From the NCBI GenBank assembly GCA_016931785.1, contig JAFGED010000206.1, positions 1-54,567 of the forward strand: 54,567 bases of DNA, read 5' to 3'. Numbering within the stretch: the stretch's first letter is position 1; the number at the start of each line of letters is the position of its first letter. The notes under the pieces were generated by a model. The model saw nothing but the letters and a program-made list of their open reading frames with translations, was not told the origin of the DNA and did no database searches. The position numbers and the translations under genes are program-made. The stretch is from Anaerolineae bacterium. Its GTDB lineage: Bacteria; Chloroflexota; Anaerolineae; B4-G1. Below, in pieces: positions 1 through 54,567 of the stretch.

Positions 1-4
1 GTGT

Positions 5-52
5 GGGAGTATGGGTGTGTGGGAGTATGGGAGTGTGGGAGTGTGGGAGTGT
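5..52. repeat. Octanucleotide tandem repeat (GGGAGTRT-like, 6 units), cut by the window edge
   Basis: Read directly: GGGAGTAT GGGTGTGT GGGAGTAT GGGAGTGT GGGAGTGT GGGAGTGT. It ends 12 nt before the ATG at 65. The ORF-track start at 11 only translates this repeat. Confidence 0.8.
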
Positions 53-64
53 GGCAGGCTGACG

Positions 65-610
65 ATGAAAGTTCAGATTAGCGGTACGGCGCTCGAACTG
101 GTCGAGGGGGATATTACCGAGATGGACGTCGATGCCATCGTCAATGCTGCCAACGAGCGGCTGGTCCACGGCGGCGGTGTGGCCGGCGTTATCTCCCGCA
201 GGGGAGGGCCGGCGGTCCAGAGCGAGAGCGATGCCTGGGTGCACCAGCACGGCCGGGTGCGCACCGGCTCGGCCGCCATCACCTCTGGCGGCCGGTTAAA
301 GGTTAGGCACGTCATCCACGCCGTCGGCCCCGTCTACGATGGCACGCCCCGCTCGGCGGAACTGTTGGCCTCGGCGGTGCGCGCAGCGCTCCACATGGCG
401 GACGGTCGCGGCTTGAAATCGATTGCCCTGCCCGCCATCAGCGCCGGCATCTTTGGCTATCCGATGGATGAGGCGGCGCGGGTGATGCTGGAGGCGGCTA
501 TCGCGTACTTGAGGGGTGAAACGGGCCTGGAGCGGGTTGTCTTTTGCCTCTACGGCCAGTCGGCGTTTAACGTCTTTTCCAGGGAACTGGAGGCGCAGGC
601 GCAGGCTTGA
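65..610 (+). CDS. Macro-domain protein (ADP-ribose / O-acetyl-ADP-ribose hydrolase family, YmdB-like)
   Basis: ORF 11..610 trimmed to ATG 65 (MKVQISG). Macro signature DAIVNAANERLVHGGGVAGVI and IALPAISAGIFGYP. Confidence 0.85.
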   Translation: MKVQISGTALELVEGDITEMDVDAIVNAANERLVHGGGVAGVISRRGGPAVQSESDAWVHQHGRVRTGSAAITSGGRLKVRHVIHAVGPVYDGTPRSAELLASAVRAALHMADGRGLKSIALPAISAGIFGYPMDEAARVMLEAAIAYLRGETGLERVVFCLYGQSAFNVFSRELEAQAQA

Positions 611-2007
611 TCGGCAGTTGTACTCGCGCTCAATAATTCCACTGCCGCCGCCAACTGCGGATCGTCCTCGACGGTGAACTCGTCCCAGTCCAGTGGGATC
701 TCGACGTCGGGAACGATGCCGGTTTCTTCCCAATCCGTGCCGCTGGGCGGGCGGAACGTCTCCTGGGCGATCCAGGCCTGCGACCCATCCTCAAAGTCGT
801 GACCGGATAGTATCTCCACGTTTCCATCGGTGGTGCGGCCCACGACGCGCGCTCCCCGCGTTTCTTGCAGCACGCCGCTGAACAACTCGCCAAAGCTGAC
901 GGTGTCTTTTCCCACGAGGATCGCCAGTGGCACGTTTTGTGACCCGCCGACGTCTGTTCCCCGCACGCGCAGCGGCCATTTTCGATCCTGGCTGACAAAG
1001 TGCCCCAGCTCCCCATCGGCGAAGAACGAAAGCAGCGCCCGCAGCACCGTGCTGGAGCCGCCGGCGTTGACGCGCATGTCGACGACCAGCCCGCTCGGCC
1101 CTCCCCCGGCGGCCAAATCCTCGAGGGCCTGGTGCATCTGTTCGGGGAGCGTCTCGTCCCACAGGTTGGGGATCAAGATGTAGCCGATGCCGCCCTCAAG
1201 CTGCCGTGTTTCGAGGGACAGCGAGCTCTGGATGCGTCTCCGGATCAGCGTCACCGTGCGGGGGGATTTGCCGGGCGTCTGCACGCGCAGCTTTACCGCG
1301 CTGCCCTCGGGGCCGAGCAGATGGTAGAGAAAGTCGTAGCCTTCTTCGTCGCAGCAGGCCGGCTGGTCGTCGATTTCCAGGATGCGATCGTGCGAGCGTA
1401 GCCCCGCGTCGGCGGCAGGGCTATCGGGCACAATCAGCAGGATGACGGCGTACCCTTTATCAGGCACCGCGCTGGCGGAGAACCCGACCCCCACATAGTC
1501 CAACGTGCCAGCCTCCATCAACTCCTGTTCGGCGACCTCGCCTGGGGAGAGAAAGTGGGAGTGGTCGTCGTTCAACTCGCGGAGCATGGCTTTCATCAGG
1601 AGCCAAAAGTCCTCGTCGCCCAGGCCGGCCTCGACGCGGGCACGGTAAGCCTCGCCGATGGCGTCCCAGTCCGCGCCGTTGTAGTCGGGGTAAAGGTAGT
1701 CATCGCGGACAAGTGTCCACAGCCGGGTAAAGACGCGCAGGTGGCGGGCGGTCGCCTCGCTATCGGTGGTCGGCGTGATCGTAGGGACGGCGGTGGAGAT
1801 GGCCGATGGGATTGCCGCGGGAATGGGAGAAGGGGTGGCGGTGCCGGGGATGGGAGAGGCGAGAGGGGGAGGGAGCGCCGGAGTTGGCGTGGGGCGGGCC
1901 AGCGCCCACCAGCCCAGGCTGCCGGTGGCGCATAGCCCGATTAGCAGGCAGGCGATGGTCAGAGCGGCGGCGGAGACGTAGAGGGCGGGTTGGCGTTTGG
2001 TAGCCAT
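550..2007 (-). CDS. S41 family C-terminal processing (tail-specific) peptidase with PDZ-like segment
   Basis: 485-aa ORF with N-terminal TM (ALYVSAAALTIACLLIGLCA) and a Pro/Thr linker. PDZ-like GYAVILLIVPDSPAADAGLRSHDRILEIDD. S41 core LVVDMRVNAGGSS ... ILVGKDTVSFGELFSG. Its 3' end overlaps the macro gene 3' end by 61 nt. Confidence 0.85.
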   Translation of the reverse strand: MATKRQPALYVSAAALTIACLLIGLCATGSLGWWALARPTPTPALPPPLASPIPGTATPSPIPAAIPSAISTAVPTITPTTDSEATARHLRVFTRLWTLVRDDYLYPDYNGADWDAIGEAYRARVEAGLGDEDFWLLMKAMLRELNDDHSHFLSPGEVAEQELMEAGTLDYVGVGFSASAVPDKGYAVILLIVPDSPAADAGLRSHDRILEIDDQPACCDEEGYDFLYHLLGPEGSAVKLRVQTPGKSPRTVTLIRRRIQSSLSLETRQLEGGIGYILIPNLWDETLPEQMHQALEDLAAGGGPSGLVVDMRVNAGGSSTVLRALLSFFADGELGHFVSQDRKWPLRVRGTDVGGSQNVPLAILVGKDTVSFGELFSGVLQETRGARVVGRTTDGNVEILSGHDFEDGSQAWIAQETFRPPSGTDWEETGIVPDVEIPLDWDEFTVEDDPQLAAAVELLSASTTADQACACASSSLEKTLNADWP

Positions 2008-2018
2008 TGCTGAGGTGG

Positions 2019-2387
2019 TCAGAGGTCCGATACTGAAGGCAGGTCGCGCTGGTGGGCCACGAGCCGGTTGATGCGGATGCGCTGGGCGCGCAGCCAGCGG
2101 CGCGGCCCCAGGATGCGGCGTCCCATCTCTGGTGGGGCGTCGGGCAGACGGGTGAGGGTGCCCTCCGCCACCAGTTGGTCGAAGAAGGCCAGAAAGCGCT
2201 GCTCTAGCTCCTTGTCGTCGTACTCCTCGCCGCGTTCGAGGGTCTCGCGGGCCAGTTGCTCGATGAAGGCGGAGGTGCGCTCGATGAGCGTCTCTACCGG
2301 CTCCAGCACGATCCCCCAGGCGTACAGCGGGTCGAGCGGCATGGAGCCGAATTCCATGGGACTGGGTGGGGCTGGTTTTTCTTCCAT
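2019..2387 (-). CDS. Hypothetical acidic protein (about 122 aa), probably co-transcribed with the S41 peptidase
   Basis: ORF 2019..2399. ATG 2387 (MEEKPAPP) is preceded by GAGGAA. Only 11 nt separate its stop from the S41 start. No family recognised. Confidence 0.6.
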   Translation of the reverse strand: MEEKPAPPSPMEFGSMPLDPLYAWGIVLEPVETLIERTSAFIEQLARETLERGEEYDDKELEQRFLAFFDQLVAEGTLTRLPDAPPEMGRRILGPRRWLRAQRIRINRLVAHQRDLPSVSDL

Positions 2388-2548
2388 CGTATTCCTCAAG
2401 TGGGGATTAGGGACATCTTTTCATCTCTGCAATCCAGCGCCCAGCCATTATACACCATTTGGGCGATTAGGGGAGGCTAGGAGGTATGTTGTGGTGGGGC
2501 GTTTTGCCTGGCGGCGCCCGAGGCAGACAGTAACGAGGCTGTATAAGT

Positions 2549-2576
2549 TTGCGCATTTGTTGAAATTGGCTAGAAT
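2549..2576 (+). promoter_or_regulatory. Sigma70-like promoter, cassette P2 copy 1 (-35 TTGCGC, 16-nt spacer, -10 TAGAAT)
   Basis: The 46-nt block 2547..2592 is 39/46 identical to 13906..13951. TTGCGC is at 2549-2554 and TAGAAT at 2571-2576. It points into the GT-C array. Confidence 0.55.
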
Positions 2577-2583
2577 AACGTAC

Positions 2584-2775
2584 TTGCTGGCCTTGGGTTC
2601 GCATCTCCAGTTCAACGGCAGTTACCGTGTTGGTATTTCGTTACCCGTTCGACTGGCTGGCTGCTGACCGTTCGGGTGCCGCGCTACCTACATCGCTTCA
2701 TCGCTCTCCTGGTTGTGTCCATAGCTGCCCTGGTCGAGTGTGGCGCCTTTTCTGTGTGAGGCGGGCGGGGCAGCT
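2584..2775 (+). pseudogene. Relic fragment of a type-B GT-C paralogue (homologous to 17010..17200 of the gene at 15984)
   Basis: Nucleotide-level alignment by eye: ctggccttgg..catctccagttcaacggc....cacatcgcttca.cgctctcct.....gctgccctgg. It translates as LLALGSHLQFNGSYRVGISLPVRL, against LLALGPHLQFNGDHYVNISLPIRL in the intact gene. A 4-nt gap relative to the gene and an in-frame TGA at 2665-2667 disrupt it. Confidence 0.7.
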
Positions 2776-2853
2776 ATAAGCAGTTCTCTTGTCCAGCGAT
2801 CTGTGGGGTGGATGGAAGTTTGGTGGCCTAGATGGAGGTTTGGATGACGGGTA

Positions 2854-5800
2854 GTGTGTGGGAGTGGCTCGATAAGGGGAGATTATTCGTTGGTGCATAG
2901 AGCACGCCGGTGGGTGGCCGTTGGCTTGGTATTGCTGTTTCTGCTGGCCTTTGTGCCGCGGGTCGTGTATCCCGTCTCCCGACCTCTCCAGTGGTACTTT
3001 CGCTCGGCGCAGTTCTTCCAGGCGGTCCTGCGCGGGGACCTGGCAGGCACGCTCTTCTCCGAGCACCCCGGCGTGACGGTGATGTGGCTTTCGGGGGCGG
3101 CACTATGGGGCTGGTACGGCTTGCAATCCCTCTTGGGTCTGAATCCACCTACACCTTTGGAGACGGAGGGCTATGCTTTCTTTGACCGGGTTACGGTAGC
3201 GGTGGTGCCGCTGGCGTTGGTCGTGGCACTGGGTATCGTCTGGGGTTGGTATCTCCTGCGTCGTCTCTTTGGCCAGCGGGTGGCCTGGGTGGCAGCAGTG
3301 TTGTGGGCTGTCGATCCCTTTTACCTGGCCAACTCCAAGGCGCTTCACCTCGATGCCACGCTTTCCACGCTGATGCTGCTTTCTGCCCTGTGGATGCTGA
3401 CCTATCTGCGCGAGCATCGCTGGCGGTATCTGGTCCTATCGGCAACCCTGGGTGGCCTGGCGATCCTGACCAAGATATCGGCTGTTTTCTTGTTTCCCTT
3501 TTGGGGGCTCTGTCTGCTGGTTGATTGGCTCCCGTCTATTCGCGGTTTCCGATCGCTAATCTCGAATCTTGGGCCTTTGATATCGCGTATCCTGCTCTGG
3601 CTTCTCATCGCTGCTGCTGTGTTCTTTGTCCGCTGGCCTGCCCTATGGGTGCAGCCCGCGGCCAGCTTTGATTGGATGATCAACGAAGGGATCCTGCTTC
3701 ACAAGGACGATGTTCGCGATCAGCCGCTGTTCTACCGAGGGACGCTGGGCGTGCAGGACCCCGGCCCCGGGTTTTACCTCGATACGATCCTTTTTCGCAC
3801 GACTTTTCTGACGTTGCCCTTTGTCGTCGTCGGCTTGCTGGCGCTGTGGGGCCGGCAGCGGGAGGAGCGGCTATCGCTGCTGCTGGTCGGTTTTGCCGCG
3901 TTCTTCTTCGTCCAGATGTCGCTGAGCGGTTGGAAGGACGGGCGCTACTTGTTGCCCATTTTCCTCATTTTGGACATTCTGGCCGCTTGCGGCTTGACGT
4001 GGTGGGCGGGCCGCCTGCCGCTCAAGTCCTTGGTGCAGATGGGCGTCGTCGGAGGGCTACTGACAACCCAGGCTATCGTCGTGTTCTTGCATCACCCTTA
4101 CTATGGTACCCACTACAACGTGCTATTGGGCGGCCAGCGTGCCGCGGAGCGGGTTTTTCCCCTGGCCGAGTGGGGGGAGGGATTGGATCTGGCGGGGCGG
4201 TACGTGGATAGCCAACCCGGCGCGGAGGATTTCACGATCGGCACGCAGTTCCTGGCCAACGAAATGCTTGCCCAGCACGTGCGCGCGCCGGTCTATGAGG
4301 TCCGACAGGTAAAAGACGAGGCGGAGTATCTGGTGTTTGGCGTGCAGTACACGACGCGTGGCAGGAACTATGATCGTTGGGGGGAGGAGTGGGAGGAGAC
4401 CTACAGGTTCCGTGAGCCGGAGTTTGTCGCTGCCTTCGATGGCATCCCCTATGCCTGGGTTTACCGACCCGACGCGGCGCCGGTCGTTCCGCGAAAGATG
4501 GATGCCAGTTTAGGGGGGGCGATTCGGCTGGTGGGCTACCGCCTGGCTCAGGATAGTGTGGCTCCTGGCGATAAATTGGTATTGACCCTTTACTGGAGAG
4601 CCGAGGGGCCGGTTGACGAGTATTACAACGTCTTTGTGCATCTACAGGCGGCAGACGGGAGCCTGGTGGCCCAGCAGGACAACGTCCCCGTGCGCGGCTC
4701 TTGGCCTACCAATGAGTGGGAAATGGATGTGCTGATTGAGGATCCATATGAAGTGCAGGTCCCCCTCGATCGAGCTCCCGCTGAATGCGTGTTGAGCGTA
4801 GGGATGTACAAACCGACGACGATGGAGCGGCTGGAGGCCGTCGGCGCCGATGGTGAGCGGCTGCCGGAGGATCGGGTGGTGCTGACCAACGTCTCGGTGC
4901 AGCCGGTGGTGGGCTGGTGGCGGTGGGTGTTTGCGGGGGCGTGGGTGGCGGTTGTTTTTGTCGGAATCGTGTGGCCACTCGTCTTGAAAAACGATCGGCA
5001 TGATGGTACGCGTTGTCAAAAGTTTTTCGGTGAGGAGGGCTTTCTGCAAGGCATTGGAAAGGCGGAAAGAATCTGCCTCGCAGTAATAGTGGTTGGCATC
5101 CTCGTGTATTTGTATTGGTACGGTGCTGTGATCCGCATAAGAGAGGCCAACGTAGACATGACACGCGCCGATCAGAGAGCGTACTTGCTCTACGCCGTAG
5201 AGATGTACAAGGTACTACATGAGGGCAAGGAGTTCCGCTCTCAGGGTGCACAAGGCCCCTTGTATCCAATGCTCCTTTCCCTGGTGTATGATCCAAGCCT
5301 CACCGAGGAAGAGTATTTTGTGCGTGGAAAGTACGTTAGCGCCGGGCTGTCGCTAATCCTATTGGGAGGGTTGTTTTTCATATTCAGGAAACACTTTTCC
5401 TTGCTGCATAGTGCTAATATCGTACTGGCGGAGGCCTTTATGGTGTTCTTGTTCAAGGCGCCATCATTTCACGCTGAGCCTCTGTTCTACTTTTGGGGCT
5501 TTTGTGCGTTTGTGTTACTGTACAGGATGTTGGTCAAACCCTCGTGGAAACTGGGCGTTCTGACCGGATTCGTGATCGGCATAGCGCATTTTACCAAACC
5601 ATCCTTGTTGCCCGCCTTGGGGCTTTTTCTCCTGTTTTCGGTGGCCAAGGCGATCGCGCCGCTTTGCTCCAGATTGGTCAAGCGGTCGTGCATCGCCCTT
5701 GGTCAATTCGATGTGCGGGTATTCTCTTCGCGTTTGGTGAGCATTGTTCTCGTTGCGGTCACTTTTCTGTCTACGGTCTATCCCTACATCAATTCGAACA

Positions 5801-6411
5801 AGAAGGTCTTTGGCAAGTATTTCTATTGTGTCAGTACGACCTTCTACATGTGGTACGACTCGTGGGAAGAGGCGAAACAGGGGACAAAAGCGTATGGAGA
5901 TCGAGAGGGATGGCCGGACATGCCGCCTGAACAGCTCCCCAGCCTCGACAAATACTTGCGAGAGCATACCGTACAGCAGATCGTGAATAGAGTATGGAAT
6001 GGATTTCGGATACTTCATCAAAGCTCCGCGAGTTCGTATGGCTATTACAAGTACGTTTTGATCTACTTGGTGGGTTTCCTCGCTATGGCCATTCTCAATC
6101 GTCGTCATACCCTGGAGATGGCAGCTAAACGCCCTTTCCTCTTGCTGTTTTGCCTCTCTTATTTTGCTGCCTATCTGTTTGCTTATGCCTGGTACACGCC
6201 AATTGCCAGTGGAAACCGGTTCACTTTGGCTTTGTTTCTTCCCTTTATGTTTGCCATCTCCCGTGCCATTTTCGCGCAGCCCACGGTATATCTGCCGGTT
6301 CGCCCTTTTGGCGTTCAGATCAAATTACTGAACGTGCTGAACGCCTTGGTGTTGGCTCTTCTCTTTTTTGACATATACGGTGTATTGACGGAAAAGGTAC
6401 TGACTATGTGA
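2854..6411 (+). CDS. Type-A GT-C-like membrane protein with one C-terminal shared module and TM anchor, fused in frame to a second bare PMT_2/ArnT-like GT-C membrane domain (1185 aa)
   Basis: Continuous ORF. The N-terminus parallels the genes at 6515 and 23721 (VSRPLQWYFRS...FSEHPGVTVMW...DPFYLANSKALHLDA). Shared module at about 4507-4905 (LVGYRL..LTLYWRA..YNVFVHLQ..WPTNEW..). TM VAVVFVGIVWPLVL. From about 5060 a second polytopic domain begins (TRADQRAYLLYAVEMYK, HFTKPSLLPALGLF). The start is uncertain: GTG 2854 is the longest option, and TTG 2890 or GTG 2893 follow AGGGGAG. Confidence 0.8.
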   Translation: MCGSGSIRGDYSLVHRARRWVAVGLVLLFLLAFVPRVVYPVSRPLQWYFRSAQFFQAVLRGDLAGTLFSEHPGVTVMWLSGAALWGWYGLQSLLGLNPPTPLETEGYAFFDRVTVAVVPLALVVALGIVWGWYLLRRLFGQRVAWVAAVLWAVDPFYLANSKALHLDATLSTLMLLSALWMLTYLREHRWRYLVLSATLGGLAILTKISAVFLFPFWGLCLLVDWLPSIRGFRSLISNLGPLISRILLWLLIAAAVFFVRWPALWVQPAASFDWMINEGILLHKDDVRDQPLFYRGTLGVQDPGPGFYLDTILFRTTFLTLPFVVVGLLALWGRQREERLSLLLVGFAAFFFVQMSLSGWKDGRYLLPIFLILDILAACGLTWWAGRLPLKSLVQMGVVGGLLTTQAIVVFLHHPYYGTHYNVLLGGQRAAERVFPLAEWGEGLDLAGRYVDSQPGAEDFTIGTQFLANEMLAQHVRAPVYEVRQVKDEAEYLVFGVQYTTRGRNYDRWGEEWEETYRFREPEFVAAFDGIPYAWVYRPDAAPVVPRKMDASLGGAIRLVGYRLAQDSVAPGDKLVLTLYWRAEGPVDEYYNVFVHLQAADGSLVAQQDNVPVRGSWPTNEWEMDVLIEDPYEVQVPLDRAPAECVLSVGMYKPTTMERLEAVGADGERLPEDRVVLTNVSVQPVVGWWRWVFAGAWVAVVFVGIVWPLVLKNDRHDGTRCQKFFGEEGFLQGIGKAERICLAVIVVGILVYLYWYGAVIRIREANVDMTRADQRAYLLYAVEMYKVLHEGKEFRSQGAQGPLYPMLLSLVYDPSLTEEEYFVRGKYVSAGLSLILLGGLFFIFRKHFSLLHSANIVLAEAFMVFLFKAPSFHAEPLFYFWGFCAFVLLYRMLVKPSWKLGVLTGFVIGIAHFTKPSLLPALGLFLLFSVAKAIAPLCSRLVKRSCIALGQFDVRVFSSRLVSIVLVAVTFLSTVYPYINSNKKVFGKYFYCVSTTFYMWYDSWEEAKQGTKAYGDREGWPDMPPEQLPSLDKYLREHTVQQIVNRVWNGFRILHQSSASSYGYYKYVLIYLVGFLAMAILNRRHTLEMAAKRPFLLLFCLSYFAAYLFAYAWYTPIASGNRFTLALFLPFMFAISRAIFAQPTVYLPVRPFGVQIKLLNVLNALVLALLFFDIYGVLTEKVLTM

Positions 6412-6514
6412 TTGTGTGCGTTGGTCGATTACGTATGTTCTTTGCTAAGGGGCGATTGGGTTTTCCGGGAAATGCGAGCTACTTGTGCGGTCGGCGTTGC
6501 GTGGAGTTCTCTCG

Positions 6515-8683
6515 ATGAAAGGAAGCTATCCGTTGAAACATAACGTTCGTCGTTGGACGTATATTGGTTTAGCGCTGGTGTTCTTGCTAGCTTTTGTGTT
6601 GCGGGCCGTGACGCCTGTTTCGCGCCCGCTACAGTGGTATTACCGTTCTATCGATTTCATCACCGCGATCATGGAGGGCCGCTGGGCCGATACGTTCTTC
6701 AGCGAACACCCTGGGGCTAGTGTGATGTGGATCGTAGGGATCGCGCAGCATCTGGTCTACAATGTGCGTGTGGCATTGGGACAGAATCCCCCGCCGCTGT
6801 TGGATATAGATGGACGGGTGTTCAACACTGAGGTGGCGGTAGGTGTGTGGGCGCTGGCGGCTGTTATTTCGGGCACTATTGCGGCGGCGTGGCATCCTTT
6901 GAGGAGATTATTTGGCAGACGCGTGGCTTGGGCTTCTGTTTTGCTAATGGCGTTGGATCCGTACTACATCGCTAACGGGAAGGTGCTGCATATCGATGCA
7001 TTGCTTTCGGCGCTGATGCTGCTTTCGGCCCTGGCGTGGATGGTCTATGCGAGGGATGAAGATCGGCGATCCTTTATCGTCTCGGTGGTCTGTGGCGGCC
7101 TAGCCGTGTTGACCAAGGCCCCGTCTATTTTCCTGATACCTTTTTGCGCTTTGGCCCTTCTGGTGACGCGGTTTGGTGAAAAGCGGTTCAGCCTGCGCTG
7201 GCTGCTGCGTCGATGGGCGCTGCCATTGTTGGTCTGGCTGTGTATCGTGACCGCGCTTTTTTTCCTGCTGTACCCGGCGGCGTGGGCGATACCCGGTGAG
7301 ACTTTTGGATTTGCGCTGAAGGAGATAACGTGTCATGTGTCGCAGCCGCATACCAATCCGGTGTTTTTTCACGGCACTGCATGGGTTTCCGATCCTGGAC
7401 CATTGTACTATGTTTATACCCTGGCTTTCAAGTCCAGTTGGGTTAGTCTGAGCCTTGCTCTCTTGGGTTTATTGATATTTTGGCGATGGCCGTCGGCGAA
7501 ACGCCGCTCGGCTATTCTTGTGGTTGTGTATGTGATGTGTTTTGCGATACAGATGACGATCGGTGGCAAAAAAGGCCTACGTTATTTGTTGCCCTTATTC
7601 CCGATGTTTGACGTGTTGGCAGGCCTGGGATGGCTGGCGTTCCAAAAGGGAGTTGCTATGCTGGTGCGACGCTCCGTTATCTCTTGGGTGGTCGCTGCCC
7701 TGCCCATCGTCGTGCTGGCGGTAATGGTGTTACCTCTGCATCCATACTACGGTACACACTATAATATCCTTTGGGGAGGGATTAGAGCCGCCACACGCGA
7801 GTTCCCGCTACAAGAACAGGCAGAGGGATACGATTTGGTCGGGGAGTGGCTTGAGGAGCGTGGAGGGAGTCGACTGCGTGTGGTGTCGCAGCAGCCCGAT
7901 ATGCTCATGCAGCACACAGGAGCGCAGATTTTCGAGTACGATGCACCCGAGGCCAACCCTGCTAACCACAGCGTGGATTATTTTGCCTTTGACCGCAATC
8001 ACCTGGTGCGCAACTACCGTGATGATCTTTGGTGTACTACATGGCAGCGCTATCGCAGTCGGGAGCCCGCATTTCAGGTTGATTTCCTGGGAGTTCCTTA
8101 CGTCTGGGTTTACGAGGCTTTGCCTTCTTCTCTGACCATCGATGCGTCTAGTCATCTTTTTGGCGGGTGGCTGGATGATGGCATCGAGTTGATCGGCTAT
8201 GACTGGCAAGATGAGTGGGCCGTGCCGGGGGATTCACTCCCGCTATATCTTTACTGGCACGCCGACCAGTCGCTAGCGACCGACTATACTGTATTCGTGC
8301 ATCTGCATGGGCCTGATGGGGGATTGCTGGCCCAGTGCGATAGTCCGCCTCTAGGAGGTGCACGCCCGACGACGAGCTGGGCTCCCGGCGAAGTGGTCGG
8401 GGACATGTGCGATGTGGTGTTACCGGAAGATGCACCCCTGGGACAGTATCAAGTGTTTGTGGGGATGTATGCCTGGCCCAGTTTGGAGCGTCTGCCAGCC
8501 TTTGCAGCAGATGGCGCGGATTTACCTGATGGCCGGCTGCCATTGTTGACTTTTGAGCTGAGTGACGCGAATACATTGCGTCTGCCCTGGTTATGGATGA
8601 TATTGGCATGGCTGGTGGTACTGGTCGTGTTAGGGGTTGGCGTAATGGGAATTAGGAAGCAGAAGGAAGAGTCTGGGGTCTAG
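6515..8683 (+). CDS. Type-A GT-C-like membrane protein, one shared C-terminal module plus C-terminal TM anchor
   Basis: ORF 6485..8683. ATG 6515 lies 8 nt after GGAG. VSRPLQWYYRS...FSEHPGASVMW...DPYYIANGKVLHIDA. Module LIGYDW..LYLYWHA..DYTVFVHLHGPDGGLLAQCD..RPTTSWAPGEVV..GQYQVFVGMY. Tail TM LAWLVVLVVLGVGV. Confidence 0.85.
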   Translation: MKGSYPLKHNVRRWTYIGLALVFLLAFVLRAVTPVSRPLQWYYRSIDFITAIMEGRWADTFFSEHPGASVMWIVGIAQHLVYNVRVALGQNPPPLLDIDGRVFNTEVAVGVWALAAVISGTIAAAWHPLRRLFGRRVAWASVLLMALDPYYIANGKVLHIDALLSALMLLSALAWMVYARDEDRRSFIVSVVCGGLAVLTKAPSIFLIPFCALALLVTRFGEKRFSLRWLLRRWALPLLVWLCIVTALFFLLYPAAWAIPGETFGFALKEITCHVSQPHTNPVFFHGTAWVSDPGPLYYVYTLAFKSSWVSLSLALLGLLIFWRWPSAKRRSAILVVVYVMCFAIQMTIGGKKGLRYLLPLFPMFDVLAGLGWLAFQKGVAMLVRRSVISWVVAALPIVVLAVMVLPLHPYYGTHYNILWGGIRAATREFPLQEQAEGYDLVGEWLEERGGSRLRVVSQQPDMLMQHTGAQIFEYDAPEANPANHSVDYFAFDRNHLVRNYRDDLWCTTWQRYRSREPAFQVDFLGVPYVWVYEALPSSLTIDASSHLFGGWLDDGIELIGYDWQDEWAVPGDSLPLYLYWHADQSLATDYTVFVHLHGPDGGLLAQCDSPPLGGARPTTSWAPGEVVGDMCDVVLPEDAPLGQYQVFVGMYAWPSLERLPAFAADGADLPDGRLPLLTFELSDANTLRLPWLWMILAWLVVLVVLGVGVMGIRKQKEESGV

Positions 8684-8701
8684 GCCAGATGGCAGGCGAC
8701 G

Positions 8702-11338
8702 TTGGCCGAGGCTTTTCGTGATTGTCTCTCATCTAGTTGGAGATGTGACAGATTGCAAGCGTTTTTTGCGAAGGAGCGGTCGGTTCTTGCTAGAAAAGGT
8801 TTGGCGTTGAGCGTAAGAAGTACCACAGAAACTAGAGCCAGGTGGTTTCGTTGGTTGTGCGTCGGGGTCGCATACTTTGCACTCGCGCTGCTGATGACAT
8901 ACCCCCTGGTCTTGGAATTCAACGATAATTTTGGAGGGTACCATGGCGACATCCTCCCCACTTTGTGGAACCGATGGTGGTTGAGGGAGGCGCTGCAAAA
9001 AGGACTCGACCCGTACTTTACGCCATATCTGTTCTATCCAGGCGGGGCGTATCTGCTCTTTCACAATATGGGCTGGTTCAATATACTTACAGGCCTTGCC
9101 TTGGGGCCGTTCTTTGGGGAAGTCGGTTCGTACAATGCGATCATATTGGCGAATTTCACGCTGTGCGGACTTGGGGCCTATGCGTTGATCAGATACCTTG
9201 GTGAGCGGGAAATCGTCGCTTTTGTTGGAGGCCTGGTATATGCTTTCTTTCCGTATCATATGTCAAACATCTTGACTCAGCCGGAGATTGCCAACGTACA
9301 ATGGGTGCCCCTGTATGTGCTTTATTTGATGGAAGCTACTCGTGGAAAAGGACCCGCAACGGGGCTCCTCGCAGGGCTGTTTCTTGGATTGACCGCGCTT
9401 GCTCACGTGCACTTGCTGACGATGGTGGGGATGCTTACCGCTTTGTGGCTTGCCTATAGCTTGGCGTGCGAACGCGCTGTGTGGAGTTGGCGTTCTATTC
9501 GGAATCTCGCAATCATCGGGCTTGTTCTTTTGGCGTTGGCGGGGCCGTTTTTCTTTCCAATGGCTGCGTACTTTGTGAAGGGTGGAGAGCTTGCAGACAC
9601 GTTGACCGAACAGGATGATTACAGGCAAACGGATGTGCTGGCTTACTTGGTGCCTTCTCGCTATCATCCACTATTGGGGCTACCCTACTTGTTTTATGGG
9701 AAGCATTTCTACTATAACCGGAACTGGCAGCCGACCCCGGGATACGTTGTCCTGTTTCTGTTAGGATATGCATTTGTCCGGCGCTCTCGGCGCAGGGCTT
9801 TTTGGGCATTTCTCGCCTTGGTGCTGTGTGTCCTGGCTCTCGGGCCATATCTGCGCGTAGCAGGGCGCATATTTTGGGAAATTCCCCTGCCTTATCATTT
9901 GGTATCAGGTTTACCTGTCATCCGCGCGTTGCGGGCCTCGGATAGATTCAATGGCATGCTGGCGCTTCCCGTGTCGGTCCTAGCAGCGTTCTCGCTTTCT
10001 GATCTGTTGGCCAAGGTGCAGAGGCGGCTGAACGTGCTCTTTGCACGTGGAGCGGCTGTCTTGTTTGGCTGTTTGATTCTGTTCGAGTACCTCGTCGTAC
10101 CGTTCCCTACGATGCGCCCCCAGATCTCGTCGTTCTATGAAGCGCTACGCTCGGAAGACGGGCAATTTGCTGTTGTAGACGTACCTACAGGATGGGCAGT
10201 GTCTCGATACTATTTGTACTATCAAATGGAGCACGGTCATCCTATTGTGGAAGGGCACATCTCGCGCCCAATTGGTGGGACATATCGTTTCATCGGTCAG
10301 GTGCCGCTGCTTACCCGCGTCGATGAATATCAAAGTGAGTGGAAACTCGACTTCCGGGATGTTTCCCGCCAACTGAGCCCTCTGGCTGATGCAGATGTGC
10401 GGTATTTGATCGTTCACAAAGACTTTGTCAAAGAGGAAGGTCATCTACCAGCCTGGCTTGACTGGATCACGCTGCAGCCACGGTACGAGGACGAGCAGAT
10501 CATCGTGTACTCAACTCGACCGGAATATGGGCGTGACTTTGAGTGGGAAAGAGATCTGGGAGCTGAAGTTGGCATCATTCGGGCAAAGTTGCCGATGGCG
10601 GGAGAGTTTTCGCAGGGAAGCGTTTTTGAGGCAGAGATCCGCTGGGGGAGCCGAGGGGCGCCGGCTCAGAATTTGGCTGTGGAGGTCGCGCTGGTTTCGG
10701 AGGAAAATGGGCAAATAGTGCAGCGGACGCATCGGCCTATTTTGGAAGAGTGGCCGACTGGCCAATGGCCGGCTGGTACGGTGGTTATTGATCGATATAG
10801 ATTTCAGATCGATCCCATGCTGCCTGGCGGAGTCTATTCTGTGCGCGTATCATTGCTGGATGCCGAGACCCTGGCACCTGTTGGTGAGCAGGCCGATCTG
10901 GGCTCTATCGTTATCCACGAGTTGCCGCGCAGCTTTGATCCTCCAACACCGGCGGTCGTTTTGGATGTGTCTTTCGGTGAGGATTTACGCTTGGTAGGCT
11001 ATGACCTAGAGCTGGATGCTGAGGAGCTAACATTGGTGTTACATTGGCAGGCATTGCGCCGCATGGATGACACGTGGAAATTCTTTGTACACGTCTTCGA
11101 TCCAGACACCGGCGCGGTGGTAGCGCAAGCCGACGTTATGCCGCGCAATTGGGCTTATCCGACCAACTGGTGGGCAGAGGGGGAGTACGTCGGCGATCCT
11201 ATCAGCGTCTCGATGGAGGGTGTCCCATCTGGCACCTTTGGGATAGCGGTGGGCGTGTACCATCCAGATTCGGGAGAGCGGCTTGTGACATCCTTGGGCG
11301 AGGATCGACTCGTTTTGCCACAGGAGGTTTCCCGATGA
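8702..11338 (+). CDS. Type-B polytopic membrane protein (GT-C-like, family not assigned) with two shared C-terminal modules
   Basis: N-terminal motif LLMTYPL...WNRWW...YFTPYLFYPGG..LLFHN is shared with the genes at 11335, 15984 and 21239. A degenerate module 1 is followed by module 2 (LVGYDLEL..LVLHWQALRRMD..FFVHVFDPDTGAVVAQADVMP..YPTNWWAEGE). The start is uncertain: TTG 8702 is the longest option, and in-frame TTG 8801 or 8807 are possible. Confidence 0.8.
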   Translation: MAEAFRDCLSSSWRCDRLQAFFAKERSVLARKGLALSVRSTTETRARWFRWLCVGVAYFALALLMTYPLVLEFNDNFGGYHGDILPTLWNRWWLREALQKGLDPYFTPYLFYPGGAYLLFHNMGWFNILTGLALGPFFGEVGSYNAIILANFTLCGLGAYALIRYLGEREIVAFVGGLVYAFFPYHMSNILTQPEIANVQWVPLYVLYLMEATRGKGPATGLLAGLFLGLTALAHVHLLTMVGMLTALWLAYSLACERAVWSWRSIRNLAIIGLVLLALAGPFFFPMAAYFVKGGELADTLTEQDDYRQTDVLAYLVPSRYHPLLGLPYLFYGKHFYYNRNWQPTPGYVVLFLLGYAFVRRSRRRAFWAFLALVLCVLALGPYLRVAGRIFWEIPLPYHLVSGLPVIRALRASDRFNGMLALPVSVLAAFSLSDLLAKVQRRLNVLFARGAAVLFGCLILFEYLVVPFPTMRPQISSFYEALRSEDGQFAVVDVPTGWAVSRYYLYYQMEHGHPIVEGHISRPIGGTYRFIGQVPLLTRVDEYQSEWKLDFRDVSRQLSPLADADVRYLIVHKDFVKEEGHLPAWLDWITLQPRYEDEQIIVYSTRPEYGRDFEWERDLGAEVGIIRAKLPMAGEFSQGSVFEAEIRWGSRGAPAQNLAVEVALVSEENGQIVQRTHRPILEEWPTGQWPAGTVVIDRYRFQIDPMLPGGVYSVRVSLLDAETLAPVGEQADLGSIVIHELPRSFDPPTPAVVLDVSFGEDLRLVGYDLELDAEELTLVLHWQALRRMDDTWKFFVHVFDPDTGAVVAQADVMPRNWAYPTNWWAEGEYVGDPISVSMEGVPSGTFGIAVGVYHPDSGERLVTSLGEDRLVLPQEVSR

Positions 11339-13875
11339 ATCACAAGAGATTCTCAAACCGCTTGTGCAGATTTTCTAGTCGCTTGCAGAGGTCGGATGGT
11401 TTCGTCCTTTTCGGTTATGTGCTGCTGACCTTCGTCATGACGTACCCGTTGGGTTTTCATCTTGGGACGCATGCTGTGGGTGATCGGAACGACATGTGGG
11501 TCTCTCATTGGAACAACTGGTGGGGCCGGGAAACACTTCTCGATGGAGGCAATCCTTATCGAACCTCTTACATGTTTCACCCGCAGGGAGTCAGTTTAGT
11601 ATGGCATAGTTTCAGTTGGCTGAATATGGCCCTGTGGCTAGTATTGAGCCCCTTTACCGGCTCCCTGGCAGCTCATGGGATAACCGTTTTGCTGACTTAC
11701 ATATTGGGTGGGTACACCACTTACTTGTTGGCGCGCGAGGTGACTGGATCGAGAAAAGCGGCTTTCCTGGCCGGGTTGATCTTTGCCTTCTTTCCTTATC
11801 GATACGCGGACCGCAATCACATCAAGTTTTTGACCGCTCAATGGATACCTCTTTCTATTCTTTATTTGATGCGCGTAACACGACGTGGGCATCTGGTCGA
11901 TGGACTCAAGGCTGGCCTGGCTATGGCCTTGTGTGGTCTGTCTAGCGTCCAGTTGATGATCATGAGTGGGATCTGGACCGGTGCGTGGTTACTTTTCAGC
12001 CTGCTTGCCGAGCGCCAGACCTGGTCGCGTCGCACTGCTCTGGCGCTTTTAGTGGCTGGGTTTGTATGTGGGGTGACCGTGGCTCCCTTTTTCGTACCAC
12101 TGGTGGCAGCTTGGTGGGACCCCAATCTGTCGCAGGACCTGACCGCAAGCGATACGGGAGGGGCGGGCGTCAATCTCTTGAATTTCTTTTCCATCAGCGA
12201 AGGCCATTCTTTGGTCCGAGAGGGTGGTGTCCTCGAACAGTGGATACATAGCGAGGTGGCCATCGGCTATCTGGTTCTGGCGCTGGTGGTATGGGCTGCT
12301 ACAAGACGCTGGGCCAAAGCGCGTTTCTGGGTTATTTCGGCGCTGTTATTCGGTGCGCTATCCCTTGGTTCAGAGTTACATGTTGGCGGATTAGGGTTTC
12401 CCGCCGTGCCAACTCCCTATCGGTTGCTAGAACCGACGGCTATTGGCGAGTCTATACGCAAACCTGAACGATTCTGTGTGCTTCTAGGGATATCCGTCGC
12501 AGTTGCTGCAGCCGTGGGTTTTGCCGCGTTACTGGATAGGGTATCCAGTCGTAGGTGGAGGAACTTGGCGTCCGCTTTAATCGGGGGTTTCATCTTGTTT
12601 GAGTACTGGATGGTGCCATTTCCTATGACTGAGCCCATTCAGTCCCCCTTTTACGCTCAACTGAGACAGGAACCGGGGCAGTTTGCCTTGGCCGATTTCC
12701 CCATCGGTTTTCACGCTCACGACAAGTGGTATATGTACGCTCAAACGTTGCACGGCAGGTCGATGGTGGGGGGACATGTCTCGCGTGTGCCAGCCCACGC
12801 TCACGATTTTATGGACGGTGTGCCGCTTTTGACGGCAGCCCGGCAGGGAGTGCCAGAGCGAGGGGCGCTGGACGACATATCGAGACAATTGAAACCTCTT
12901 TCGGAAAGCGGGGTGCGATACATTCTTATTCACAAGTATCGCTTGAGCTCGGAGGCGGCGAGTGGCTGGCGAGCTTGGTTTGCGACTAAGCCCTATTATG
13001 AAGATGCATATTTGACCGTTTTCAACACGGCTCCCCATTATGGGCGAGATTTTGAATTCAAGCAGAGAGTGGAAGATGGAATAGGCTTGATTGAAGCCTC
13101 ACTTTCTGCCGAAAAAATTTCGCAGGGTGGAATGCTGGAGGCAGAAATCGTCTGGGGCTCGGACCAGGCCCCAGGGAAAGCGTGGATGGCCTATCTGGCG
13201 TTGATAGGACCGGCGGGGCAGGAGGAGGAGCAGCAGCGAGTCGTCTTTGAGCCTTGTGCGGGCTGGTCGACGGCGAAATGGGGCCAGGATGCAATCGCGC
13301 GCGCGCGGGTTGAGTCGAGGATCGACCCGTTCTTGGAGGGCGGTACATACACGGTGGTTGTGGGGCTATTTGACGCCGAGACAGGAAAAGCAGCCGGAGC
13401 CGTGTACAAAGTAGGGCTCGTAGAGGTTCAGACTATTCCCCGTGTATTTACTTCTCCCGATGTCGAGGTTGAGTACGAGGCGACGTTTGGCACCGAGTTG
13501 CGGCTTCTGGGGTACGGGCTGCGCCGGCCAGATGAACAGCTCGATGTGGTGCTTCACTGGCAGGCGTTGCGCCGTATGGATACCGCGTACAAGTTCTTTA
13601 TCCATCTGGTGAATGTGGATACAGGAGAGCTCACAACCCAAGCTGATGTGATGCCCTATGGATGGACGTATCCGACCTTCTGGTGGGAGGCCGGAGAGTT
13701 TATCAGTGATCCTATCAGTCTCTCACTGGCCGACGTGCCGGCAGGGACATACCGCTTGGAAGTCGGCGTCTACGACCCCGACACGGGTGTCCGCCTGCCG
13801 GTCAATGCAGCTCCGGAGCCGCTACTGCTGGCAGAGGATCGCCTGGTTCTGCCGGAAGTCGTAGAAAACCGATAG
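11335..13875 (+). CDS. Type-B polytopic membrane protein with two shared C-terminal modules
   Basis: ORF 11074..13875 trimmed to ATG 11335 (MNHKRF). AGGAGG at 11322-11327. ATGA overlap with the upstream stop (11336-11338). FVMTYPL..WNNWW..MFHPQG. Module 2 LLGYGL..VVLHWQALRRMD..FFIHLVNVDTGELTTQADVMP..YPTFWWEAGE. Confidence 0.9.
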   Translation: MNHKRFSNRLCRFSSRLQRSDGFVLFGYVLLTFVMTYPLGFHLGTHAVGDRNDMWVSHWNNWWGRETLLDGGNPYRTSYMFHPQGVSLVWHSFSWLNMALWLVLSPFTGSLAAHGITVLLTYILGGYTTYLLAREVTGSRKAAFLAGLIFAFFPYRYADRNHIKFLTAQWIPLSILYLMRVTRRGHLVDGLKAGLAMALCGLSSVQLMIMSGIWTGAWLLFSLLAERQTWSRRTALALLVAGFVCGVTVAPFFVPLVAAWWDPNLSQDLTASDTGGAGVNLLNFFSISEGHSLVREGGVLEQWIHSEVAIGYLVLALVVWAATRRWAKARFWVISALLFGALSLGSELHVGGLGFPAVPTPYRLLEPTAIGESIRKPERFCVLLGISVAVAAAVGFAALLDRVSSRRWRNLASALIGGFILFEYWMVPFPMTEPIQSPFYAQLRQEPGQFALADFPIGFHAHDKWYMYAQTLHGRSMVGGHVSRVPAHAHDFMDGVPLLTAARQGVPERGALDDISRQLKPLSESGVRYILIHKYRLSSEAASGWRAWFATKPYYEDAYLTVFNTAPHYGRDFEFKQRVEDGIGLIEASLSAEKISQGGMLEAEIVWGSDQAPGKAWMAYLALIGPAGQEEEQQRVVFEPCAGWSTAKWGQDAIARARVESRIDPFLEGGTYTVVVGLFDAETGKAAGAVYKVGLVEVQTIPRVFTSPDVEVEYEATFGTELRLLGYGLRRPDEQLDVVLHWQALRRMDTAYKFFIHLVNVDTGELTTQADVMPYGWTYPTFWWEAGEFISDPISLSLADVPAGTYRLEVGVYDPDTGVRLPVNAAPEPLLLAEDRLVLPEVVENR

Positions 13876-13907
13876 GCAAAAGGTGTGTGATTGGAGACGT
13901 GCTCGGT

Positions 13908-13935
13908 TTGCGCATTTGGTGAAACTGAATAGAAT
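13908..13935 (+). promoter_or_regulatory. Sigma70-like promoter, cassette P2 copy 2 (-35 TTGCGC, 16 nt, -10 TAGAAT)
   Basis: Block 13906..13951 matches 2547..2592. It is followed by AAGGAG (13971-13976) and ATG 13987. Confidence 0.6.
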
Positions 13936-13986
13936 AGCGTACTTGACGGCCCGTTTTTCACATTCTACTAAAGGAGAAAGACAGAA

Positions 13987-15870
13987 ATGATGAACTGGCG
14001 TGCATCCTTTTTTGGAAAACTTGGCGTTCTCTCTCTCATATGTGCTGCTAGTCTCTCCTGGACAGTCGCTGGCTTGGCTGCCCCTCCCAAGCAGGACTTG
14101 GCTCCGGCTGGGACGGATATCTTGGGTAACATCACGACCTCCACAACGTGGGGATTAGCTGGAAGTCCTTACTATATCAAGGCACAAGAAATAAGGGTCA
14201 CTTCTGGCGCCACGCTTACAATTGAGCCAGGTGTGAAGGTCTACATTTGGCCCGATGGTAGGATCCACGTCGACAGTGGCTCGGCTATCATTGCCAAGGG
14301 CACTCCCAGCCAGAACATCGTTTTCGATCGTGTGTCGCCGACGTATACTTGGAAAAACATTCGCCACTATGCCGGATCGACTTCTTACTACCGCTACGTT
14401 CAATTTCTCTGGGGCGGTAACACAGAAGGCTCGCTCTACTATGAAGGCGGCACCCATGTACTCAACAACTGCCAGGTCAAGAACAACAAGCGTCAGGGGA
14501 TTGTAGCCAACGGTCCTGTTAACTTGCGGATCGCCGGTACGCTATTTGAGGGTAACAAGCTCAAAACGATATGGGTCGCCAGCGGCGCCAATCTGACCAT
14601 CACTGGCAGTACGTTTAGTGACCCTGATGGCGATTGGTCGATTTACGTGAGTAACTATGCCCCTCCGCCTACCATCTCGGTAAGCGACTCTAATTTTCTA
14701 CGCAATCTGGGCGTTTATAACGAGCAATATGCTGTTTCTACGGTTGACGCCGAAAATAACTACTGGGGACCGAATCATCCAAGCACGAAAGTGGGTCCTG
14801 GGGTTGATTATTCTCCTTGGCTTAGCACCGGCCCAGTGGATCGCGTCGGCATCACCACGCCTCCCACTGTCACCTTCACCGTCGCGCCCGATCCCAGCGT
14901 CGCGCGTCCTGTGGGTACGGAGTACACGTTCGACGCTTCGGACACCACCGACGTCGAGGATTATTTATCCTCCCTTGATGTGTGCTGGGATTGGGAGGAC
15001 GACGGAGGCGGTTGTGACTCGACGGCGATCTCTCCCACCCATAGCTATGCTAGCGGCGGCTGGCACACGGCGCGTTTGACGGTCACGGATACCGATGGTC
15101 TGACCGGCACGTTGACGCAGCAGATACTATCCGGCTGGGTGCCTACGGCGACCTTGAACTTTACCCAGACGACCTGGGCGCAGATCGAGGTCGATGCCGA
15201 TGGCAGTGATGACGTCGAGGATGATCCAGAGGATCTGAAGGCCTACTGGGACTGGGATGGCGATGGCGTGTGGGACACCGGCGCGTACAGCATCACCACC
15301 GTCGTAACCCATACCTACAGTCACATCGGGCGTTACTGGCTCACGCTGGGCGTGGAGGATACAGAGGGCGTAGTGGGCACGCAGACCAGGGTGGTGGATA
15401 TCATCCCACCTGCAGCGTCGGCATCTGTCGACGGCAGTGGCGGCGCGTTGGTCTCGACGGATGGGACCGTGACCGTTACCTTGGGGGCCGGCGCTGTTAG
15501 TGGTGACGCGGTCATCACGCACACGCCCTGGATAACGGTGCCGATGGGATACGGCGAGCTGCCGGGCGATTTCACCTACCAGGGGTTCGGCCTGACCGCC
15601 CAATCACTTGGCGGACAGCCCATCAGTGGCGTCACCGGCACCTACACAATCTCGGTCGAATATGACCTCGATTACTACGGCGACGTGCTTGGACTTTGGA
15701 GCGATACAAGCATGCTCAAGTTGTATCGTTGGTCGGGTTCGAAATGGGTTCTGGTGCCCTCTACGATCGATTCTGGTCAACTGATCGCGACCACGGACAG
15801 CTTTGGCGACTTTGCCTTGGTTCTCGAGGCGAAGAAAGTCTACTTGCCGCTTGTGCTCGAGTCCTACTAG
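13987..15870 (+). CDS. Secreted right-handed beta-helix (CASH/NosD-like) protein with two PKD domains
   Basis: Signal peptide MMNWRASFFGKLGVLSLICAASLSWTVAGLAAP. Beta-helix-type repeats (VTSGATLTIEPGVKV, NLRIAGTLFEGN, ANLTITGSTFSD). Two PKD-like units (YTFDASDTTD..WDWEDDG..HSYASGGWHTARLTVTDTDG and WDWDGDGVWD..HTYSHIGRYWLTLGVEDTEG). It has its own promoter and terminator. Confidence 0.8.
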   Translation: MMNWRASFFGKLGVLSLICAASLSWTVAGLAAPPKQDLAPAGTDILGNITTSTTWGLAGSPYYIKAQEIRVTSGATLTIEPGVKVYIWPDGRIHVDSGSAIIAKGTPSQNIVFDRVSPTYTWKNIRHYAGSTSYYRYVQFLWGGNTEGSLYYEGGTHVLNNCQVKNNKRQGIVANGPVNLRIAGTLFEGNKLKTIWVASGANLTITGSTFSDPDGDWSIYVSNYAPPPTISVSDSNFLRNLGVYNEQYAVSTVDAENNYWGPNHPSTKVGPGVDYSPWLSTGPVDRVGITTPPTVTFTVAPDPSVARPVGTEYTFDASDTTDVEDYLSSLDVCWDWEDDGGGCDSTAISPTHSYASGGWHTARLTVTDTDGLTGTLTQQILSGWVPTATLNFTQTTWAQIEVDADGSDDVEDDPEDLKAYWDWDGDGVWDTGAYSITTVVTHTYSHIGRYWLTLGVEDTEGVVGTQTRVVDIIPPAASASVDGSGGALVSTDGTVTVTLGAGAVSGDAVITHTPWITVPMGYGELPGDFTYQGFGLTAQSLGGQPISGVTGTYTISVEYDLDYYGDVLGLWSDTSMLKLYRWSGSKWVLVPSTIDSGQLIATTDSFGDFALVLEAKKVYLPLVLESY

Positions 15871-15891
15871 CAACTTGGGTCTCACTCTCTC

Positions 15892-15930
15892 GGCGCCAGG
15901 TGCTCTATCTAGGGTGCCTGGCGCCTTTTT
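15892..15930 (+). terminator. Rho-independent terminator after the beta-helix/PKD gene
   Basis: GGCGCCAGG (15892-15900) pairs with CCTGGCGCC (15917-15925), extendable by wobble pairs, and is followed by TTTTT (15926-15930). Confidence 0.75.
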
Positions 15931-15946
15931 CCCTCGCAAGGCCTCC

Positions 15947-15975
15947 TTGCCCTAAACGCTCTCTTGCGCTACAAT
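15947..15975 (+). promoter_or_regulatory. Sigma70-like promoter, cassette P1 copy 1 (-35 TTGCCC, 17 nt, -10 TACAAT), ATG 8 nt after the -10: probable leaderless mRNA
   Basis: The 45-nt block 15945..15989 differs at only 3 positions from 23682..23726. There is no purine-rich SD between TACAAT and ATG 15984. Confidence 0.65.
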
Positions 15976-15983
15976 CCCTGCCG

Positions 15984-18530
15984 ATGAGACGACTTCAGGC
16001 GGTCTTTTGCTCCAACGCTGTAGTGCTCCTGGCAGGCGTTTTCCTGGCCTACTCTCTGTTCACCTTGGCGATGACCTGGCCGGTGGTCGCTCAGCTAAAC
16101 ACCCGCTTGATAGGCACCGGCGATGACATGTGGGTGCACTACTGGAACGACTGGCGGATCAAGCAGATCTTGCAGCAGGGCGGGGATATCTACTACACCC
16201 CTTTGCTGTTTCATCCCACGGGTGTCAGTCTTCTGCACCACAACTTGGCTTGGGTGAACATTGCCACCTGGCTGTTCCTAGAACCCATCGTTGGCTCCTT
16301 CGCTGCTTATAACTTGGTTCACTTGCTCCACATTCCTCTATGTGGATTGACGATGTTTCTGCTTGGTCGCCGCCTGTTCAAGTTGGACGGCATCGCTTTT
16401 TTGAGCGGCCTGGTCTTTGCCTTCTGGCCCTATCGCATCACTGATGTCAACCATCCCAATATGATCTCCACCGAGGTGTTCCCGCTGTTTATGTTGTTCT
16501 TGCTGCGGCTGTTTCGCGATGGGAGACAGATCCGGGATGGAGTGATCGCCGGTGTGCTGCTGGCGTTGATCGGCTACATGCGCTGGCAACTGGCGATTCT
16601 GGCCGGGTTTATGGCCTGCCTGTACGTGCTCTACACGCTCGTCTGGGAGCGCGGGCAGTGGGGCTGGCGGACGTTAGCCGGATTGATGGTAGTGGTGGGG
16701 GTATCTGTCGTGTTGGTAGCTCCTGCCGTCTATCCGCTGGTACGGGCGGATTTAGCAGGCGGCTTTTCGGATGAGACATACGAGATGCAACTTGGAAGTA
16801 GCCAGGATTTGTTGAACTGGCTCGTTCCCCAGCAGCAGCATCCATTGCGCGATCTATACAACAGGGTCTTTGCAAACTACGCTGGTATTCCAGAAGGGGA
16901 TAGGAACTCGGCTTTCTTGGGCCACATCGTGCTTGTGCTGGCTGGTGTAGGGACCGTGAAGCGCTGGAAAGAGACGCGGTTTTGGTTTATTCTGGCGGCG
17001 GTGTGCTTCCTGCTGGCCTTGGGGCCTCATCTCCAGTTCAACGGCGATCACTATGTCAATATCTCGCTGCCCATTCGCTTGATCGATTGGGCGCTGCCGG
17101 TTCGGATGCTGCGTTACCCACATCGCTTCACCGCTCTCCTGGCCCTGCCCGTGGCTGCCCTGGCTGGATTTGGCGCTCTGGTTCTGCGGGGGTGGCTAGC
17201 GCGGCGGCAATGGGGTAAACGGATCGCTCGCCCGGCGATCTTTGGTACGCTGTCGGGGTTGTTGATCCTGGCGGATTACGTTAGCATTCCCACGGCGACG
17301 GTCTCGACTCACGTGCCTGATTTCTACCTTGATCTCGCCAGCGAAGCGGGTGATTTCGCCATTGTGGAGTTGCCAGGGCGACGGCATGACGCGGCTCCCT
17401 ACATGTTTTACCAGACCGCGCATGGCCATCCTTTGCAGACGGGGCACATCTCCCGGGTTCCATCCGAGGCTCTCGATTTCATCTCCTCTGTCCCTGTACT
17501 GAGCATGACGTACGAGGAGGGAACGCTGAATACCAAGCCTCCGGATATTTCGCGCCAGCTTGCCATGTTGGCGGATGCCGGCTTCCGGTATATCGTCGTG
17601 CATAAGGACACGATCACGCCAGAGCAGTTGGTGCAGTGGCGCTTCTATTTGGTGATATCGCCCTATTATGAGGATGATGAGGTATTGGTCTATTCCACCA
17701 CCCATGTGGTGGGGGAGGATTGCCCTTTGCTGCACGACCTTGGAATGGGACTGTGGATGGTCGAGGTCGGGCTATCCACGGAGGGCGTCAGGCCAGGCGA
17801 TGTGCTGGCAGTGGAGGTCGTCTGGGGTACGACTGCCTCACCGGGCGCGGATTTTCAGGTCGAGATGGCCCTGGTCGACGAGAAGGGAGATGCGGGCCAG
17901 GCGGAGCGCTTTGCCCTCTCGCCGGGTTGGCCCGCGGATGAGTGGCCGGAAAACACAATCGCGCGCGCGAGGTATTCCCTGGTCGTTGACAGGTGGCTAG
18001 ATGGCGGGACGTACAGCGTCGTGTTGGGCCTCGTACAGGATGGGCGGCCGGTGGGCCAGGGTGTGGAAGCGGGCAAAGTCGAGGTGCAGTTGCCGGAGCG
18101 CGGCTTTGCGGTGCCGGTCATGGCTCAAGAGGTTGGGGCGACCTTCGGGGGCGATTTATGCCTGCTGGGCTATGATCTGGAGGTGGAGGCGGGTTCACTT
18201 CACGTGACGCTGCACTGGCAGGCGCTGCGGCGGATGGACGTGAGCTATACGATGTTCGTACACGTTTTCGACCCCGCCACGGGTGAGATAGTGAGCCAGG
18301 CGGATGTCGTGCCGTATGGGTATACGTACCCCACCGCCTGGTGGGAGGCCGGAGAGGTGCTCAGCGACGAGGTCACGGTCTCATTAGAGGAGGTCCTGCC
18401 GGGGACGTACGGCCTGGCCGTGGGGGTCTATAACGCTGATACAGGAGAGAGGTTGGCGATCTCAGGTCAACCCTCCAGCTTTGCCGTGGACGACCGCCGG
18501 CTTTTTCTGCCGGAAGAGATCGCGCACTGA
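15984..18530 (+). CDS. Type-B polytopic membrane protein with two shared C-terminal modules
   Basis: ORF 15696..18530 trimmed to ATG 15984 (MRRLQAVF). The upstream part overlaps the previous gene, the terminator and the promoter. LAMTWPV..WNDWR..LFHPTG. Module 2 LLGYDLEV..VTLHWQALRRMD..MFVHVFDPATGEIVSQADVVP..YPTAWWEAGE. Confidence 0.88.
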   Translation: MRRLQAVFCSNAVVLLAGVFLAYSLFTLAMTWPVVAQLNTRLIGTGDDMWVHYWNDWRIKQILQQGGDIYYTPLLFHPTGVSLLHHNLAWVNIATWLFLEPIVGSFAAYNLVHLLHIPLCGLTMFLLGRRLFKLDGIAFLSGLVFAFWPYRITDVNHPNMISTEVFPLFMLFLLRLFRDGRQIRDGVIAGVLLALIGYMRWQLAILAGFMACLYVLYTLVWERGQWGWRTLAGLMVVVGVSVVLVAPAVYPLVRADLAGGFSDETYEMQLGSSQDLLNWLVPQQQHPLRDLYNRVFANYAGIPEGDRNSAFLGHIVLVLAGVGTVKRWKETRFWFILAAVCFLLALGPHLQFNGDHYVNISLPIRLIDWALPVRMLRYPHRFTALLALPVAALAGFGALVLRGWLARRQWGKRIARPAIFGTLSGLLILADYVSIPTATVSTHVPDFYLDLASEAGDFAIVELPGRRHDAAPYMFYQTAHGHPLQTGHISRVPSEALDFISSVPVLSMTYEEGTLNTKPPDISRQLAMLADAGFRYIVVHKDTITPEQLVQWRFYLVISPYYEDDEVLVYSTTHVVGEDCPLLHDLGMGLWMVEVGLSTEGVRPGDVLAVEVVWGTTASPGADFQVEMALVDEKGDAGQAERFALSPGWPADEWPENTIARARYSLVVDRWLDGGTYSVVLGLVQDGRPVGQGVEAGKVEVQLPERGFAVPVMAQEVGATFGGDLCLLGYDLEVEAGSLHVTLHWQALRRMDVSYTMFVHVFDPATGEIVSQADVVPYGYTYPTAWWEAGEVLSDEVTVSLEEVLPGTYGLAVGVYNADTGERLAISGQPSSFAVDDRRLFLPEEIAH

Positions 18531-18636
18531 GCGTTGGCAAATGGCCTGGCGTTTGTCGCCGGGAGATGGCTGCATAATTGCCGCGTTCTGCTGCTTGGCG
18601 TATACCCGTCAGCAGAGGAGGAGGAAGTTACTTCAC

Positions 18637-21186
18637 ATGCCGAGGCGAAGTAAGTGGAGCGGCCTTTTGGGAGTGGTCGTGTTGGTGTTCCTGGCCAATG
18701 TGGCCGTCCTGAGCGGCGTCTCCCGCTGGTTGACTTTTGGGTTTGGCCTGGTTTTGATCTGCCTTTTGCCCGGCTACCTGCTTTTGCAGGTCGTTCTGTC
18801 TAATGGGCCTGTGCTCAACTGGATCGAACGCGCTGTGCTGGAAATCGGCGTGGGTTTTGGCGTTTTAACGCTGGGGGTCCTGCTTCTCCATTATTTGCCG
18901 GGTCCTTTGACCAGGCTTTCGCTACTGGCCTTTTACGATGGCATCGCCTTGCTGCTCGCGGGTTTGCTCTCGCGGCGTGAAGGTGAGGCAAAGGCCCGCG
19001 CTGCCGGCGTTCCGCTCCGTCATCTCTTGCCCCTTTTGGGCTTGGTGCTCGTGGCGGCCTTTCTACGCTTTGGCAACCTGGGCTATTCCGAATTCCAGGG
19101 GGACGAGTCGCGTGCCATGCTGATGGCCGCGGGCGTGGTCCGGGGTGAGGATGGCATCCTATTTTTGCACAAGAAGGGACCTGTGGAGATACTTCTCCCA
19201 ACTGCCTTTTATGCTTTGGATGGCACGATTGAGGAGTTCACCGCTCGCTTCCCGTTCGCCCTGGCAAGCGTGACCGGTATGGGGTGTGTCTACGTCCTGA
19301 CCCGGCGGCTGTTCCCCAATCTGGTCCTCGCCGCACCGGCGGCAGCGGGCCTCCTGGCCGTCGATGGCTACATGGTGGCCTTTGGGCATATCGTCCAATA
19401 CCAGAGTGTGGTGTTTCTCATGATGGCGCTGGCGGCGTGGTGTGCTTACGTCTGGTACCGCGAAGGCAACGCCGTGTTGATCGTGCTCTCGGTATCGTTT
19501 ATCGCCGTGGGCGTCCTGGCGCACTATGAGGCCATCCTTGTAGCTCCCTTTGTAGCCTGGCTGTTTTGGCGTCGCGGGCGGGACGAAGGTTGGCGGTTCT
19601 CTCGATGGCTGCAGCGCGCTGTGGTCGCGGGAGCCGCTTTCGCCGTCGTGGCCGGCGTCTTTTACGTCCCGTTCGTCTTGAATCCCAGTTTCGCCAGCAC
19701 CGCCGACTATATCGTCGGACAGCGCGTCGGCGGAGGCGTGTTTCACAACAACCTGGGGGACTTTTTTTACCGGGCTACCTTTTACAGTTCGACGTATTAC
19801 ATCTCGTTTCTGGTTCTAGGGTTGCTGGTGTTTGCGGCGCGCCGCCTGCTTACGTGGCTGCGCCCTGCCATCTTTGGTGTGCTGGTTTTGCTTGTCCTGG
19901 TCGCCGGAATGGCCGTGGCGATGTTTTTCCCCCAGGTGTTGGTCATTGGGAGTCTGGACCTGGCGATCTTGCCTTTCGCGCTCGCGCTGGCCCTGTTGGT
20001 CGCATCGCCTCGCGCCACGACCGAGTACCGGGCAGTTCTGCTGTGGTTCGGTGCGCCGGCCTTGATCGCCCTGTTCCTGATGCAATTGCCCAAGACCCAC
20101 GTTTACACGATGTTCCCGGCCTGGGCCATCTTGGTGGGCGTGAGCCTCGACCGCGCGATCTCTGACATCGAGCGGCGGGTTGGACAGGCGTTGCTGGCAG
20201 TTAATATCCGCAAGATCGGCCTTGCCTTGGCCGGCGTCGTGCTGCTGGTCGTGTTTGGCTATTATGAGTACATCGTGTTTGTGCGGCACGAGCCGGATTT
20301 TCGGCGAGGCTATCCCCAGACGCTGCCTCCCTTCTACCTTACGTTCTACCGCGACGACCATCCCCCGGTAGGCGGCGGGGGTTTCGGGTTCCCCCACCGT
20401 GGCGGATGGAAAGCCATTGGCGCCCTCTATGCACAGGGTGTGCTGCAGGGCAGTTACGGCGCTAACGAGGAGACGCTCACCTCATCCTGGTATGTACGCC
20501 AGGCTCCGTGGTGCCGGGATGCAGCGGATCACTACTTTATCGCCAGCGTGATACACGATCCCGAGAGTATCCCGGTGGACCGTGTGCTTCAAGAGATGCA
20601 CACTGTGGGGCGCATTTGGTCTGATGGCCAACCGGTGCTGACGATCTATGGCCAGCAGGCCGTCGATAGCGTCGAGGATTACGACTTGGCGGAGCTTGAA
20701 GATGTGTTTGACGCAGCCGCCGCGCCCGACGTGTGGCTGTGGGCCCTAAAAGATCCAACGCCGCAGCATCATACAGACGCGCGGTTGGCGGAGAGGGTCC
20801 GGCTTCTCGGTTTTGATGTCTCTCCTGAGGTGATGGCCGGAGAAGTACTCTCCTTGAACCTGTACTGGCAGGTCGAGGCTCCCTTTGACCGTGACTATAG
20901 CGTTTTCACACATGTCGAGGTGGAGGGAGAGGATATCTGGGGGCAGAGTGACGGCATTCCTGCGTGCGGCTCTTTGCCCACGACAAAGTGGCAGCCCGGC
21001 GAGGTGGTCGTTGATGGCCATGCCCTGCTGATCGATCCGGCCACGCCGCCGGGCGAGTACCCGTTGCTGGTGGGATTGTATGACGCGATGACGGGCGAGC
21101 GCATGCGGGTGAGCGGCCGTGATGCCAATTCGCGCGGCGATACGGTGTATCTTGGGACGGTGCGCGTCGTCGCGCCGGCCGAATAG
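18637..21186 (+). CDS. Type-D PMT_2/GT39-like GT-C glycosyltransferase with one shared C-terminal module
   Basis: ORF 18481..21186. ATG 18637 (MPRRSKW) follows GAGGAGGAGGAAG. First-loop motif NLGYSEFQGDESRAM. Module LLGFDVS..LNLYWQV..DYSVFTHVE..LPTTKWQPGEVV..GEYPLLVGLYDAMTGERM. Confidence 0.85.
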   Translation: MPRRSKWSGLLGVVVLVFLANVAVLSGVSRWLTFGFGLVLICLLPGYLLLQVVLSNGPVLNWIERAVLEIGVGFGVLTLGVLLLHYLPGPLTRLSLLAFYDGIALLLAGLLSRREGEAKARAAGVPLRHLLPLLGLVLVAAFLRFGNLGYSEFQGDESRAMLMAAGVVRGEDGILFLHKKGPVEILLPTAFYALDGTIEEFTARFPFALASVTGMGCVYVLTRRLFPNLVLAAPAAAGLLAVDGYMVAFGHIVQYQSVVFLMMALAAWCAYVWYREGNAVLIVLSVSFIAVGVLAHYEAILVAPFVAWLFWRRGRDEGWRFSRWLQRAVVAGAAFAVVAGVFYVPFVLNPSFASTADYIVGQRVGGGVFHNNLGDFFYRATFYSSTYYISFLVLGLLVFAARRLLTWLRPAIFGVLVLLVLVAGMAVAMFFPQVLVIGSLDLAILPFALALALLVASPRATTEYRAVLLWFGAPALIALFLMQLPKTHVYTMFPAWAILVGVSLDRAISDIERRVGQALLAVNIRKIGLALAGVVLLVVFGYYEYIVFVRHEPDFRRGYPQTLPPFYLTFYRDDHPPVGGGGFGFPHRGGWKAIGALYAQGVLQGSYGANEETLTSSWYVRQAPWCRDAADHYFIASVIHDPESIPVDRVLQEMHTVGRIWSDGQPVLTIYGQQAVDSVEDYDLAELEDVFDAAAAPDVWLWALKDPTPQHHTDARLAERVRLLGFDVSPEVMAGEVLSLNLYWQVEAPFDRDYSVFTHVEVEGEDIWGQSDGIPACGSLPTTKWQPGEVVVDGHALLIDPATPPGEYPLLVGLYDAMTGERMRVSGRDANSRGDTVYLGTVRVVAPAE

Positions 21187-21238
21187 GCGGCGTTGGGGAT
21201 GAGGGGCCTTGAGCCTTGATGCTGTAAGGAGCTATCGA

Positions 21239-23692
21239 ATGCGCCCAAGCTTACAAGGCCGATGCAAACACCTAGCTGTGCTAGGTTTTTTTGCGCTGTT
21301 GACCTTGGCCATCACCTATCCTATGCCCCTGCATATGGATCGGTTTTTGGTGGGCGAGGATATCGATGATTACATCAATCCTTGGGTGGATTGGTGGACG
21401 AATCACGTGCTTACCACGCCGGGCGAATCTCTATACCATACCGACTATTTGTTCTATCCTGATGGCGTCAGTCTGGTGTTTCACTCTTTCAGCCACGTCA
21501 ATACGGCGATCTCTTTGGCGTTACAGCCAGTGATCGGCCAACCGGCGGCTTACAATACCTCCGTACTGCTGGCGTACTTGCTTTCAGCTTTTGGTATGTA
21601 TCTTCTGGTTGCATACTTGACGGGGTCGAGGGTCGCTGGCATTTTGTCGGGTGTCGTGTTTGCTTTCAATCCCTATCACGTGTTTGAAAGCCATCATCCG
21701 GTGTTGGTGTCTGCTCAATGGATGCCATTTTCTGTGTTGTACCTGGTTCGCTGGCTGCGCGAGCGCCGGTGGAACCACCTGGCGCTGGCAGCGTTCTTTT
21801 TTTGGCTGAATGCCCTGACCAGTTGGCACCTGATGACTTTTTTTTCTCTGTGGTTGGCTGTCTTTGTGACATACTACACGATCTTTGAGCGAGATTGTTC
21901 CTGGCGAAAACGGGTTTGGGGGTTTGTGATGTTTGGTTTGTTGGCGGGCCTTTTGGTGCTGCCGTTCTTGTTGCCTTTGCTCCGCGAGCAGTTCACAGCT
22001 CAGCCCTATATGGAGGCCGACGTCGAGCAGGGCGTATCGATGGATCTTTGGAACGTGGTGGTGCCTCCGTGGATCGAATCGGTCACGGTAAGCGGCTACT
22101 TGGGGATCGTGACGCCGTTACTGGTGGGGATTGGCGTGTGGAAGGGCGGGCGAGAGGCACGGATGTGGGCGGTCGGAGCCCTGATTTTCTTCTTGATCGC
22201 CATTGGGCCTCAACTGCAGTTTCGGAAGCAGGCGCTCGAGGGCTTGACGCTCCCCTGGTCGACCGTTTTCATCCCCTTGCTGCGACATCCGTTTCGTTTC
22301 CAGTTGCTGGTCATGTTTGGTTTGGCAGGGGCTGCTGGATATGGTTGGGCCGTTGTACGTTCTGGCCTGAAGGGGCGATGGCTGTATGTGCTGTTCGCTG
22401 TGATAGCCCTGGTTCTGCTCATCGCCGATTACAGTCACTGGCCATTCCCACACGTCGATCCCGTCGTCTCGCCGTTCTATAAGCAATTGGCGCAGGAGCC
22501 GGGTGATTTCGCCATCGCGCCAATTCCATCGACACGCCAGACGGCCAAGTACTATATGTACTATCAAACTCTGCACGGCAAAAAGATTGTCGGCGGTCAC
22601 GTCTCGCGCACGCCGCCTGAGGCGCTTGCGTTCATGCAGAGCCACGATCTCATCTGGTCGGTCTGTACGCTTGGCAGCATCGATTCAGGTATCACCGATA
22701 TTTCGCGCCAATTCGACCGGCTGGCGGAAGTGGACATTCGCTACTTGGTGCTTCACAAAGACCGGGTATCGCCTGACTTGGCCGAACAGTGGAGGAAGTT
22801 TCTTCCCTTGATCCCGGCATACGAAGACGAGTTCCTCTTGGCTTATCGCACCGACCTGGAACTGGGGCGAGATTATGCGCTTGCGCATGAACTCGCACCT
22901 GCTTTTGGAATATTACGCGCACACGCCAACGCAGAAGTGCACCAGGGTACGTTCCTTGGCCTCGAGATTATCTGGGGGGCTGCAGAGCCTCCCGGACGCG
23001 ACTTGCAGGTTCAGGTCGAGTTTGTGGATCAGACGGGTGGCGTGGGGCAGATTGAGACGATGTCGCTCTATCCAGGCTGGTCGAGTTCCCAATGGGTTTC
23101 CGATACTGTCCTGATTGGGCGCTATCGGATGCGGGCTGATCCGGATCTCTCGCATGGGGAGTATATTGTGCGGGTGCGTGTGGTGGATGAACTGACGGGT
23201 GAACCATTTGGCGCTCCGGCCGAAGTGACCACGTTGACGGTGCAACCTGTCACACGGACGTACGAGCTTCCTACCCCTGACGTGCGCACCGACGGGTGCT
23301 TTGGCGACTGCCTGTGTTTGCTTGGGTACGATATTGAGGACCAAGGCGACGATCTGAAGATGGTGTTCCACTGGCGGGCCACGCGCTTGATGGAGCGAGA
23401 CTATGTGATCTCGACGCGCCTTCTGGATACGTCGAGTGGCAGCCGGGTTTGCCAGGTGGATGCCGCACCACGCGACTGGAGCTATCCAACGACGTGGTGG
23501 GATGTGGGCGAAGTGGTCAGCGATACACGGATTTGTGATCTGGGCGACGTGCCTGCCGGGCGGTATCGGTTGGAGGTCGTGGTGTATGAACCGCATTCGG
23601 GTGATGTTTTATCTCCCTCCGGCACCGGTCCAATTACGCCGTCTGCTGGCGGAGGACTGTTGTTGGGAGAGATAGACGTGCCCTTGCCCTAA
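21239..23692 (+). CDS. Type-B polytopic membrane protein with two shared C-terminal modules
   Basis: ORF 21209..23692. ATG 21239 lies 7 nt after AAGGAG (21226-21231). LAITYPM..WVDWW..LFYPDG. Module 2 LLGYDIED..MVFHWRA..YPTTWWDVGEVV..GRYRLEVVVYEPHSG. Confidence 0.88.
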   Translation: MRPSLQGRCKHLAVLGFFALLTLAITYPMPLHMDRFLVGEDIDDYINPWVDWWTNHVLTTPGESLYHTDYLFYPDGVSLVFHSFSHVNTAISLALQPVIGQPAAYNTSVLLAYLLSAFGMYLLVAYLTGSRVAGILSGVVFAFNPYHVFESHHPVLVSAQWMPFSVLYLVRWLRERRWNHLALAAFFFWLNALTSWHLMTFFSLWLAVFVTYYTIFERDCSWRKRVWGFVMFGLLAGLLVLPFLLPLLREQFTAQPYMEADVEQGVSMDLWNVVVPPWIESVTVSGYLGIVTPLLVGIGVWKGGREARMWAVGALIFFLIAIGPQLQFRKQALEGLTLPWSTVFIPLLRHPFRFQLLVMFGLAGAAGYGWAVVRSGLKGRWLYVLFAVIALVLLIADYSHWPFPHVDPVVSPFYKQLAQEPGDFAIAPIPSTRQTAKYYMYYQTLHGKKIVGGHVSRTPPEALAFMQSHDLIWSVCTLGSIDSGITDISRQFDRLAEVDIRYLVLHKDRVSPDLAEQWRKFLPLIPAYEDEFLLAYRTDLELGRDYALAHELAPAFGILRAHANAEVHQGTFLGLEIIWGAAEPPGRDLQVQVEFVDQTGGVGQIETMSLYPGWSSSQWVSDTVLIGRYRMRADPDLSHGEYIVRVRVVDELTGEPFGAPAEVTTLTVQPVTRTYELPTPDVRTDGCFGDCLCLLGYDIEDQGDDLKMVFHWRATRLMERDYVISTRLLDTSSGSRVCQVDAAPRDWSYPTTWWDVGEVVSDTRICDLGDVPAGRYRLEVVVYEPHSGDVLSPSGTGPITPSAGGGLLLGEIDVPLP

Positions 23693-23712
23693 ACGGCCTC
23701 TTGCGCTACAAT
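23684..23712 (+). promoter_or_regulatory. Sigma70-like promoter, cassette P1 copy 2 (-35 TTGCCC, 17 nt, -10 TACAAT), probable leaderless mRNA
   Basis: TTGCCC at 23684-23689 overlaps the last codons of the upstream gene (stop TAA 23690-23692). TACAAT at 23707-23712. ATG 23721 lies 8 nt downstream with no SD. Confidence 0.6.
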
Positions 23713-23720
23713 CCTTGCCG

Positions 23721-25859
23721 ATGAGATGGATCGAGTCGCTCGCTCAACGCCCCTGGGTGCGCCGCGCTTTCCCTGCGGCGCTTTTCGTCATAGCTTTTCT
23801 CCCTCGCGCCCTTCAGCCGGTCTCCCGCCCCCTGGTTTGGTATCTGCGCTCTGCGCACTTCATCGACGCGGTGCTGGCGGGTGACTGGGGCAACACCGTC
23901 TACTCGGAGCATCCAGGCGTGACGCTGATGTGGCCGGTGGCGATTGGCCTGAAGCTCTATTGGGCGCTCTCCGGCGTCACGCCGGCGGCGGAGAGCCTGT
24001 CGCCCGATTTCGAACCGATCCACTTTTTCGGCCCGGTGCCTGTGACAGAGATCGCCGCTGCGCTGCTGCCGTTGGCGCTGCTGATCTCGCTCTCCATCGT
24101 GGTGGCCTACTTTCTGCTGCGCCGCCTCTTTGGCGGGACGATCGCCGCTGTCGCCGGGCTGCTCCTGGCCACCAGCCCCTACTACCTGGCCCAGTCCAAG
24201 ATCCTCCACCTGGATGCGTGGATGGCGACGTTGATGTTGCTCTCGGCGCTGGCGCTGCTCTTGTATTGCCGCGAGCACCGCATGCGTTGGCTGATCCTCT
24301 CCGCCGTGCTGGGCGGGCTGGCGCTACTGGTAAAACCTACTGCTCTCTTCCTCGTGCCTTTTAGCGGTCTCGTTTTGCTCGTTCAGGCAATCCGCGACCG
24401 GCAGCCCGTTTTACGTTTTACGCTTTACGTTTCACGTTCTCTCTTCGCTTGGCTCCTCCTCGCCGCCCTCGTCTACTTTGCCCTCTGGCCCGCGATGTGG
24501 GTGGACCCCGTGCGGGCGCTGAAGGCGGTCGAATCCGGGTTGGCCCATCACGCCAGCACCGCTCACGATACGCCGACCTTTTACCTGGGGCAGGTCACGT
24601 ATGATGATCCGGGGCCGGGTTTCTATCTCGTGGCGATGCTCTTTCGCACCGGCGAGATCGAGCTGCTGTTTGCGGGTGTCGCGGCGGTTGCGGGGGGCAT
24701 CTACCTGCTTCGCCACAGGCGACTATCGCAGGCCGGGGTAGACTATCTGCTTCTCCTGGCCTTTGTCGTCTTTTTCCTGGCCCAGATGAGCCTGGGGGCC
24801 AAAAAGATGCCGCGCTATGTCCTTCCGGCTATCCTGGCGCTGGACGTGCTGGCGGCGGCGGGCATCGTCGCCTGGGCGCGCGCGCTGGCAGGCCGCGGGC
24901 TCCGACTGGCGTCGGCTTTGATGTCGCTCCCTCTGCTGGTTCAAGCGGTGCTTGTCCTGCCGCTTCACCCCTACTACGGCACAGCCGCCAACTGGCTGGC
25001 CGGCGGCCCACAGGCTGCCGCTCGCGCCATCCTCACCGGTGAGGAAGGGGAAGGGCTGGCGGAACTGGCTGCGACGCTCAACGCTCGCCCCGAGGCCGAG
25101 AGCACGACCGTCGCCGCGCAGCTCAAGCACGTGTTCAACCAATATTTCCGTGGCGCCACGCTGGATATTTACGAGCGGCCCGCCGACTATTTCGTCTTTC
25201 ATCGCAACTATACCGGGCGCGATTACAAGGTCGAGCAGTGGGGCGAGCTGTGGGAGCGATACGCCGCCCGCACGCCGGAGCGGGAGGTCGTCTTTGGCGG
25301 CGCGCCCTACGCCTGGCTCTATCCAGAGCTTTCTCCCGGCGCGTCGCCCGAGCACGCGCTGGAGGTTCGCCTGGGCGATCAGCGCCGCTTTCTGGGGTAC
25401 GACCTGCGCTCGACAGAGGTCGCTCCTGGGGATCGCGTGCCCGTCGTCCTCTATTGGCAGTCGACGGAGCTGGTCGCCGACGACTTGAGCGTTTTCCTCC
25501 ATCTCCTGAATGGCAGCGGCGAGTTGGTCTGGCAGGACGATGGGGCCGCCGCCCACGGCGCGCGGCCTACCTGGGGCTGGGAGGCCGGCGAGGTGATCGT
25601 CGATCCCCATACGCTGCCGCTGCCGCGGGACTTGCCTGAGGGAAATTACCTACTCGTGGTGGGCCTCTACGATTGGCAGAACGGGGAGCGGTTGCCTGCC
25701 TTTACACCGGCGGGCGAGCGGTTGGCCTACGACCAGGTCGCGGTAGCGACTTTTGCCGTGCGGCGGCCTGGCACCCACCCGATGGCTTGGGTCGCGCGGG
25801 TGGTGGGGGGATTGGTGTTACTTTCTTCATTGATGACGATCAGGAGGCGCGATGAGTGA
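23721..25859 (+). CDS. Type-A GT-C-like membrane protein, one shared module plus C-terminal TM anchor
   Basis: ORF 23715..25859 (TTG). ATG 23721 (MRWIESL) is preferred. VSRPLVWYLRS..YSEHPGVTLMW..SPYYLAQSKILHLDA. Module FLGYDLRS..VVLYWQS..LSVFLHLLNGSGELVWQDD..RPTWGWEAGEVI..GNYLLVVGLYDWQNGERL. Tail TM VVGGLVLLSSLMTI. Confidence 0.88.
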   Translation: MRWIESLAQRPWVRRAFPAALFVIAFLPRALQPVSRPLVWYLRSAHFIDAVLAGDWGNTVYSEHPGVTLMWPVAIGLKLYWALSGVTPAAESLSPDFEPIHFFGPVPVTEIAAALLPLALLISLSIVVAYFLLRRLFGGTIAAVAGLLLATSPYYLAQSKILHLDAWMATLMLLSALALLLYCREHRMRWLILSAVLGGLALLVKPTALFLVPFSGLVLLVQAIRDRQPVLRFTLYVSRSLFAWLLLAALVYFALWPAMWVDPVRALKAVESGLAHHASTAHDTPTFYLGQVTYDDPGPGFYLVAMLFRTGEIELLFAGVAAVAGGIYLLRHRRLSQAGVDYLLLLAFVVFFLAQMSLGAKKMPRYVLPAILALDVLAAAGIVAWARALAGRGLRLASALMSLPLLVQAVLVLPLHPYYGTAANWLAGGPQAAARAILTGEEGEGLAELAATLNARPEAESTTVAAQLKHVFNQYFRGATLDIYERPADYFVFHRNYTGRDYKVEQWGELWERYAARTPEREVVFGGAPYAWLYPELSPGASPEHALEVRLGDQRRFLGYDLRSTEVAPGDRVPVVLYWQSTELVADDLSVFLHLLNGSGELVWQDDGAAAHGARPTWGWEAGEVIVDPHTLPLPRDLPEGNYLLVVGLYDWQNGERLPAFTPAGERLAYDQVAVATFAVRRPGTHPMAWVARVVGGLVLLSSLMTIRRRDE

Positions 25860-28128
25860 GCGAATGGCGCACTGGGTGCTGGCGGTCATCCTGATCCTCT
25901 TCGTGTGCCTTGGGCTGGCCTACGCCTTCACCACTCCCACGCTGGAAGCCCCCGACGAGATCCATCACTACGACTATATCCGCAGCCTGGCCAACACCGG
26001 CGGCCCGCCGGGGATAAAAGAGGGTGAAAAGAGCTTTAGCAATCACGCGCCGCTGTACTATGCGATCGGCGCGCTGGGCTCGTTTTGGGTCGGGGAGAAC
26101 GACCTTGATGCCTGGCGCGCGCGCTACAACCCCTTCTTTGGCTACCGGTTCGGCGACGTAGGGCGGGATAACAAGAACATCTACCTTCACCCCGACGACG
26201 ACCGTTTTGGCGCGAGCGATACCTGGCTGGGCGTCCGCGTGGTGCGCGCGCTTTCGGTGCTGATGGGCGCGGTGACGGTCTGGGCTACCTTTCGTGTCGG
26301 GCGGGAGGTGTTCCCCGAGCAGCCGGAGATGGCGGTGGGGGCTGCGGGCCTGGCGGCCTTTATCCCCGAGTTCCTCTTCATCTCCGGGGCGGTCAACGAC
26401 GATAACGGCGCGGCCCTCTTCGGCGCGCTGGCCCTGTGGGCGATGGTGCGCATCCTGCGCCAGGGTTTCAACGCGCGCCGCTGTTTGGGACTGGGACTGG
26501 CTCTGGGCCTGGGCTTGCTCTCCAAGCTGACGGTGATCGCGCTGCTGCCGACGGCGGGCCTGGTGGTGATCCTGGCCGCGTGGCGGAATCGATCCTGGCG
26601 CGAGATGGTTCTTTGGGGACTCGTCATCTTTGGTGTGGCGGCGTTGATCGGCATGCCCTGGTTCGTCCGCCAGGTCCTGCTTCACGGCGACCCCATCGGC
26701 CTATCGCAGGAGCAGGAGGGGTTTGGGGAGCCGGAGCGCGCGCCTTCCCTGGCCGACCTGTGGCCCGATCTCTATTGGCTGCGCACCTCATTCTGGGGCC
26801 GCTTGGGCGCTAACCAGATTCCTCTCTCAAGGTGGATCTACGTCGCACTGGATATCGTCACGCTGGTGGCCCTTGGAGGCCTCGTGCGGTGGATCGTGCT
26901 CCGGCGCGGGTCCATCCGGTCCCCAATCGTTCGACCGGGCGCTCACGCCGAAGTCTCCAATCTCCGATCTCCTTCTGCCGTTCGTACGTTACAGCTAACG
27001 GTTCTGGCAGTTGCCTTTCTCTTTACCTTCGGCCCCATGGTCGTGCGCCGCTTCCTCCGGCCGATGCCCAACTTTGGGCGCTACCTCTTTCCGGTGCTGC
27101 CGGCCATCGTGCTGCTTCTGTTCACCGGCTTGCGGGCCTGGCTGACCCGCCGCTGCCCCCCTCGCCTGGCCTTGAGTGTCACGGCTGCGATGCTGATGTT
27201 GGGGGTCGCCGCGCTGGTCTTTTTCCTGGCGCCGGCCTACTCTCGCCCACCTATCTACGATATTGCAAGCGCGCCGCAGCCGGAGCACCGGTTAAACTGG
27301 GTCTACCTGGAGGGGGAGCACCCCTTGGCTCGCCTTCTCGGCTACGATCTCGCTCAGGATGAGGTCGAGCCGGGCGAGACGCTGCGCGTGGTCCTGTATT
27401 GGGAGGCGCTGGCGGATACCGACGTCAACTACGTCCTCTTCGCACAGCTTTTCGGGCGGCAGGCGGCGACGGTGGGGCAGCGGGATACCTACACCGGCTT
27501 GGGACACTATCCCCCGTCCTTCTGGAAGCCCGGCCAGGTGATCGTCGACGAGGTGTTTATCCCCGTTGCCCCGGACGCTTTCGGCCCCAGCAAGCTGCGG
27601 CTTGACGTGGGCCTCTACCGGCGGGAGAGTGGAGAGCGGCTGGACGTGGCGGATGCGGCGGGTAACCCGGTAGGCGCGGCGACGATCGGCTGGCTGAAGC
27701 TGGCCGCGATGAAAGAGCTTCCCGCCCCCGAGGCCGCCACCGACTACCGGTTTGGGGACGGCATCGCCCTCGTCGGCTACGATCTGGAGGAGGATGGTCA
27801 AGAGCTGCGCCTCATCCTGCATTGGGCCTCCCTGGCCCCGGTGGATCGGGATTATACCGTCTTTGTGCACCTGGTCGGCCCGGATGGCGCGCTGGCCCAG
27901 GCCGATGGCCCACCCGCAGGCGGCGACTACCCGACCTCCCTGTGGGAGTATGGCGAGATCGTCTTTGACGAGCGGTCGATCCCCACGCAGGATTTGCCCG
28001 CGGGCACGTATCACCTGCGCCTGGGGATGTATCTCCTCGAGACCGGCGTGCGGCTGCCTGCCCTCGATACCAGCGGCGAGCGCCTGCCCGATGACGTGGT
28101 GGAGCTGGTGGAGGTGGAGCGGCCGTGA
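25852..28128 (+). CDS. Type-C PMT_2/ArnT-like GT-C glycosyltransferase with two shared C-terminal modules
   Basis: ATG 25852 follows AGGAGG (25842-25847) and overlaps the upstream gene by 8 nt. MSERMAHW.., first loop TLEAPDEIHHYDY, NHAPLYYAIGAL. Modules LLGYDLAQ..VVLYWEA.. and LVGYDLEE..LILHWAS..DYTVFVHLVGPDGALAQADGPP..YPTSLWEYGE. Confidence 0.9.
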   Translation: MSERMAHWVLAVILILFVCLGLAYAFTTPTLEAPDEIHHYDYIRSLANTGGPPGIKEGEKSFSNHAPLYYAIGALGSFWVGENDLDAWRARYNPFFGYRFGDVGRDNKNIYLHPDDDRFGASDTWLGVRVVRALSVLMGAVTVWATFRVGREVFPEQPEMAVGAAGLAAFIPEFLFISGAVNDDNGAALFGALALWAMVRILRQGFNARRCLGLGLALGLGLLSKLTVIALLPTAGLVVILAAWRNRSWREMVLWGLVIFGVAALIGMPWFVRQVLLHGDPIGLSQEQEGFGEPERAPSLADLWPDLYWLRTSFWGRLGANQIPLSRWIYVALDIVTLVALGGLVRWIVLRRGSIRSPIVRPGAHAEVSNLRSPSAVRTLQLTVLAVAFLFTFGPMVVRRFLRPMPNFGRYLFPVLPAIVLLLFTGLRAWLTRRCPPRLALSVTAAMLMLGVAALVFFLAPAYSRPPIYDIASAPQPEHRLNWVYLEGEHPLARLLGYDLAQDEVEPGETLRVVLYWEALADTDVNYVLFAQLFGRQAATVGQRDTYTGLGHYPPSFWKPGQVIVDEVFIPVAPDAFGPSKLRLDVGLYRRESGERLDVADAAGNPVGAATIGWLKLAAMKELPAPEAATDYRFGDGIALVGYDLEEDGQELRLILHWASLAPVDRDYTVFVHLVGPDGALAQADGPPAGGDYPTSLWEYGEIVFDERSIPTQDLPAGTYHLRLGMYLLETGVRLPALDTSGERLPDDVVELVEVERP

Positions 28129-30455
28129 GCGAGCGGGCGGCGCGTTGGTCTCTGGCCTTGATCGTGATGGGCTACCTGGGCTTGGGCGCGGCCTACAGCC
28201 TGGTCAATCCCGTCTTTGAAAGCCCGGACGAGGCGCTGAACTATGCCAACGTCCGCTTCTTTGTCGAGGAGCGGAGCCTGCCGGTGCTGGAGCCGGACGA
28301 GGTGAGCAAGGCGCACCACCCGCCGCTTTACTATGTCCTCGGGGCGCTCGTCACCTTCTGGGTGCCCGACGAGAACTTTGACGCCATCGTCGCGCGGACG
28401 AACCCCTTCTGGGCGTATCGGCTGGAGCCCGGCGTGGACAACAAGAGCCTGTACCTGCACGATCCCGCGCTGGAGGGCTTGCGCGACGCAGCCCTGGGGG
28501 TTCTCTTGGTGCGCTGGCTTTCACTGCTGATGGGGGCCGGGACGATCCTCTGCGTGTACGGCACGGCGCGGGAGCTATTTCTGCAAAGGCGGGCGCTGGC
28601 GGTGAGCTCGGCAGCGCTGGTGGCCTTCAACCCGATGTTCCTCTTCATCAGCGCGTCGGTCCACGACGACCCGCTGGCGAATCTGGTGGCGGCAGGCGTG
28701 CTGTGCGTGACCGCGCGGATTCTGGCGCGCGGCGCGACGGTGCGGCGGGCCGTGGTTCTCGGCCTGTTGGTGGGGCTGGCCGTTCTGACCAAGCTGACCT
28801 GCCTGCTGGTGGTGCCCACCGCGGGATTGGCGTTGTTGTATGGGACTCTGACCGGGCGCGGTGCCGTGGCCGCGATTTCGCCCGTGCTTTGCACGGCGCG
28901 CGCGCGGTTGGGAAACCGCGCCTACCTTGCCGTGCGCGATGGATGGTTGCAGGTGCTCAAGGTAGGTGCAGTCGTTACCGTCGTGGCGCTCCTGGTGGGC
29001 GGGTGGTGGTTCGTGCGCAACCAGGTCCTCTACGGCGATCCCACCAGCATGGGACGCCAGGTGGAGGCGTGGGAGGATGAAAGGCCAAATGGCCCAGATG
29101 TCATTGCGGCGCTGCGCGAGCTGGGTTTCCTGCACGATTCCGCCTGGGGGGCCTTTGGCTACGGCCAGATTCCCATGCCGGGCTGGGTTTATGGATTGGC
29201 GCGGCTGCTGGGGCTGGTGGCCGTAGGCGGGCTCGTCCTGTTCTGGATACGCCGCCGGGCCGGGCGAGCCGATTGGGAGCAGCCGCCACTCGCGCTGCTG
29301 ATCGTGCTCAGCGGCCCGCTGGTGGTTTTCCTGATCGTCTTTGTCCGCATGGTCTCTATCGATACGGCCAATTTTGGCCGCTACCTCTTCGTCTCGCTGG
29401 CGTTCCTGGCCCCGCTCTACGTGCTGGGGCTGAGCGAGTGGCTGCGGCCTCGCGCCCGCCGCCGGCTGCCGCTTGGGCTGGCCGTCGCCACGCTCGCCCT
29501 GGCGCTCTTTGCCCTCCTCGGCGTGCTGCGGCCCGCTTATGCACCCCCTGCGATGCTCTCCGTCGAAAAGGTTCAGGCTTGCACCCAGGCGGCCGACCTG
29601 CGTTTCGGCGACCGCTCTGGCGGCGCGATCCATCTGGTCGGCTATGACGCCGACCGCGACCGCGTCCTGCCGGGCAGCGAGGTGGCCGTCACACTCTGCT
29701 GGCAGGCGCTCGCGCCGATGGAAGCCGACTATGTCTACTTTGTTCACGTCCTCGGCCCGCAGGAGAGCAAGGTCGGCGCGCGCGATACGCATCCCGGCCT
29801 GGGCCGCTACCCCACGAGCCGCTGGGTGCCGGGCGACGCCTTCTGCGATGTCGTGCGCGTCCCGGTGGAGCCTTGGGCGCCTGCCCCCGCCGTCTACGAC
29901 GTCGTGGTGGGATGGTATCTCTACGAGGGGGGAAAGGTCAAAGAGCACCTGCCCGCCTTCGACGCGAGCGGCGCGCCGCTTGGGCTGGTGGCGCTGGACA
30001 AGGTCAAGGTCAGGCCCGAGTCGTACGCCGCTGTCGAGGCGCCCAATCGGCTCGATGCCGACCTGGGCGGGCAGGTCACGCTGCTGGGCTACGAGGCGGG
30101 CAAGCTGGAGGTGGCCCCCGGCGATGCGGTGAGCGTCACGCTCTACTGGGCGGCCCAAGCCCCCGTGCCTGCCGATTACACCGTCTTTCTCCACCTCGCC
30201 GCACCGGAGGGGCCGCCCTACGCCCAGGCCGATGGCCAGCCTCGACACGGCGCTTATCCGACCTCCTTCTGGGACGCGGGCGAGGTCGTGCGCGATACAC
30301 GCACCATCGTCGTCCCCGCCGACCTGCCCCCGGGCGACTATCCGCTGGTGGCGGGGATGTATCTCTTGGAGACGGGTGAGCGGCTGCGCTGGCTGGCACC
30401 TGATGGGAGCGCCCAGGGCGATGCCGCGCCCTTGGCGACGCTGACTGTGCGCTGA
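28125..30455 (+). CDS. Type-C PMT_2/ArnT-like GT-C glycosyltransferase with two shared C-terminal modules
   Basis: GTG 28125 is in a GTGA overlap with the upstream stop. MSERAARW.., VFESPDEALNY, HHPPLYYVLGAL. Modules LVGYDAD..VTLCWQA.. and LLGYEAG..VTLYWAA..DYTVFLHLAAPEG..YPTSFWDAGEVV..GDYPLVAGMYLLETGERL. Confidence 0.9.
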   Translation: MSERAARWSLALIVMGYLGLGAAYSLVNPVFESPDEALNYANVRFFVEERSLPVLEPDEVSKAHHPPLYYVLGALVTFWVPDENFDAIVARTNPFWAYRLEPGVDNKSLYLHDPALEGLRDAALGVLLVRWLSLLMGAGTILCVYGTARELFLQRRALAVSSAALVAFNPMFLFISASVHDDPLANLVAAGVLCVTARILARGATVRRAVVLGLLVGLAVLTKLTCLLVVPTAGLALLYGTLTGRGAVAAISPVLCTARARLGNRAYLAVRDGWLQVLKVGAVVTVVALLVGGWWFVRNQVLYGDPTSMGRQVEAWEDERPNGPDVIAALRELGFLHDSAWGAFGYGQIPMPGWVYGLARLLGLVAVGGLVLFWIRRRAGRADWEQPPLALLIVLSGPLVVFLIVFVRMVSIDTANFGRYLFVSLAFLAPLYVLGLSEWLRPRARRRLPLGLAVATLALALFALLGVLRPAYAPPAMLSVEKVQACTQAADLRFGDRSGGAIHLVGYDADRDRVLPGSEVAVTLCWQALAPMEADYVYFVHVLGPQESKVGARDTHPGLGRYPTSRWVPGDAFCDVVRVPVEPWAPAPAVYDVVVGWYLYEGGKVKEHLPAFDASGAPLGLVALDKVKVRPESYAAVEAPNRLDADLGGQVTLLGYEAGKLEVAPGDAVSVTLYWAAQAPVPADYTVFLHLAAPEGPPYAQADGQPRHGAYPTSFWDAGEVVRDTRTIVVPADLPPGDYPLVAGMYLLETGERLRWLAPDGSAQGDAAPLATLTVR

Positions 30456-30528
30456 AGGCGTTTTTCAGTTTTTGGGCAAGAGTGACGCTGTAACGGCCAA
30501 CGCGAATGCAGAGCCCCGATTGCTTCAG

Positions 30529-30717
30529 AATTGAAATGGGTGTGTTTCATTTCAGTTGGGCCGCTCGTTGCCCGGCGATCAATCGCCGGGCTAGCGAAGC
30601 CGCGCCCCGTTTACGGGGCTGAAAAAGCCGGGTTGACCCGGCTTTGCCCCTTAGCCCGGATGTTTACGTCCGGGCGACGCCGGAATTCAACTCATTTGAA
30701 ACACACCCAATTGAAAT
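30529..30717. mobile_element. MITE-like element A: 171-bp body (30538..30708) with perfect 12-bp terminal inverted repeats, four internal GC hairpins and a 9-bp target-site duplication
   Basis: TIRs GGGTGTGTTTCA (30538-30549) and TGAAACACACCC (30697-30708). Direct repeats AATTGAAAT at 30529-30537 and 30709-30717. Internal palindromes CCCGGCGAT/ATCGCCGGG (30571-30590), GCCCCG/CGGGGC (30604-30619), AGCCGGG/CCCGGCT (30626-30643) and GCCCGGA/TCCGGGC (30654-30675). Confidence 0.65.
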
Positions 30718-30730
30718 ACGCCCGCGTGCC

Positions 30731-30758
30731 TTGAATTTACCGCGTAATAGGGTAGAAT
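30731..30758 (+). promoter_or_regulatory. Sigma70-like promoter of the ZIP transporter gene (-35 TTGAAT, 16 nt, -10 TAGAAT)
   Basis: TTGAAT at 30731-30736 and TAGAAT at 30753-30758, then AAGGAG (30778-30783) and ATG 30790. Confidence 0.6.
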
Positions 30759-30789
30759 TCGGGTCCAAACCGTCGGGAAGGAGATCGAG

Positions 30790-31605
30790 ATGGTCGAATG
30801 GTTTCAGGGATTGAGTCCCATTGTGCAGGCCCTGGTAGGCACCTGTTTTACCTGGTTTGTGACCGCACTGGGAGCGGGCTTGGTTTTTTTCTTCAAGAGC
30901 ATTAATCGCAAGGTCCTGGATGGCATGCTGGGCTTTGCCGCCGGCGTCATGATCGCCGCGAGTTATTGGTCGCTGCTGGCCCCGGCCATCGAGATGGCCG
31001 AGGAATCAGGTGGATTGCCTGCCTGGCTCCCGGCCGCCGGTGGGTTTCTGCTAGGCGGTGCGTTTCTCTGGCTTATAGATAAGCTGCTGCCTCACCTGCA
31101 CCTTGGGCTTCCCATCGAGGAGGCGGAGGGCATCAAGACGAGTTGGCAGCGCAGCATCTTGCTGGTGTTGGCGATCACGCTGCACAATATCCCGGAGGGG
31201 CTGGCCGTGGGCGTGGCCTTTGGCGCTGTGGCGGCCAATCTGCCGGCGGCGACGCTGGCTGGCGCGGGCGCTCTGGCGCTGGGCATCGGTATCCAGAACT
31301 TTCCCGAGGGAGCTGCCGTCTCCGTGCCCCTGCGCAGGGAGAATATCTCCCGTCTCAAGAGCTTTTGGTATGGTCAGGTGTCCGGGATGGTTGAGCCTGT
31401 CGCAGGTCTGCTCGGCGCGGCGGCGGTCCTGTTGATGCGGCCCATCCTGCCCTACGCGCTGGCCTTTGCCGCCGGAGCGATGATCTATGTGGTCGTCGAG
31501 GAACTCATCCCCGAATCGCAGTTGGAGACGAGTACCGACGTCGCCACCATCGGCGCGATGCTGGGCTTTGCGGTGATGATGACGCTGGACGTGGCGTTGG
31601 GTTAG
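30790..31605 (+). CDS. ZIP family divalent metal transporter (ZupT/GufA-like)
   Basis: 271 aa, polytopic. ZIP signature [18 protein letters not shown] and [17 protein letters not shown]. Confidence 0.85.
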
Positions 31606-31702
31606 GCTATACTCTGACCATTCCCGCTCACCGGTGGATGATCTTGCCGGTGGCGGGGATGTGTGTTTATGGGGCCTTGAGTTTCCCACCAGATGGGGTA
31701 AA

Positions 31703-34519
31703 ATGCGTTCTATGCCTTCAACCTCGGTTGTTCGTCCGGCTTCGCCTTGGATGCGCTGGGCGCTCATTTTGCTCATCGCCGTCTCCTTTGCCGTGCGTCT
31801 GTACGCTCTCGACGCCAAGAGCCTGTGGAGCGACGAGGGGCTGTCGCTCCGCCGGGCCGAGCAGCCGCTTTTCCTCATCTTCAAGAACCTCAACCTGATC
31901 CCCGTCGATCCCAATTACTACGATGGCGGCGAGGAAGGACGAATCGCGCCCTCGCCCGATCTCCATCCACCGCTTTACTTTTTGATGATGCGTTTTTGGA
32001 TTTGGATGGCGGGGGAAAGCGAGTTTGCGCTGCGTTTTCCCTCGGCCGTGGCGGCGACTCTGGCGCTGCCGCTGCTCTATGCCCTGGCGCGCAGGCTCCT
32101 GGGAGCGGAAACGGGACTTTGGGCGGCGCTGCTGGGGGCGGTTTCTCCTTTCTACCTGTGGTATGCTCAGGAAGCGCGGATGTACACCTGGGTCGTCGTC
32201 CTCGGCCTGGCCTCGGTCTACACACTGCTGCCGCTGCTCAAGGGCCGGCCGCGTCTCCGCGACTATGCAGTCTACACCGCGGTGACCCTGGCCCTGTTGT
32301 ACACCCACTATTCGGGTTTCCTGCTGCTGGGGTTCGAGGTGATCGTCTATGGCGTGCGCCGTCTACGCCTCCGTGCGCGCCGCCTGTGGAGTCGCCCGTG
32401 GATTGTCCTGATCGTTCTGGTGGCCCTGGCCGCGGCGCTCGTGCCCCTCGTCCCCTACGCCTGGCGCACCCTCCAACTACGCGGCATCTTTGCCCTGGAA
32501 TATCGCCCGCTGCATCTCATCCTGGCGGAGGCGTGGAGTTCCTTCAGCCTGGGGCTGCGCAACCCGGTCATCCAGCCGCTCTGGCAGACGGCCCCGTTTC
32601 TGATCGTCTTTGCCGTCGGCACAGCGGCCCTGTTCCTTTCGCGCCGGCGCGAGGCCTGGATGGTCTGCCTGGGGTACCTGCTGCTGCCGATCCTCTTGCT
32701 GTACGCGCTTTCGCTCGTCAAGCCCAACTATATGAACCCGCGCCACCTGATGGTGGTCAGCCCTGCCTGGGAGCTGGTGATGGCCTATGGCCTGGCGACC
32801 CTGCGGCGGCGGCTGTGGCCTGGGCTGCTCGTTGCCCTGGCCTGCGTGCTCGCGCTGCGTGGATGGGCGGGTTACGAGATTTTTACCTCCCACGATATGT
32901 GGAAGGACGACATCCGGGGGGCGGTGCAGTACATCGAGGAGCGCGCGCGGCCCGGCGACGCGATCGTGCTCCATCACCACGTGATCCGCCTCACGTTCGA
33001 CTATTACTACGACGGCCCTTACCCCGAGGCCGTTATCCCAATCTACTATCACGCGTATGATACCAAGGCGTTTCGCGAGAGGTCGCTGAAGGATTTTGCG
33101 GCCTGGGCGCAGGAATACGACCGCATCTGGTTCCTGTATGGCCCACCACCGACGTATTTCCCCCACGATCTCTTGCCCGATTGGGCTGGCGACAACCTGT
33201 TCAAGGTCGAGCAGCGCAGCTTTGAGGCGTGGTGGACCTACGTGGCCGTGGCGGCGTACGACGACGGCCCGCCGCTTTTCGACGTGTTGCCGGACGACGC
33301 CAGGCCCCTCGATTTGGATTTCGGTGGGCTGCGCTTGGTGGGCTACCGCGCGCCAGAGACCGCCGCCGGGGAGAATGCCTGGCTGGCGTTCTACTGGCGG
33401 AGCGAGGGGGACCTACCCGACGAGCCTCTCACGCTGGCCGTCAGGTTGCGCGACGAGGCGGGCGGCGTGTGGCTCGAGCGGACGGAGCAGGTGCTGCCCT
33501 TTTATCCGCAGGCCGCCTGGCCGGACGCCGCGATCGTGATGACCGAGTTTCGCCTCCCGCTGCCCGGCGACATGCCGCCGGTGAGCTTTGCCGTGGAGGT
33601 GACGCCGGTCGGCTGGGGAGATGCGGCGGCAGTGGGGCGATTGAGCGTGACCCGCCCTGGCGCGCGTGGCCAGGCGCCATCCCCCAAGGCGCGTTTCGAG
33701 GGGGGCATCGAGCTTTTGTCCGGCGAGTTGGCCGGCGACACGTTCCGCGCGGGGCATCCGCTGCTGGGGGCGCTCTCTTGGCGAGCCGCTGCTGCGCCCG
33801 CCGGCGACTATCGGCTGCGGGTGCGCCTCGTTGATCTGCTGGGCCGCGAGGTCGCCGCCGGGGAGATGGCGCCCAGCGCCGCCGGGTTCCCCACCAGCGC
33901 CTGGCTCCCCGACGACCGCGTGGCGGGCCACGTAGCGCTTGCCCTGCCCGCCGATCTGAAGGGGGGCGCCTACCGGCTACAGGTTGGCCTGGCGGATGCC
34001 GGCGGCGCGGCGGTGCCGGTGCGCCGCTGGTACGGCAGCAGCGACTGGGTCGCCGTGGGCCGCGTGCGCGTGGAGGCCTGGCCGCTGGAGACCAAGCTGC
34101 CCGATGGCGTCGAGTTCCTGCTGGAGGACGTGCGGCTGGGCGATGCGATTCGCCTGCGCGGCTACGATCTGACCCAGGAGGACGACGCCCTGGCGCTGAC
34201 CCTCTACTGGCAGGCGGACGCGCCGCCGGAGGCCAACTGCCACGTCTTTGTCCACGTGGGCGCGCCAGACGCGCCGCCCGTCGCCCAGGCCGATGGCGTG
34301 CCGGTCGATTGGCAGCGCCCCACGACGACCTGGCGCGCGGGCGAGGTCGTCGCCGATGCGTACACCATCTCCCTTGCCGGGGTGGAGCCGGGGCGGTATA
34401 ATCTCCTCGTCGGCATGTACGATCCGGCGGCCGGCGGGCAGCGCCCCAAGACCAGCGTGGGCGGCGAGGTCGTCCCCGGCGGGTACGTCCTGCTGCGAGA
34501 GGTAGAGGTAGCGAAATGA
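31703..34519 (+). CDS. Type-D PMT_2/GT39-like GT-C glycosyltransferase with three shared C-terminal modules
   Basis: ORF 31634..34519. ATG 31703 (MRSMPST) or ATG 31751 (MRWALILL) are candidate starts. LYALDAKSLWSDEGLSL, DLHPPLYFLMM. Modules at about 33320 (LVGYRAP..AFYWRS), 33700 (LLSGEL..LSWRA..FPTSAW) and 34130 (LRGYDLTQ..LTLYWQA..HVFVHVG..RPTTTWRAGEVV..GRYNLLVGMYDP). Confidence 0.85.
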   Translation: MRSMPSTSVVRPASPWMRWALILLIAVSFAVRLYALDAKSLWSDEGLSLRRAEQPLFLIFKNLNLIPVDPNYYDGGEEGRIAPSPDLHPPLYFLMMRFWIWMAGESEFALRFPSAVAATLALPLLYALARRLLGAETGLWAALLGAVSPFYLWYAQEARMYTWVVVLGLASVYTLLPLLKGRPRLRDYAVYTAVTLALLYTHYSGFLLLGFEVIVYGVRRLRLRARRLWSRPWIVLIVLVALAAALVPLVPYAWRTLQLRGIFALEYRPLHLILAEAWSSFSLGLRNPVIQPLWQTAPFLIVFAVGTAALFLSRRREAWMVCLGYLLLPILLLYALSLVKPNYMNPRHLMVVSPAWELVMAYGLATLRRRLWPGLLVALACVLALRGWAGYEIFTSHDMWKDDIRGAVQYIEERARPGDAIVLHHHVIRLTFDYYYDGPYPEAVIPIYYHAYDTKAFRERSLKDFAAWAQEYDRIWFLYGPPPTYFPHDLLPDWAGDNLFKVEQRSFEAWWTYVAVAAYDDGPPLFDVLPDDARPLDLDFGGLRLVGYRAPETAAGENAWLAFYWRSEGDLPDEPLTLAVRLRDEAGGVWLERTEQVLPFYPQAAWPDAAIVMTEFRLPLPGDMPPVSFAVEVTPVGWGDAAAVGRLSVTRPGARGQAPSPKARFEGGIELLSGELAGDTFRAGHPLLGALSWRAAAAPAGDYRLRVRLVDLLGREVAAGEMAPSAAGFPTSAWLPDDRVAGHVALALPADLKGGAYRLQVGLADAGGAAVPVRRWYGSSDWVAVGRVRVEAWPLETKLPDGVEFLLEDVRLGDAIRLRGYDLTQEDDALALTLYWQADAPPEANCHVFVHVGAPDAPPVAQADGVPVDWQRPTTTWRAGEVVADAYTISLAGVEPGRYNLLVGMYDPAAGGQRPKTSVGGEVVPGGYVLLREVEVAK

Positions 34520-36801
34520 GAGATCGGTTGAAGGACCATCGCGGGCTGGCCATCATCCTGGCGCTTTACGTGATCGTGGCCGTGCTGTATGGCGCGCTGA
34601 CGCCCATCTTTGAGACGCCGGACGCCAACGGCCACTATGCCTACATCCACGAATTGACCGAGGGGCGCGGTTTCCCGGTCCACGATACGCCGTCCGGCGA
34701 GCGGGTCACGGGGTACGTCGCCGGGCATCCCCCGCTTTACTATCTCCTCAGCGCCGCGGCGACCTTTTGGGTAAAGGATGACGTGGATTTTGCAGATTGG
34801 GCCTGGTTCAACCCCTTCCACGCGATGGGCAACGCCGATGCCGCGGCCAACAAGAACCGCCTCGTCCACACCGACGCCGAGGCTTTCCCCTGGCGCGGCA
34901 CGCCGCTGACGGTGCACATCGCGCGCCTGGTCTCGACCGCGCTGGGAGCGCTGGCTGTCGTGGCGGCCTACGGGATCGTGCTGGAATTCTTCCCCGAACG
35001 CCGCTGGCTGGCTTTGGGCGCAGCCGCGTTCACGGCCTTTAACCCCATGTTTCTCTTCACCGCCGCGCGGGTGAGTAACGATGCCGCCGTGACCGCCTTT
35101 AGCTCGCTCGCCGTGTGGGGCGCTGTGCGGTTGGCGATGCGCGGCCTTTCTTGGCGCGGGCTTGCGCTGCCGGGCGCAGCGTATGGCTTGGCGGCGCTCT
35201 CCAAGCTCAGCGGCGTGATCCTCGGCCCCGTCCTCCTTCTCGCGCTCCTCTTCGATGCGTGGCGTGTAGGGCACTACAAAGTCAGCCGCCTCTTCTGCAG
35301 GGATCAGCTTGCTCGTCTGCTCGCTGGCGGGGTCATCCTCTTTGGCACCACTGCCGCCGTCTGTGGCTGGTGGTTCATCCGCAACCTGGTGCTCTACGGC
35401 GAATTGATGGGCACCGATGCCTGGTTGAGCCACACCGCGACGGTGCGGGCGGACCCCATCGGATTCCTCGACGTCATCCCCCAGTTGAAAGGGTTGGAGA
35501 TGTCCTACTGGGCGATGTTCGGCTGGTTCAACGTCGCCGCAGCTTCGTGGATGTACCAGGTCTGGTGGGTGCTGGTGCGGCTGGCGGCCTTTGGTCTGGC
35601 CTCCATCCTGGTGGACCAGTGGACGGCGCGCCGGTTCCCACGCCCGTTGCAGGCCGGATTGGTGGTCGCGGCCTTTTCCCTTCTGCTGATATTCGGCTCC
35701 GTCTGGCGCTTTATCATGATCGTGTTGGGCTCCCAGGGCCGCTACCTGATGCCCGTCACTGCCGTCATCTCCATTCTCATGGTGCTCGGCCTGGATCGCC
35801 TGATCCTGCACCGCTTCACGCCTGGGCTGGCGTTGTTCCTGGGCGTGGGGCAGTTGGCGATTGCGCTGATTTGTCTCTTTGCCTTCATCCTGCCGGCCTA
35901 CGCCAGGCCGCAGTTGGTGGAGGAAAGTGCGTTGCCTGCCGACATGCTGCGCTTTGACGTGACCTTCGAGGGCACGCCGATCCAGCTCCTGGGCGGTGTG
36001 ATCGAGGCGGATGGTGTGCGGCCCAGCGAAAGCGTGGCGCTGAGCCTCTACTGGCGGGCCTTGGAGACGGTACAAAAAGACCCCATAGCCTTTGTCCAGA
36101 TCCTGGGCAAGGATGCAGAGCCCTTGGTGGGGGAGGATTGCTATCCGGGGCGGGGCAACTTTCCCGCCACGCTCTGGCAGCCGGGCGTCATCTACCGCGA
36201 CCGCTACCGCCTGGTCGTCGCCGCAGACGCCGAAACGCCCATCATCGCCGCTTTGCACGCCGGGCTTCGCTGGCAGGGCGCCGAGCGCCTCATTGGCCTG
36301 TTCCCCTCTGGTCGCCCGGTGCCCGAGCCGGTGCTCTTCGACCTGGTGGCCCTGCGCTCGATCGAGCAGCCCTCGGACAAAGTCGCCTACCCCGTGGGCG
36401 CGCGGATCGGCGACGCCATCACGCTGGCGGGATACGATATCTCTGCGCAGGAGGTGCGTCCCGGCGAGACGTTGACCGTCACGCTCGTCTGGCGCGCCGA
36501 GGGGGCTCCCGATGGGGATTACACGGCCTTCGTCCACCTGGTCGACGGGGACGGCAACCTCGTGGCCCAGGACGACCATCCCCCTTTGGGAGACGAGTAC
36601 CGCACCTCCTTCTGGGCGCGCGGCGACGTCATCCGCGATGCGTACAGCCTGACGCTGGATGAGGATCAGCCGCCTGGCGGCTGCACGCTCCTGATTGGGC
36701 TGTACGACCCGGCGGCGCAGGTGCGCGTGCCAGCCTACGACGGCCTGGGCGGGCGCTTCAGGGATGACGCCGTCATCGCGGGCGGGGTGACCGTCAGGTG
36801 A
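34516..36801 (+). CDS. Type-C PMT_2/ArnT-like GT-C glycosyltransferase with two shared C-terminal modules
   Basis: ATG 34516 is in an ATGA overlap with the upstream stop. IFETPDANGHYAY, GHPPLYYLLSAA, EAFPWRGTPLTVHIARL. Module 2 LAGYDISA..VTLVWRA..DYTAFVHLVDGDGNLVAQDDHPP. Confidence 0.9.
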   Translation: MRDRLKDHRGLAIILALYVIVAVLYGALTPIFETPDANGHYAYIHELTEGRGFPVHDTPSGERVTGYVAGHPPLYYLLSAAATFWVKDDVDFADWAWFNPFHAMGNADAAANKNRLVHTDAEAFPWRGTPLTVHIARLVSTALGALAVVAAYGIVLEFFPERRWLALGAAAFTAFNPMFLFTAARVSNDAAVTAFSSLAVWGAVRLAMRGLSWRGLALPGAAYGLAALSKLSGVILGPVLLLALLFDAWRVGHYKVSRLFCRDQLARLLAGGVILFGTTAAVCGWWFIRNLVLYGELMGTDAWLSHTATVRADPIGFLDVIPQLKGLEMSYWAMFGWFNVAAASWMYQVWWVLVRLAAFGLASILVDQWTARRFPRPLQAGLVVAAFSLLLIFGSVWRFIMIVLGSQGRYLMPVTAVISILMVLGLDRLILHRFTPGLALFLGVGQLAIALICLFAFILPAYARPQLVEESALPADMLRFDVTFEGTPIQLLGGVIEADGVRPSESVALSLYWRALETVQKDPIAFVQILGKDAEPLVGEDCYPGRGNFPATLWQPGVIYRDRYRLVVAADAETPIIAALHAGLRWQGAERLIGLFPSGRPVPEPVLFDLVALRSIEQPSDKVAYPVGARIGDAITLAGYDISAQEVRPGETLTVTLVWRAEGAPDGDYTAFVHLVDGDGNLVAQDDHPPLGDEYRTSFWARGDVIRDAYSLTLDEDQPPGGCTLLIGLYDPAAQVRVPAYDGLGGRFRDDAVIAGGVTVR

Positions 36802-39053
36802 GCCAAGTTCCAAATCTCGAGTCTCAAATCTCAAATCGCAAATCGCAAATCGCGTTGATTCTCCTCGCCTTTGTGTTGCTTGGCGTCTTTTACAGCCTCG
36901 CCACACCGCCCCTGGAGGCCTCAGACGAGTTCGACCACTACCCCTACGTCCAGTATGTGCAGACGCAGGGCGCGCTGCCGGTGATGGACCCCGCCGATCC
37001 CGACCCCTGGCGGCAGGAGGGCGGTCAACCGCCGCTGTACTACCTGCTGATGGCCGGGCTGACCTCCTGGATCGACACGAGTGACCTGGAGGACGTGCGC
37101 TGGCTGAACCATCACGCCTTCATCGGCATGCCGGACCAGGTAGGCAACAAGAACCTGATCATCCACCGGCCTGAGCGGGAGGCGTTTCCGTGGCGAGGTA
37201 CGGTCCTGGCCGTCCACGTGATCCGGCTGGGCTCGGTGGCGCTGGGCGCGGTGACGGTGTGGCTGGTGTGGCGGGTGGCGGCCCAACTCTGCCCGCAGTC
37301 CGGCTGGGCGCCCCTGGCGGCGGCTGCCCTGACCGCCTTCAACCCGATGGTCCTCTTTGTCAGCGCCGCGGTCAATAACGACGTGCTGGCGGCGCTTTTC
37401 GGCAGTCTGGCGTTGTTGATCTTGCTCAAAATCTCTGATCTCAAATCTCAAATCTCCTGGACGAGTTATCTATGGCTGGGCATCGTCCTCGGCCTGGGAG
37501 CACTGACCAAGCTCAGCCTCGCTGCGATGATCCCCCTGGCTCTCCTCGTCGTCGCCCTCCGTACCTGGCGCCAGCATACAGAGACGTCCTTCTCTCGCCG
37601 GGCAGCATGGGTCATTGCTCATTGCTCATTGATCATTACGGTGGTTTTAGCCACCGCCGGCTGGTGGTTCCTGCGCAACTGGCGCCTCTACGGCGACCCC
37701 ACCGCCGTTAACGTCTTTATGCAGATTCTGGGCTATCGGGCCGAGCCGCTGACGCTGAAGGACCTGTGGGAGGAGTTTGGGACCTTCCGCCGCACCTACT
37801 GGGGGTTGTTCGGCGGGGTCAACGTGCCTGCCCCGGAGCCGTTCTATGTCTTCTGCGACCTGCTCTCGCTGGCTGGGCTGGTTGGGCTGGCCCTGCGCGC
37901 CTGGCGGCGGCGGAGGGAGGGCATCGGCGTCTGGTGGATACCCCTGCTGTGGATCGCCATCCTTTTCGCTGCCCTCCTGCGCTGGGTGGTGATGTACTAT
38001 TCCTTCCAGGGCCGCCTGATGTTCCCCGGCATCGCCGCCCTCAGCACGTTCCTGGCCCTGGGGCTTGGGGAGTGGCTCCCGGAGCGCTGGCGTCCGGCGA
38101 TTGGGTGGGCAGTGGGTGGCGTGCTTTTGGCGCTGGCGGTGATCGTGCCTTTCGTCTCCATCCTCCCGGCCTATGAATATCCCGCGCCGCTCGCCCTGGC
38201 CGACGTGCCCGCGGAGGCGCGCGTCGAGCCGGTGGACGTGGGCGGCGTGGCCCGCATCGTGGGATGGGAGTTCGAGCAACAGGCGGTCCAACCGGGCGAC
38301 CTTGCTGCCTGCGTCAAAGTTGTGGTATACTGGGAAGCCACAGCGCCCGATGGGCGGGACTATGCCAGTTCTGGCGAACTGGTCAGCTTTGCAAAGCTCT
38401 TGGGGCGCGGGCACCGGGGGGCGGGACAGGTCAACCGGCACCCGGTCGACGGCATGGTGCCCACCAGCCTGTGGCAGCCCGGCCAGGTGTGGCGCGACCG
38501 CTACTGCGTGAAGGTCGATCCCGATGCGGCGGCCCCCAGCCTCCTGCGAGTCGAGGTGGGGTTGTACGACCCGCAGGCGGGGCAGGACCTGGGTTCGGTG
38601 CGCGTGGGGGAGGCCAAGCTGGCTCCGGCGGGAACGCAGGCTCTGCCGGATCACGCGCTGGAAGTGGAGCTGAGCGACGGGATCGCGCTGCGCGGCTACG
38701 ATCTCTCGGCCGGAAGCGTCGCGCCGGGAGAGGCAATCACGCTGACGCTCCACTGGGAGGCGCGGGGCGCGCCCTCGGCCGATTACCAGGTGTTCGTGCA
38801 CCTCGTCGGCGCCGCGCCGGAGCCAGCGGCGCAGGGGGATGGCCCGCCGCTCATGGGCGACTATCCCACGCGGGTGTGGTCGCCCGGCGAGCTCGTCGTC
38901 GATCCGCACGTCGTAACGCTGCCGCTCGATCTGCCTGCGGGGCGGTACCGGTTGCTCGTGGGAATGTACGGCCTGGAGACACTGGCACGCCTGCCCCGGC
39001 TGGACGGTGCGGGTGACTCTATCGAGATTCCTGTTCACATAGAGGTGCGTTGA
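36798..39053 (+). CDS. Type-C PMT_2/ArnT-like GT-C glycosyltransferase with two shared C-terminal modules; two heptamer-repeat insertions in the reading frame
   Basis: GTG 36798 is in a GTGA overlap with the upstream stop. An in-frame TTG at 36855 directly after the repeat tract is an alternative start. PLEASDEFDHYPY, GQPPLYYLLMAG, EAFPWRGTVLAVHVIRL. Module 2 LRGYDLSA..LTLHWEA..DYQVFVHLVG..YPTRVWSPGELV..GRYRLLVGMYGLE. Confidence 0.88.
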   Translation: MSQVPNLESQISNRKSQIALILLAFVLLGVFYSLATPPLEASDEFDHYPYVQYVQTQGALPVMDPADPDPWRQEGGQPPLYYLLMAGLTSWIDTSDLEDVRWLNHHAFIGMPDQVGNKNLIIHRPEREAFPWRGTVLAVHVIRLGSVALGAVTVWLVWRVAAQLCPQSGWAPLAAAALTAFNPMVLFVSAAVNNDVLAALFGSLALLILLKISDLKSQISWTSYLWLGIVLGLGALTKLSLAAMIPLALLVVALRTWRQHTETSFSRRAAWVIAHCSLIITVVLATAGWWFLRNWRLYGDPTAVNVFMQILGYRAEPLTLKDLWEEFGTFRRTYWGLFGGVNVPAPEPFYVFCDLLSLAGLVGLALRAWRRRREGIGVWWIPLLWIAILFAALLRWVVMYYSFQGRLMFPGIAALSTFLALGLGEWLPERWRPAIGWAVGGVLLALAVIVPFVSILPAYEYPAPLALADVPAEARVEPVDVGGVARIVGWEFEQQAVQPGDLAACVKVVVYWEATAPDGRDYASSGELVSFAKLLGRGHRGAGQVNRHPVDGMVPTSLWQPGQVWRDRYCVKVDPDAAAPSLLRVEVGLYDPQAGQDLGSVRVGEAKLAPAGTQALPDHALEVELSDGIALRGYDLSAGSVAPGEAITLTLHWEARGAPSADYQVFVHLVGAAPEPAAQGDGPPLMGDYPTRVWSPGELVVDPHVVTLPLDLPAGRYRLLVGMYGLETLARLPRLDGAGDSIEIPVHIEVR
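36812..36853. repeat. Heptanucleotide tandem repeat, 6 units (CAAATCT CGAGTCT CAAATCT CAAATCG CAAATCG CAAATCG)
   Basis: Read directly. It occupies codons 5-19 of the ORF starting at 36798 (..NLESQISNRKSQI..). Confidence 0.85.
37427..37455. repeat. Second copy of the CAAATCT heptamer repeat (4 units), in frame inside the same gene
   Basis: CAAAATCT CTGATCT CAAATCT CAAATCT, encoding KISDLKSQIS. The three paralogues have no equivalent residues at this position, which lies before the conserved LGLG.L(T/S)KL(S/T) segment. Confidence 0.8.
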
Positions 39054-39088
39054 CCAGCCCGTAACTTGCAACCTGCAACTCGAAGCTT

Positions 39089-40549
39089 ATGACCCAAGAC
39101 TGGATCACCCGCATCTTTACCTCTCGCCACCGCTGGCTGGCGGTATTGGCCACGTTGGTGCTGTGTGCGCTGCTGGCGCTCGGCATCGGCTACCTGCTGG
39201 CCGAGTTCGGCCCGCTCATCGCCGCCGCGGGATTGGCGGCGCTGTTCGTCGGCCTGTGGATGCTGCGCGATATCGAGGTGGCCTACTGGGCCGTCGTCGG
39301 GGTCGTGTGCCTGCTGCCCTCCGCCGCTTTTCCTTTCGACGTTGGCTTTACCCCCACCTTCCTCGACGCTGCGCTGGGGGCGCTGTTCTTCGTGTGGGTG
39401 TTTCAGGTGGCCACCGGCGTCCAGCGGGACTTTATCGGTACGTCGCTGGGGGGTCCCATCGTCGTGTTTATGCTGTTGGCAGTGGGGGCCTTTGTCCTGG
39501 GGCTTGCTCACGCGCCGCTCACCTCCTACAGCCTGCGCCACTTTGCCGAGCTGCTGCTCAGCATCTCCTTGGTTTTCCTGATCGCCAACACGGTGCGCGA
39601 TGCCGGCCGCCTGGGGCGTATCGTGCGCGTGTTTCTCCTGGGGGCGTTTGCGGCGGCTGGCCTGGGCATTGTCCTCTACGTCGTCGCCTCCTGCGTCTCT
39701 GAGGATCTGGTCATAAGCGCGCTGTCTGCGCTGGGGCGGTTCGGCTATCCCACCGGGTCTGGGGTTTTGCAGTACATCCGCCAGGACCCCGAGTTGCCCC
39801 TGCGGGCGACCTCCACGTCGATCGACCCGAACGTGCTGGGCAACCTGCTCAACCTGGCGCTGGGCGTCGGCGTGCCGCAGTTGTTCGCAGAGCGACCTCT
39901 GATTCGGCGGCGCATCCTGGTGCCGATGTTGGGCGTCATCGCGCTCTGCCTGGTGCTGACCATCAGCCGGGGGGCGTTGGGAGGCTTGGGCGCGGCGCTG
40001 GTCGTCCTCGCCACGCTGCGCTACCGCAAGCTGTGGTGGCTCCTGTTGGCGGCGGCGGTGGCGATCCTGGTCGTCGCGCCGGGCTATGTCGATCATTTCA
40101 TCCAGGGACTGCAGGGGGAGGACCTGGCGACCCAGATGCGCTTTGGCGAGTACAAGGACGCCTTGATCTTGATCGGCCGCTACCCGTTCCTGGGCGTCGG
40201 GTTCGGCGGGTCGCCCGACATCGATACGTACATCGGCGTTTCTATGGTCTATCTCCTGATCGCCGAGCAGATGGGACTTATCGGGCTGGCCAGCTTTCTC
40301 GTCATCGTGGGGGTCTTTTTCGTCCAATTCTGGCGCACGCGCGCTGCGGCGGCTTCCCTGCCCGATCTGGAGCCGGTGTGGTGGGGGCTGCACGTCGCCA
40401 TCGTCGGCGGGCTGGTGAGCGGCGTCGTCGATCATTATTCGTTCAATCTCGACTTTCATTACTCCGTCACCCTCTTCTGGATGGTCCTTGGACTGGCGAC
40501 AGCGGCGACGGTGATTATTCGACAAAGGTGTGAAGCGACTGTAGATTGA
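39089..40549 (+). CDS. Wzy_C-domain membrane protein (O-antigen ligase / polymerase / O-oligosaccharyltransferase family)
   Basis: 486 aa with about 10-12 TM segments. A loop with LVLTISRGALGGLGAALVVLATL is typical of the Wzy_C family. It lies 35 nt after the last GT-C gene. Confidence 0.75.
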   Translation: MTQDWITRIFTSRHRWLAVLATLVLCALLALGIGYLLAEFGPLIAAAGLAALFVGLWMLRDIEVAYWAVVGVVCLLPSAAFPFDVGFTPTFLDAALGALFFVWVFQVATGVQRDFIGTSLGGPIVVFMLLAVGAFVLGLAHAPLTSYSLRHFAELLLSISLVFLIANTVRDAGRLGRIVRVFLLGAFAAAGLGIVLYVVASCVSEDLVISALSALGRFGYPTGSGVLQYIRQDPELPLRATSTSIDPNVLGNLLNLALGVGVPQLFAERPLIRRRILVPMLGVIALCLVLTISRGALGGLGAALVVLATLRYRKLWWLLLAAAVAILVVAPGYVDHFIQGLQGEDLATQMRFGEYKDALILIGRYPFLGVGFGGSPDIDTYIGVSMVYLLIAEQMGLIGLASFLVIVGVFFVQFWRTRAAAASLPDLEPVWWGLHVAIVGGLVSGVVDHYSFNLDFHYSVTLFWMVLGLATAATVIIRQRCEATVD

Positions 40550-40565
40550 AAGGGGAGGTGTAGAG

Positions 40566-41453
40566 ATGACCGGCAAGAGAATCGCATTGATCGTTATCGG
40601 GGTACTGGTGCTTATGGCGCTGACCACCACAGTGGTCTGGGCACAGGATGGCGATACCAATGGAGGCAGCGAAACGAGCGCGACGAACGTGCTGTTGCAG
40701 GCCCTGGCTCCCATCATCGCCATCGCCACGTCCGTCGAGCGAGGGCTGGAGATGTTCTGGGATCGCTGGGAAAAGCCCGGCACGTGGCCCAACAAGCAGG
40801 GTGTGCCGGACAGGGGTGCCCCGCAGTACATCTCGAGCAAGCAGGTAGGTTCCCACATGCTTGGGACGGTGTTTGCCTTCGTCGCCGTCGGCCTGACCAA
40901 TGCCCGTTTCTTTCGCCTGCTGGGCCTGGAGGTCCTGTTCTCCAACCTGGTGCTCTTTGACATCAACATCGGCGGCATCGTCGACGATTTCACCGTCGGC
41001 ACGTTGATCGACTGGCTGATGACGTCGGCTGTCATCGGTTGGGGTGGCACCGAGCTCACCCACAGCGTCATCGAGGGCCTGGTCAAGGGCCGCAACCTGT
41101 GGAAGGAGATGCGCGAGGTCGAGGCGGGGCGCAAGTCGATCCTGGACGCCAAGTTCTTTAACGATTACGTGGCTCCAGAGTTGGAGAAGCGGGGCGTCTC
41201 CGTGGCGATGCTGCGTGAGGCTTTCCAAGCCCTGGAATCGGCCGGCGTGTCGCCGGATCAGTTCATCAGTTCGATGACACTTGGCAAGGCGGACGCGTTT
41301 ATGAGCCAGATAGAGGCCAAGCCGGAGGCAGCTGAGGCGGCCAAGGCCGTGCGCGCGCTTTTGGATGGCGTGCCGGCCGAGAAGGCGATGGAGGTGCCCG
41401 ACGTCCTGGCTCTGTTGAGCCCCGACCTGCGACAGCGGTTCCTCGGGGCCTGA
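40566..41453 (+). CDS. Hypothetical membrane-associated protein (295 aa)
   Basis: GGGGAGG lies 8 nt upstream of ATG 40566. N-terminal signal/TM RIALIVIGVLVLMALTTTVVWAQ, with further hydrophobic segments. The C-terminal half is helical and Ala/Glu-rich. No family recognised. Confidence 0.65.
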   Translation: MTGKRIALIVIGVLVLMALTTTVVWAQDGDTNGGSETSATNVLLQALAPIIAIATSVERGLEMFWDRWEKPGTWPNKQGVPDRGAPQYISSKQVGSHMLGTVFAFVAVGLTNARFFRLLGLEVLFSNLVLFDINIGGIVDDFTVGTLIDWLMTSAVIGWGGTELTHSVIEGLVKGRNLWKEMREVEAGRKSILDAKFFNDYVAPELEKRGVSVAMLREAFQALESAGVSPDQFISSMTLGKADAFMSQIEAKPEAAEAAKAVRALLDGVPAEKAMEVPDVLALLSPDLRQRFLGA

Positions 41454-41471
41454 GAGCAGGCGCAGCATATA

Positions 41472-41661
41472 GAAACAGCGTAACTACTCAGGCTATTCGC
41501 CCGAGCAGTCTCCCTCGCTCGAAAAAGGGAGAGATGGGGGTTGGGAGAGCGGCGCCTGTCCTGAGCGAAGCCGAAGGATCGCCGCTCTCCCAACCCCCGC
41601 CCCCTCTCTTTTCACACGCGAAAGGCAACTGCGAAGCAAGGCTGAGTAGTTACGAAACAGC
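41472..41661 (+). mobile_element. MITE-like element B, complete copy: 174-bp body (41480..41653), 12-bp perfect TIRs, 8-bp target-site duplication, 19-bp central palindrome
   Basis: TIRs GTAACTACTCAG (41480-41491) and CTGAGTAGTTAC (41642-41653). Direct repeats GAAACAGC at 41472-41479 and 41654-41661. Central stem GGGGGTTGGGAGAGCGGCG (41536-41554) pairs with CGCCGCTCTCCCAACCCCC (41580-41598). A second copy lies at 52426..52566 on the other strand. Confidence 0.75.
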
Positions 41662-41666
41662 ATAAA

Positions 41667-41694
41667 TTGACTTCCGCCCGGATTGGGTTATACT
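41667..41694 (+). promoter_or_regulatory. Sigma70-like promoter (-35 TTGACT, 16 nt, -10 TATACT)
   Basis: TTGACT at 41667-41672 and TATACT at 41689-41694, then AGGAG and ATG 41736. Confidence 0.6.
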
Positions 41695-41735
41695 GGGCGT
41701 GCGATGGCGGGTGTACCACGGTTAGGAGAAAATGT

Positions 41736-42086
41736 ATGGCGCATCAGTTGGAAGTAGAGTTCAGGGTGTACTATATCCCTGCAGTGGGCTCTCCGAGGGA
41801 GTGTATCGCCACCCGCAGCGTACCTCACGCCCTGCAGGTTTGGAACGAGAGCGTGGATGCCTACTCGCGCAGCCTGGAGTTGGTCATCAGCGGCGATTGG
41901 CTGATGAAGTTGCTGGCGGAGGATGGTAAGGCGTCCATCGAGGATCCTGACGAGCTCAACCGTGCTGCAGTGATCGACCTTTGTCTCAAGGCGCTTTCCA
42001 CGGACGATGAGCAGCAAAAGGAAGCGTGTTTGAAGCAGGTCTTAAAGACGCTGGGCTACAGTTTAGGCAAGCCCGAGGACGAGTGA
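41736..42086 (+). CDS. Hypothetical small acidic protein (116 aa)
   Basis: ORF 41667..42086 trimmed to ATG 41736 (MAHQLEVEF), preceded by TAGGAG. It has its own promoter and terminator. No family recognised. Confidence 0.6.
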   Translation: MAHQLEVEFRVYYIPAVGSPRECIATRSVPHALQVWNESVDAYSRSLELVISGDWLMKLLAEDGKASIEDPDELNRAAVIDLCLKALSTDDEQQKEACLKQVLKTLGYSLGKPEDE

Positions 42087-42116
42087 GACGAACGAGGTCG
42101 TGCAAGTGGTACGAGG

Positions 42117-42151
42117 CCCGCCGCGCTCCAAAGCGCGGCGGGTTTGTTTTT
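42117..42151 (+). terminator. Rho-independent terminator at the convergence point of the + and - gene blocks
   Basis: CCCGCCGCGC (42117-42126), loop TCCAAA, GCGCGGCGGG (42133-42142), then TTTGTTTTT. Confidence 0.8.
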
Positions 42152-42167
42152 CTGAACGGCAGGCGGC

Positions 42168-42914
42168 CTATCGGTAGACGTACCAATCGGCGATGGCATA
42201 GCCCCACAGCAGGGTGATGAGACCCCCGGCGACGAGGAATGGCCCGTAGGGCACATAATCGCGCAGGCTGCGCAGGCGGGTGATGAGCAAGAGCCCGCTG
42301 ATGGCTGCCCCGATGATGATGGTCAACATCATCGCTTCGATGACCAGCGGAAAACCCGTGGTGAGCCCGACGAAGAGCGCCAGCTTGATGTCGCCCTCGC
42401 CCAATGCGCCGCTGCCAAAGACGGCGTTTCCCACGACCCCGACGATGAGAAAGAATGTGAAGGCGATCCCCCCCCCGGCGAGCGCGCTCCACCACGTCAT
42501 CTCCGGCGTGATGAAACCGGCGACGAAGGCAAAGAGAATGGCCGGATACATCACCGCGTTGAGAATCAGCCGCCGCTCGAAATCGGTGATGAGGACAATG
42601 GCATAGACGGTGGTGTAGACGAGATAGAGGGGCAGTTTGACATCGACGCCGAGCAGCGCCCAGAGGTAGGCGTAGGCCACGGCCATGCCGATCTCGACCA
42701 GGGGATAGCGCAGCCGGATCGGAGCGCCGCAGTAAGGGCACTTGGCGCGCCCGATCACGTAGGATGGAAGCGAGACCCATTGCCACCAGGGGCGGTCCCT
42801 ACCGCAGTAGGGGCAGTGAGGGCGGGCCACCCTGCGCCGCGTCGGGAGGTCCGTTCCCAGTCGATTGACGAGAGCGCCGGCGAAAAGCCCGAGGAGTGCG
42901 AAAAGGGAAACCAT
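42168..42914 (-). CDS. Prepilin (type IV leader) peptidase, A24 family
   Basis: N-terminal Cys pairs HCPYCGRD...KCPYCGAP (DiS_P_DiS-type), then polytopic A24 core with LGEGDIKLALFVG and PYGPFLVAG. Confidence 0.88.
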   Translation of the reverse strand: MVSLFALLGLFAGALVNRLGTDLPTRRRVARPHCPYCGRDRPWWQWVSLPSYVIGRAKCPYCGAPIRLRYPLVEIGMAVAYAYLWALLGVDVKLPLYLVYTTVYAIVLITDFERRLILNAVMYPAILFAFVAGFITPEMTWWSALAGGGIAFTFFLIVGVVGNAVFGSGALGEGDIKLALFVGLTTGFPLVIEAMMLTIIIGAAISGLLLITRLRSLRDYVPYGPFLVAGGLITLLWGYAIADWYVYR

Positions 42915-42922
42915 TGGAAGGC

Positions 42923-42951
42923 ATTATAAGATAACAAATGACAAATGACAA
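42923..42951 (-). promoter_or_regulatory. Near-consensus sigma70 promoter of the prepilin peptidase gene (-35 TTGTCA, 17 nt, -10 TATAAT), ATG 8 nt after the -10: probable leaderless mRNA
   Basis: On the minus strand, TTGTCA is at 42951-42946 and TATAAT at 42928-42923. Then GCCTTCCA and ATG (42914). The -35 box is created by the heptamer repeat. Confidence 0.65.
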
Positions 42952-42954
42952 ATG
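42934..42954. repeat. Perfect heptanucleotide tandem repeat (ACAAATG)x3
   Basis: Read directly. It overlaps the -35 box and spacer of the promoter above. Confidence 0.9.
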
Positions 42955-43086
42955 GCCAACGGGTGCGTTTGTACTTTCGGGGGCGGAGGCATTCTCGCCG
43001 CACAAGGTCGAGATGAGAGCGCTCGAACGCGCAGAGTTAAGCGCACCTCGGCGGCTTTGGCGCAGCTTTCTGGAAGATGGTCCCAA

Positions 43087-44082
43087 TCACTTGGCCGAGG
43101 CTGTGGTCGGTTTTGGCAGGATCAGGTCCTGGACGACATCGTCGATCTTGTCTGGGAGGGGCAGCAGAACCTGAGCCCCGGCAGGCGTGGTCCAGGGGAC
43201 GGTGCAGCTTTCGTCTATCGCGCCCGACGCGATTTGATCGGTGGGAACGTGGCTGGCGGCGACGGCCAGGTCTACTATCTCAGCCAGCGTCAGATCGGCC
43301 TCGAAAGCGCCCTGCAGGCTGGTCCAGAGTTGGGGCGATTGTGCGATGAGGCTTGGCAGCAGGTCGAGGTTCAACACCCGATCGCGCACGGCCATCACGA
43401 CCTGGCGTTGGCGTGCGGTGCGGCCAAAGTCGCCGCCGTCGGTGGCGCGGGTGCGGGCGTATTTGAGTGCCGTAGCTCCGTCTAGGTGCTGGCTGCCCGC
43501 GGGCAGGTAGAAGGGATCGTAGCCGATGCCGCTGTCCGGGTAGGTCGGATCGTAGATATCGTAGGGTACCTCTACGTCTATGCCGCCGATGGCGTCGACG
43601 ACGGTGACAAAGACCTGAAAGTCGATCAGGACGGCGTGATCGACCGGGATGCCGAGGGTGGCGGATACGGTCTGGCGGGCCAGGGCTAGGCCGCCTGTGC
43701 CCTCTCTCTCCCCCTGGGAGTAGGCCGTGTTGATGCGGCCCTGTCCGTGACCGGGGATATCGACGTATAGGTCGCGGGGGATGGAGAGCATCGCCGCCCG
43801 TTGAGTCTCGGGGTCGAGGTAGAAGAGGATCAATGTGTCTGTGTTGTTGGTGCCGCTGCTGGCGTTGCGCCGGTCAATGCCCAGGAGGAGCACGGCTGTC
43901 GGTTCGGCTGTTGGAGACGTGCTGGGTAGCGGCGCAGGCGGTTGGTGGACGACGGGCGTCACGGGCGCATAGTAGACTGTGGGGGTCGGACGGGGCGGGG
44001 GCTCTACGACAGGGCCACAGGCCGCCAGTGCGATCGTCAAACCGAATGTCGAAAGTGTCACGAGCATTCCTCGGCGTGTCAT
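43087..44082 (-). CDS. LCP (LytR-CpsA-Psr) family protein with N-terminal signal/lipoprotein-like anchor
   Basis: ORF 43087..44304 trimmed to ATG 44082 (MTRRGMLVTLSTFGLTIALAACGP), preceded by GGAGGAG. TGATG 1-nt overlap with the upstream stop. LCP core LLLGIDRR...NTDTLILFYLDPETQRAAMLSIPRDLYVDIPGHG..INTAY. Confidence 0.88.
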   Translation of the reverse strand: MTRRGMLVTLSTFGLTIALAACGPVVEPPPRPTPTVYYAPVTPVVHQPPAPLPSTSPTAEPTAVLLLGIDRRNASSGTNNTDTLILFYLDPETQRAAMLSIPRDLYVDIPGHGQGRINTAYSQGEREGTGGLALARQTVSATLGIPVDHAVLIDFQVFVTVVDAIGGIDVEVPYDIYDPTYPDSGIGYDPFYLPAGSQHLDGATALKYARTRATDGGDFGRTARQRQVVMAVRDRVLNLDLLPSLIAQSPQLWTSLQGAFEADLTLAEIVDLAVAASHVPTDQIASGAIDESCTVPWTTPAGAQVLLPLPDKIDDVVQDLILPKPTTASAK

Positions 44083-45335
44083 CAGTCCTTCTCCTCCAGT
44101 AAACTCAGAATCAACTTTTCGATCTCCTGCGGCTGGGGCAGCGAGACGCGCTCTCCCGTTGAGGTGACATGCTCGACGGTGCAGCACGCGCCCAGATCGG
44201 CGGTGGCGACGTCTTGGGTGGCGATGGCCGATGCCGGGAGCGCCAGGTCGATCGCCCCGCGCAGGGAGAGATCGGTCTCCAGGCCGTCGGCGACGGCGGT
44301 CCACAGGGTGGGTGATTGGGCGATGAGGTCGGGCAGCAGGTCGAGCCGCAGCACCCGCTCTTGGGCGGCCAGGATGAGCTGCCGCTGGCGGAAAGTGCGG
44401 TCAAAGCCGGGGGCCGGGACGACGCGGGTGCGGGCGTAGCGCAGGGCGAGCGCGCCATCAAAGTGCTGCTGGCCTGCGGGTATAGATAATGGGGCGTAGC
44501 CGCCGCGCCCGTCTGGAAATTCGGGGTCGTCGATGGCGTGTGGAACGTCCACATCTACGCCGCCGATGGTGTCCACCAGCGTGACGAAGCTTTCAAAGCG
44601 CACCAGGGCGGCGTGCTGTATGGGGATAGAAAGCGTGGCCGAGATCGTCTGGCGGGCCAGCGTCAGGCCATCGGTGGTTTCGTCTTCCTCGCCTATCCGG
44701 TAGACGCTGCCCGCACGGGCTTGCCCGTGACCAGGCACCTCCACGGTCAGGTCGCGGGGGATGGAGAGCAGGAAGGCGCGCTTGGCTTCGGCATCCAGGT
44801 ACAACAGCATCAACATGTCAACCTCGTTGGACGAGGCGCTCTCGCCGTCGATGCCGAGAATCAATAGGGCGGTCGGCGTTTTCGGGCCGCCAGAGTGGCC
44901 CGGCAGTGGGCCGGGGGGAGCGGATGGGGCGGCGGGATGCGCGGCCCGCGCTGTCGGCGTGGCGTCGCCGGGGTCGCGGCCGGTGATGGCCAGGGTGTGT
45001 GCCAAGCCGGCGAGCCCGGCGATGAGGCCTCCAATGAGGAGGGCCAGGGAGACCAGCGTCGCCGTGCGGCGCAGGGATGGTCGAAACGGGATGGCCGGAC
45101 GCCGCGTATTTCGGCGCTGGCTGATTTTTTGCCACGAGCGATTGGGCGCCAATGGGATTTGGTCTCCCACGGCGGCCAGTGTCGACGTCAAATCTTGGGA
45201 TGTCTGTGTGAGATGCTCCAGGCGGCTGCGGCAGGTGGGACAGGCGTGCAGGTGGGCCTCGATCCATTCACGGTGGCCGGGCGGGAGGTCGCTTTCCAGA
45301 TAGGACAGCAATTGGCGGGCGTCGGGATGTCTCAT
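44082..45335 (-). CDS. Fusion protein: zf-HC2 anti-sigma factor N-terminus, TM helix, extracytoplasmic LCP domain
   Basis: ORF 44082..45545 trimmed to ATG 45335, in an ATGA overlap with the ECF sigma stop. MRHPDARQLLSYLESDL..HREWIEAHLHACPTCRSRL (H-x3-C-x2-C). TM TLVSLALLIGGLIAGLAGLA. LCP core LLILGIDGE..EVDMLMLLYLDAEAKRAFLLSIPRDLTVEVPGHG. Confidence 0.85.
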   Translation of the reverse strand: MRHPDARQLLSYLESDLPPGHREWIEAHLHACPTCRSRLEHLTQTSQDLTSTLAAVGDQIPLAPNRSWQKISQRRNTRRPAIPFRPSLRRTATLVSLALLIGGLIAGLAGLAHTLAITGRDPGDATPTARAAHPAAPSAPPGPLPGHSGGPKTPTALLILGIDGESASSNEVDMLMLLYLDAEAKRAFLLSIPRDLTVEVPGHGQARAGSVYRIGEEDETTDGLTLARQTISATLSIPIQHAALVRFESFVTLVDTIGGVDVDVPHAIDDPEFPDGRGGYAPLSIPAGQQHFDGALALRYARTRVVPAPGFDRTFRQRQLILAAQERVLRLDLLPDLIAQSPTLWTAVADGLETDLSLRGAIDLALPASAIATQDVATADLGACCTVEHVTSTGERVSLPQPQEIEKLILSLLEEKD

Positions 45336-45919
45336 TCTGTGCCCTCCGTGCAGTAGCCCAAAGCGGCCTCTTTCCTGCCTCCCAGGAGGCGCGCCAGCGT
45401 CTGGTGGCCGTAGGCGACGCGCGACTTGGCCGTGCTGATCGTGCAGCCCAGTGCCTGCGCCATCTCGGGATACGAAAGCCCGCCAAAGTAGCGCAGGACC
45501 AGCGCCTGGCGCGATTTGCGCGGCACTTGCTTCAGGGCCTCCCACACCGTCTGTTGCATACCCGCTAACTCGATCATGGCTTCTGGCCGGTGTTCGTCGG
45601 TTTCATCCTCGGGTTCGCGGTCGCTCTCCAGCCAGTCCTGGAGCGAGAGCCACTTGAACCGGCGCCGCCGCTGGAGGTCGCGGCAGCGGCTGGTGACGAT
45701 GACCTTGAGCCAGGTGGCAAAGGCGGCTCGCTCCGGGTCATACCGCGCCAGGTTTTTGAAGGCGTAGATGAAGGCCTCTTGTGTGGTATCTTCGGCATCT
45801 TGTAGATTCTGCAAGAGCATATAAGCCAACCGGAGCACGGCTGGGTAATGGTCGTTGTGTAGTTTGCGGGCAGCGGCTTCGTCGCCCGCCAGCGCGCGCT
45901 CGATTAGGTCTTGGGTCAT
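45332..45919 (-). CDS. ECF-type sigma-70 family RNA polymerase sigma factor
   Basis: Region 2 DAEDTTQEAFIYAFKNLARYDP..FATWLKVIVTSRCRDLQRR. Region 4 LVLRYFGGLSYPEMAQALGCTISTAKSRVAYG. Confidence 0.9.
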   Translation of the reverse strand: MTQDLIERALAGDEAAARKLHNDHYPAVLRLAYMLLQNLQDAEDTTQEAFIYAFKNLARYDPERAAFATWLKVIVTSRCRDLQRRRRFKWLSLQDWLESDREPEDETDEHRPEAMIELAGMQQTVWEALKQVPRKSRQALVLRYFGGLSYPEMAQALGCTISTAKSRVAYGHQTLARLLGGRKEAALGYCTEGTE

Positions 45920-45966
45920 AGCATTAGCCAGTCCGCGGAAAGTCGCTATGTCAACCGCGTGCTGGC

Positions 45967-45995
45967 TATATAACCATCTTTGTCAAAGCTGTCAA
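45967..45995 (-). promoter_or_regulatory. Candidate sigma70-like promoter upstream of the ECF sigma operon (-35 TTGACA, 17 nt, -10 TATATA)
   Basis: On the minus strand, TTGACA is at 45995-45990 and TATATA at 45972-45967. Two further TTGACA hexamers lie nearby, so the assignment is tentative. Confidence 0.35.
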
Positions 45996-46020
45996 GTCGC
46001 TTGATCCTGGGTAACCCACA

Positions 46021-46926
46021 CTACCTATACGCAGAAACGGGCGAAAGGGTCTGGTTTTTGCCCGGGTTGCCCCTTTTCACGTAAAGGATCATAAAGATGG
46101 TCAGTGGCGCGAGGATTACAATGATGTCTACCGCCATGCGGTGGACAAAAGACGCGTAGGGCCTGACTGTGCTTGCGATGGCTGCCGCGCTAACGAGTCC
46201 CACCGTGATGGGGAGCAAGAAGCTGGCGAAACGGGCTTTCGCTGATCTGGTGAGCAGGCCTGCGAGAGGGACTAGGATCAGAAAAAAGAAGGAGGGATGG
46301 AGAGCGACGGCCAATTCGACAGCTTTACTATCCGTCCATAGCAAAAGTGCATACTCCGAGTCGCCGATCGTTTCCCACATCACAAAGGCAGAGCCGGCAA
46401 AAACCAAAGTCGCCAGCACGCCGGTTCGTCGCGCCAGGAACAGTCCGACGATGCCGGGCAGGATGCTGAGACTCGACAGGGTGAAGATGGGCAGCGCCAA
46501 CCAGTCAGGGAGATACGGAGTGGGCCCCTCGGGTTCCTCGAATCCAACCACCACCAAAAGCACGGCGCTGCCTATCAGCAGCAGGCCGAGGAGGCTCACC
46601 TCCCAATACTTGAAGGACCACAGCCACCTGGCGACGAGCACGGCCACGATCCCGAGCCAGACTGCCAACATCAGCGGGGAGTCAATGGGCATCCACGCCA
46701 GCAGTAAACCCAGCGCTGGAAAGCTCCAGATAGCCAACTGGCGCTCGTAAATGAATCCCGCTATGCAGAGAAAAAGGCTACAGAAGAAGAGCGGAGCTAG
46801 TAAGTAAGGGTATGCGACGTTTGAGATTTGCCTTTCGCAGATCTCGACGCCTGCCGCGAATATCCCCGGGAGGACCGCCAGCACGACCTTGAGCCACAGG
46901 GGTAACGTGTCCGAACGTTTTTTCAT
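46021..46926 (-). CDS. Hypothetical polytopic membrane protein (301 aa), lower G+C than its surroundings
   Basis: AAGGAG lies 8 nt upstream of ATG 46926 (MKKRSDTLPLWLKV). About 8 hydrophobic segments. No family recognised. Confidence 0.7.
   Translation of the reverse strand: MKKRSDTLPLWLKVVLAVLPGIFAAGVEICERQISNVAYPYLLAPLFFCSLFLCIAGFIYERQLAIWSFPALGLLLAWMPIDSPLMLAVWLGIVAVLVARWLWSFKYWEVSLLGLLLIGSAVLLVVVGFEEPEGPTPYLPDWLALPIFTLSSLSILPGIVGLFLARRTGVLATLVFAGSAFVMWETIGDSEYALLLWTDSKAVELAVALHPSFFFLILVPLAGLLTRSAKARFASFLLPITVGLVSAAAIASTVRPYASFVHRMAVDIIVILAPLTIFMILYVKRGNPGKNQTLSPVSAYR
46026..46060 (-). promoter_or_regulatory. Conserved motif copy m3 (minus strand: CAAAAACCAGAC-N2-TTTC-N10-GCGTATA)
   Basis: One of three copies. 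It lies in the last 40 nt of the ORF 46021..46926 and about 100 nt upstream of the ECF sigma ATG. Confidence 0.45.
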
Positions 46927-46966
46927 TTTGACATCTCCTTTTGTGTTCGTGGTGAGTTACAGTCTT

Positions 46967-47000
46967 TATACGCGGGGACGCTTGAAACGGTCTGGTTTTG
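46967..47000 (-). promoter_or_regulatory. Conserved motif copy m2 (CAAAACCAGAC-N2-TTTC-N10-GCGTATA)
   Basis: It lies about 40 nt upstream of ATG 46926. Confidence 0.45.
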
Positions 47001-47036
47001 CTAGCGGAATTCTGCGTTGATTCAAAAACTCTACGG

Positions 47037-47666
47037 CTATTTATCCAAAGGGGGCAAATCACCCTTGCCTGACCAATGCAGTCCGCCAGTACGGCTACGA
47101 TAGGGCTCCCTGCTGGCACTCAAATAGTAGCCTTCGCCGGCCGCAATATATAGCGACCACCCATCACATTCCCACACAAACGCAATCAAGTCTGCTGCAT
47201 CATACGACGACATGCCTGGGGCAGGAGTAGGCAAAAGCTGCCAAACCCCATTGGCGCGTCGCAACAAAGTGGTATCCTGACAAGTGCCTGATCTGTAGAG
47301 ACGATCGTATTCCACGAAAAGTATCTCTGGATTGTCTGGGTTTTCAATAAAGCGGACCTCTCGAAAGTATTTTCCAAGATGTGCCTTGTCACGCTCTGAA
47401 GCAATAGCCGCTATCTTCTCTATCATAGCCTCATCGGTCATCTGTTTCACCTGCGAAGAGTCTAGCTTGTGCCAGTCTTCAAAATGGTGAAAAGTGCATG
47501 GGCCAGCAGTTACCAGCGGTAACGCGACGCTTCCAGGGGTTTGTAAAGATAACGCGGCATCTCTAGAGAGATCTGGCTGTGTAGTATGTGCACAGTTTGG
47601 TAGAAACAACGAAATCACTGCGATCACAACGATAGCGTATTTTTTCACTAGTCCTCTCCCTTTCAT
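47037..47666 (-). CDS. Hypothetical secreted or lipoprotein-like protein (about 205-210 aa), lower G+C
   Basis: ORF 47037..47714 trimmed to ATG 47666. GTG 47651 (after GGGAGAGG) is also possible. Signal-like KKYAIVVIAVISLFLPNCAHT. No family recognised. Confidence 0.65.
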   Translation of the reverse strand: MKGRGLVKKYAIVVIAVISLFLPNCAHTTQPDLSRDAALSLQTPGSVALPLVTAGPCTFHHFEDWHKLDSSQVKQMTDEAMIEKIAAIASERDKAHLGKYFREVRFIENPDNPEILFVEYDRLYRSGTCQDTTLLRRANGVWQLLPTPAPGMSSYDAADLIAFVWECDGWSLYIAAGEGYYLSASREPYRSRTGGLHWSGKGDLPPLDK

Positions 47667-47700
47667 GCGATTACCCAAATGTAGAGGGCTCACGTTACTT

Positions 47701-47733
47701 TTACGCAAAAGCATGCGGAAAAGTCTGGTTTTG
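47701..47733 (-). promoter_or_regulatory. Conserved motif copy m1 (CAAAACCAGAC-N2-TTTC-N10-GCGTAA)
   Basis: It lies directly after the stop of the gene 47736..48608 and about 35 nt upstream of ATG 47666. Confidence 0.45.
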
Positions 47734-47735
47734 AG

Positions 47736-48608
47736 TCAGTGGGTTTCGATTGAGATCACGGAGGGTACCGCCGCGCGGGAATCGATGCCTACGGGGTTCT
47801 CGTCCGATTGGAGCCACAGCCCGGTGGAGGGGCCGCCGTCCAGGTTGAGCGCCACGTCGATCTCCAGGTCGGATTCAGTGAGAAAGACGGCCATCTCGTG
47901 GAGGCTGAGGGCGCCGCGCGGGGCGGCGATGAAGAGGATGCGGCCTGCCGAGTCCTGGGCCACGATGGTGCGGCGGGCGTGCATCCCGTCGTCGGCGTCG
48001 GCGGGGAAACCCATCACGCCGCCCGGCTTGACCAGCACCGGGAACGACATCACCCCCTGGGCCAGAGGCTCGGCGGGGTCGTAAGGACGGTCGTGGAGCC
48101 AGCGTATGCTCACCTGCTCGTCGGCGGTGACGGCAAAGAGGCCCGCAAAGTCTCCATAGACCGCGCCCCACTTTTGCCCGTCGCTGACGAGCAGGCCGGT
48201 GGCCTCGTACTCCGGCGTAAAGTACCCGCCGTTGACGACCAGCAATGCATCGAGCTGCTCAGCCCAGGTTCTCACCTTCAAGGGCTGGCTGGGGTCGTAG
48301 TGGACGCGAAAGCGCACGGCGGAGGGATCGAGCCGCACGATGGCCAGGTACTCGCCTTCTGTCTCAGGCGAGGCCGCGGCGGTCTCTACGAGCACCCGGC
48401 GCAGTTCGACGCCCGGTTGCAGTGGCAGCCAGCCGGTATCGGGTGGTTCGGGTGTGATCGTGGGCCAGCGAACCGGGGAAGGCAGCGGGATCGGCGTCGG
48501 GGTGGGAACCGGCGTGGGGGTGGCGGGCGGCGTAAAGAAGGTGCAGCCTGACACCAGAAGGAGGGCCAGGCAGAGCAGGTAGATGGGTAAATTGGTCAAT
48601 TGGTACAT
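47736..48608 (-). CDS. Phosphodiester glycosidase family (DUF2233 / NAGPA-like) lipoprotein
   Basis: Lipobox LLLVSGC and a Pro/Thr linker. Family-typical LLVVNGGYFTPEYEATGLLVSDG and DVALNLDGGPSTGLW. Confidence 0.75.
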   Translation of the reverse strand: MYQLTNLPIYLLCLALLLVSGCTFFTPPATPTPVPTPTPIPLPSPVRWPTITPEPPDTGWLPLQPGVELRRVLVETAAASPETEGEYLAIVRLDPSAVRFRVHYDPSQPLKVRTWAEQLDALLVVNGGYFTPEYEATGLLVSDGQKWGAVYGDFAGLFAVTADEQVSIRWLHDRPYDPAEPLAQGVMSFPVLVKPGGVMGFPADADDGMHARRTIVAQDSAGRILFIAAPRGALSLHEMAVFLTESDLEIDVALNLDGGPSTGLWLQSDENPVGIDSRAAVPSVISIETH

Positions 48609-48740
48609 TGGTGTGTGGGCACACCGGTGGTTTGGTAGTGGTAAACCGGCAAGTTGGTGGGCCTACACTTTTCGCCCAATCTGCCAACTACCAGTTTACC
48701 AATCTACCAACTACCGGTTTACCAACCTACCAAGTTGCGC
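48591..48740. repeat. Composite short-period repeat region: (ATTGGTNN)x3 over the gene start, then inverted arrays of CCAAnnn units including a 23-bp tandem duplication
   Basis: ATTGGTCA ATTGGTAC ATTGGTGT (48591-48614). CCAACTACCAGTTTACCAATCTA (48684-48706) is followed by CCAACTACCGGTTTACCAACCTA (48707-48729). GGTAAACCGG (48640-48649) is the inverse of CCGGTTTACC (48714-48723). Confidence 0.8.
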
Positions 48741-49373
48741 TCAATCCACCGCGCCTTCTTCAGCAATGCGTTGTGCGCACCCTGCCAGCTCGTTGAGCCG
48801 TTGGGTCTCCACCGAGTCGCCGCGGGCGCGCTCCATGTTCTCCGCCGCCTGGGTATACAGCCACGCTGCGTTCTCCCACTCGTGGATGAACTCGGCGATG
48901 CGGGCCGCTTCCTCGTACGCGATGGCCGCCAGCTCCCACTTGCCTTCCTCGATGTACTGCTTGGCCGCTCTCTCCAGGGTGGCCGGGCGCTGCTTGGGCA
49001 GCCGGCGCTCCGGCTCCTCCAGGACGAGCTCGATCGTCGGCAGCAGCAGGTCGTGCCAGTTCGACTTGGGCAGGTACTCGTAAAAGTCCAACTGTGCGGC
49101 GCGCGCTTCGCTTTCCAGTGAGGCGTAGCCGGTAAAGATGATGATGCGCAGGCCGGGCTGCAACTGCCGCAGCATCGCGGCCACCTGGAAACCGTCCATC
49201 TCGGGCATCTTCATATCCAGCAAGCCGATGTCGAAGGGTGTCTCGCGTCCTTTCTCGATTGCCTCACGCGCGCTGCTGGCCGTCACCACTCGATAGTCCG
49301 CCTGCTTCAGGTAATCTTCCAGGCTTTCGAGTACGAGCAGATCGTCGTCCACTATCAGTATTGTCGCTGACAT
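48741..49373 (-). CDS. Response regulator receiver protein with a helical (TPR-like) C-terminal extension and no DNA-binding domain recognised
   Basis: AGGAGG lies upstream of ATG 49373. REC motifs ILIVDDD, DIGLLDMKMPEMDG and IIIFTGY. Confidence 0.85.
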   Translation of the reverse strand: MSATILIVDDDLLVLESLEDYLKQADYRVVTASSAREAIEKGRETPFDIGLLDMKMPEMDGFQVAAMLRQLQPGLRIIIFTGYASLESEARAAQLDFYEYLPKSNWHDLLLPTIELVLEEPERRLPKQRPATLERAAKQYIEEGKWELAAIAYEEAARIAEFIHEWENAAWLYTQAAENMERARGDSVETQRLNELAGCAQRIAEEGAVD

Positions 49374-49428
49374 TACCTTGACCTCCTAAAGAATCTGTAA
49401 TTGGTATCATCTCAATAATCCGGGGGGC

Positions 49429-49467
49429 GGGGGGTGTGAGGGCGGCTACGTAGCCCTCACACCCCCC
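49429..49467. repeat. Solo G6...C6 palindrome related to the central hairpin of MITE-like element B
   Basis: GGGGGGTGTGAGGGC (49429-49443) pairs with GCCCTCACACCCCCC (49453-49467). It lies between the REC-HK gene and the REC gene. Confidence 0.8.
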
Positions 49468-49502
49468 ATCTTTTCCTATCTATTGACAAGATACTGTAAT
49501 TG

Positions 49503-50618
49503 CTATTTTGGGGGGCTCGCTTCTGCCGGCCCGATGGGCAAGTGAACGATGACCGTCGTTCCTTGCCCTGCGTTACTCTTTATTTCGACGCGCCCGCCGT
49601 GGTTTTCGGCGTTCCTGCGGGCGACGTAAAGTCCCAGGCCGCTTCCCTTGTGGCCGCTTTTCCAGTCCGAAAATCCGATGCGAAAGATCTTGTCGTGTGC
49701 CTCTGGCGGGATGCCGACGCCTGTATCTCCGATCTCTACGGCGACCCACCTGGTGTCTTCCATCCGTGTGCGCAGCGTGAGTGTGCCGCCGTCGGGCATC
49801 GCCCATCCTGCGTTGCTCAACAGGTTATGGAAGACCCGTTCCAACTGGGCGCGGCTGCCTGCTACCGGCGGGACATTTTCGTCCCACTCCTTCACGACCG
49901 TCACGTCAGGGTGACCGAAGTTGAATTCCTGCACCAGGCGCTCCAGCATATATTGCAGGTTGAGGGGTTCCCAGCGCCAGACCTCGCTGCTATCCAGGGC
50001 CACGGCCACCTGGCCCAGGTCGTCTGCCAGGCGTTTGATGCGGCCCAGGATTTGCTCGATGACCTCGATGGAGCGCTCGCCTTCGGCGTTGCCGGTCACG
50101 AGCTTGCTCAGCGCCTGTACCCGTTGCGTGAGCACGAAATAGGTGGTGCCGCCGATATCGTGGCCTACCTCGCGGGCCAAGAGGCGCAGTTCTTCCTCGG
50201 TCTGCTGGCTGCGGTGGCGCAGCTCCTGCCACTCGAAACCCCGCTCGATGCGCATGATCCATTGCTCGAGCGGTTCCGACTTGTTGACAAAGTCCTTCGC
50301 TCCTCCGCGCATAGAGGCGACGACGTTCTCGTACACACCGTAGGCGCTGAGTATGATCACGTAGGTTTGGTCCAGCAGATGCTTCTCGCGCATCGCGCGT
50401 AACACGTCCATTCCGTCCATTCCCGGCATGTTGATGTCGAGCAACATCACATCCCGCGGGGCCTGCATCAGCTTGGCGAGGGCTTCTTCCCCGCCCTCTG
50501 CGGCCTCTGCTACCCAGCCGCGCGTTGTGGGAGTCGGGTTGTTCAGGAATGCCACCACTTCTTCTCGAAAGAAGGGCTCGTCATCTACCACCAGGATCGT
50601 TTTATGCTCCTTGGACAT
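49503..50618 (-). CDS. Hybrid protein: N-terminal receiver domain plus histidine kinase (HATPase_c) core
   Basis: ILVVDDEPFF, LLDINMPGMDG and IILSAYG (REC). H-box region LAREVGHDIGG. N and G boxes HNLLSNAGWA, EIGDTGVGIP and GSGLGLYVARR. Confidence 0.85.
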   Translation of the reverse strand: MSKEHKTILVVDDEPFFREEVVAFLNNPTPTTRGWVAEAAEGGEEALAKLMQAPRDVMLLDINMPGMDGMDVLRAMREKHLLDQTYVIILSAYGVYENVVASMRGGAKDFVNKSEPLEQWIMRIERGFEWQELRHRSQQTEEELRLLAREVGHDIGGTTYFVLTQRVQALSKLVTGNAEGERSIEVIEQILGRIKRLADDLGQVAVALDSSEVWRWEPLNLQYMLERLVQEFNFGHPDVTVVKEWDENVPPVAGSRAQLERVFHNLLSNAGWAMPDGGTLTLRTRMEDTRWVAVEIGDTGVGIPPEAHDKIFRIGFSDWKSGHKGSGLGLYVARRNAENHGGRVEIKSNAGQGTTVIVHLPIGPAEASPPK

Positions 50619-52422
50619 TTTGGCCTTTCTCTTCTACCGGTATTTCGAGGACAAAGTATAGATCGTCGTCGCGATCCTGCCAGGTGAGATTGCCGGCGTA
50701 GCGGGTCTCCACAGTCTCCTGGGCCAACGCCCACTCGAAGCGGATGGGAGATAGTTCTTCGGGCGTGTTGGCTGTCGGCTCCAGGACGGATATGATGGTC
50801 TCTCTCAACGGCGGCTTGGGCGCGTGTATCTCTGTGTGCACACTTTGGCCGTCGGCAGATAGCGACGTGCTGACCTCGATCAGCCCGCCGGGCTTCTCAA
50901 AGGCCTCGATGGCCAGGCGAAGCATGGTCGCCACGATGCCGAACGTTTCGTTGGGTTCGATAGATACCGGCGGCAGGTCCTCGGCATAGGTCGTGTGTAC
51001 CTCCACGCCGCGCCATTGACGCTCCGCGACCAGCCAGATGAGGACGCCGCGTACCACATCGTTCCAGTCGGAGGCCGTGCGCACAAAGCCGATGCGCTGC
51101 GAGAACGTGAGCAGGTTGAAAAGCTTGTCGCTGACAAGGTCCAGGCTTCCTTCGATCTTGTCCAGGCGCTCGATGGCCGCTTCGTGCGAGGAAGAGGTGG
51201 TCGCGCTTCCCAGGGTGGCGCGCAGATTGGCTGTCGCCAGGCGGGCTGCGGCCAGCGGATTTGCCGTCTCGTGGAGGATGCGTTGCGCCAGAGTGCCCAG
51301 AGAGGCAACCTGCTGCATGCGCATCGCGGTGATCCCCACGTCGTTCAAGGTCTCGAGGTAGCGCGCGCCCTCCAACACGCCGCCGATGGCGGTGGAGAGC
51401 AGGCGCAGGTAGTCCTCGTCGGCGTCGGTGAACCAGTCGCGATGGCCGGGTGAGCTGGGGATTTTGTTGATCAACTCGAGTGTGCCCAGGATCTCTTCGC
51501 CCAACTGGAGAGGGACGCTCACGAAGGAGCGGTACATGCCGGAGGGGAGGTGTGAGGCGACTTGCGCGGCGTAAGGGTCGCGCCAGCCCTCCAGCGCGGC
51601 GGGCTCGCGTATCTGGATCGCATCTCTATCCTCGATGACGTGGCCCGTCAACCCCTCTCCTGCTGTGTAAACCAGTTTGCCGACCAGCTCTTGTGGCAGG
51701 CCGCTGGCGGCGCGCAATGCCACGCGGTGGATATCCTCGTCGGTGCGCAAATAGATCTGGCACGCCTCGGTGCGGAAACCCTTTCTGACCCGGCCAGCTA
51801 CAGCCTGCAGCATGTCGTCGATGGGGCGTCGCGGATCGAGCTCGCTGCTGATATCGAGCAGCAGCTCAAAGTAGCGGGCGCGGCGTTTCTCCTGCTCGTA
51901 GCGCTGCGAGTTCTCGATGGCGATGCTCACCAGGGCGGCGACCTGCTTAAGCAGGGCCTCGGCGTTCGCCTCAAAGCACTCTTGCCCGGATACCCGCAGC
52001 ACGCCGAGCACGGTCTTTTCGTCTCTGGAGAGGATTGGCACGCCCAGGTAGGCCTTGTCCGGCTCTGGACTGATCTCGGTGTACTTTTTGCTCCAGACCA
52101 GGTCCTTGGCGATGCGGCGCAGGGCCTTGCGGTCCTGGACGTTGGCGATGCACAGCGGGCGGCCGTGCTTGGCGATCCAGCCGGTCAGTCCTTCTCCCGG
52201 CCCATACTCGATCCGCTCGTCCGGCATCTCCGTGCTTTCCTGGAGGCCCGTGGTGCTGCGCAGGACGTAGCGGCCGGTGATGCTGTCGCGCAGAAAGATG
52301 GACGAGCCGTCGGCGCCGAGCCGGTCGCGGGCATAGCCCACGACCAGTTCCATTAGCCGGTCGCGGCTCAACTCGCCATAGATCTCGAGCAGTTTGTGGT
52401 CAAAGCCTTCTGTCTGGTTCAT
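50602..52422 (-). CDS. Sensor histidine kinase with two GAF domains
   Basis: ORF 50602..52641 trimmed to ATG 52422 (MNQTEGF). The upstream extension only translates MITE-B copy 2. GAF-like segments (SSIFLRDSITGRYVLRSTTGL and ACQIYLRTDEDIHRVALRAASGL). H-box LAQRILHETANPLAAA. 17-nt overlap with the next gene. Confidence 0.8.
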   Translation of the reverse strand: MNQTEGFDHKLLEIYGELSRDRLMELVVGYARDRLGADGSSIFLRDSITGRYVLRSTTGLQESTEMPDERIEYGPGEGLTGWIAKHGRPLCIANVQDRKALRRIAKDLVWSKKYTEISPEPDKAYLGVPILSRDEKTVLGVLRVSGQECFEANAEALLKQVAALVSIAIENSQRYEQEKRRARYFELLLDISSELDPRRPIDDMLQAVAGRVRKGFRTEACQIYLRTDEDIHRVALRAASGLPQELVGKLVYTAGEGLTGHVIEDRDAIQIREPAALEGWRDPYAAQVASHLPSGMYRSFVSVPLQLGEEILGTLELINKIPSSPGHRDWFTDADEDYLRLLSTAIGGVLEGARYLETLNDVGITAMRMQQVASLGTLAQRILHETANPLAAARLATANLRATLGSATTSSSHEAAIERLDKIEGSLDLVSDKLFNLLTFSQRIGFVRTASDWNDVVRGVLIWLVAERQWRGVEVHTTYAEDLPPVSIEPNETFGIVATMLRLAIEAFEKPGGLIEVSTSLSADGQSVHTEIHAPKPPLRETIISVLEPTANTPEELSPIRFEWALAQETVETRYAGNLTWQDRDDDLYFVLEIPVEEKGQNVQGA

Positions 52423-52425
52423 GCA

Positions 52426-52566
52426 AGCCTTGCTTCGCAGTTGCCTTTCGCGACAAAAAGAGGAGGAAGGCGGGGGGTTCGAGGGCGGCGAAGCCGCCCT
52501 CGAACCCCCGTCTCTCCCTTTTTTTGAGCGAGGGCCACTGCTCGGGCGAACAGCCTGAGTAGATAC
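52426..52566 (-). mobile_element. MITE-like element B, second copy, truncated at the end facing the GAF kinase start codon
   Basis: The reverse complement aligns with 41480..41640 (tactcaggct.ttcgcccgagcagt..ccctcgctc.aaaaagggagaga.gggggtt ... cgcgaaaggcaactgcgaagcaaggct). One TIR is retained (CTGAGTAGATAC, 52555-52566) and the other is missing. The central 17-bp stem differs in sequence but is perfectly paired (52473-52489 with 52493-52509). Confidence 0.7.
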
Positions 52567-52699
52567 GGTTAGATAATGGTGGCCTGCGTAGGCGCTTCGC
52601 TCGCAGCGGTAGCATTGTATGCTGGGAGCGGGAAAAGTCAAGCCTTGCCCGCATTTTGCACAATCACCATTTGGAATGAGGGGGTGATCAAGGCCCTGG

Positions 52700-52728
52700 A
52701 AAATAAAAGGGCACCCGAGCGGGTGTCC
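52700..52728 (-). terminator. Rho-independent terminator after the PAS-GAF-STAS gene
   Basis: Minus-strand RNA GGACACCC gcuc GGGUGCCC (one mismatch), followed by UUUUAUUUU. Confidence 0.6.
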
Positions 52729-52800
52729 TTGTTTAGTGGGGGCTGGGAACCAGCCGGTGGCCTTCGAGTTATCAGCCCACCTCGCATCCCCGTCACGTTA

Positions 52801-54282
52801 TCACTTTGTTAGCTTGATCCCCAGGCTGTCGAGCGCGACTAGCAGTCCTGTCTGCAGACTGTTCAGGGTCTCGACGCCACTCCAGTCAATCCCCAGGTCT
52901 ACTAGGGTTTCGGCCACCGCGTCGGAGATGCCGGTGATGATAGTGTGAGTGCCCTTGAGGCGCGCCGCCTGGATAGTCTGGTTCAGGTGATTGGCCACCC
53001 CGCTGTCCACGATGGGCACGCCCGTGATGTCCAAAATGACCACCTTAGCCCGATGTTCCCTGATTCCTGCTAGCAGCGCGCGCGTGATGTCCTTGGCGCG
53101 AAGCGAGTCTATGCCTCCGATCAGTGGCATCACAATGATGCGTTCCCTCACCGGAATGATGGGGGTGGAGAGTTCCAGGAGAGTTTGCTGTTGGGCCCTG
53201 ATGACCTCCTGTTGTAGGTGCTCACGCTCATCGAGACTCTCTTTCAGTTCTCTCGTACGTTTTTCGACCAACTGTTCCGTGTTTTCGAACAGCCAGGCGT
53301 TCTCGAGGGCGTTGGCTAGTTGATCGGCCATGATCTGGAGCACGGCGATGTCGTCTTGACTAAAGGTGGCCTCTTGGGTGCTGTGGATATTCATGGCTCC
53401 AATAACCTGTCCCCTGCTGATGAGGGGCAGGGCCAATTCGGAGCGTGTCTTTGGCAATAGTGGGTTGTCGAAGCGAACGGTTCCCTCGCCGGCGTCTAGA
53501 GTGAGGCAAGCCTCGCCTTTGGTGATGCATTGGCCAATCATTGATTGGCCGGCTATCTCTAGCTTGTATCCCTCTTCTAGCATCTTGGCTCCGGCTTCGC
53601 CCGTGCCGGCACGCAAGACAGCGAACTCGCTCTCCTCGTCTGGCAGAAATAGGCCAACGTAATAAAAGTCGAACCGCTCTCGGACCAGGTCCACCACCTG
53701 TTGGATCAACCTGTCTGGGGCAAGGACGCTACTGGCAGCGCGCGAAACCTCGGCGGCGGTTTGCAGTTGGAGCGCCCGACGTTCCAGCGCCAACTCCGCC
53801 AGCTTGATTTCTGTGATTTCCCGACCCAGACCCACGATCCCGATGATCTTGCCCTGGCTGTCGCGCAGAGGCACTTTGGTCGCCAAGTTCCAACGCGGTC
53901 GGCCGTCTGGGCTATCTATCGGTTCTTCGCGGTTGATTATTGGTTGACCGGATTCCATGACACCCACCTCGTCGGCGCGAAATTGCGCGGCCAATTCCGG
54001 TGGCACAAGGTCAAAATCCGTCTTGCCCAGGATGTCGTCCAGGCTTTTCATCCGCATGCGCTGTACCAATGCCTTGTTGCACATGATAAACCGGCTCTCG
54101 GTATCCTTGGCATAGATGCGATCGGGTACGTTGTCTATCATCGTCTTCAGTAGATCGCGTTCTCTAATCAGGGATTCCTCTGTCCGCTTGTGTTCGGCCG
54201 CTGACGCTTCCAATTCGGCAATCCGCGCGCGCGCCGTTGCCAATTCCTCGTCCATCTGCTTCATCTGTTTAGTTTTGTTCAT
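52801..54282 (-). CDS. PAS-GAF-STAS signalling protein (RsbR/anti-sigma-antagonist-type output)
   Basis: ORF 52801..54315 (TTG). ATG 54282 (MNKTKQMKQ) follows AAGGGG. Coiled coil, then PAS (MIDNVPDRIYAKDTESRFIMCNKA), GAF (VVDLVRERFDFYYVGLFL...ALPLISRGQVIGAMNIHS) and STAS (IIVMPLIGGIDSLRAKDITRALL..VVILDITGV). Confidence 0.8.
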   Translation of the reverse strand: MNKTKQMKQMDEELATARARIAELEASAAEHKRTEESLIRERDLLKTMIDNVPDRIYAKDTESRFIMCNKALVQRMRMKSLDDILGKTDFDLVPPELAAQFRADEVGVMESGQPIINREEPIDSPDGRPRWNLATKVPLRDSQGKIIGIVGLGREITEIKLAELALERRALQLQTAAEVSRAASSVLAPDRLIQQVVDLVRERFDFYYVGLFLPDEESEFAVLRAGTGEAGAKMLEEGYKLEIAGQSMIGQCITKGEACLTLDAGEGTVRFDNPLLPKTRSELALPLISRGQVIGAMNIHSTQEATFSQDDIAVLQIMADQLANALENAWLFENTEQLVEKRTRELKESLDEREHLQQEVIRAQQQTLLELSTPIIPVRERIIVMPLIGGIDSLRAKDITRALLAGIREHRAKVVILDITGVPIVDSGVANHLNQTIQAARLKGTHTIITGISDAVAETLVDLGIDWSGVETLNSLQTGLLVALDSLGIKLTK

Positions 54283-54567
54283 TTCACACCCCTTGCACTT
54301 TTCTGCATCACCCAATGTGCAAAGTCATACGATAGTGTCGAAGGGAGCGGGATGATGGTTTGTGCTCCTTTTGATCGCGTTGCCTGAATGAATGATCGCC
54401 TGCGACGTTTACGTGTCACGATCAAAAACAGCCATTGGTTTGAAGGCGGCGCTGAAACAATACTATCTTATCACGATTCCCTGACATGAACAAATAGGAG
54501 TGCCAAGTCGGGTGCATTTGCCCCCTGGGGCAGCGGGAACTCGGTTTAAGCGAAATAAGCATAACAC

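Follow-up and report, generated by a model that had tools for sequence, protein, structure and literature searches.

A composite array of 13 predicted GT-C-type glycosyltransferase genes linked to a Wzy_C gene in an Anaerolineae bacterium, as candidate machinery for a cell-envelope glycopolymer

Several non-redundant GT-C glycosyltransferases, some encoded in tandem (embCAB), make up the mycobacterial Emb/Aft set (EmbA/B/C and AftA-D), which belongs to a system that elongates a lipid-diphosphate-linked polymer extracytoplasmically. The S-layer glycan clusters of Paenibacillus and Geobacillus hold mostly cytoplasmic glycosyltransferases, a transporter and a single GT-C enzyme. Polyprenyl-phosphate-sugar donors require cytoplasmic GT2 synthases, and both Wzy_C-family proteins and LCP enzymes act on glycans that are built up on polyprenyl diphosphate at the cytoplasmic side of the membrane. 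Here we describe an array of GT-C genes in a window of 54,567 nucleotides (the whole stretch analysed, from contig JAFGED010000206.1 of an uncultured Anaerolineae bacterium). The novelty that a first-pass annotation had claimed for the array agrees with our literature searches, which gave no description of an array of this kind.

The ORF list and translations place 13 large co-directional GT-C genes with 14 catalytic modules on the + strand between positions 2854 and 39053, and a gene for a 486-aa Wzy_C-family polymerase/ligase-like membrane protein (39089-40549, + strand) closes the array at its 3' end. The earlier count of 13 genes and a closing Wzy_C gene is thus borne out by the ORF map, translations, profiles and folds. 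The motifs quoted at that time (EAPDE..APLYY, ESPDE..HPPLYY, SLWSDEG..HPPLYF, FQGDES, the MSER starts and EAFPWRGT) were all found in the translations, and the start/stop overlaps are present as claimed (ATGA at 11335 and 34516, GTGA at 28125 and 36798, 8 nt at 25852). The statement that every large + strand ORF encodes a polytopic protein fails for 13987-15870, the gene of a 627-aa secreted protein with a beta-helix and two PKD domains (Pfam PKD_4, PKD, Beta_helix, NosD). This gene and that of a ZIP transporter (30790-31605, assigned by profile match) interrupt the array.

Profiles or predicted folds show every one of the 14 modules to be of GT-C type, as had been proposed. Pfam PMT_2 scored above its gathering cut-off in nine genes, those of types A and C and two single genes, D1 and D2, and PMT (PF02366) exceeded its own cut-off for types A and C. 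For type A the PMT_2 scores were 48 bits (2854..6411), 45.7 bits (6485..8683, with 30.3 bits for PMT and a probable start at ATG 6515) and 53.8 bits (A_23715, at 23721..25859). Type C comprises 25852..28128 (56.3 bits), 28125..30455 (38 bits, and a weak DUF2142 match), 34516..36801 and 36798..39053. D1 (ORF 18481, gene 18637..21186), which has extra N-terminal TM helices, reached 41.3 bits, and D2 (ORF 31634, gene 31703..34519) 47.6 bits. Type B (8702..11338, 11335..13875, 15984..18530 and 21209..23692) has no Pfam or NCBIfam match; homologues of its modelled representative, 11335, bear DUF6311, PTPS_related (PF10131), DUF2079 or PMT_2. The AF2 model of this representative (pLDDT 91.8, pTM 0.83) was matched by Foldseek to STT3/AglB (E 3e-10), ArnT (TM-score 0.58), DPY19 and EmbA/B, all of them GT-C enzymes. 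Furthermore, hhalign relates the membrane parts of types A and B (94% probability, E 1.6e-7), and type A has a weak sequence match to ArnT 5ezm (E 7e-4). Gene 2854..6411 is a fusion, in which a type A part (about aa 1-715: membrane domain, one C-terminal domain, one TM anchor) is joined in frame, with no stop codon between, to an 'E' module (about aa 716-1185). Elsewhere this module exists on its own, as a family of proteins of about 455 aa, and at L001, one of the related loci in other assemblies, it has its own gene, which overlaps by ATGA. It gave no profile match; since it is confidently modelled (AF2 pLDDT 92.9) and matched only GT-C structures (Pmt1/2, Pmt4, AftA, STT3 and ArnT), the count of 14 modules stands.

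Every type has a conserved acidic position in its first loop: E65 is invariant in type A and E32/D35 in type C, D53 occurs in at least 90% of 56 relatives of type B, and D57-Q58 is invariant across 45 relatives of the E module. The earlier placement of this loop and of the C-terminal domains outside the membrane agrees with the basic N-termini, with helix counts that are odd wherever TM prediction was clean, with the additional C-terminal anchor of type A, whose tail is basic, and with homology to GT-C structures. Nine TM helices are predicted to precede the soluble part in A_6485, B_15984, C_25852 and D2; in A_6485 a soluble part of 288 aa and one further helix follow, and K/R counts of 25 vs 7 favour an inside N-terminus.

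The classes were defined by all-against-all BLASTP of the array proteins: type A (the N-terminal part of 2854, 6485 and 23715) at 37-41% identity, type B (8702, 11335, 15984 and 21209) at 33-38%, with 38% between 8702 and 11335, and type C (25852, 28125, 34516 and 36798) at 32-38%. The two remaining genes, formerly grouped as 'type D', do not form one type: similarity between 18481 and 31634 is confined to the C-terminal domain, and their membrane parts align with an hhalign probability of 3%. Neighbouring genes had been taken for each other's closest relatives, which holds in part and not for 36798, whose best paralogue is 25852, nor for 15984 and 21209, both closest to 11335. Similarly, tandem duplication can be maintained in deep time and not as a recent event, the membrane parts of paralogues being 28-41% identical vs 52-89% for orthologues in other assemblies. 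Judged by such comparisons, the array paralogues are old and non-redundant.

All 13 proteins have in common a C-terminal beta-sandwich domain (CTD), which occurs in 23 copies, one in each type A protein and in D1, two in each protein of types B and C and three in D2. The CTD has no Pfam model, matches >31,000 protein clusters and carries invariant W, Q, D, T, W, D and Y residues; its terminal copies are 28-46% identical across types whose membrane domains cannot be aligned by BLAST. In Foldseek the CTD is similar in fold to RbmA's FnIII domains, to other Ig-like barrels and to a chain of the A. aeolicus WzmWzt O-antigen transporter. RbmA is a biofilm scaffolding protein that binds polysaccharide, and from fold and residue types we infer that the CTD may bind sugar.

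The Wzy_C gene (48.3 bits against a Pfam cut-off of 31.7) is the most conserved of the cluster, with 68-94% identity in the best 120 90%-identity clusters listed, and it lies directly 3' of the GT-C array in seven of seven contexts, despite differing downstream genes. Downstream on the + strand is a gene for a 295-aa protein (40566..41453) with an N-terminal hydrophobic segment and no Pfam or NCBIfam match, conserved only in L047, the closest relative. The - strand holds two LCP ligase genes overlooked by the first-pass annotation, one (43087 to about 44082) encoding a plain LCP glycopolymer transferase and the other (44082 to about 45338) a fusion of an anti-sigma zf-HC2 domain with an LCP domain, as well as an ECF sigma factor gene (45332-45919), all assigned by Pfam/NCBIfam. 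This trio, a candidate attachment and regulation module, is also found in L047 and is absent from L048, L050, L052, L053 and L054. The gene of a NAGPA-type phosphodiester glycosidase (47736..48608, - strand; PF09992, 72 bits) is likewise present in L047, and both this enzyme and the 295-aa protein are possibly associated with the cluster. As reported before, no GT-A/GT-B enzyme, nucleotide-sugar enzyme, flippase or polyprenyl-phosphate-sugar synthase occurs among the scanned ORFs of the window, with those for sensors/regulators at 49503-54315 and some small ones judged from translations only. No initiating transferase lies in the window either, and no such gene, GT2 polyprenyl-phosphate-sugar synthase or flippase recurs consistently in the 10-kb flanks of the related loci. 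Since precursors and donors need cytoplasmic enzymes, their genes must be elsewhere in the genome. The idea of an assembly line entirely outside the cytoplasm is not supported, because the presence of Wzy_C, and of LCP ligases close by, implies that lipid-diphosphate precursors are synthesised within the cell.

With middling confidence, we propose that the cluster is an outer-face machinery building or decorating a cell-envelope glycopolymer in this Anaerolineae-class (Chloroflexota) bacterium. Cooperating in one pathway, the 14 GT-C modules would each move a sugar from a polyprenyl-phosphate-linked donor onto a growing extracellular glycan, rather than onto protein, with the conserved acid in the first external loop serving the transfer, and the CTDs would grip one common acceptor polymer, as Emb proteins do with their C-terminal carbohydrate-binding domains. 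Wzy_C would polymerise or ligate a polyprenyl-diphosphate-linked unit of cytoplasmic origin after it has been flipped to the outer face, and in this lineage the LCP transferases may then anchor the product to peptidoglycan. An old, widely conserved core would be complemented by a variable, compositionally foreign accessory block, which probably contributes lineage-specific side chains. The envelope of Chloroflexota has layers presumed to consist of polysaccharide or protein, a matter that is still not settled (PMC13319060). We believe that the cluster is a good candidate for making these poorly understood outer layers.

Besides the GT-C identity of the modules, the first-loop acids, the outward orientation, the shared CTD and the non-redundancy of the paralogues, we counted in favour of a glycopolymer the linkage to Wzy_C, the two LCP genes and the NAGPA gene nearby, and the beta-helix/PKD protein inside the array. 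Counted against it were the finding that L047 is the sole relative in which LCP, ECF sigma and NAGPA genes accompany the cluster, the lack of a donor-synthesis, flippase or initiating gene nearby, the indications of several transcription units, and the PMT_2, PMT and TMEM260_N affinities, which suit protein O-glycosylation equally. In such a system PMT/TMEM260-like GT-Cs would modify Ser/Thr of secreted or envelope proteins, for instance the beta-helix/PKD protein or S-layer-like proteins, with the Ig-like CTDs docking on folded domains and Wzy_C acting as a PglL/WsaB-type O-oligosaccharyltransferase, an activity included in the Wzy_C family. The PMT scores of types A and C are consistent with this, as are TMEM260_N matches on the gene adjoining Wzy_C in L050 and L053, a weak match of 6515 to WsfD (an S-layer glycan hexose transferase) and the conservation of the PKD (Ig-like) protein within arrays. 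We nevertheless consider O-glycosylation rather unlikely, given that MIR and PMT_4TMC domains were not found by Pfam in the array proteins, that every family-specific score is far under its curated cut-off, that 13 non-redundant enzymes are many for such a system, and that the beta-helix/PKD protein is confined to the accessory block, outside the conserved core.

The array is composite rather than one unit, consisting of a conserved core and a variable, compositionally distinct accessory block. The core order of three-CTD GT-C, C, C and Wzy_C is kept in all seven Wzy_C contexts; a three-CTD GT-C occupies the D2 position in L047, L048, L050, L052 and L054, and the two core type C genes have orthologues of 62-71% (34516, in L047, L048, L052 and L054) and 52-83% identity (36798). 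In the window the core is preceded by A, C and C, and this A_23715 has orthologues of 66-89% identity in other assemblies. The accessory block runs A-E, A, B, B, beta-helix/PKD protein, B, D1, B, and its gene content differs between assemblies. GC3 is 0.58-0.73 across 2854-23692 vs 0.77-0.85 across 23721-41453 and the flanks, B_21209 being the last low-GC3 gene and A_23715 (0.79) the first with host-like GC3. A survey of related genomes showed that the cluster recurs in other assemblies: D1 has orthologues of 73% (L001) and 88% identity (L056), 15984 has one of 73% (L001), beta-helix/PKD orthologues (44-64%) lie inside the arrays of L001, L004, L005, L060, L063, L066 and L069, and A-(E)-B-PKD-B synteny is retained at 50-75% identity. 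A strong intrinsic-terminator-like hairpin (15892-15925, + strand), a promoter-like TTGCCC-17-TACAAT (15947-15975, + strand) with its -10 box 8 nt ahead of ATG 15984 (leaderless type), and a second copy of this element (23684..23712, + strand) within a 45-nt repeat at the accessory/core boundary suggest several transcription units.

Composite origin, varying accessory content and these internal elements would also suit an array that serves no common pathway and stores independent GT-C paralogues, each acting on its own target in the envelope (lipids, teichoic-acid-like polymers or proteins), co-located solely through ancient duplication and horizontal insertion; such arrays also tolerate unrelated genes (the ZIP transporter, toxin-antitoxin pairs). 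We find this unlikely: the terminal CTD, conserved in all types, points to a shared ligand, the 4- and 8-nt overlaps argue for translational coupling, and both the core order and the accessory synteny have been retained. It is quite improbable that type B is oligosaccharyltransferase-like and, in the manner of STT3, AglB and PglB, delivers an entire glycan from lipid diphosphate to protein instead of transferring monosaccharides. Its best Foldseek matches, STT3 and AglB, do extend over 584-960 aligned columns, soluble part included, but the WWDYG-like motif was not found in any array protein, type B has no Pfam STT3 match, no solved structure was matched by sequence, and the target TM-score was higher for ArnT. 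Finally, a misjoin of low-GC block and high-GC core at the 45-nt repeat, with which the GC3 step at 23692/23721 coincides, can hardly have created the array, because the junction, GC step included, recurs in independent assemblies (in L056, D1 and B are followed by A_23715 at 87% identity; in L066, B_21209 at 72.5% is followed by PKD, A at 77%, two C genes and a three-CTD GT-C; in L069, B_21209 at 71% is followed by A at 73.5%), so that the contig is not chimeric, and GTDB MAG contig CAZKDJ010000002.1 has at least 13 consecutive GT-C genes.

Among known systems, ArnT and other PMT_2 enzymes (GT83, GT39-like) share with the array the nine PMT_2 matches and, in type C and D1/D2 proteins, a first-loop DE motif and a PPLYY-type motif; unlike ArnT, the array proteins score 14-23 bits against the NCBIfam ArnT equivalog cut-off of 567, lack arn operon partners, carry extra CTDs and measure 710-960 aa vs about 550. 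STT3, AglB and PglB (GT66) resemble type B in fold and in a large C-terminal extracytoplasmic domain, and differ by the motif and profile noted above and in sequence. In three-component Gtr and CsbB-YfhO systems a GT-C decorates an envelope polymer from outside with a polyprenyl-phosphate sugar, as proposed here, whereas the array has no adjacent GT2 or GtrA gene and multiple GT-Cs with CTDs. The S-layer glycan clusters also pair an outer-face GT-C with Wzy_C (WsfD with WsfB/WsaB), yet all transferases of the array are GT-Cs. The outer-face glycopolymer machinery proposed here is best read as analogous to that for mycobacterial arabinogalactan, and not as homologous to it at the family level: the array lacks Arabinose_trans and Arabino_trans_C Pfam matches, its CTD is of a different family from that of Emb, DPA pathway genes are not in the window, and it comprises 13 genes vs 3-4, with a Wzy_C partner, in the phylum Chloroflexota. 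The Emb/Aft comparison drawn by the first-pass annotation is fair as a functional analogy. EmbA/B and AftA are among the fold matches of the array models, and the two systems have in common several non-redundant GT-C paralogues, some in tandem, C-terminal beta-sandwich domains (carbohydrate-binding in Emb, possibly so here) and, as we propose, extracytoplasmic elongation of a lipid-diphosphate-linked polymer. The analogy is strengthened by the two downstream LCP genes, which may attach the product to peptidoglycan as Lcp1 ligates arabinogalactan.

The GT-C enzymes of the array act outside the cytoplasm and form a conserved cluster; they have a C-terminal beta-sandwich domain (CTD) in common, and a conserved Wzy_C protein is linked to them. 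According to the ORF list and translations, 13 large co-directional genes occupy the + strand from 2854 to 39053, followed by a gene of 486 aa at 39089-40549. All-against-all BLASTP sorted the large + strand genes into type A (the N-terminal part of 2854, 6485 and 23715; 37-41% identity), type B (8702, 11335, 15984 and 21209; 33-38%) and type C (25852, 28125, 34516 and 36798; 32-38%), with two singles, 18637 (D1) and 31703 (D2), outside these types. The first-pass annotation had united the two singles as a type D, a grouping that we abandon: they have only the CTD in common, and the hhalign probability for their membrane parts is 3%. The start/stop overlaps it had listed proved exact when checked at the gene junctions, and every motif it quoted was found in the translations. 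Two non-GT-C genes interrupt the array on the same strand, one for a secreted beta-helix/PKD protein (13987-15870) and one for a ZIP transporter (30790-31605). Unrelated genes also occur within arrays of other assemblies: L047 and L059 likewise have a ZIP transporter, and L054 has a BrnT/BrnA toxin-antitoxin pair (9455-9974 of that locus). Rfam and tRNA scans of the window gave no matches.

All classes had initially been read as GT-C enzymes. Pfam profiles bear this out for types A, C, D1 and D2, where PMT_2 scores 38-56 bits against a gathering cut-off of 26.1, and for type B the fold does so, direct scans with Pfam and NCBIfam giving no match. We place type B in the GT-C group because its membrane part aligns with that of type A (hhalign probability 94%, E 1.6e-7), because precomputed DUF6311, PTPS_related (PF10131), DUF2079 or PMT_2 matches are on record for its database relatives, and because of its predicted structure. 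The AF2 model of type B, built from 56 sequences (pLDDT 91.8, pTM 0.83), retrieved STT3/AglB (E about 3e-10), DPY19, ArnT (target TM-score 0.58) and EmbA/B in Foldseek. Gene 2854 encodes a second catalytic module, E, in its C-terminal 470 aa (+ strand), for which direct Pfam and NCBIfam scans were also without match. Its relatives are stand-alone proteins of about 455 aa in Anaerolineae, Leptolyngbya, KSB1 and Sumerlaeota, some of them PMT_2-positive or named ArnT-like, and its AF2 model (pLDDT 92.9) matched Pmt1/2, Pmt4, AftA, STT3, EmbB, ArnT, PglB and ALG9. Since the confident Foldseek matches of the type B and E models were GT-C enzymes only, the original count of 14 GT-C modules is upheld. 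The A-E fusion is in frame, with no stop codon at 4990-5010 inside gene 2854-6411; in the related locus L001 the A and E genes are separate and overlap by ATGA. The topology allows such a fusion, since the TM anchor that closes the A part brings the chain back into the cytoplasm. Against the PDB, sequence searches turned up only a weak ArnT match, for type A, and nothing of use for types B and C, D2 or the E module.

An acidic residue is kept in the first loop of every type. In type B, D53 is present in at least 90% of 56 sequences, D57 of the E module is invariant across 45 sequences, and E32/D35 of type C and E65 of type A are invariant among the window paralogues; the corresponding motifs in the translations of D1 and D2 are FQGDES and SLWSDEG. 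A simple and crude hydropathy scan predicted 8-14 TM helices across the array GT-Cs, and our conclusions use the clean cases only. Nine helices precede the soluble part in A_6485, B_15984, C_25852 and D2; the counts for the other proteins were ambiguous. The N-termini are basic, K and R are richer on the N-terminal side (25 vs 7 in A_6485), and type A ends in an additional TM helix and a basic tail, in keeping with a CTD on the outside. Solved GT-C enzymes have an invariant topology. From these features together we infer that the first loop and the C-terminal domains face outside, and in the clean cases the outward orientation of acid loop and C-terminal region assumed at first reading is thereby supported.

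An HMM built from terminal copies found 23 CTDs in the 13 proteins, one each in type A proteins and D1, two each in types B and C and three in D2. The domain measures about 130 aa, and copies lie for example at 25347-25763, 34127-34510 and 38646-39026. Terminal CTDs are 28-46% identical between types whose membrane domains cannot be aligned by BLAST, with G, W, Q, D, T, W, D and Y invariant. The domain had no Pfam or NCBIfam match, and no solved structure was matched by sequence. In the type B model the CTDs are beta-sandwiches resembling RbmA FnIII domains and transglutaminase barrels, and Foldseek also showed a resemblance to a chain of the A. aeolicus WzmWzt O-antigen transporter. Searched against 1.84 billion cluster representatives (50% identity), the CTD profile matched 31,533 at E<=1e-3 and 7,513 at E<=1e-30, most of them about 950-1050 aa long and carrying three copies; named members are called "glycosyltransferase family 39" or "ArnT family" and come from Chloroflexota and Anaerolineae MAGs. 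The CTD is thus a very abundant, uncharacterised domain family without a profile model.

The product of the gene closing the array (39089-40549, +) belongs by its profile score to the Wzy_C family of O-antigen polymerases, ligases and O-OTases (PF04932, 48.3 bits against a cut-off of 31.7), with about 13 predicted TM helices; it matched no solved structure by sequence. It is encoded by the most conserved gene of the cluster, with 68-94% identity in the best 120 90%-identity clusters listed and about 70% across many of them, and its conservation lies far above that of the neighbouring GT-Cs. O-antigen Wzy and WaaL proteins normally diverge strongly; conservation at this level suggests that the protein serves a core function of the envelope, not a serotype-type one. 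The gene directly follows a same-strand GT-C run in seven of seven contexts. The usual order is three-CTD GT-C, C, C, Wzy_C, which we call the core, and the genes downstream of it vary between the seven.

Upstream of the core lies an accessory block (A-E, A, B, B, PKD gene, B, D1, B). The closest relatives of all parts are from uncultured Anaerolineae and Anaerolineales; two related loci, L001 and L002, maintain the order A-(E)-B-PKD-B-B-PMT_2 at 50-75% identity, and a GTDB MAG contig (CAZKDJ010000002.1) has at least 13 consecutive GT-C genes. Orthologues are 52-89% identical, against at most 41% for any pair of window paralogues, so the paralogues are old, and the retention of every one of them speaks for differing functions. 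Third-position GC (GC3) is 0.58-0.73 in genes 2854-23692 and 0.77-0.85 in 23721-41453 and the flanking genes. This points to a compositionally foreign block beside a native core; the block looks horizontally acquired or otherwise compositionally distinct. The step falls exactly at the second copy of a promoter repeat, and a chimeric assembly was considered for that reason; it was ruled out, as the accessory/core junction recurs in independent metagenome contigs (L056, L066 and L069), with the same GC step in L056 and L066.

A strong predicted terminator with a 15-bp stem (15892-15925) stands 3' of the PKD gene, and a promoter-like TTGCCC-17-TACAAT, part of a 45-nt repeat, lies 8 nt upstream of ATG 15984 (region 15892-15986). 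An identical 45-nt element precedes ATG 23721 (region 23677-23723), and ATG 31712 has a similar TAAAAT box 7 nt before it (region 31699-31714). Judging from the terminator and the promoter-to-ATG geometry, the array probably comprises several transcription units with leaderless first genes.

Beyond the cluster, on the - strand, a prepilin peptidase gene (A24; 42168-42914), apparently unrelated to the array, separates it from an LCP operon. The operon contains a plain LCP transferase (43087-44082), an anti-sigma zf-HC2 domain fused to an extracytoplasmic LCP domain (44082-45338) and the adjoining ECF sigma factor (45332-45919). The LytR_cpsA_psr scores of 134.5 and 97.4 bits, and TIGR00350 at 122 bits against a cut-off of 62.3, place both LCP-domain proteins in the LCP glycopolymer transferase family. 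A NAGPA phosphodiester glycosidase (47736-48608, -) lies near these genes here and in L047, the closest relative, where the whole set is kept; in remoter contexts the set is not maintained. The zf-HC2-LCP fusion could be a regulator sensing wall-glycopolymer status, and the NAGPA enzyme could act on sugar-phosphodiester linkages of wall polymers. Two genes at 46021-47714 (-), with no family match, low GC3 (0.72 and 0.47) and no counterpart in the otherwise syntenic L047, look like a small insertion.

We give about even weight for and against a joint reading in which the GT-Cs would elaborate a single glycopolymer of the envelope, drawing on polyprenyl-phosphate sugars, the CTDs would hold the common acceptor, Wzy_C would polymerise or ligate a lipid-diphosphate-linked unit of cytoplasmic origin and, in the window's lineage, LCP enzymes would attach the product to peptidoglycan. 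The first-pass annotation had proposed an assembly entirely outside the cytoplasm, which is not tenable, because Wzy_C and LCP enzymes need lipid-diphosphate precursors and polyprenyl-phosphate-sugar donors need cytoplasmic synthases. It had also reported no cytoplasmic GT-A/GT-B, nucleotide-sugar enzyme, flippase or polyprenyl-phosphate-sugar synthase, and our Pfam/NCBIfam scans of the window ORFs agree, including on the lack of any donor-synthesis gene in the window for a polyprenyl-phosphate-linked sugar; the sensor/regulator ORFs at 49503-54315, like a few small ones, were judged from translations only. Nor are genes of these kinds consistently present in the flanks of related loci.

As alternatives to one common glycopolymer, the enzymes may serve protein O-glycosylation, which we consider unlikely, or be independent paralogues acting in no common pathway, which seems about equally unlikely. 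An OST-like role for type B, raised by the fold ranking, was rejected because type B has neither a WWDYG motif nor a match to the STT3 profile, and is very improbable; an assembly artefact is barely credible.

Chloroflexota envelope layers have been "suggested to be polysaccharide or protein", with their composition and biogenesis unresolved (PMC13319060). Extending the common-glycopolymer reading, we tentatively suggest, while thinking it rather doubtful, that the core and lineage-specific GT-C expansions make the non-lipid outer layer or layers of the multilayered Anaerolineae/Chloroflexota envelope and that the CTD is a new, very large glycan-binding family. Such machinery would build a polysaccharide polymer of the wall outside the cell, for the most part from polyprenyl-phosphate sugars, with the CTD tethering each enzyme to the nascent polymer. 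The cluster, which recurs across the class, offers concrete candidate genes for this envelope.

Every part falls within a known superfamily, and the proteins already carry the label "GT39/ArnT family" in annotation pipelines. The searchable literature yielded no description of an array on this scale, of the profile-less common CTD, of a core with an unusually conserved Wzy_C or of the core-plus-accessory layout, and searches on DUF6311, on GT-C with Chloroflexi and on Anaerolineae with GT39 or ArnT found nothing relevant. By fold and first-loop acid, the array enzymes are members of the GT-C superfamily. From the PMTs of GT39 they differ in reaching only 23-31 bits with PF02366 (cut-off 22.7), in types A and C only, and in having no MIR or PMT_4TMC domain; from ArnT (GT83) in scoring 13.6-22.8 bits with NF009784 against a cut-off of 567; and their likeness to STT3/AglB/PglB (GT66) is one of fold only. 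Compared with Emb/Aft (GT53/GT85/GT87/GT89), they have neither an Arabinose_trans nor an Arabino_trans_C Pfam match, the window contains no UbiA or DprE genes of the DPA donor pathway, and the likeness to EmbA/B and AftA is again at the fold level only. By analogy, the array may work like the mycobacterial Emb/Aft/Lcp system, but outside those families, since it has no Arabinose_trans profile match. If this Emb/Aft-like reading is true, large-scale extracytoplasmic glycan assembly from lipid-monophosphate sugars would not be confined to Mycobacteriales.

Follow-up and report, generated by a model that had tools for sequence, protein, structure and literature searches.

In the gene at 2854..6411, two GT-C glycosyltransferase genes that once stood side by side as separate, translationally coupled units have very probably been joined into a genuine translational fusion that evolution has maintained. 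Throughout all domains of life, GT-C enzymes assemble the glycans of the cell envelope as well as glycoproteins, and GT-C dimers include Pmt1-Pmt2, Pmt4 homodimers, and EmbA-EmbB. The gene lies in a window of 54,567 nucleotides (the whole stretch of DNA analysed, from an Anaerolineae bacterium), with the fused gene and all its parts on the forward strand. The reading frame comprises 1,185 codons from GTG 2854 to the stop codon at 6409-6411, without an internal stop; in the database the gene is called from TTG 2890 instead (P0266), yielding a protein of 1,173 residues with 100% identity to the fused gene. A sequence-only reading had described a complete type-A GT-C protein joined in frame to a second GT-C membrane module, with some 470 codons following the type-A C-terminal helix. 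This joining is confirmed, the run-on amounting to 475 further codons with no stop. The same reading had noted that the paralogues in the window stop early, and both do terminate shortly past their C-terminal transmembrane (TM) helix: 6485..8683 ends in WLWMILAWLVVLVVLGVGVMGIRKQKEESGV and 23715..25859 ends in VVGGLVLLSSLMTIRRRDE, each directly before its stop codon.

The membrane domain of the first half, module A (2911..4089), is a GT-C of the PMT_2/PMT (GT39-like) type according to Pfam and structure matches. It belongs to this group by passing both Pfam gathering thresholds—PMT_2 at 48.2 bits (cut-off 26.1; residues 114-224) and PMT at 23.3 bits (cut-off 22.7; residues 41-258)—and homologues at 73% identity carry the NCBI name "glycosyltransferase family 39 protein". 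In Foldseek, the full-length AF2 model matches STT3, ArnT (TMt 0.5), AftA, ALG9, and Emb. The first extracytoplasmic loop contains the motif S-E-H-P-G (residues 69-73; 3058..3072), which is the same in every A-type sequence of alignment A5 (21/21), and its E70 is, we presume from general GT-C knowledge, the candidate catalytic acid. AF2 secondary structure places an extracytoplasmic soluble domain at residues ~427-682 (4132..4899). The beta-sandwich at its C-terminal end (residues ~545-682) is carbohydrate-binding-domain-like, with Foldseek matches to the domain of this kind in Wzt (6o14, E 2.5e-4, TMt 0.49-0.54); an A-like beta-sandwich is also C-terminal in some B-family proteins (P0182: 33% identity, E 4e-10), and no Pfam match to a MIR domain was found in module A. 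The C-terminal TM helix (residues 688-711; 4915..4986), recognised by hydropathy and as an AF2 helix over the same residues, includes VFAGAWVAVVFVGIVWPLV at 4927-4983 and appears to bring the chain back to the cytoplasmic side. In the paralogues of the window, as in unfused A-type proteins, the chain stops between a few and ~11 residues beyond this helix. Among bacterial PMT_2/GT39/GT83 enzymes, ArnT (5F15/5EZM) is one of the closest structural matches to module A (TMt 0.5, 17-18% identity). In contrast to ArnT and the bacterial protein O-mannosyltransferase, however, module A adds a ~255-residue extracytoplasmic domain with the Wzt-like end and an extra C-terminal TM helix, and its loop-1 motif is SEHPG rather than of the DE/DxD type.

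The second half, module B (residues 739-1185; 5068..6408), is polytopic and all-helical, as had been read from the letters, and in its AF2 model (pLDDT 93.2, pTM 0.92) it is a compact membrane domain with a GT-C fold. The top ~36 Foldseek matches in the PDB are all GT-C enzymes—Pmt1/2, Pmt4, AglB, STT3, AftA, ArnT, PglB, ALG9/12, AftB, DPY19, and Emb—with probabilities of 0.8-1.0 for the first 34, modest E-values (4.6e-4 to 0.4), and TMq of 0.3-0.48. The window's module B has no match in NCBIfam, none to PDB chains by sequence, and none in Pfam even at E<=10 except a spurious one to DUF4029; by sequence profile it falls outside the curated GT-C families (Pfam PMT_2 or similar). Although PMT_2 is reached by 24/87 B-family members (best 1.2e-8), module B has no profile match of its own and is therefore regarded as belonging to a divergent, uncurated GT-C family, which is widespread, has hundreds of homologues, and is represented by neither a Pfam nor an NCBIfam model. 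Just past TM1, in extracytoplasmic loop 1, the family alignment reveals a D-Q motif (residues 773-774; 5170..5175): across 87 sequences Q774 is invariant and D773 is at least 90% conserved, and both are present in 14/14 sequences of alignment A5. Module B thus has the conserved acidic residue directly after TM1 that is looked for in a GT-C enzyme, and D773 is the candidate catalytic Asp. Since the loop-1 motifs of both modules are invariant, the earlier description of a two-catalytic-domain enzyme is plausible on sequence grounds.

Both components exist as separate genes elsewhere: a search for orthologues with separate halves, as proposed by the sequence-only reading, found adjacent A and B genes in the related metagenomic loci L001-L004 and L006/L007. 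In L001, A (691 residues) and B (462 residues) overlap by 4 nt (ATGA), and in L006/L007, A (710 residues) and B (454 residues) are 67 nt apart; the neighbouring genes are syntenic in both, and identity is 68-72% for A and 65-67% for B. A B homologue was located in 32 genome loci, none of which has an A-like sequence upstream of it. Fused orthologues occur in three other metagenomes, encoding proteins of 1,178 (P0267, locus L042), 1,173 (P0268, L043), and 1,097 residues (P0314, L044). The linker of the window is shared by L042 and L043, whereas that of L044 is different and 13 residues shorter.

Comparison with these loci allows the junction to be read as a former operon boundary. The codon CGG at 4996..4998, eighth from a conserved CCx-CTC (P-L), aligns codon-for-codon with the TGA stop of unfused L001 and L006 and is likewise CGG in fused L042 and L043, which bears out the proposed loss of the A stop codon. 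The linker of 27 codons (KNDRHDGTRCQKFFGEEGFLQGIGKAE; 4987..5067) derives from the intergenic spacer and the B N terminus; it shows no indels among the window, L042, and L043, and is predicted to be cytoplasmic and disordered (pLDDT <50 in both AF2 models). Within it, GAGGAGG (5032..5038) is the apparent remnant of the Shine-Dalgarno sequence of the B gene, read from the sequence and by comparison with relatives, in which AGGAGG (L001) and GGTGGGAG (L006) lie upstream of the B starts. The putative ancestral B start is now CTG (Leu; 5044..5046), which aligns with an internal, in-frame ATG in L001 (codon 6 of the called gene), an internal GTG in L006 (codon 3), and residue 1—the called start—of the more distant homologues P0006, P0008, and P0010. 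The absence of a start noted earlier is confirmed: from 4987 to 5088 the frame contains neither ATG nor GTG. Near the junction, canonical start codons occur in frame only as TTG 4984, which encodes the final residue of the TM helix, and as GTG 5089, which already lies within the helix that follows.

A fused reading frame could nonetheless yield two proteins, with B made mainly from an internal non-canonical start (CTG 5044 or TTG 4984) or with the linker cleaved after translation. GAGGAGG sits 5 nt before CTG 5044, in alignment with an in-frame ATG/GTG that is at or close to the start of B in relatives, L044 has GTG at the corresponding codon, TTG 4984 is also in frame, and a disordered linker could be accessible to proteases. 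Such an outcome is, however, unlikely: in fused L042 and L043, the codon equivalent to CTG 5044 is CTA, which is no start codon, and the Shine-Dalgarno remnant is weakened to GAGGAAGG, both changes being synonymous in the fused frame. There is, moreover, no in-frame ATG or GTG ahead of TM1, and linker length and frame are kept across a dS of ~0.4, whereas in unfused relatives the two genes may overlap by 4 nt or be separated by a spacer of 67 nt. Nor is ATG 5158, suggested earlier as an internal start, a likely one, for this codon comes after the first TM helix of module B and in L042 is replaced by one for Arg.

The composition of the gene had been taken as a sign that B was a foreign gene, acquired laterally, landing downstream of A and captured by loss of the stop codon. 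The spot G+C counts behind this view are exact (29/60 at 5041-5100, 30/60 at 6301-6360, and 43/60 at 3001-3060), and a G+C profile confirms the abrupt change, with a step of 0.119 between adjacent 1.4-kb blocks falling exactly at the junction (4983/4984), where the window has its largest step; a step of this size is matched at only 0.3% of window positions. By half, G+C is 0.609 in A and 0.495 in B (GC3 0.735 and 0.607), and the lower synonymous G+C begins at 4984. However, ~0.069 of the 0.114 drop (about 60%) follows from amino-acid composition, the synonymous remainder is common to the next four genes (6485-13875), and the same A>B step is found in all relatives, whether unfused (0.60 to 0.52) or fused; the step therefore predates the fusion. 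B is not a recently captured foreign gene either, since unfused A and B are already neighbours—coupled by the 4-nt overlap in L001 and 67 nt apart in L006/L007—between syntenic flanks. If the low-GC3 block as a whole was acquired laterally in the distant past, as it may have been, that event would be far older than the fusion. Of the earlier proposal, the in-frame fusion and the stop loss thus stand, but the lateral capture of a foreign gene is very unlikely.

Both halves of the fused gene are under purifying selection. Across the fused comparison dS is ~0.3-0.47, and between the window and L042/L043 (dS 0.28-0.40) dN/dS comes to 0.12-0.14 in the membrane domain of A, 0.19-0.28 in its soluble domain, and 0.17-0.21 in module B. 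The linker estimate points the same way (0.10-0.38 overall and 0.10-0.13 against the window, with Sd 6 and Nd 3-4), from just 9-10 substitutions. A fusion that takes only one altered stop codon may be short-lived or without selective effect, and a stop lost by chance could have left module B, or A, without function and on a path to decay; this is highly improbable, however, as both halves are intact in four lineages at dN/dS of 0.12-0.28 and every family-invariant B residue is kept, together with the SEHPG motif of A.

The fused frame itself is reproduced in independent samples as well as in L042, L043, and L044. In an independent assembly of run X1 (Logan contigs, word depth ~246), there were 0 differences over the junction region 4500-5600, and run X2, which belongs to another study (a hot spring, 2017), contained a 151-nt contig spanning 4939-5089 and 7 other pieces, all identical. 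Most homologues of either half are standalone proteins and the source is a metagenome assembly, but a missed stop or frameshift joining two genes on paper—the trivial alternative raised by the sequence-only reading—is refuted as a sequencing or assembly artefact, being extremely improbable given a second assembler without a difference at a word depth of 246, an identical junction contig in an unrelated sample, and fused orthologues at 13-30% amino-acid divergence in three other independently assembled metagenomes. Three metatranscriptome runs of the X1 study yielded nothing from gene 2854..6411.

Trees of A and B are incongruent: the A-type protein nearest to the window clade is that of L045 (80-82% identity), which has no B gene downstream, and the A half of L044 is just 68% identical, yet its B half is the closest outgroup. 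The incongruence allows for one or two fusion events and for a role of recombination. Related fusions are seen in P0378 (1,252 residues), which has two PMT_2 stretches, and in P0125 and P0158, in which an A-type protein is joined to a different second membrane module; together, these suggest that the A-type C-terminal helix predisposes the family to such fusions.

The fusion may be pictured as three changes: replacement of the A stop (TGA to CGG at 4996-4998), an intergenic spacer reaching a length that holds B in frame, and loss of the B start (ATG/GTG to CTG, or CTA in relatives). The C-terminal TM anchor of A would place its C terminus in the cytoplasm, where the N terminus of B is also predicted to lie; since both ends are cytoplasmic, a short cytoplasmic linker suffices and topology is undisturbed. 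Put another way, the fusion would work only because the extra TM helix of A matches the N-in topology of B. The product would be a single polypeptide of ~130 kDa, whose modules may work together as a heterodimer held by a covalent tether, in the manner of Pmt1-Pmt2 or EmbA-EmbB. They would draw on polyprenyl-phosphate-linked sugars on the outer side of the membrane and catalyse linked steps in the synthesis of a cell-envelope glycopolymer. The ~38-kb cluster rich in GT-C genes (2854-41453), which also has Wzy_C-like and LCP genes, possibly specifies this polymer. Lacking an extracytoplasmic domain of its own, B probably relies on the carbohydrate-binding domain of A. In the full-length AF2 model (pLDDT 72.7, pTM 0.59; an alignment of 32 rows, 4 of which pair both halves), module B is poorly resolved and no confident A-B interface was found, and so the tethered-heterodimer idea is structurally unsupported.

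Dimerisation of GT-C enzymes is discussed for yeast Pmt1-Pmt2 (PDB 6P25; PMC12331936, PMC7759382). As in Pmt1-Pmt2 and EmbA-EmbB (PDB 7BVC/7BVF), two paralogous GT-C enzymes using lipid-phosphate sugar donors would work side by side; both modules have the GT-C fold, with these structures among the fold matches, and the component genes are adjacent, as are embA and embB. The present case differs in that there is one polypeptide with a ~27-residue cytoplasmic linker, an A-B interface was not found (pTM 0.59), and module B lacks an extracytoplasmic domain. It also resembles Rosetta-stone fusions of operon neighbours, in which components that are separate, adjacent, and coupled (ATGA) in some genomes have become one gene in others after losing the stop and start between them, but here, unlike in typical examples, both partners are large polytopic membrane proteins. 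A limited literature search found no description of a single-chain double GT-C enzyme.

A naturally fused pair kept under selection is genetic evidence suggesting cooperation between two specific GT-C families, in which the two enzymes may act as partners. Tentatively, the protein might be a natural single-chain GT-C heterodimer, with B-family proteins as obligate partners of large A-type enzymes in Anaerolineae-type Chloroflexota and with recurrent fusion. B would then act, by means of its partner's carbohydrate-binding domain, on one and the same glycan as it grows. Two linker types and the other fusions of A to a second module would point to repeated fusion events, which the additional C-terminal TM helix of A-type proteins would make topologically possible. 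If true, no covalent double-GT-C glycosyltransferase would have been documented before this one, which would also be a ready construct for structural study of GT-C cooperation. The translational fusion documents stepwise how an operon junction becomes a linker, through change of a stop to a sense codon, decay of a Shine-Dalgarno sequence, and change of a start codon to Leu. It also assigns a likely role to the uncurated, widespread GT-C family of module B and could serve as a single-chain construct in structural and biochemical studies of sequential extracytoplasmic glycosylation. Chloroflexota envelope glycopolymers are, to our knowledge, poorly known, and one of them may be specified by the 38-kb GT-C-rich cluster.

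The open reading frame at positions 2854 to 6411 of the forward strand joins two neighbouring GT-C glycosyltransferase genes in frame, a genuine and conserved fusion of an N-terminal PMT_2/GT39-type half (module A) and a second GT-C membrane module (module B). It forms a single open frame of 1185 codons, and the public gene call (P0266) has the same sequence from a TTG start at 2890, giving 1173 amino acids. The C-terminal transmembrane (TM) helix of module A is encoded at 4927–4983 and is followed by 475 more codons, where two paralogues in the window stop 11 and 7 residues beyond their C-terminal TM helix; no in-frame ATG or GTG occurs from 4987 to 5088. The sequence-only reading had described paralogues ending a few residues past this helix, a frame running on for about 470 codons, and no ATG or GTG between the helix and the first helix of module B, and these observations hold in every particular.

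The DNA itself is independently supported. The Logan assembly of a sediment metagenome (run X1), independent of the window's own, reproduces 4500–5600 with no differences at a word depth of 246, and a hot-spring metagenome (run X2; a separate study, 2017) gave eight short contigs, each of which matches the window exactly and one of which covers the junction (4939–5089). Together with fused orthologues in three further metagenomes, assembled independently, these contigs refute an assembly or sequencing frameshift. The metatranscriptomes of the X1 study gave no coverage of the fused gene.

The fused orthologues were found with the A half as query, which returned the window's own product and three others from three different JGI metagenomes: P0267 (locus L042; 1178 aa, 88% identity), P0268 (L043; 1173 aa, 87%), and P0314 (L044; 1097 aa as called, 70%). 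This overturned the idea that the fusion is unique to the window. In a 5.8-billion-protein collection, every match to the C-terminal half had been a standalone protein of some 450 aa, and a full-length query of 1.84 billion representatives had given no match covering both halves; these negatives reflect indexing and clustering limits, not absence. C-terminal or middle queries of the 1185-aa protein miss both the window's own product and the fused orthologues, whereas an N-terminal query finds both, and word-indexed search negatives for long multi-domain proteins should not be read as absence. A junction-spanning query was uninformative, yielding two short fragments and missing the window's own protein, and neither the junction peptide nor a degenerate junction DNA pattern found anything in the metagenome contig collection, which evidently lacks relevant samples. 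A scan of genome contigs revealed 32 loci with B homologues at up to 45% identity, none of the 32 with A-like sequence upstream; the GTDB representatives include no genome closely related to the window organism, which the names given to homologues suggest is Anaerolineae-like. Two protein alignments with many A-only and B-only sequences (A4 and A6) were rejected because MAFFT placed B-only rows on the A half, both halves being GT-C with a common LTK motif; a third, of 32 rows (A5), was used.

Orthologues with the two halves as separate genes, proposed earlier as a check, were also found. In L001–L004 (JGI contigs), the A orthologue is 691 aa (72% identity) and the B orthologue 462 aa (65%), and the two genes overlap by four bases, ATGA; in L006/L007, A is 710 aa and B 454 aa, with 67 nt between. 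The flanks of these unfused relatives are syntenic with the window, a PKD protein and other large membrane proteins being encoded downstream. The stop of the A gene in L001 and L006 is the eighth codon from a conserved Pro-Leu (CCx CTC), a position at which the window has CGG (4996–4998). Window CTG 5044–5046 aligns with an in-frame ATG of L001 (codon 6 of the called gene), an in-frame GTG of L006 (codon 3), and the first residue of the metagenomic homologues P0006, P0008, and P0010, and is for this reason the likely ancestral start position of B; GAGGAGG at 5032–5038 is the counterpart of the B gene's ribosome-binding site. Compared with L006, the window has a spacer shorter by 28 nt. By these stop and start alignments, the fusion comprises three changes: the A stop became a sense codon, the spacer has a length that leaves B in frame, and the canonical B start was lost. 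The earlier proposal that stop-codon loss joined A to a second GT-C module was structurally right, the relatives' stop corresponding to CGG 4996–4998. An alternative relic, ATGATG at 5000–5005 with TGA at 5001–5003 as the remains of an ATGA overlap, would need two separate 1-nt deletions and was dropped because the codon-for-codon match of the relatives' stop to CGG is simpler. After the B gene cluster of another relative, genes for a TniB-like AAA protein and a Mu-transposase-C protein (L008, 10768–12163; L009, 6764–8159) indicate a transposon beside the glycosyltransferase array.

Sequence comparison among the fused genes bears on whether the frame is used as one unit. The linker of L042 and L043 is that of the window with few substitutions and no indels. 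Nei–Gojobori estimates of dN/dS between the window and these two loci are 0.12–0.14 for the A membrane domain, 0.19–0.28 for the A soluble domain, 0.17–0.21 for B, and 0.10–0.13 for the 27-codon linker, the last from few substitutions (6 synonymous and 3–4 non-synonymous changes); dS of the long regions is 0.28–0.40. In both loci, CTA, a codon unable to initiate, stands at the putative former B start, and the Shine–Dalgarno remnant has become GAGGAAGG, both changes being synonymous in the fused frame. Internal initiation had been suggested at ATG 5158; this codon lies after TM1 of B and is Arg in L042. These comparisons favour translation as one polypeptide and argue against internal initiation, decay, or artefact.

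Among B halves, those of the four fused genes group as a clade, with 71%–87% identity to one another and 65%–67% to unfused B. The A halves show a different pattern: the A of L045, which is unfused and has no B downstream, is 80%–82% identical to the window clade, and that of L044 68%. The L044 linker is different and 13 residues shorter. A single fusion whose linker was remodelled later is possible, as are two independent fusions and recombination among paralogues. The A-type gene of L045 has a HicA toxin gene directly upstream.

The fusion had also been read as capture of a compositionally foreign gene. The single-line G+C counts behind that reading are exact, and the A and B halves of the window differ in G+C (0.609 versus 0.495) and GC3 (0.735 versus 0.607); no step between adjacent 1.4-kb blocks in the window exceeds that at 4983/4984, and only 0.3% of positions have one as large. 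A fall from A to B is, however, present in every relative compared, whether unfused (L001, 0.601 to 0.521; L006, 0.590 to 0.520) or fused (L042, 0.582 to 0.478; L043, 0.589 to 0.471; L044, 0.605 to 0.505). The G+C expected from amino-acid composition with window-wide codon usage is 0.612 (A) and 0.543 (B), which explains about 60% of the drop, and the leftover B deficit (−0.048) is common to the next four genes (6485–13875; −0.051 to −0.060). The step is thus a long-standing feature of both the B family and this stretch of the cluster, not a foreign-gene signature from the time of fusion, and capture of a foreign gene is not supported. Across 4984–13875, and more weakly to 23692, synonymous G+C is low (observed minus amino-acid-expected, −0.05 to −0.06), with a GC3 of 0.58–0.61 against 0.79–0.85 in the genes at 23715–41453. 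This block starts exactly at the A|B junction, within the fused gene; the core of the cluster may have been acquired laterally long ago, or expression or selection may differ there.

Module A (aa 1–711) scores above threshold for both Pfam PMT_2 and PMT, its nearest family being PMT_2/GT39/GT83 (ArnT-like), and as folded in the full-length AF2 model it has matches to STT3, ArnT, AftA, ALG9, and Emb. An S-E-H-P-G motif is invariant in its first loop, and its extracytoplasmic domain (aa ~427–682) precedes the last TM helix (688–711). The C-terminal beta-sandwich of this domain (aa ~545–682; window 4486–4899) resembles the carbohydrate-binding domain of Wzt, an O-antigen ABC-transporter subunit (6o14, E 2.5e-4; also 2r5o). 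A homologous domain forms the C terminus of some B-family proteins from other lineages (P0182, E 4e-10; P0191; P0203). Module B may need such a domain in cis or from a partner, and B-family proteins with their own copy, such as P0182, fit this.

Module B (aa ~739–1185) was modelled with a pLDDT of 93.2 and a pTM of 0.92 (AF2, 87-sequence alignment). It has no Pfam or NCBIfam match in the window's sequence and fails to reach any curated family by sequence profile; of the 87 family members, 24 match PMT_2 by themselves, and a profile search against PDB chain sequences gave chance matches only. Foldseek against the PDB returned GT-C enzymes for all of the best ~36 matches (Pmt1/2, Pmt4, AglB, STT3, AftA, ArnT, PglB, ALG9/12, AftB, DPY19, and Emb), and a conserved D-Q lies directly after TM1. 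By predicted fold and loop-1 acidic motif, B is a GT-C module of a divergent, uncurated family, and the earlier assignment of the second half to GT-C was right. The full-length AF2 model (pLDDT 72.7, pTM 0.59) is too uncertain to judge an A–B interface.

The fused gene opens an array of about 38 kb (2854–41453) whose co-directional genes for large membrane proteins number at least 16, ten or more of them with a match to Pfam PMT_2. The array also encodes the PKD/beta-helix protein (13987–15870), a ZIP transporter (30790–31605), and a Wzy_C-like protein (39089–40549); Pfam gave no match for the large ORFs 8702–11338, 11074–13875, 15696–18530, and 21209–23692. Longest ORFs overlap by 50–265 nt at 8702–11338/11074–13875 and along 13987–15870, 15696–18530, and 18481–21186, and these genes probably begin further downstream than the TTG/GTG codons given for them. 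On the reverse strand, at 43087–45545 and 47736–48608, are a pair of adjacent LytR-CpsA-Psr (LCP) genes, of which one encodes an N-terminal zf-HC2 anti-sigma-like motif, and a gene for an NAGPA-like phosphodiester glycosidase; their products are candidates for attaching or trimming a glycopolymer. The reverse-strand ORF 41986–42786 (266 aa) has no Pfam match and a codon-position G+C profile (GC1 0.79, GC2 0.61, GC3 0.45) that is the reverse of all other window genes; in this frame or strand it is unlikely to be a genuine gene.

Unfused A proteins end in a TM helix and then a few charged residues, and in B proteins TM1 is preceded by a short basic N-terminal segment. Under the positive-inside rule, the A C terminus and the B N terminus would both be cytoplasmic, so that a short cytoplasmic linker, predicted to be disordered, could join them with neither topology altered. 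The product may be a tethered A–B heterodimer of fixed 1:1 stoichiometry, performing linked extracytoplasmic glycosyl transfers from polyprenyl-phosphate sugars to a glycopolymer made by the surrounding ~38-kb array, with the LCP ligase and NAGPA-like genes nearby. Functionally, the closest analogues are Pmt1–Pmt2 and EmbA–EmbB, both of them GT-C dimers. Other metagenomic proteins also combine an A-type part, including its C-terminal TM helix, with a different second polytopic module in a single chain (P0378, 1252 aa, with two separate PMT_2 stretches; P0125, 1502 aa, with A followed by a different membrane domain and a soluble domain; and P0158), and the architecture of A plus a second module therefore recurs. 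In the literature searched, neither a double GT-C fusion nor these Chloroflexota clusters were described. The fusion is a clean example of an operon junction turned into a linker, and it is useful mainly as genetic evidence that two GT-C families cooperate.

Follow-up and report, generated by a model that had tools for sequence, protein, structure and literature searches.

In an uncultured Anaerolineales bacterium, 13 membrane sugar-transferase genes lying close together were found to encode proteins that each end in one to three copies of a single module. A polar and aromatic constellation in this module, F45-H47-Q58-D60-Y103-R110, is retained only in the last copy of each protein, and this differential conservation, with the canonical constellation confined to the last copies, is what is new. 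The module is a new domain family of a kind, the accessory β-sandwich on GT-C enzymes, that is already known.

The window, that is, the whole stretch of DNA analysed (54,567 nucleotides, contig JAFGED010000206.1), was searched in all six reading frames by jackhmmer, using the last 130 amino acids of g36798 as query. In total, 23 domains of a module of about 125 amino acids were identified (i-Evalues 5e-22 to 2.5e-56); each lies on the + strand and keeps the frame of one of 13 long ORFs (Table 1). One copy is present in g2854, g6485, g18481 and g23715, three in g31634, and two in g8702, g11074, g15696, g21209, g25852, g28125, g34516 and g36798. A preliminary description of this DNA had counted 23 copies in 13 proteins, one to three at each C-terminus, and this unbiased profile search returned the same figures. 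The last copy of g36798, placed there at 38668-39053, was recovered at 38661-39050; each of the 12 other copies cited was found within about 20 nt of its earlier coordinates, and the signature then proposed agrees with the consensus of two module alignments. The TM helix said to follow the module in type A proteins is present by hydropathy in g2854, g6485 and g23715.

Table 1. Module copies and associated TM helices of the 13 array genes, with positions in the window
Gene	Scaffold	Feature	Position	Strand	Remarks
g2854	type A	only module	4501..4884	+	site FHQDYR; profile search
g2854	type A	TM helix after module, residues 685-710	4906..4983	+	hydropathy; then second multi-TM half 4999-6411
g6485	type A	only module	8168..8536	+	site FHQDYR
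g6485	type A	C-terminal TM anchor, residues 705-723	8597..8653	+	hydropathy; R/K-rich tail after
g8702	type B	inner degenerate copy	10547..10927	+	site EAQTLP; well folded in full-length model
g8702	type B	terminal copy	10964..11329	+	site FHQDYR
g11074	type B	inner degenerate copy	13063..13437	+	profile search
g11074	type B	terminal copy	13477..13833	+	site FHQDYR
g15696	type B	inner degenerate copy	17733..18095	+	profile search
g15696	type B	terminal copy	18138..18491	+	site FHQDYR
g18481	singleton PMT_2	only module	20776..21147	+	site FHQDYR
g21209	type B	inner degenerate copy	22892..23245	+	profile search
g21209	type B	terminal copy	23297..23641	+	eroded site SRQDYV
g23715	type A	only module	25362..25745	+	site FHQDYR
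g23715	type A	C-terminal TM anchor, residues 691-709	25785..25841	+	hydropathy; RRRDE after
g25852	type C	inner copy	27319..27687	+	site partly retained, FQQDYR
g25852	type C	terminal copy	27742..28116	+	site FHQDYR
g28125	type C	inner copy	29613..30005	+	site FHADYH
g28125	type C	terminal copy	30054..30422	+	site FHQDYR
g31634	singleton PMT_2	first, most degenerate copy	33314..33682	+	profile search
g31634	singleton PMT_2	second degenerate copy	33686..34054	+	profile search
g31634	singleton PMT_2	terminal copy	34127..34492	+	site FHQDYQ
g34516	type C	inner copy	35959..36348	+	site FQGD-R
g34516	type C	terminal copy	36400..36777	+	site FHQDYR
g36798	type C	inner copy	38229..38630	+	site FKQNYD
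g36798	type C	terminal copy	38661..39050	+	site FHQDYR; modelled alone, pLDDT 94

By BLASTP the scaffolds that carry the module fall into five classes rather than the four first recognised: type A (g2854, g6485 and g23715), type B (g8702, g11074, g15696 and g21209), type C (g25852, g28125, g34516 and g36798), and two singletons unlike one another, g18481 and g31634. Nor are they the unrelated GT-C cores for which they had been taken. PMT_2 is matched by the scaffolds of types A and C, g18481 and g31634 in Pfam; type B matches PTPS_related (E 4e-10, g8702 in its 827-aa version) and, in precomputed hits, DUF6311; hhalign joins B to A at 94% (E 1e-7) and C to A at 97%; and the full-length type B model has the GT-C fold, with Foldseek matches to AglB, ArnT and STT3B. 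On these grounds the scaffolds are remote homologues, of the PMT_2/PTPS_related kind with GT-C fold. They also show the conserved acid that GT-C enzymes have in the first loop outside the membrane: in type B, D38 just after TM1 is at least 90% conserved (43 sequences), and in type C, E32 and D35 after TM1 are invariant, the catalytic role of all three being only putative. The second half of g2854, described earlier as a GT-C unit without module, is a multi-TM region and only a possible GT-C: it has no Pfam match at E 0.01, and its hhalign probability against type C is 10%, with a motif alignment that is suggestive. Other genes of the window specify two LytR-CpsA-Psr (LCP) proteins and one Wzy_C ligase-like protein, functions that belong to wall glycopolymers, and inside the array, at 13987-15870, a secreted PKD/β-helix protein with Thr/Pro-rich linkers.

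Outside the window the module is also found on proteins matching PTPS_related or TMEM260-like. Homologues of the B and C scaffolds exist that lack it, indicating that the module is an accessory. Both observations are in keeping with the earlier suggestion that the module has been shuffled among GT-C subfamilies. Nearest-neighbour analysis, however, shows that modules track scaffold class and position, with type C terminal copies falling to type C terminal copies in 115 of 120 cases, for example. Recent domain shuffling was rejected on this basis; modules mostly co-diverge with their scaffolds, so that any shuffling is ancient.

A single module was modelled by AlphaFold2 with pLDDT 94.2 and pTM 0.85, and DSSP assigns to the model an all-β structure of seven main strands and a short N-terminal one. 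As modelled, the module is an independently folding Ig/FnIII-like (E-set-like) two-sheet β-sandwich, which bears out the preliminary view of an autonomous, β-sandwich-like unit. Its nearest folds in the PDB, at TM about 0.6 by Foldseek, are the Wzt sugar-binding domain, RbmA and NPC2. The Wzt carbohydrate-binding domains rank best (8dky_A, with 3-O-Me-mannose, TM 0.66/0.60; 5hnp_A, TM 0.64/0.54; E 2.5e-4 to 4.8e-4). These matches are generic, with TM about 0.6 and 12-18% identity, and they extend to lipid-binding NPC2/GM2AP, GH3 FnIII domains and transglutaminase barrels. A Foldseek comparison with viral structures returned nothing informative.

The preliminary description could name no family for the module, and none was found here. 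There was no significant match in Pfam (two releases, by local scan and by precomputed newer hits), NCBIfam or PDB sequences, and no consistent match when full proteins and each module alone were scanned against Pfam and NCBIfam. Local hmmscan is sensitive to boundaries, since the 878-aa and 570-aa versions of g8702 yield no family and only the 827-aa version yields PTPS_related; the Pfam negatives were therefore cross-checked against the precomputed hits of the newer release. Isolated weak matches to Wzt_C, DUF4625, NPCBM_assoc, Big_13, BsuPI and DUF4832 indicate only the Ig-like fold class. Wzt_C is matched by 1 of the 23 modules at E 0.004 and by g8702 at E 0.11, where 13.0 bits fall short of the gathering cut-off of 30.4 bits. 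Profiles of 23, 105 and 6 sequences found nothing significant among PDB sequences, the best match being the Ig-like domain of E. coli β-glucuronidase (E 0.11, 105-sequence profile). Borderline plasmid matches by tblastn (E 4e-4, 60% coverage) lie inside Pseudomonas integrase genes and were judged spurious. An exhaustive HMMER search gathered 31,453 clusters at 50% identity; all named members seen are from Chloroflexota, with the module always C-terminal on GT-C enzymes. A literature search on PF19830/DUF6311 and on GT-C accessory domains in Chloroflexota found no earlier description. Judged by these searches, the sequence family is very large and is covered by no curated library.

The conserved constellation was examined in 801 modules. 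F45, H47, Q58, D60, Y103 and R110 are each present in 88-96% of terminal copies against 17-51% of inner copies, and W32 and W73 occur in 97-98% of terminal and 93-97% of inner copies. Inner copies retain only fold residues, namely the two tryptophans, glycines and prolines. Within the window the constellation is exact in 11 of 13 proteins, the exceptions being g21209 and g31634. One strand carries F45 and H47 and its successor Q58 and D60; G101 and Y103 belong to a third strand, and R110 to the loop that comes after it. Because the i, i+2 spacing of the six residues alternates with the conserved hydrophobics Y42/V44/L48 and Y96/L98, they probably point from the outward face of these three strands, which would share one sheet in an FnIII-type topology, and the patch is accordingly expected at the surface. 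They are not needed for folding, since the inner copies, too, are modelled with confidence as part of the whole protein.

Such a patch could be a protein-protein interface, docking the module onto the extracytoplasmic loops of the same enzyme or joining the paralogues, or a common partner protein, in a multi-enzyme complex, the module then being a structural or assembly domain and the inner copies spacers. Several features agree with this: the full-length type B model (pTM 0.83) suggests that the modules pack against the core in a defined way and are not strung out like beads, the scaffolding protein RbmA and transglutaminase β-barrels are among the fold matches of the tandem copies, Wzt carbohydrate-binding domains themselves dimerise (PMC9445017), and AftD has one purely structural β-sandwich (bioRxiv 10.1101/2019.12.22.885152). 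However, the same six residues occur on scaffolds dissimilar by BLAST, whereas residues in contact with the enzyme's own core should change as the core changes, so that a shared ligand is favoured over a scaffold-specific interface. Clusters of H, Q, D, Y and R are also seen more typically where small ligands bind than at contacts between proteins, and the scaffolds function in other lineages without the module. We regard a structural role as unlikely.

The module is probably extracytoplasmic, judging from GT-C topology and the type A TM anchor; the type A helix with its basic tail and the multi-TM unit after the module of g2854 both fit this location. By analogy with the Emb and AftD binding modules it may bind a ligand on the outside of the cell, most likely a glycan, a reading to which we give about an even chance. 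Precedents are the C-terminal CBM of EmbC (PMC3044687) and the three CBMs of AftD, after which the chain re-enters the membrane (bioRxiv 10.1101/2019.12.22.885152). The partner enzymes are GT-C glycosyltransferases of Chloroflexota, on this reading dependent on polyprenyl phosphate, and each has exactly one canonical copy, always the last, whose patch would bind glycan; the inner copies would most likely be spacers, or have diverged in specificity. Like the CBMs of EmbC and AftD, the module would keep acceptor or product beside an active site that faces outwards, and what it recognises would be a general feature of the polymer which all 13 paralogues elongate or decorate. The Wzy_C and LCP proteins encoded at the locus agree with such a polymer. 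Acceptor or product binding, as the preliminary description also proposed, is suggested by this analogy and by the conserved, probably exposed patch, and carbohydrate is the presumed ligand. Against a glycan counts the lack of any significant sequence link to a carbohydrate-binding family. In CBM families the binding residues usually differ from one specificity to another; a site invariant in hundreds of modules could instead bind a common ligand other than a glycan, for example a metal, a partner protein or the phosphate of a head group.

One such ligand would be the membrane-proximal head group of the lipid-linked substrate, a polyprenyl (pyro)phosphate with its first sugar, perhaps bound through a metal. 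The head group is the single chemical feature that every enzyme in an assembly line would encounter, consistent with a site that is invariant across enzymes of presumably different sugar specificities; R110, H47, Y103 and Q58 would suit phosphate and D60 a bridging cation. The type A module is tethered to the membrane on both sides, the first copy in type C begins only 20-40 residues past the last TM helix, and the fold matches include the lipid-binding NPC2, ML and GM2-activator sandwiches. Yet in types B and C and in g31634 no copy is further from the membrane along the chain than the canonical one, and the disulfides and hydrophobic cavity that are hallmarks of ML domains are not evident in the sequence. 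In solved GT-Cs such as ArnT and PglB it is the TM core with its loops that binds the donor phosphate. Head-group binding is, in our view, decidedly unlikely. The remaining alternative is that the module recognises an acceptor protein. It would then act like the MIR domains of PMTs or the TPR repeats of TMTCs, in enzymes that O-glycosylate proteins. The scaffolds match PMT/PMT_2 families and the PKD/β-helix protein encoded within the array is a candidate acceptor, but PMT_2 is broad and includes lipid- and glycan-directed enzymes such as ArnT, thirteen paralogues together with the LCP and Wzy_C proteins fit polymer assembly better, and no evidence ties the module to peptide binding. This role seems improbable.

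The glycan-binding reading can be carried further, to a proposal that we hold only tentatively: the module would found a new and very large CBM family, its invariant F-H-Q-D-Y-R site would recognise a conserved feature of a Chloroflexota wall glycopolymer, and the GT-C arrays would form a mycobacteria-style extracytoplasmic assembly line for the outer envelope layers. In the Chloroflexota, an abundant phylum of mostly uncultured bacteria, the envelope is multilayered, the layers presumably consisting of uncharacterised polysaccharide or protein (PMC13319060). The module, whose clusters at 50% identity exceed 31,000, marks a large set of the extracytoplasmic glycosyltransferases of this phylum. 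As it is small and autonomously folding it should be expressible alone, and with so well delimited a candidate binding site it would be useful in practice: purified module could fish out the ligand and stain the envelope layer recognised. A new Pfam or CAZy CBM family could also be built from the module, and thousands of proteins now labelled "GT39/ArnT-like/hypothetical" could be better annotated.

Among known systems, the Ig-like domains of GH2, the FnIII-like domains of GH3 and the NPCBM_assoc/NEW3 accessory domains belong to the same fold class, and the Ig-like domain of E. coli β-glucuronidase has the motifs W-x-P-G-E and Y-x-L-x-V-G in common with the module, although its E of 0.11 is not significant; these domains differ in being mostly structural and in residing on soluble hydrolases rather than membrane GT-Cs. 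The STT3/AglB/PglB oligosaccharyltransferases, with their C-terminal globular domain, offer another comparison: AglB of A. fulgidus, the best match of the full-length type B model (971 columns, E 5.7e-9), is likewise a GT-C with β-rich peripheral units after its TM core. This similarity is carried largely by the TM core: a single module retrieves no AglB or PglB chain in Foldseek, and no motif of the WWDYG type of STT3/AglB/PglB was seen in the sequences here. Wzt_C (PF14524; 8dky, 5hnp) is the best structural neighbour of the module (TM 0.60-0.66, E about 1e-4), a β-sandwich with a sheet surface by which polysaccharide is recognised, and joined to machinery that handles polysaccharide (PMC9445017). 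It differs in being cytoplasmic, fused to an ABC ATPase and dimerised by strand exchange, whereas none of the 13 module genes has an ABC domain and the module is fused to the GT-C C-terminus; sequence identity is about 14%, and the fold similarity is moderate and common to many Ig-like folds.

The CBMs of EmbC/EmbB and AftD are also, like the module with its probable outside location, extracytoplasmic β-sandwiches after a GT-C core, present in one to several copies, some of which do not bind or are structural. After the soluble domains of AftD the chain goes back into the membrane, as in type A (bioRxiv 10.1101/2019.12.22.885152), and in the hosts of Emb and AftD, too, many GT-C paralogues build a wall polysaccharide (PMC3044687; bioRxiv 10.1101/2019.12.22.885152). 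PDB profile searches reveal no sequence similarity between these CBMs and the module, no Emb or AftD chain is among its top 50 Foldseek matches, and carbohydrate binding, unlike that of the Emb and AftD modules, is for the present module a proposal. Since Emb and AftD already show β-sandwich modules on GT-C enzymes, the advance is a new family and its anatomy, not a principle: unlike in Emb and AftD, at least five GT-C subfamilies share modules of one family, and each enzyme has one invariant site.

The + strand carries a run of long open reading frames, all in the same direction, whose genes are named here by g and their start coordinate in the window. Jackhmmer iterations seeded with the C-terminal 130 amino acids of g36798 and run on a six-frame translation of the window retrieved exactly 23 domains of a C-terminal module of about 125 amino acids, with i-Evalues from 5e-22 to 2.5e-56. 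Each of the 23 copies is read on the + strand in the frame of one of 13 genes; in array order, these genes possess 1, 1, 2, 2, 2, 1, 2, 1, 2, 2, 3, 2 and 2 modules. The repetition of one module through the 13 array proteins, reported in the preliminary description, is far above chance; the twelve further clear copies listed there were all recovered, with offsets within about 20 nt, and its module signature agrees with the alignment consensus. W32 and W73 (numbering of the last copy in the gene at 36798) are invariant in all window copies. As also described, a hydrophobic helix follows the module in all three type A proteins. Beyond it lies a basic tail, except in g2854, where a second multi-TM unit comes next. 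At five array junctions (starts 11335, 25852, 28125, 34516 and 36798) neighbouring genes share 4 or 8 nt, which suggests that they are co-translated, with translational coupling inside a single operon. Codon-position GC varies strongly along the array: GC3 is 0.59-0.65 for g6485, g8702, g11074, g21209 and the second half of g2854 (4999-13875, 21209-23692) and 0.77-0.85 for the genes from 23715 onwards (23715-41453). This heterogeneity suggests that parts of the array have different histories, for example horizontal acquisition, or different expression levels.

Features of the module array and its surroundings (window coordinates)
Feature	Position	Strand	Remark
Run of long ORFs	2854-39053	+	
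g2854	2854-6411	+	complete type A unit and second region
g2854, second region	4999-6411	+	about 470 aa
g8702	8702-11338	+	group B
Secreted protein	13987-15870	+	right-handed β-helix (NosD-like) region, two PKD domains
ZIP-family metal transporter	30790-31605	+	between g28125 and g31634
Last module copy of gene at 36798	38661-39050	+	jackhmmer
Wzy_C membrane protein	39089-40549	+	O-antigen-ligase-like
Two LytR-CpsA-Psr proteins	43087-45545	-	
225-aa ORF	47037-47714	-	GC 0.49, GC3 0.47

Regions upstream of the first module were compared by BLASTP, and the 13 genes fall into five groups: A (N-terminal half of g2854, g6485, g23715), B (g8702, g11074, g15696, g21209), C (g25852, g28125, g34516, g36798), and g18481 and g31634, each a group of its own. 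The A, C, g18481 and g31634 scaffolds match PMT_2, and profile-profile comparison links C with A (97%, E 1e-10) and B with A (94%, E 1e-7). The B scaffold matches PTPS_related when its start is trimmed: g8702 gave no Pfam match as an 878-aa or 570-aa query, and its 827-aa version (P0188) reached E 4e-10. Precomputed matches place DUF6311 on this scaffold, a family never reported by the local Pfam copy; because of these two inconsistencies, negative hmmscan results need care. The full-length g8702 model (pLDDT 93.2, pTM 0.83) matches AglB (E 5.7e-9), ArnT (TM 0.51-0.53 on target) and human STT3B. Just after TM1, B has a conserved acidic D38 and C conserved acidic E32 and D35. All five groups are GT-C enzymes of distantly related subfamilies, and this replaces the earlier count of four unrelated scaffolds. 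In g2854, an entire type A unit, with its GT-C core, module and TM helix, is followed in the same ORF by a second region with multiple TM helices. This second region has no Pfam match and resembles type C only weakly, at the level of motifs (hhalign probability of 10%); the GC of this half is 0.50, much below the 0.61 of the first half.

No curated family covers the module. The local Pfam scan of full proteins gave no match on it, and modules scanned singly at E up to 10 gave only scattered single matches to Ig-like families, the best being Wzt_C (E 0.004, one member). NCBIfam matches are confined to the N-terminal membrane regions. In a newer Pfam release, precomputed matches are empty for module-only fragments, and full-length relatives match only PMT/PMT_2/DUF6311. 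Profiles built from 23, 105 and 6 modules found nothing significant among PDB sequences; the best match (E 0.11) was the Ig-like domain of E. coli β-glucuronidase, which has W-x-P-G-E and Y-x-L-x-V-G in common. The preliminary description could name no described family for the module, in agreement with the lack of significant matches in Pfam, NCBIfam or PDB sequences.

Searched exhaustively with HMMER, 1.84 billion cluster representatives yielded 31,453 module-bearing proteins at E <= 1e-3, 22,136 at <= 1e-10 and 6,900 at <= 1e-30. The module family is genuinely uncurated and very large. The best 150 of the 31,453 possess three or four copies each, the last always within 28 residues of the C-terminus. 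Six of eight large matches sampled fit GT-C-type families (PMT/PMT_2, PTPS_related or TMEM260-like) and two fit no family; one of the eight has an additional sub-threshold YfhO match. Source names are "ArnT family", "glycosyltransferase family 39", "Gpi18-like mannosyltransferase" or "hypothetical", and the organism is Chloroflexota wherever one is given. A genome scan with the gene at 36798 found 79 loci, nearly all from Anaerolineales, Thermoflexales, Caldilineales, Ardenticatenaceae or other Chloroflexota, the closest (79-87% identity) from MAGs of uncultured Anaerolineales. Arrays of module-bearing GT-C genes are a lineage trait, since the related loci hold 342 additional modules and as many as six module-bearing ORFs in 22 kb. 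On one related metagenomic contig (L080:17410-20043), a DnaB helicase gene with an intein (LAGLIDADG endonuclease domain) adjoins a similar array.

In the window module tree, B-inner, B-terminal and C-inner copies form separate clades; the one remaining clade, at 40-49% identity, mixes terminal copies from A, C, g18481 and g31634. In a set of 351 modules drawn from this window and the related loci, the closest module in a different ORF almost always shares scaffold class and position (C terminal 115/120; C inner 109/112; the three positions of the g31634 class 22/25, 16/19 and 14/16), so the association of module and scaffold is old and vertically inherited. Terminal modules are nearly as alike between classes (35-36% identity) as within them (38-39%), and the scaffolds themselves are not BLAST-detectable between classes. 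Homologues of the B scaffold without a module exist (P0204-P0218, 550-610 aa), as do C homologues in Thermodesulfobacteriota and Proteobacteria MAGs (loci L070 and L075) that match only about residues 13-534; the latter suggest that the module is a Chloroflexota-specific addition to the type C scaffold. From this near-equal similarity and the module-less homologues it follows that gain or loss of the module with respect to the core is very ancient, and that the module is under a common constraint. The proposed shuffling holds as ancient gain or loss and not as an active process, since modules track scaffold class and position.

Modelled alone, with an alignment of the 23 window copies only, the module gives a confident all-β domain (pLDDT 94.2, pTM 0.85) of seven main strands and a short N-terminal strand. 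It is thus an autonomous folded unit, in keeping with the β-sandwich first proposed. Foldseek matches in the PDB are moderate (E about 1e-4, TM 0.5-0.66, 8-19% identity) and spread over Wzt carbohydrate-binding domains (8dky with bound 3-O-methyl-mannose, 5hnp, full-length WzmWzt), biofilm matrix protein RbmA, NPC2, GM2 activator, GH3 FnIII-like domains and transglutaminase barrels, so the module is an Ig/FnIII-like sandwich with no specific structural relative.

When 801 modules were aligned to the profile, W32 (97% of 336 terminal vs 97% of 465 inner copies), W73 (98% vs 93%) and, similarly, G12, G23, L30, P69 and G76 were conserved in both positions, whereas other residues were kept mainly in terminal copies: F45 (93% vs 29%), H47 (91% vs 17%), Q58 (88% vs 39%), D60 (96% vs 50%), G101 (95% vs 45%), Y103 (94% vs 51%) and R110 (92% vs 29%). 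The exact F-H-Q-D-Y-R site (F45, H47, Q58, D60, Y103, R110) is found in 11 of the 13 window terminal copies, the exceptions being g31634 (FHQDYQ) and g21209 (SRQDYV). It is partly retained in type C inner copies and lost from those of type B and g31634. These residues are dispensable for the fold, since inner copies still model at pLDDT above 90. They alternate in the strands with the conserved hydrophobics Y42/V44/L48 and Y96/L98, and therefore probably face outwards, away from the core. An FnIII-type topology places the three site strands side by side in one sheet, suggesting that the site forms a continuous aromatic/polar surface, with R110 in the loop that follows.

The best-supported reading, and the function we infer, is an extracytoplasmic ligand-binding domain with one functional copy per enzyme. 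Its ligand would most probably be a glycan feature that the substrates of every paralogue share, and the module would tether acceptor or product close to the active site. The patch could instead be a protein-protein or assembly interface, but it is identical on scaffolds that share almost nothing, which favours a shared ligand over a scaffold-specific interface. A shared ligand might also be the lipid-linked (pyro)phosphate head group, the only feature that every one of these enzymes truly has in common, or the module might recognise a protein acceptor.

Genes for the Wzy_C protein, the LytR-CpsA-Psr proteins, one of them fused to an anti-sigma zinc finger (zf-HC2) and adjoining an ECF sigma factor, and a nearby NAGPA-type phosphodiester glycosidase suggest that a wall glycopolymer is assembled and attached. 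The region 39089-41453 (+), downstream of the array, which also encodes a 295-aa protein of no family, and, further on, 43087-45919 (-) together resemble a regulated module for such attachment. The mid-array PKD/β-helix protein has Thr/Pro/Asp-rich linkers and could be a glycoprotein substrate or envelope component. The ZIP transporter could matter if a divalent cation is required by the GT-Cs or the module. The 225-aa ORF, with no Pfam match and a very low GC against the window average of about 0.62, may be a foreign gene or not a real gene.

Tethering of a glycan by the module, as preferred here, has counterparts in known systems. In EmbC, Trp mutations in the C-terminal CBM lead to loss of both acceptor binding and activity (PMC3044687). 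A tethering role was proposed for the three CBMs of AftD, in which soluble domains are followed by membrane re-entry (bioRxiv 10.1101/2019.12.22.885152), as after the module in type A. The Wzt carbohydrate-binding domain, the best fold neighbour of the module, uses the surface of a β-sheet to bind its sugar cap (PMC9445017). The module represents a new family within a known class of accessory domains, the β-sandwiches of GT-C enzymes. Its layout is distinctive: a single canonical site is accompanied by degenerate copies, and some proteins tether the module at both ends.
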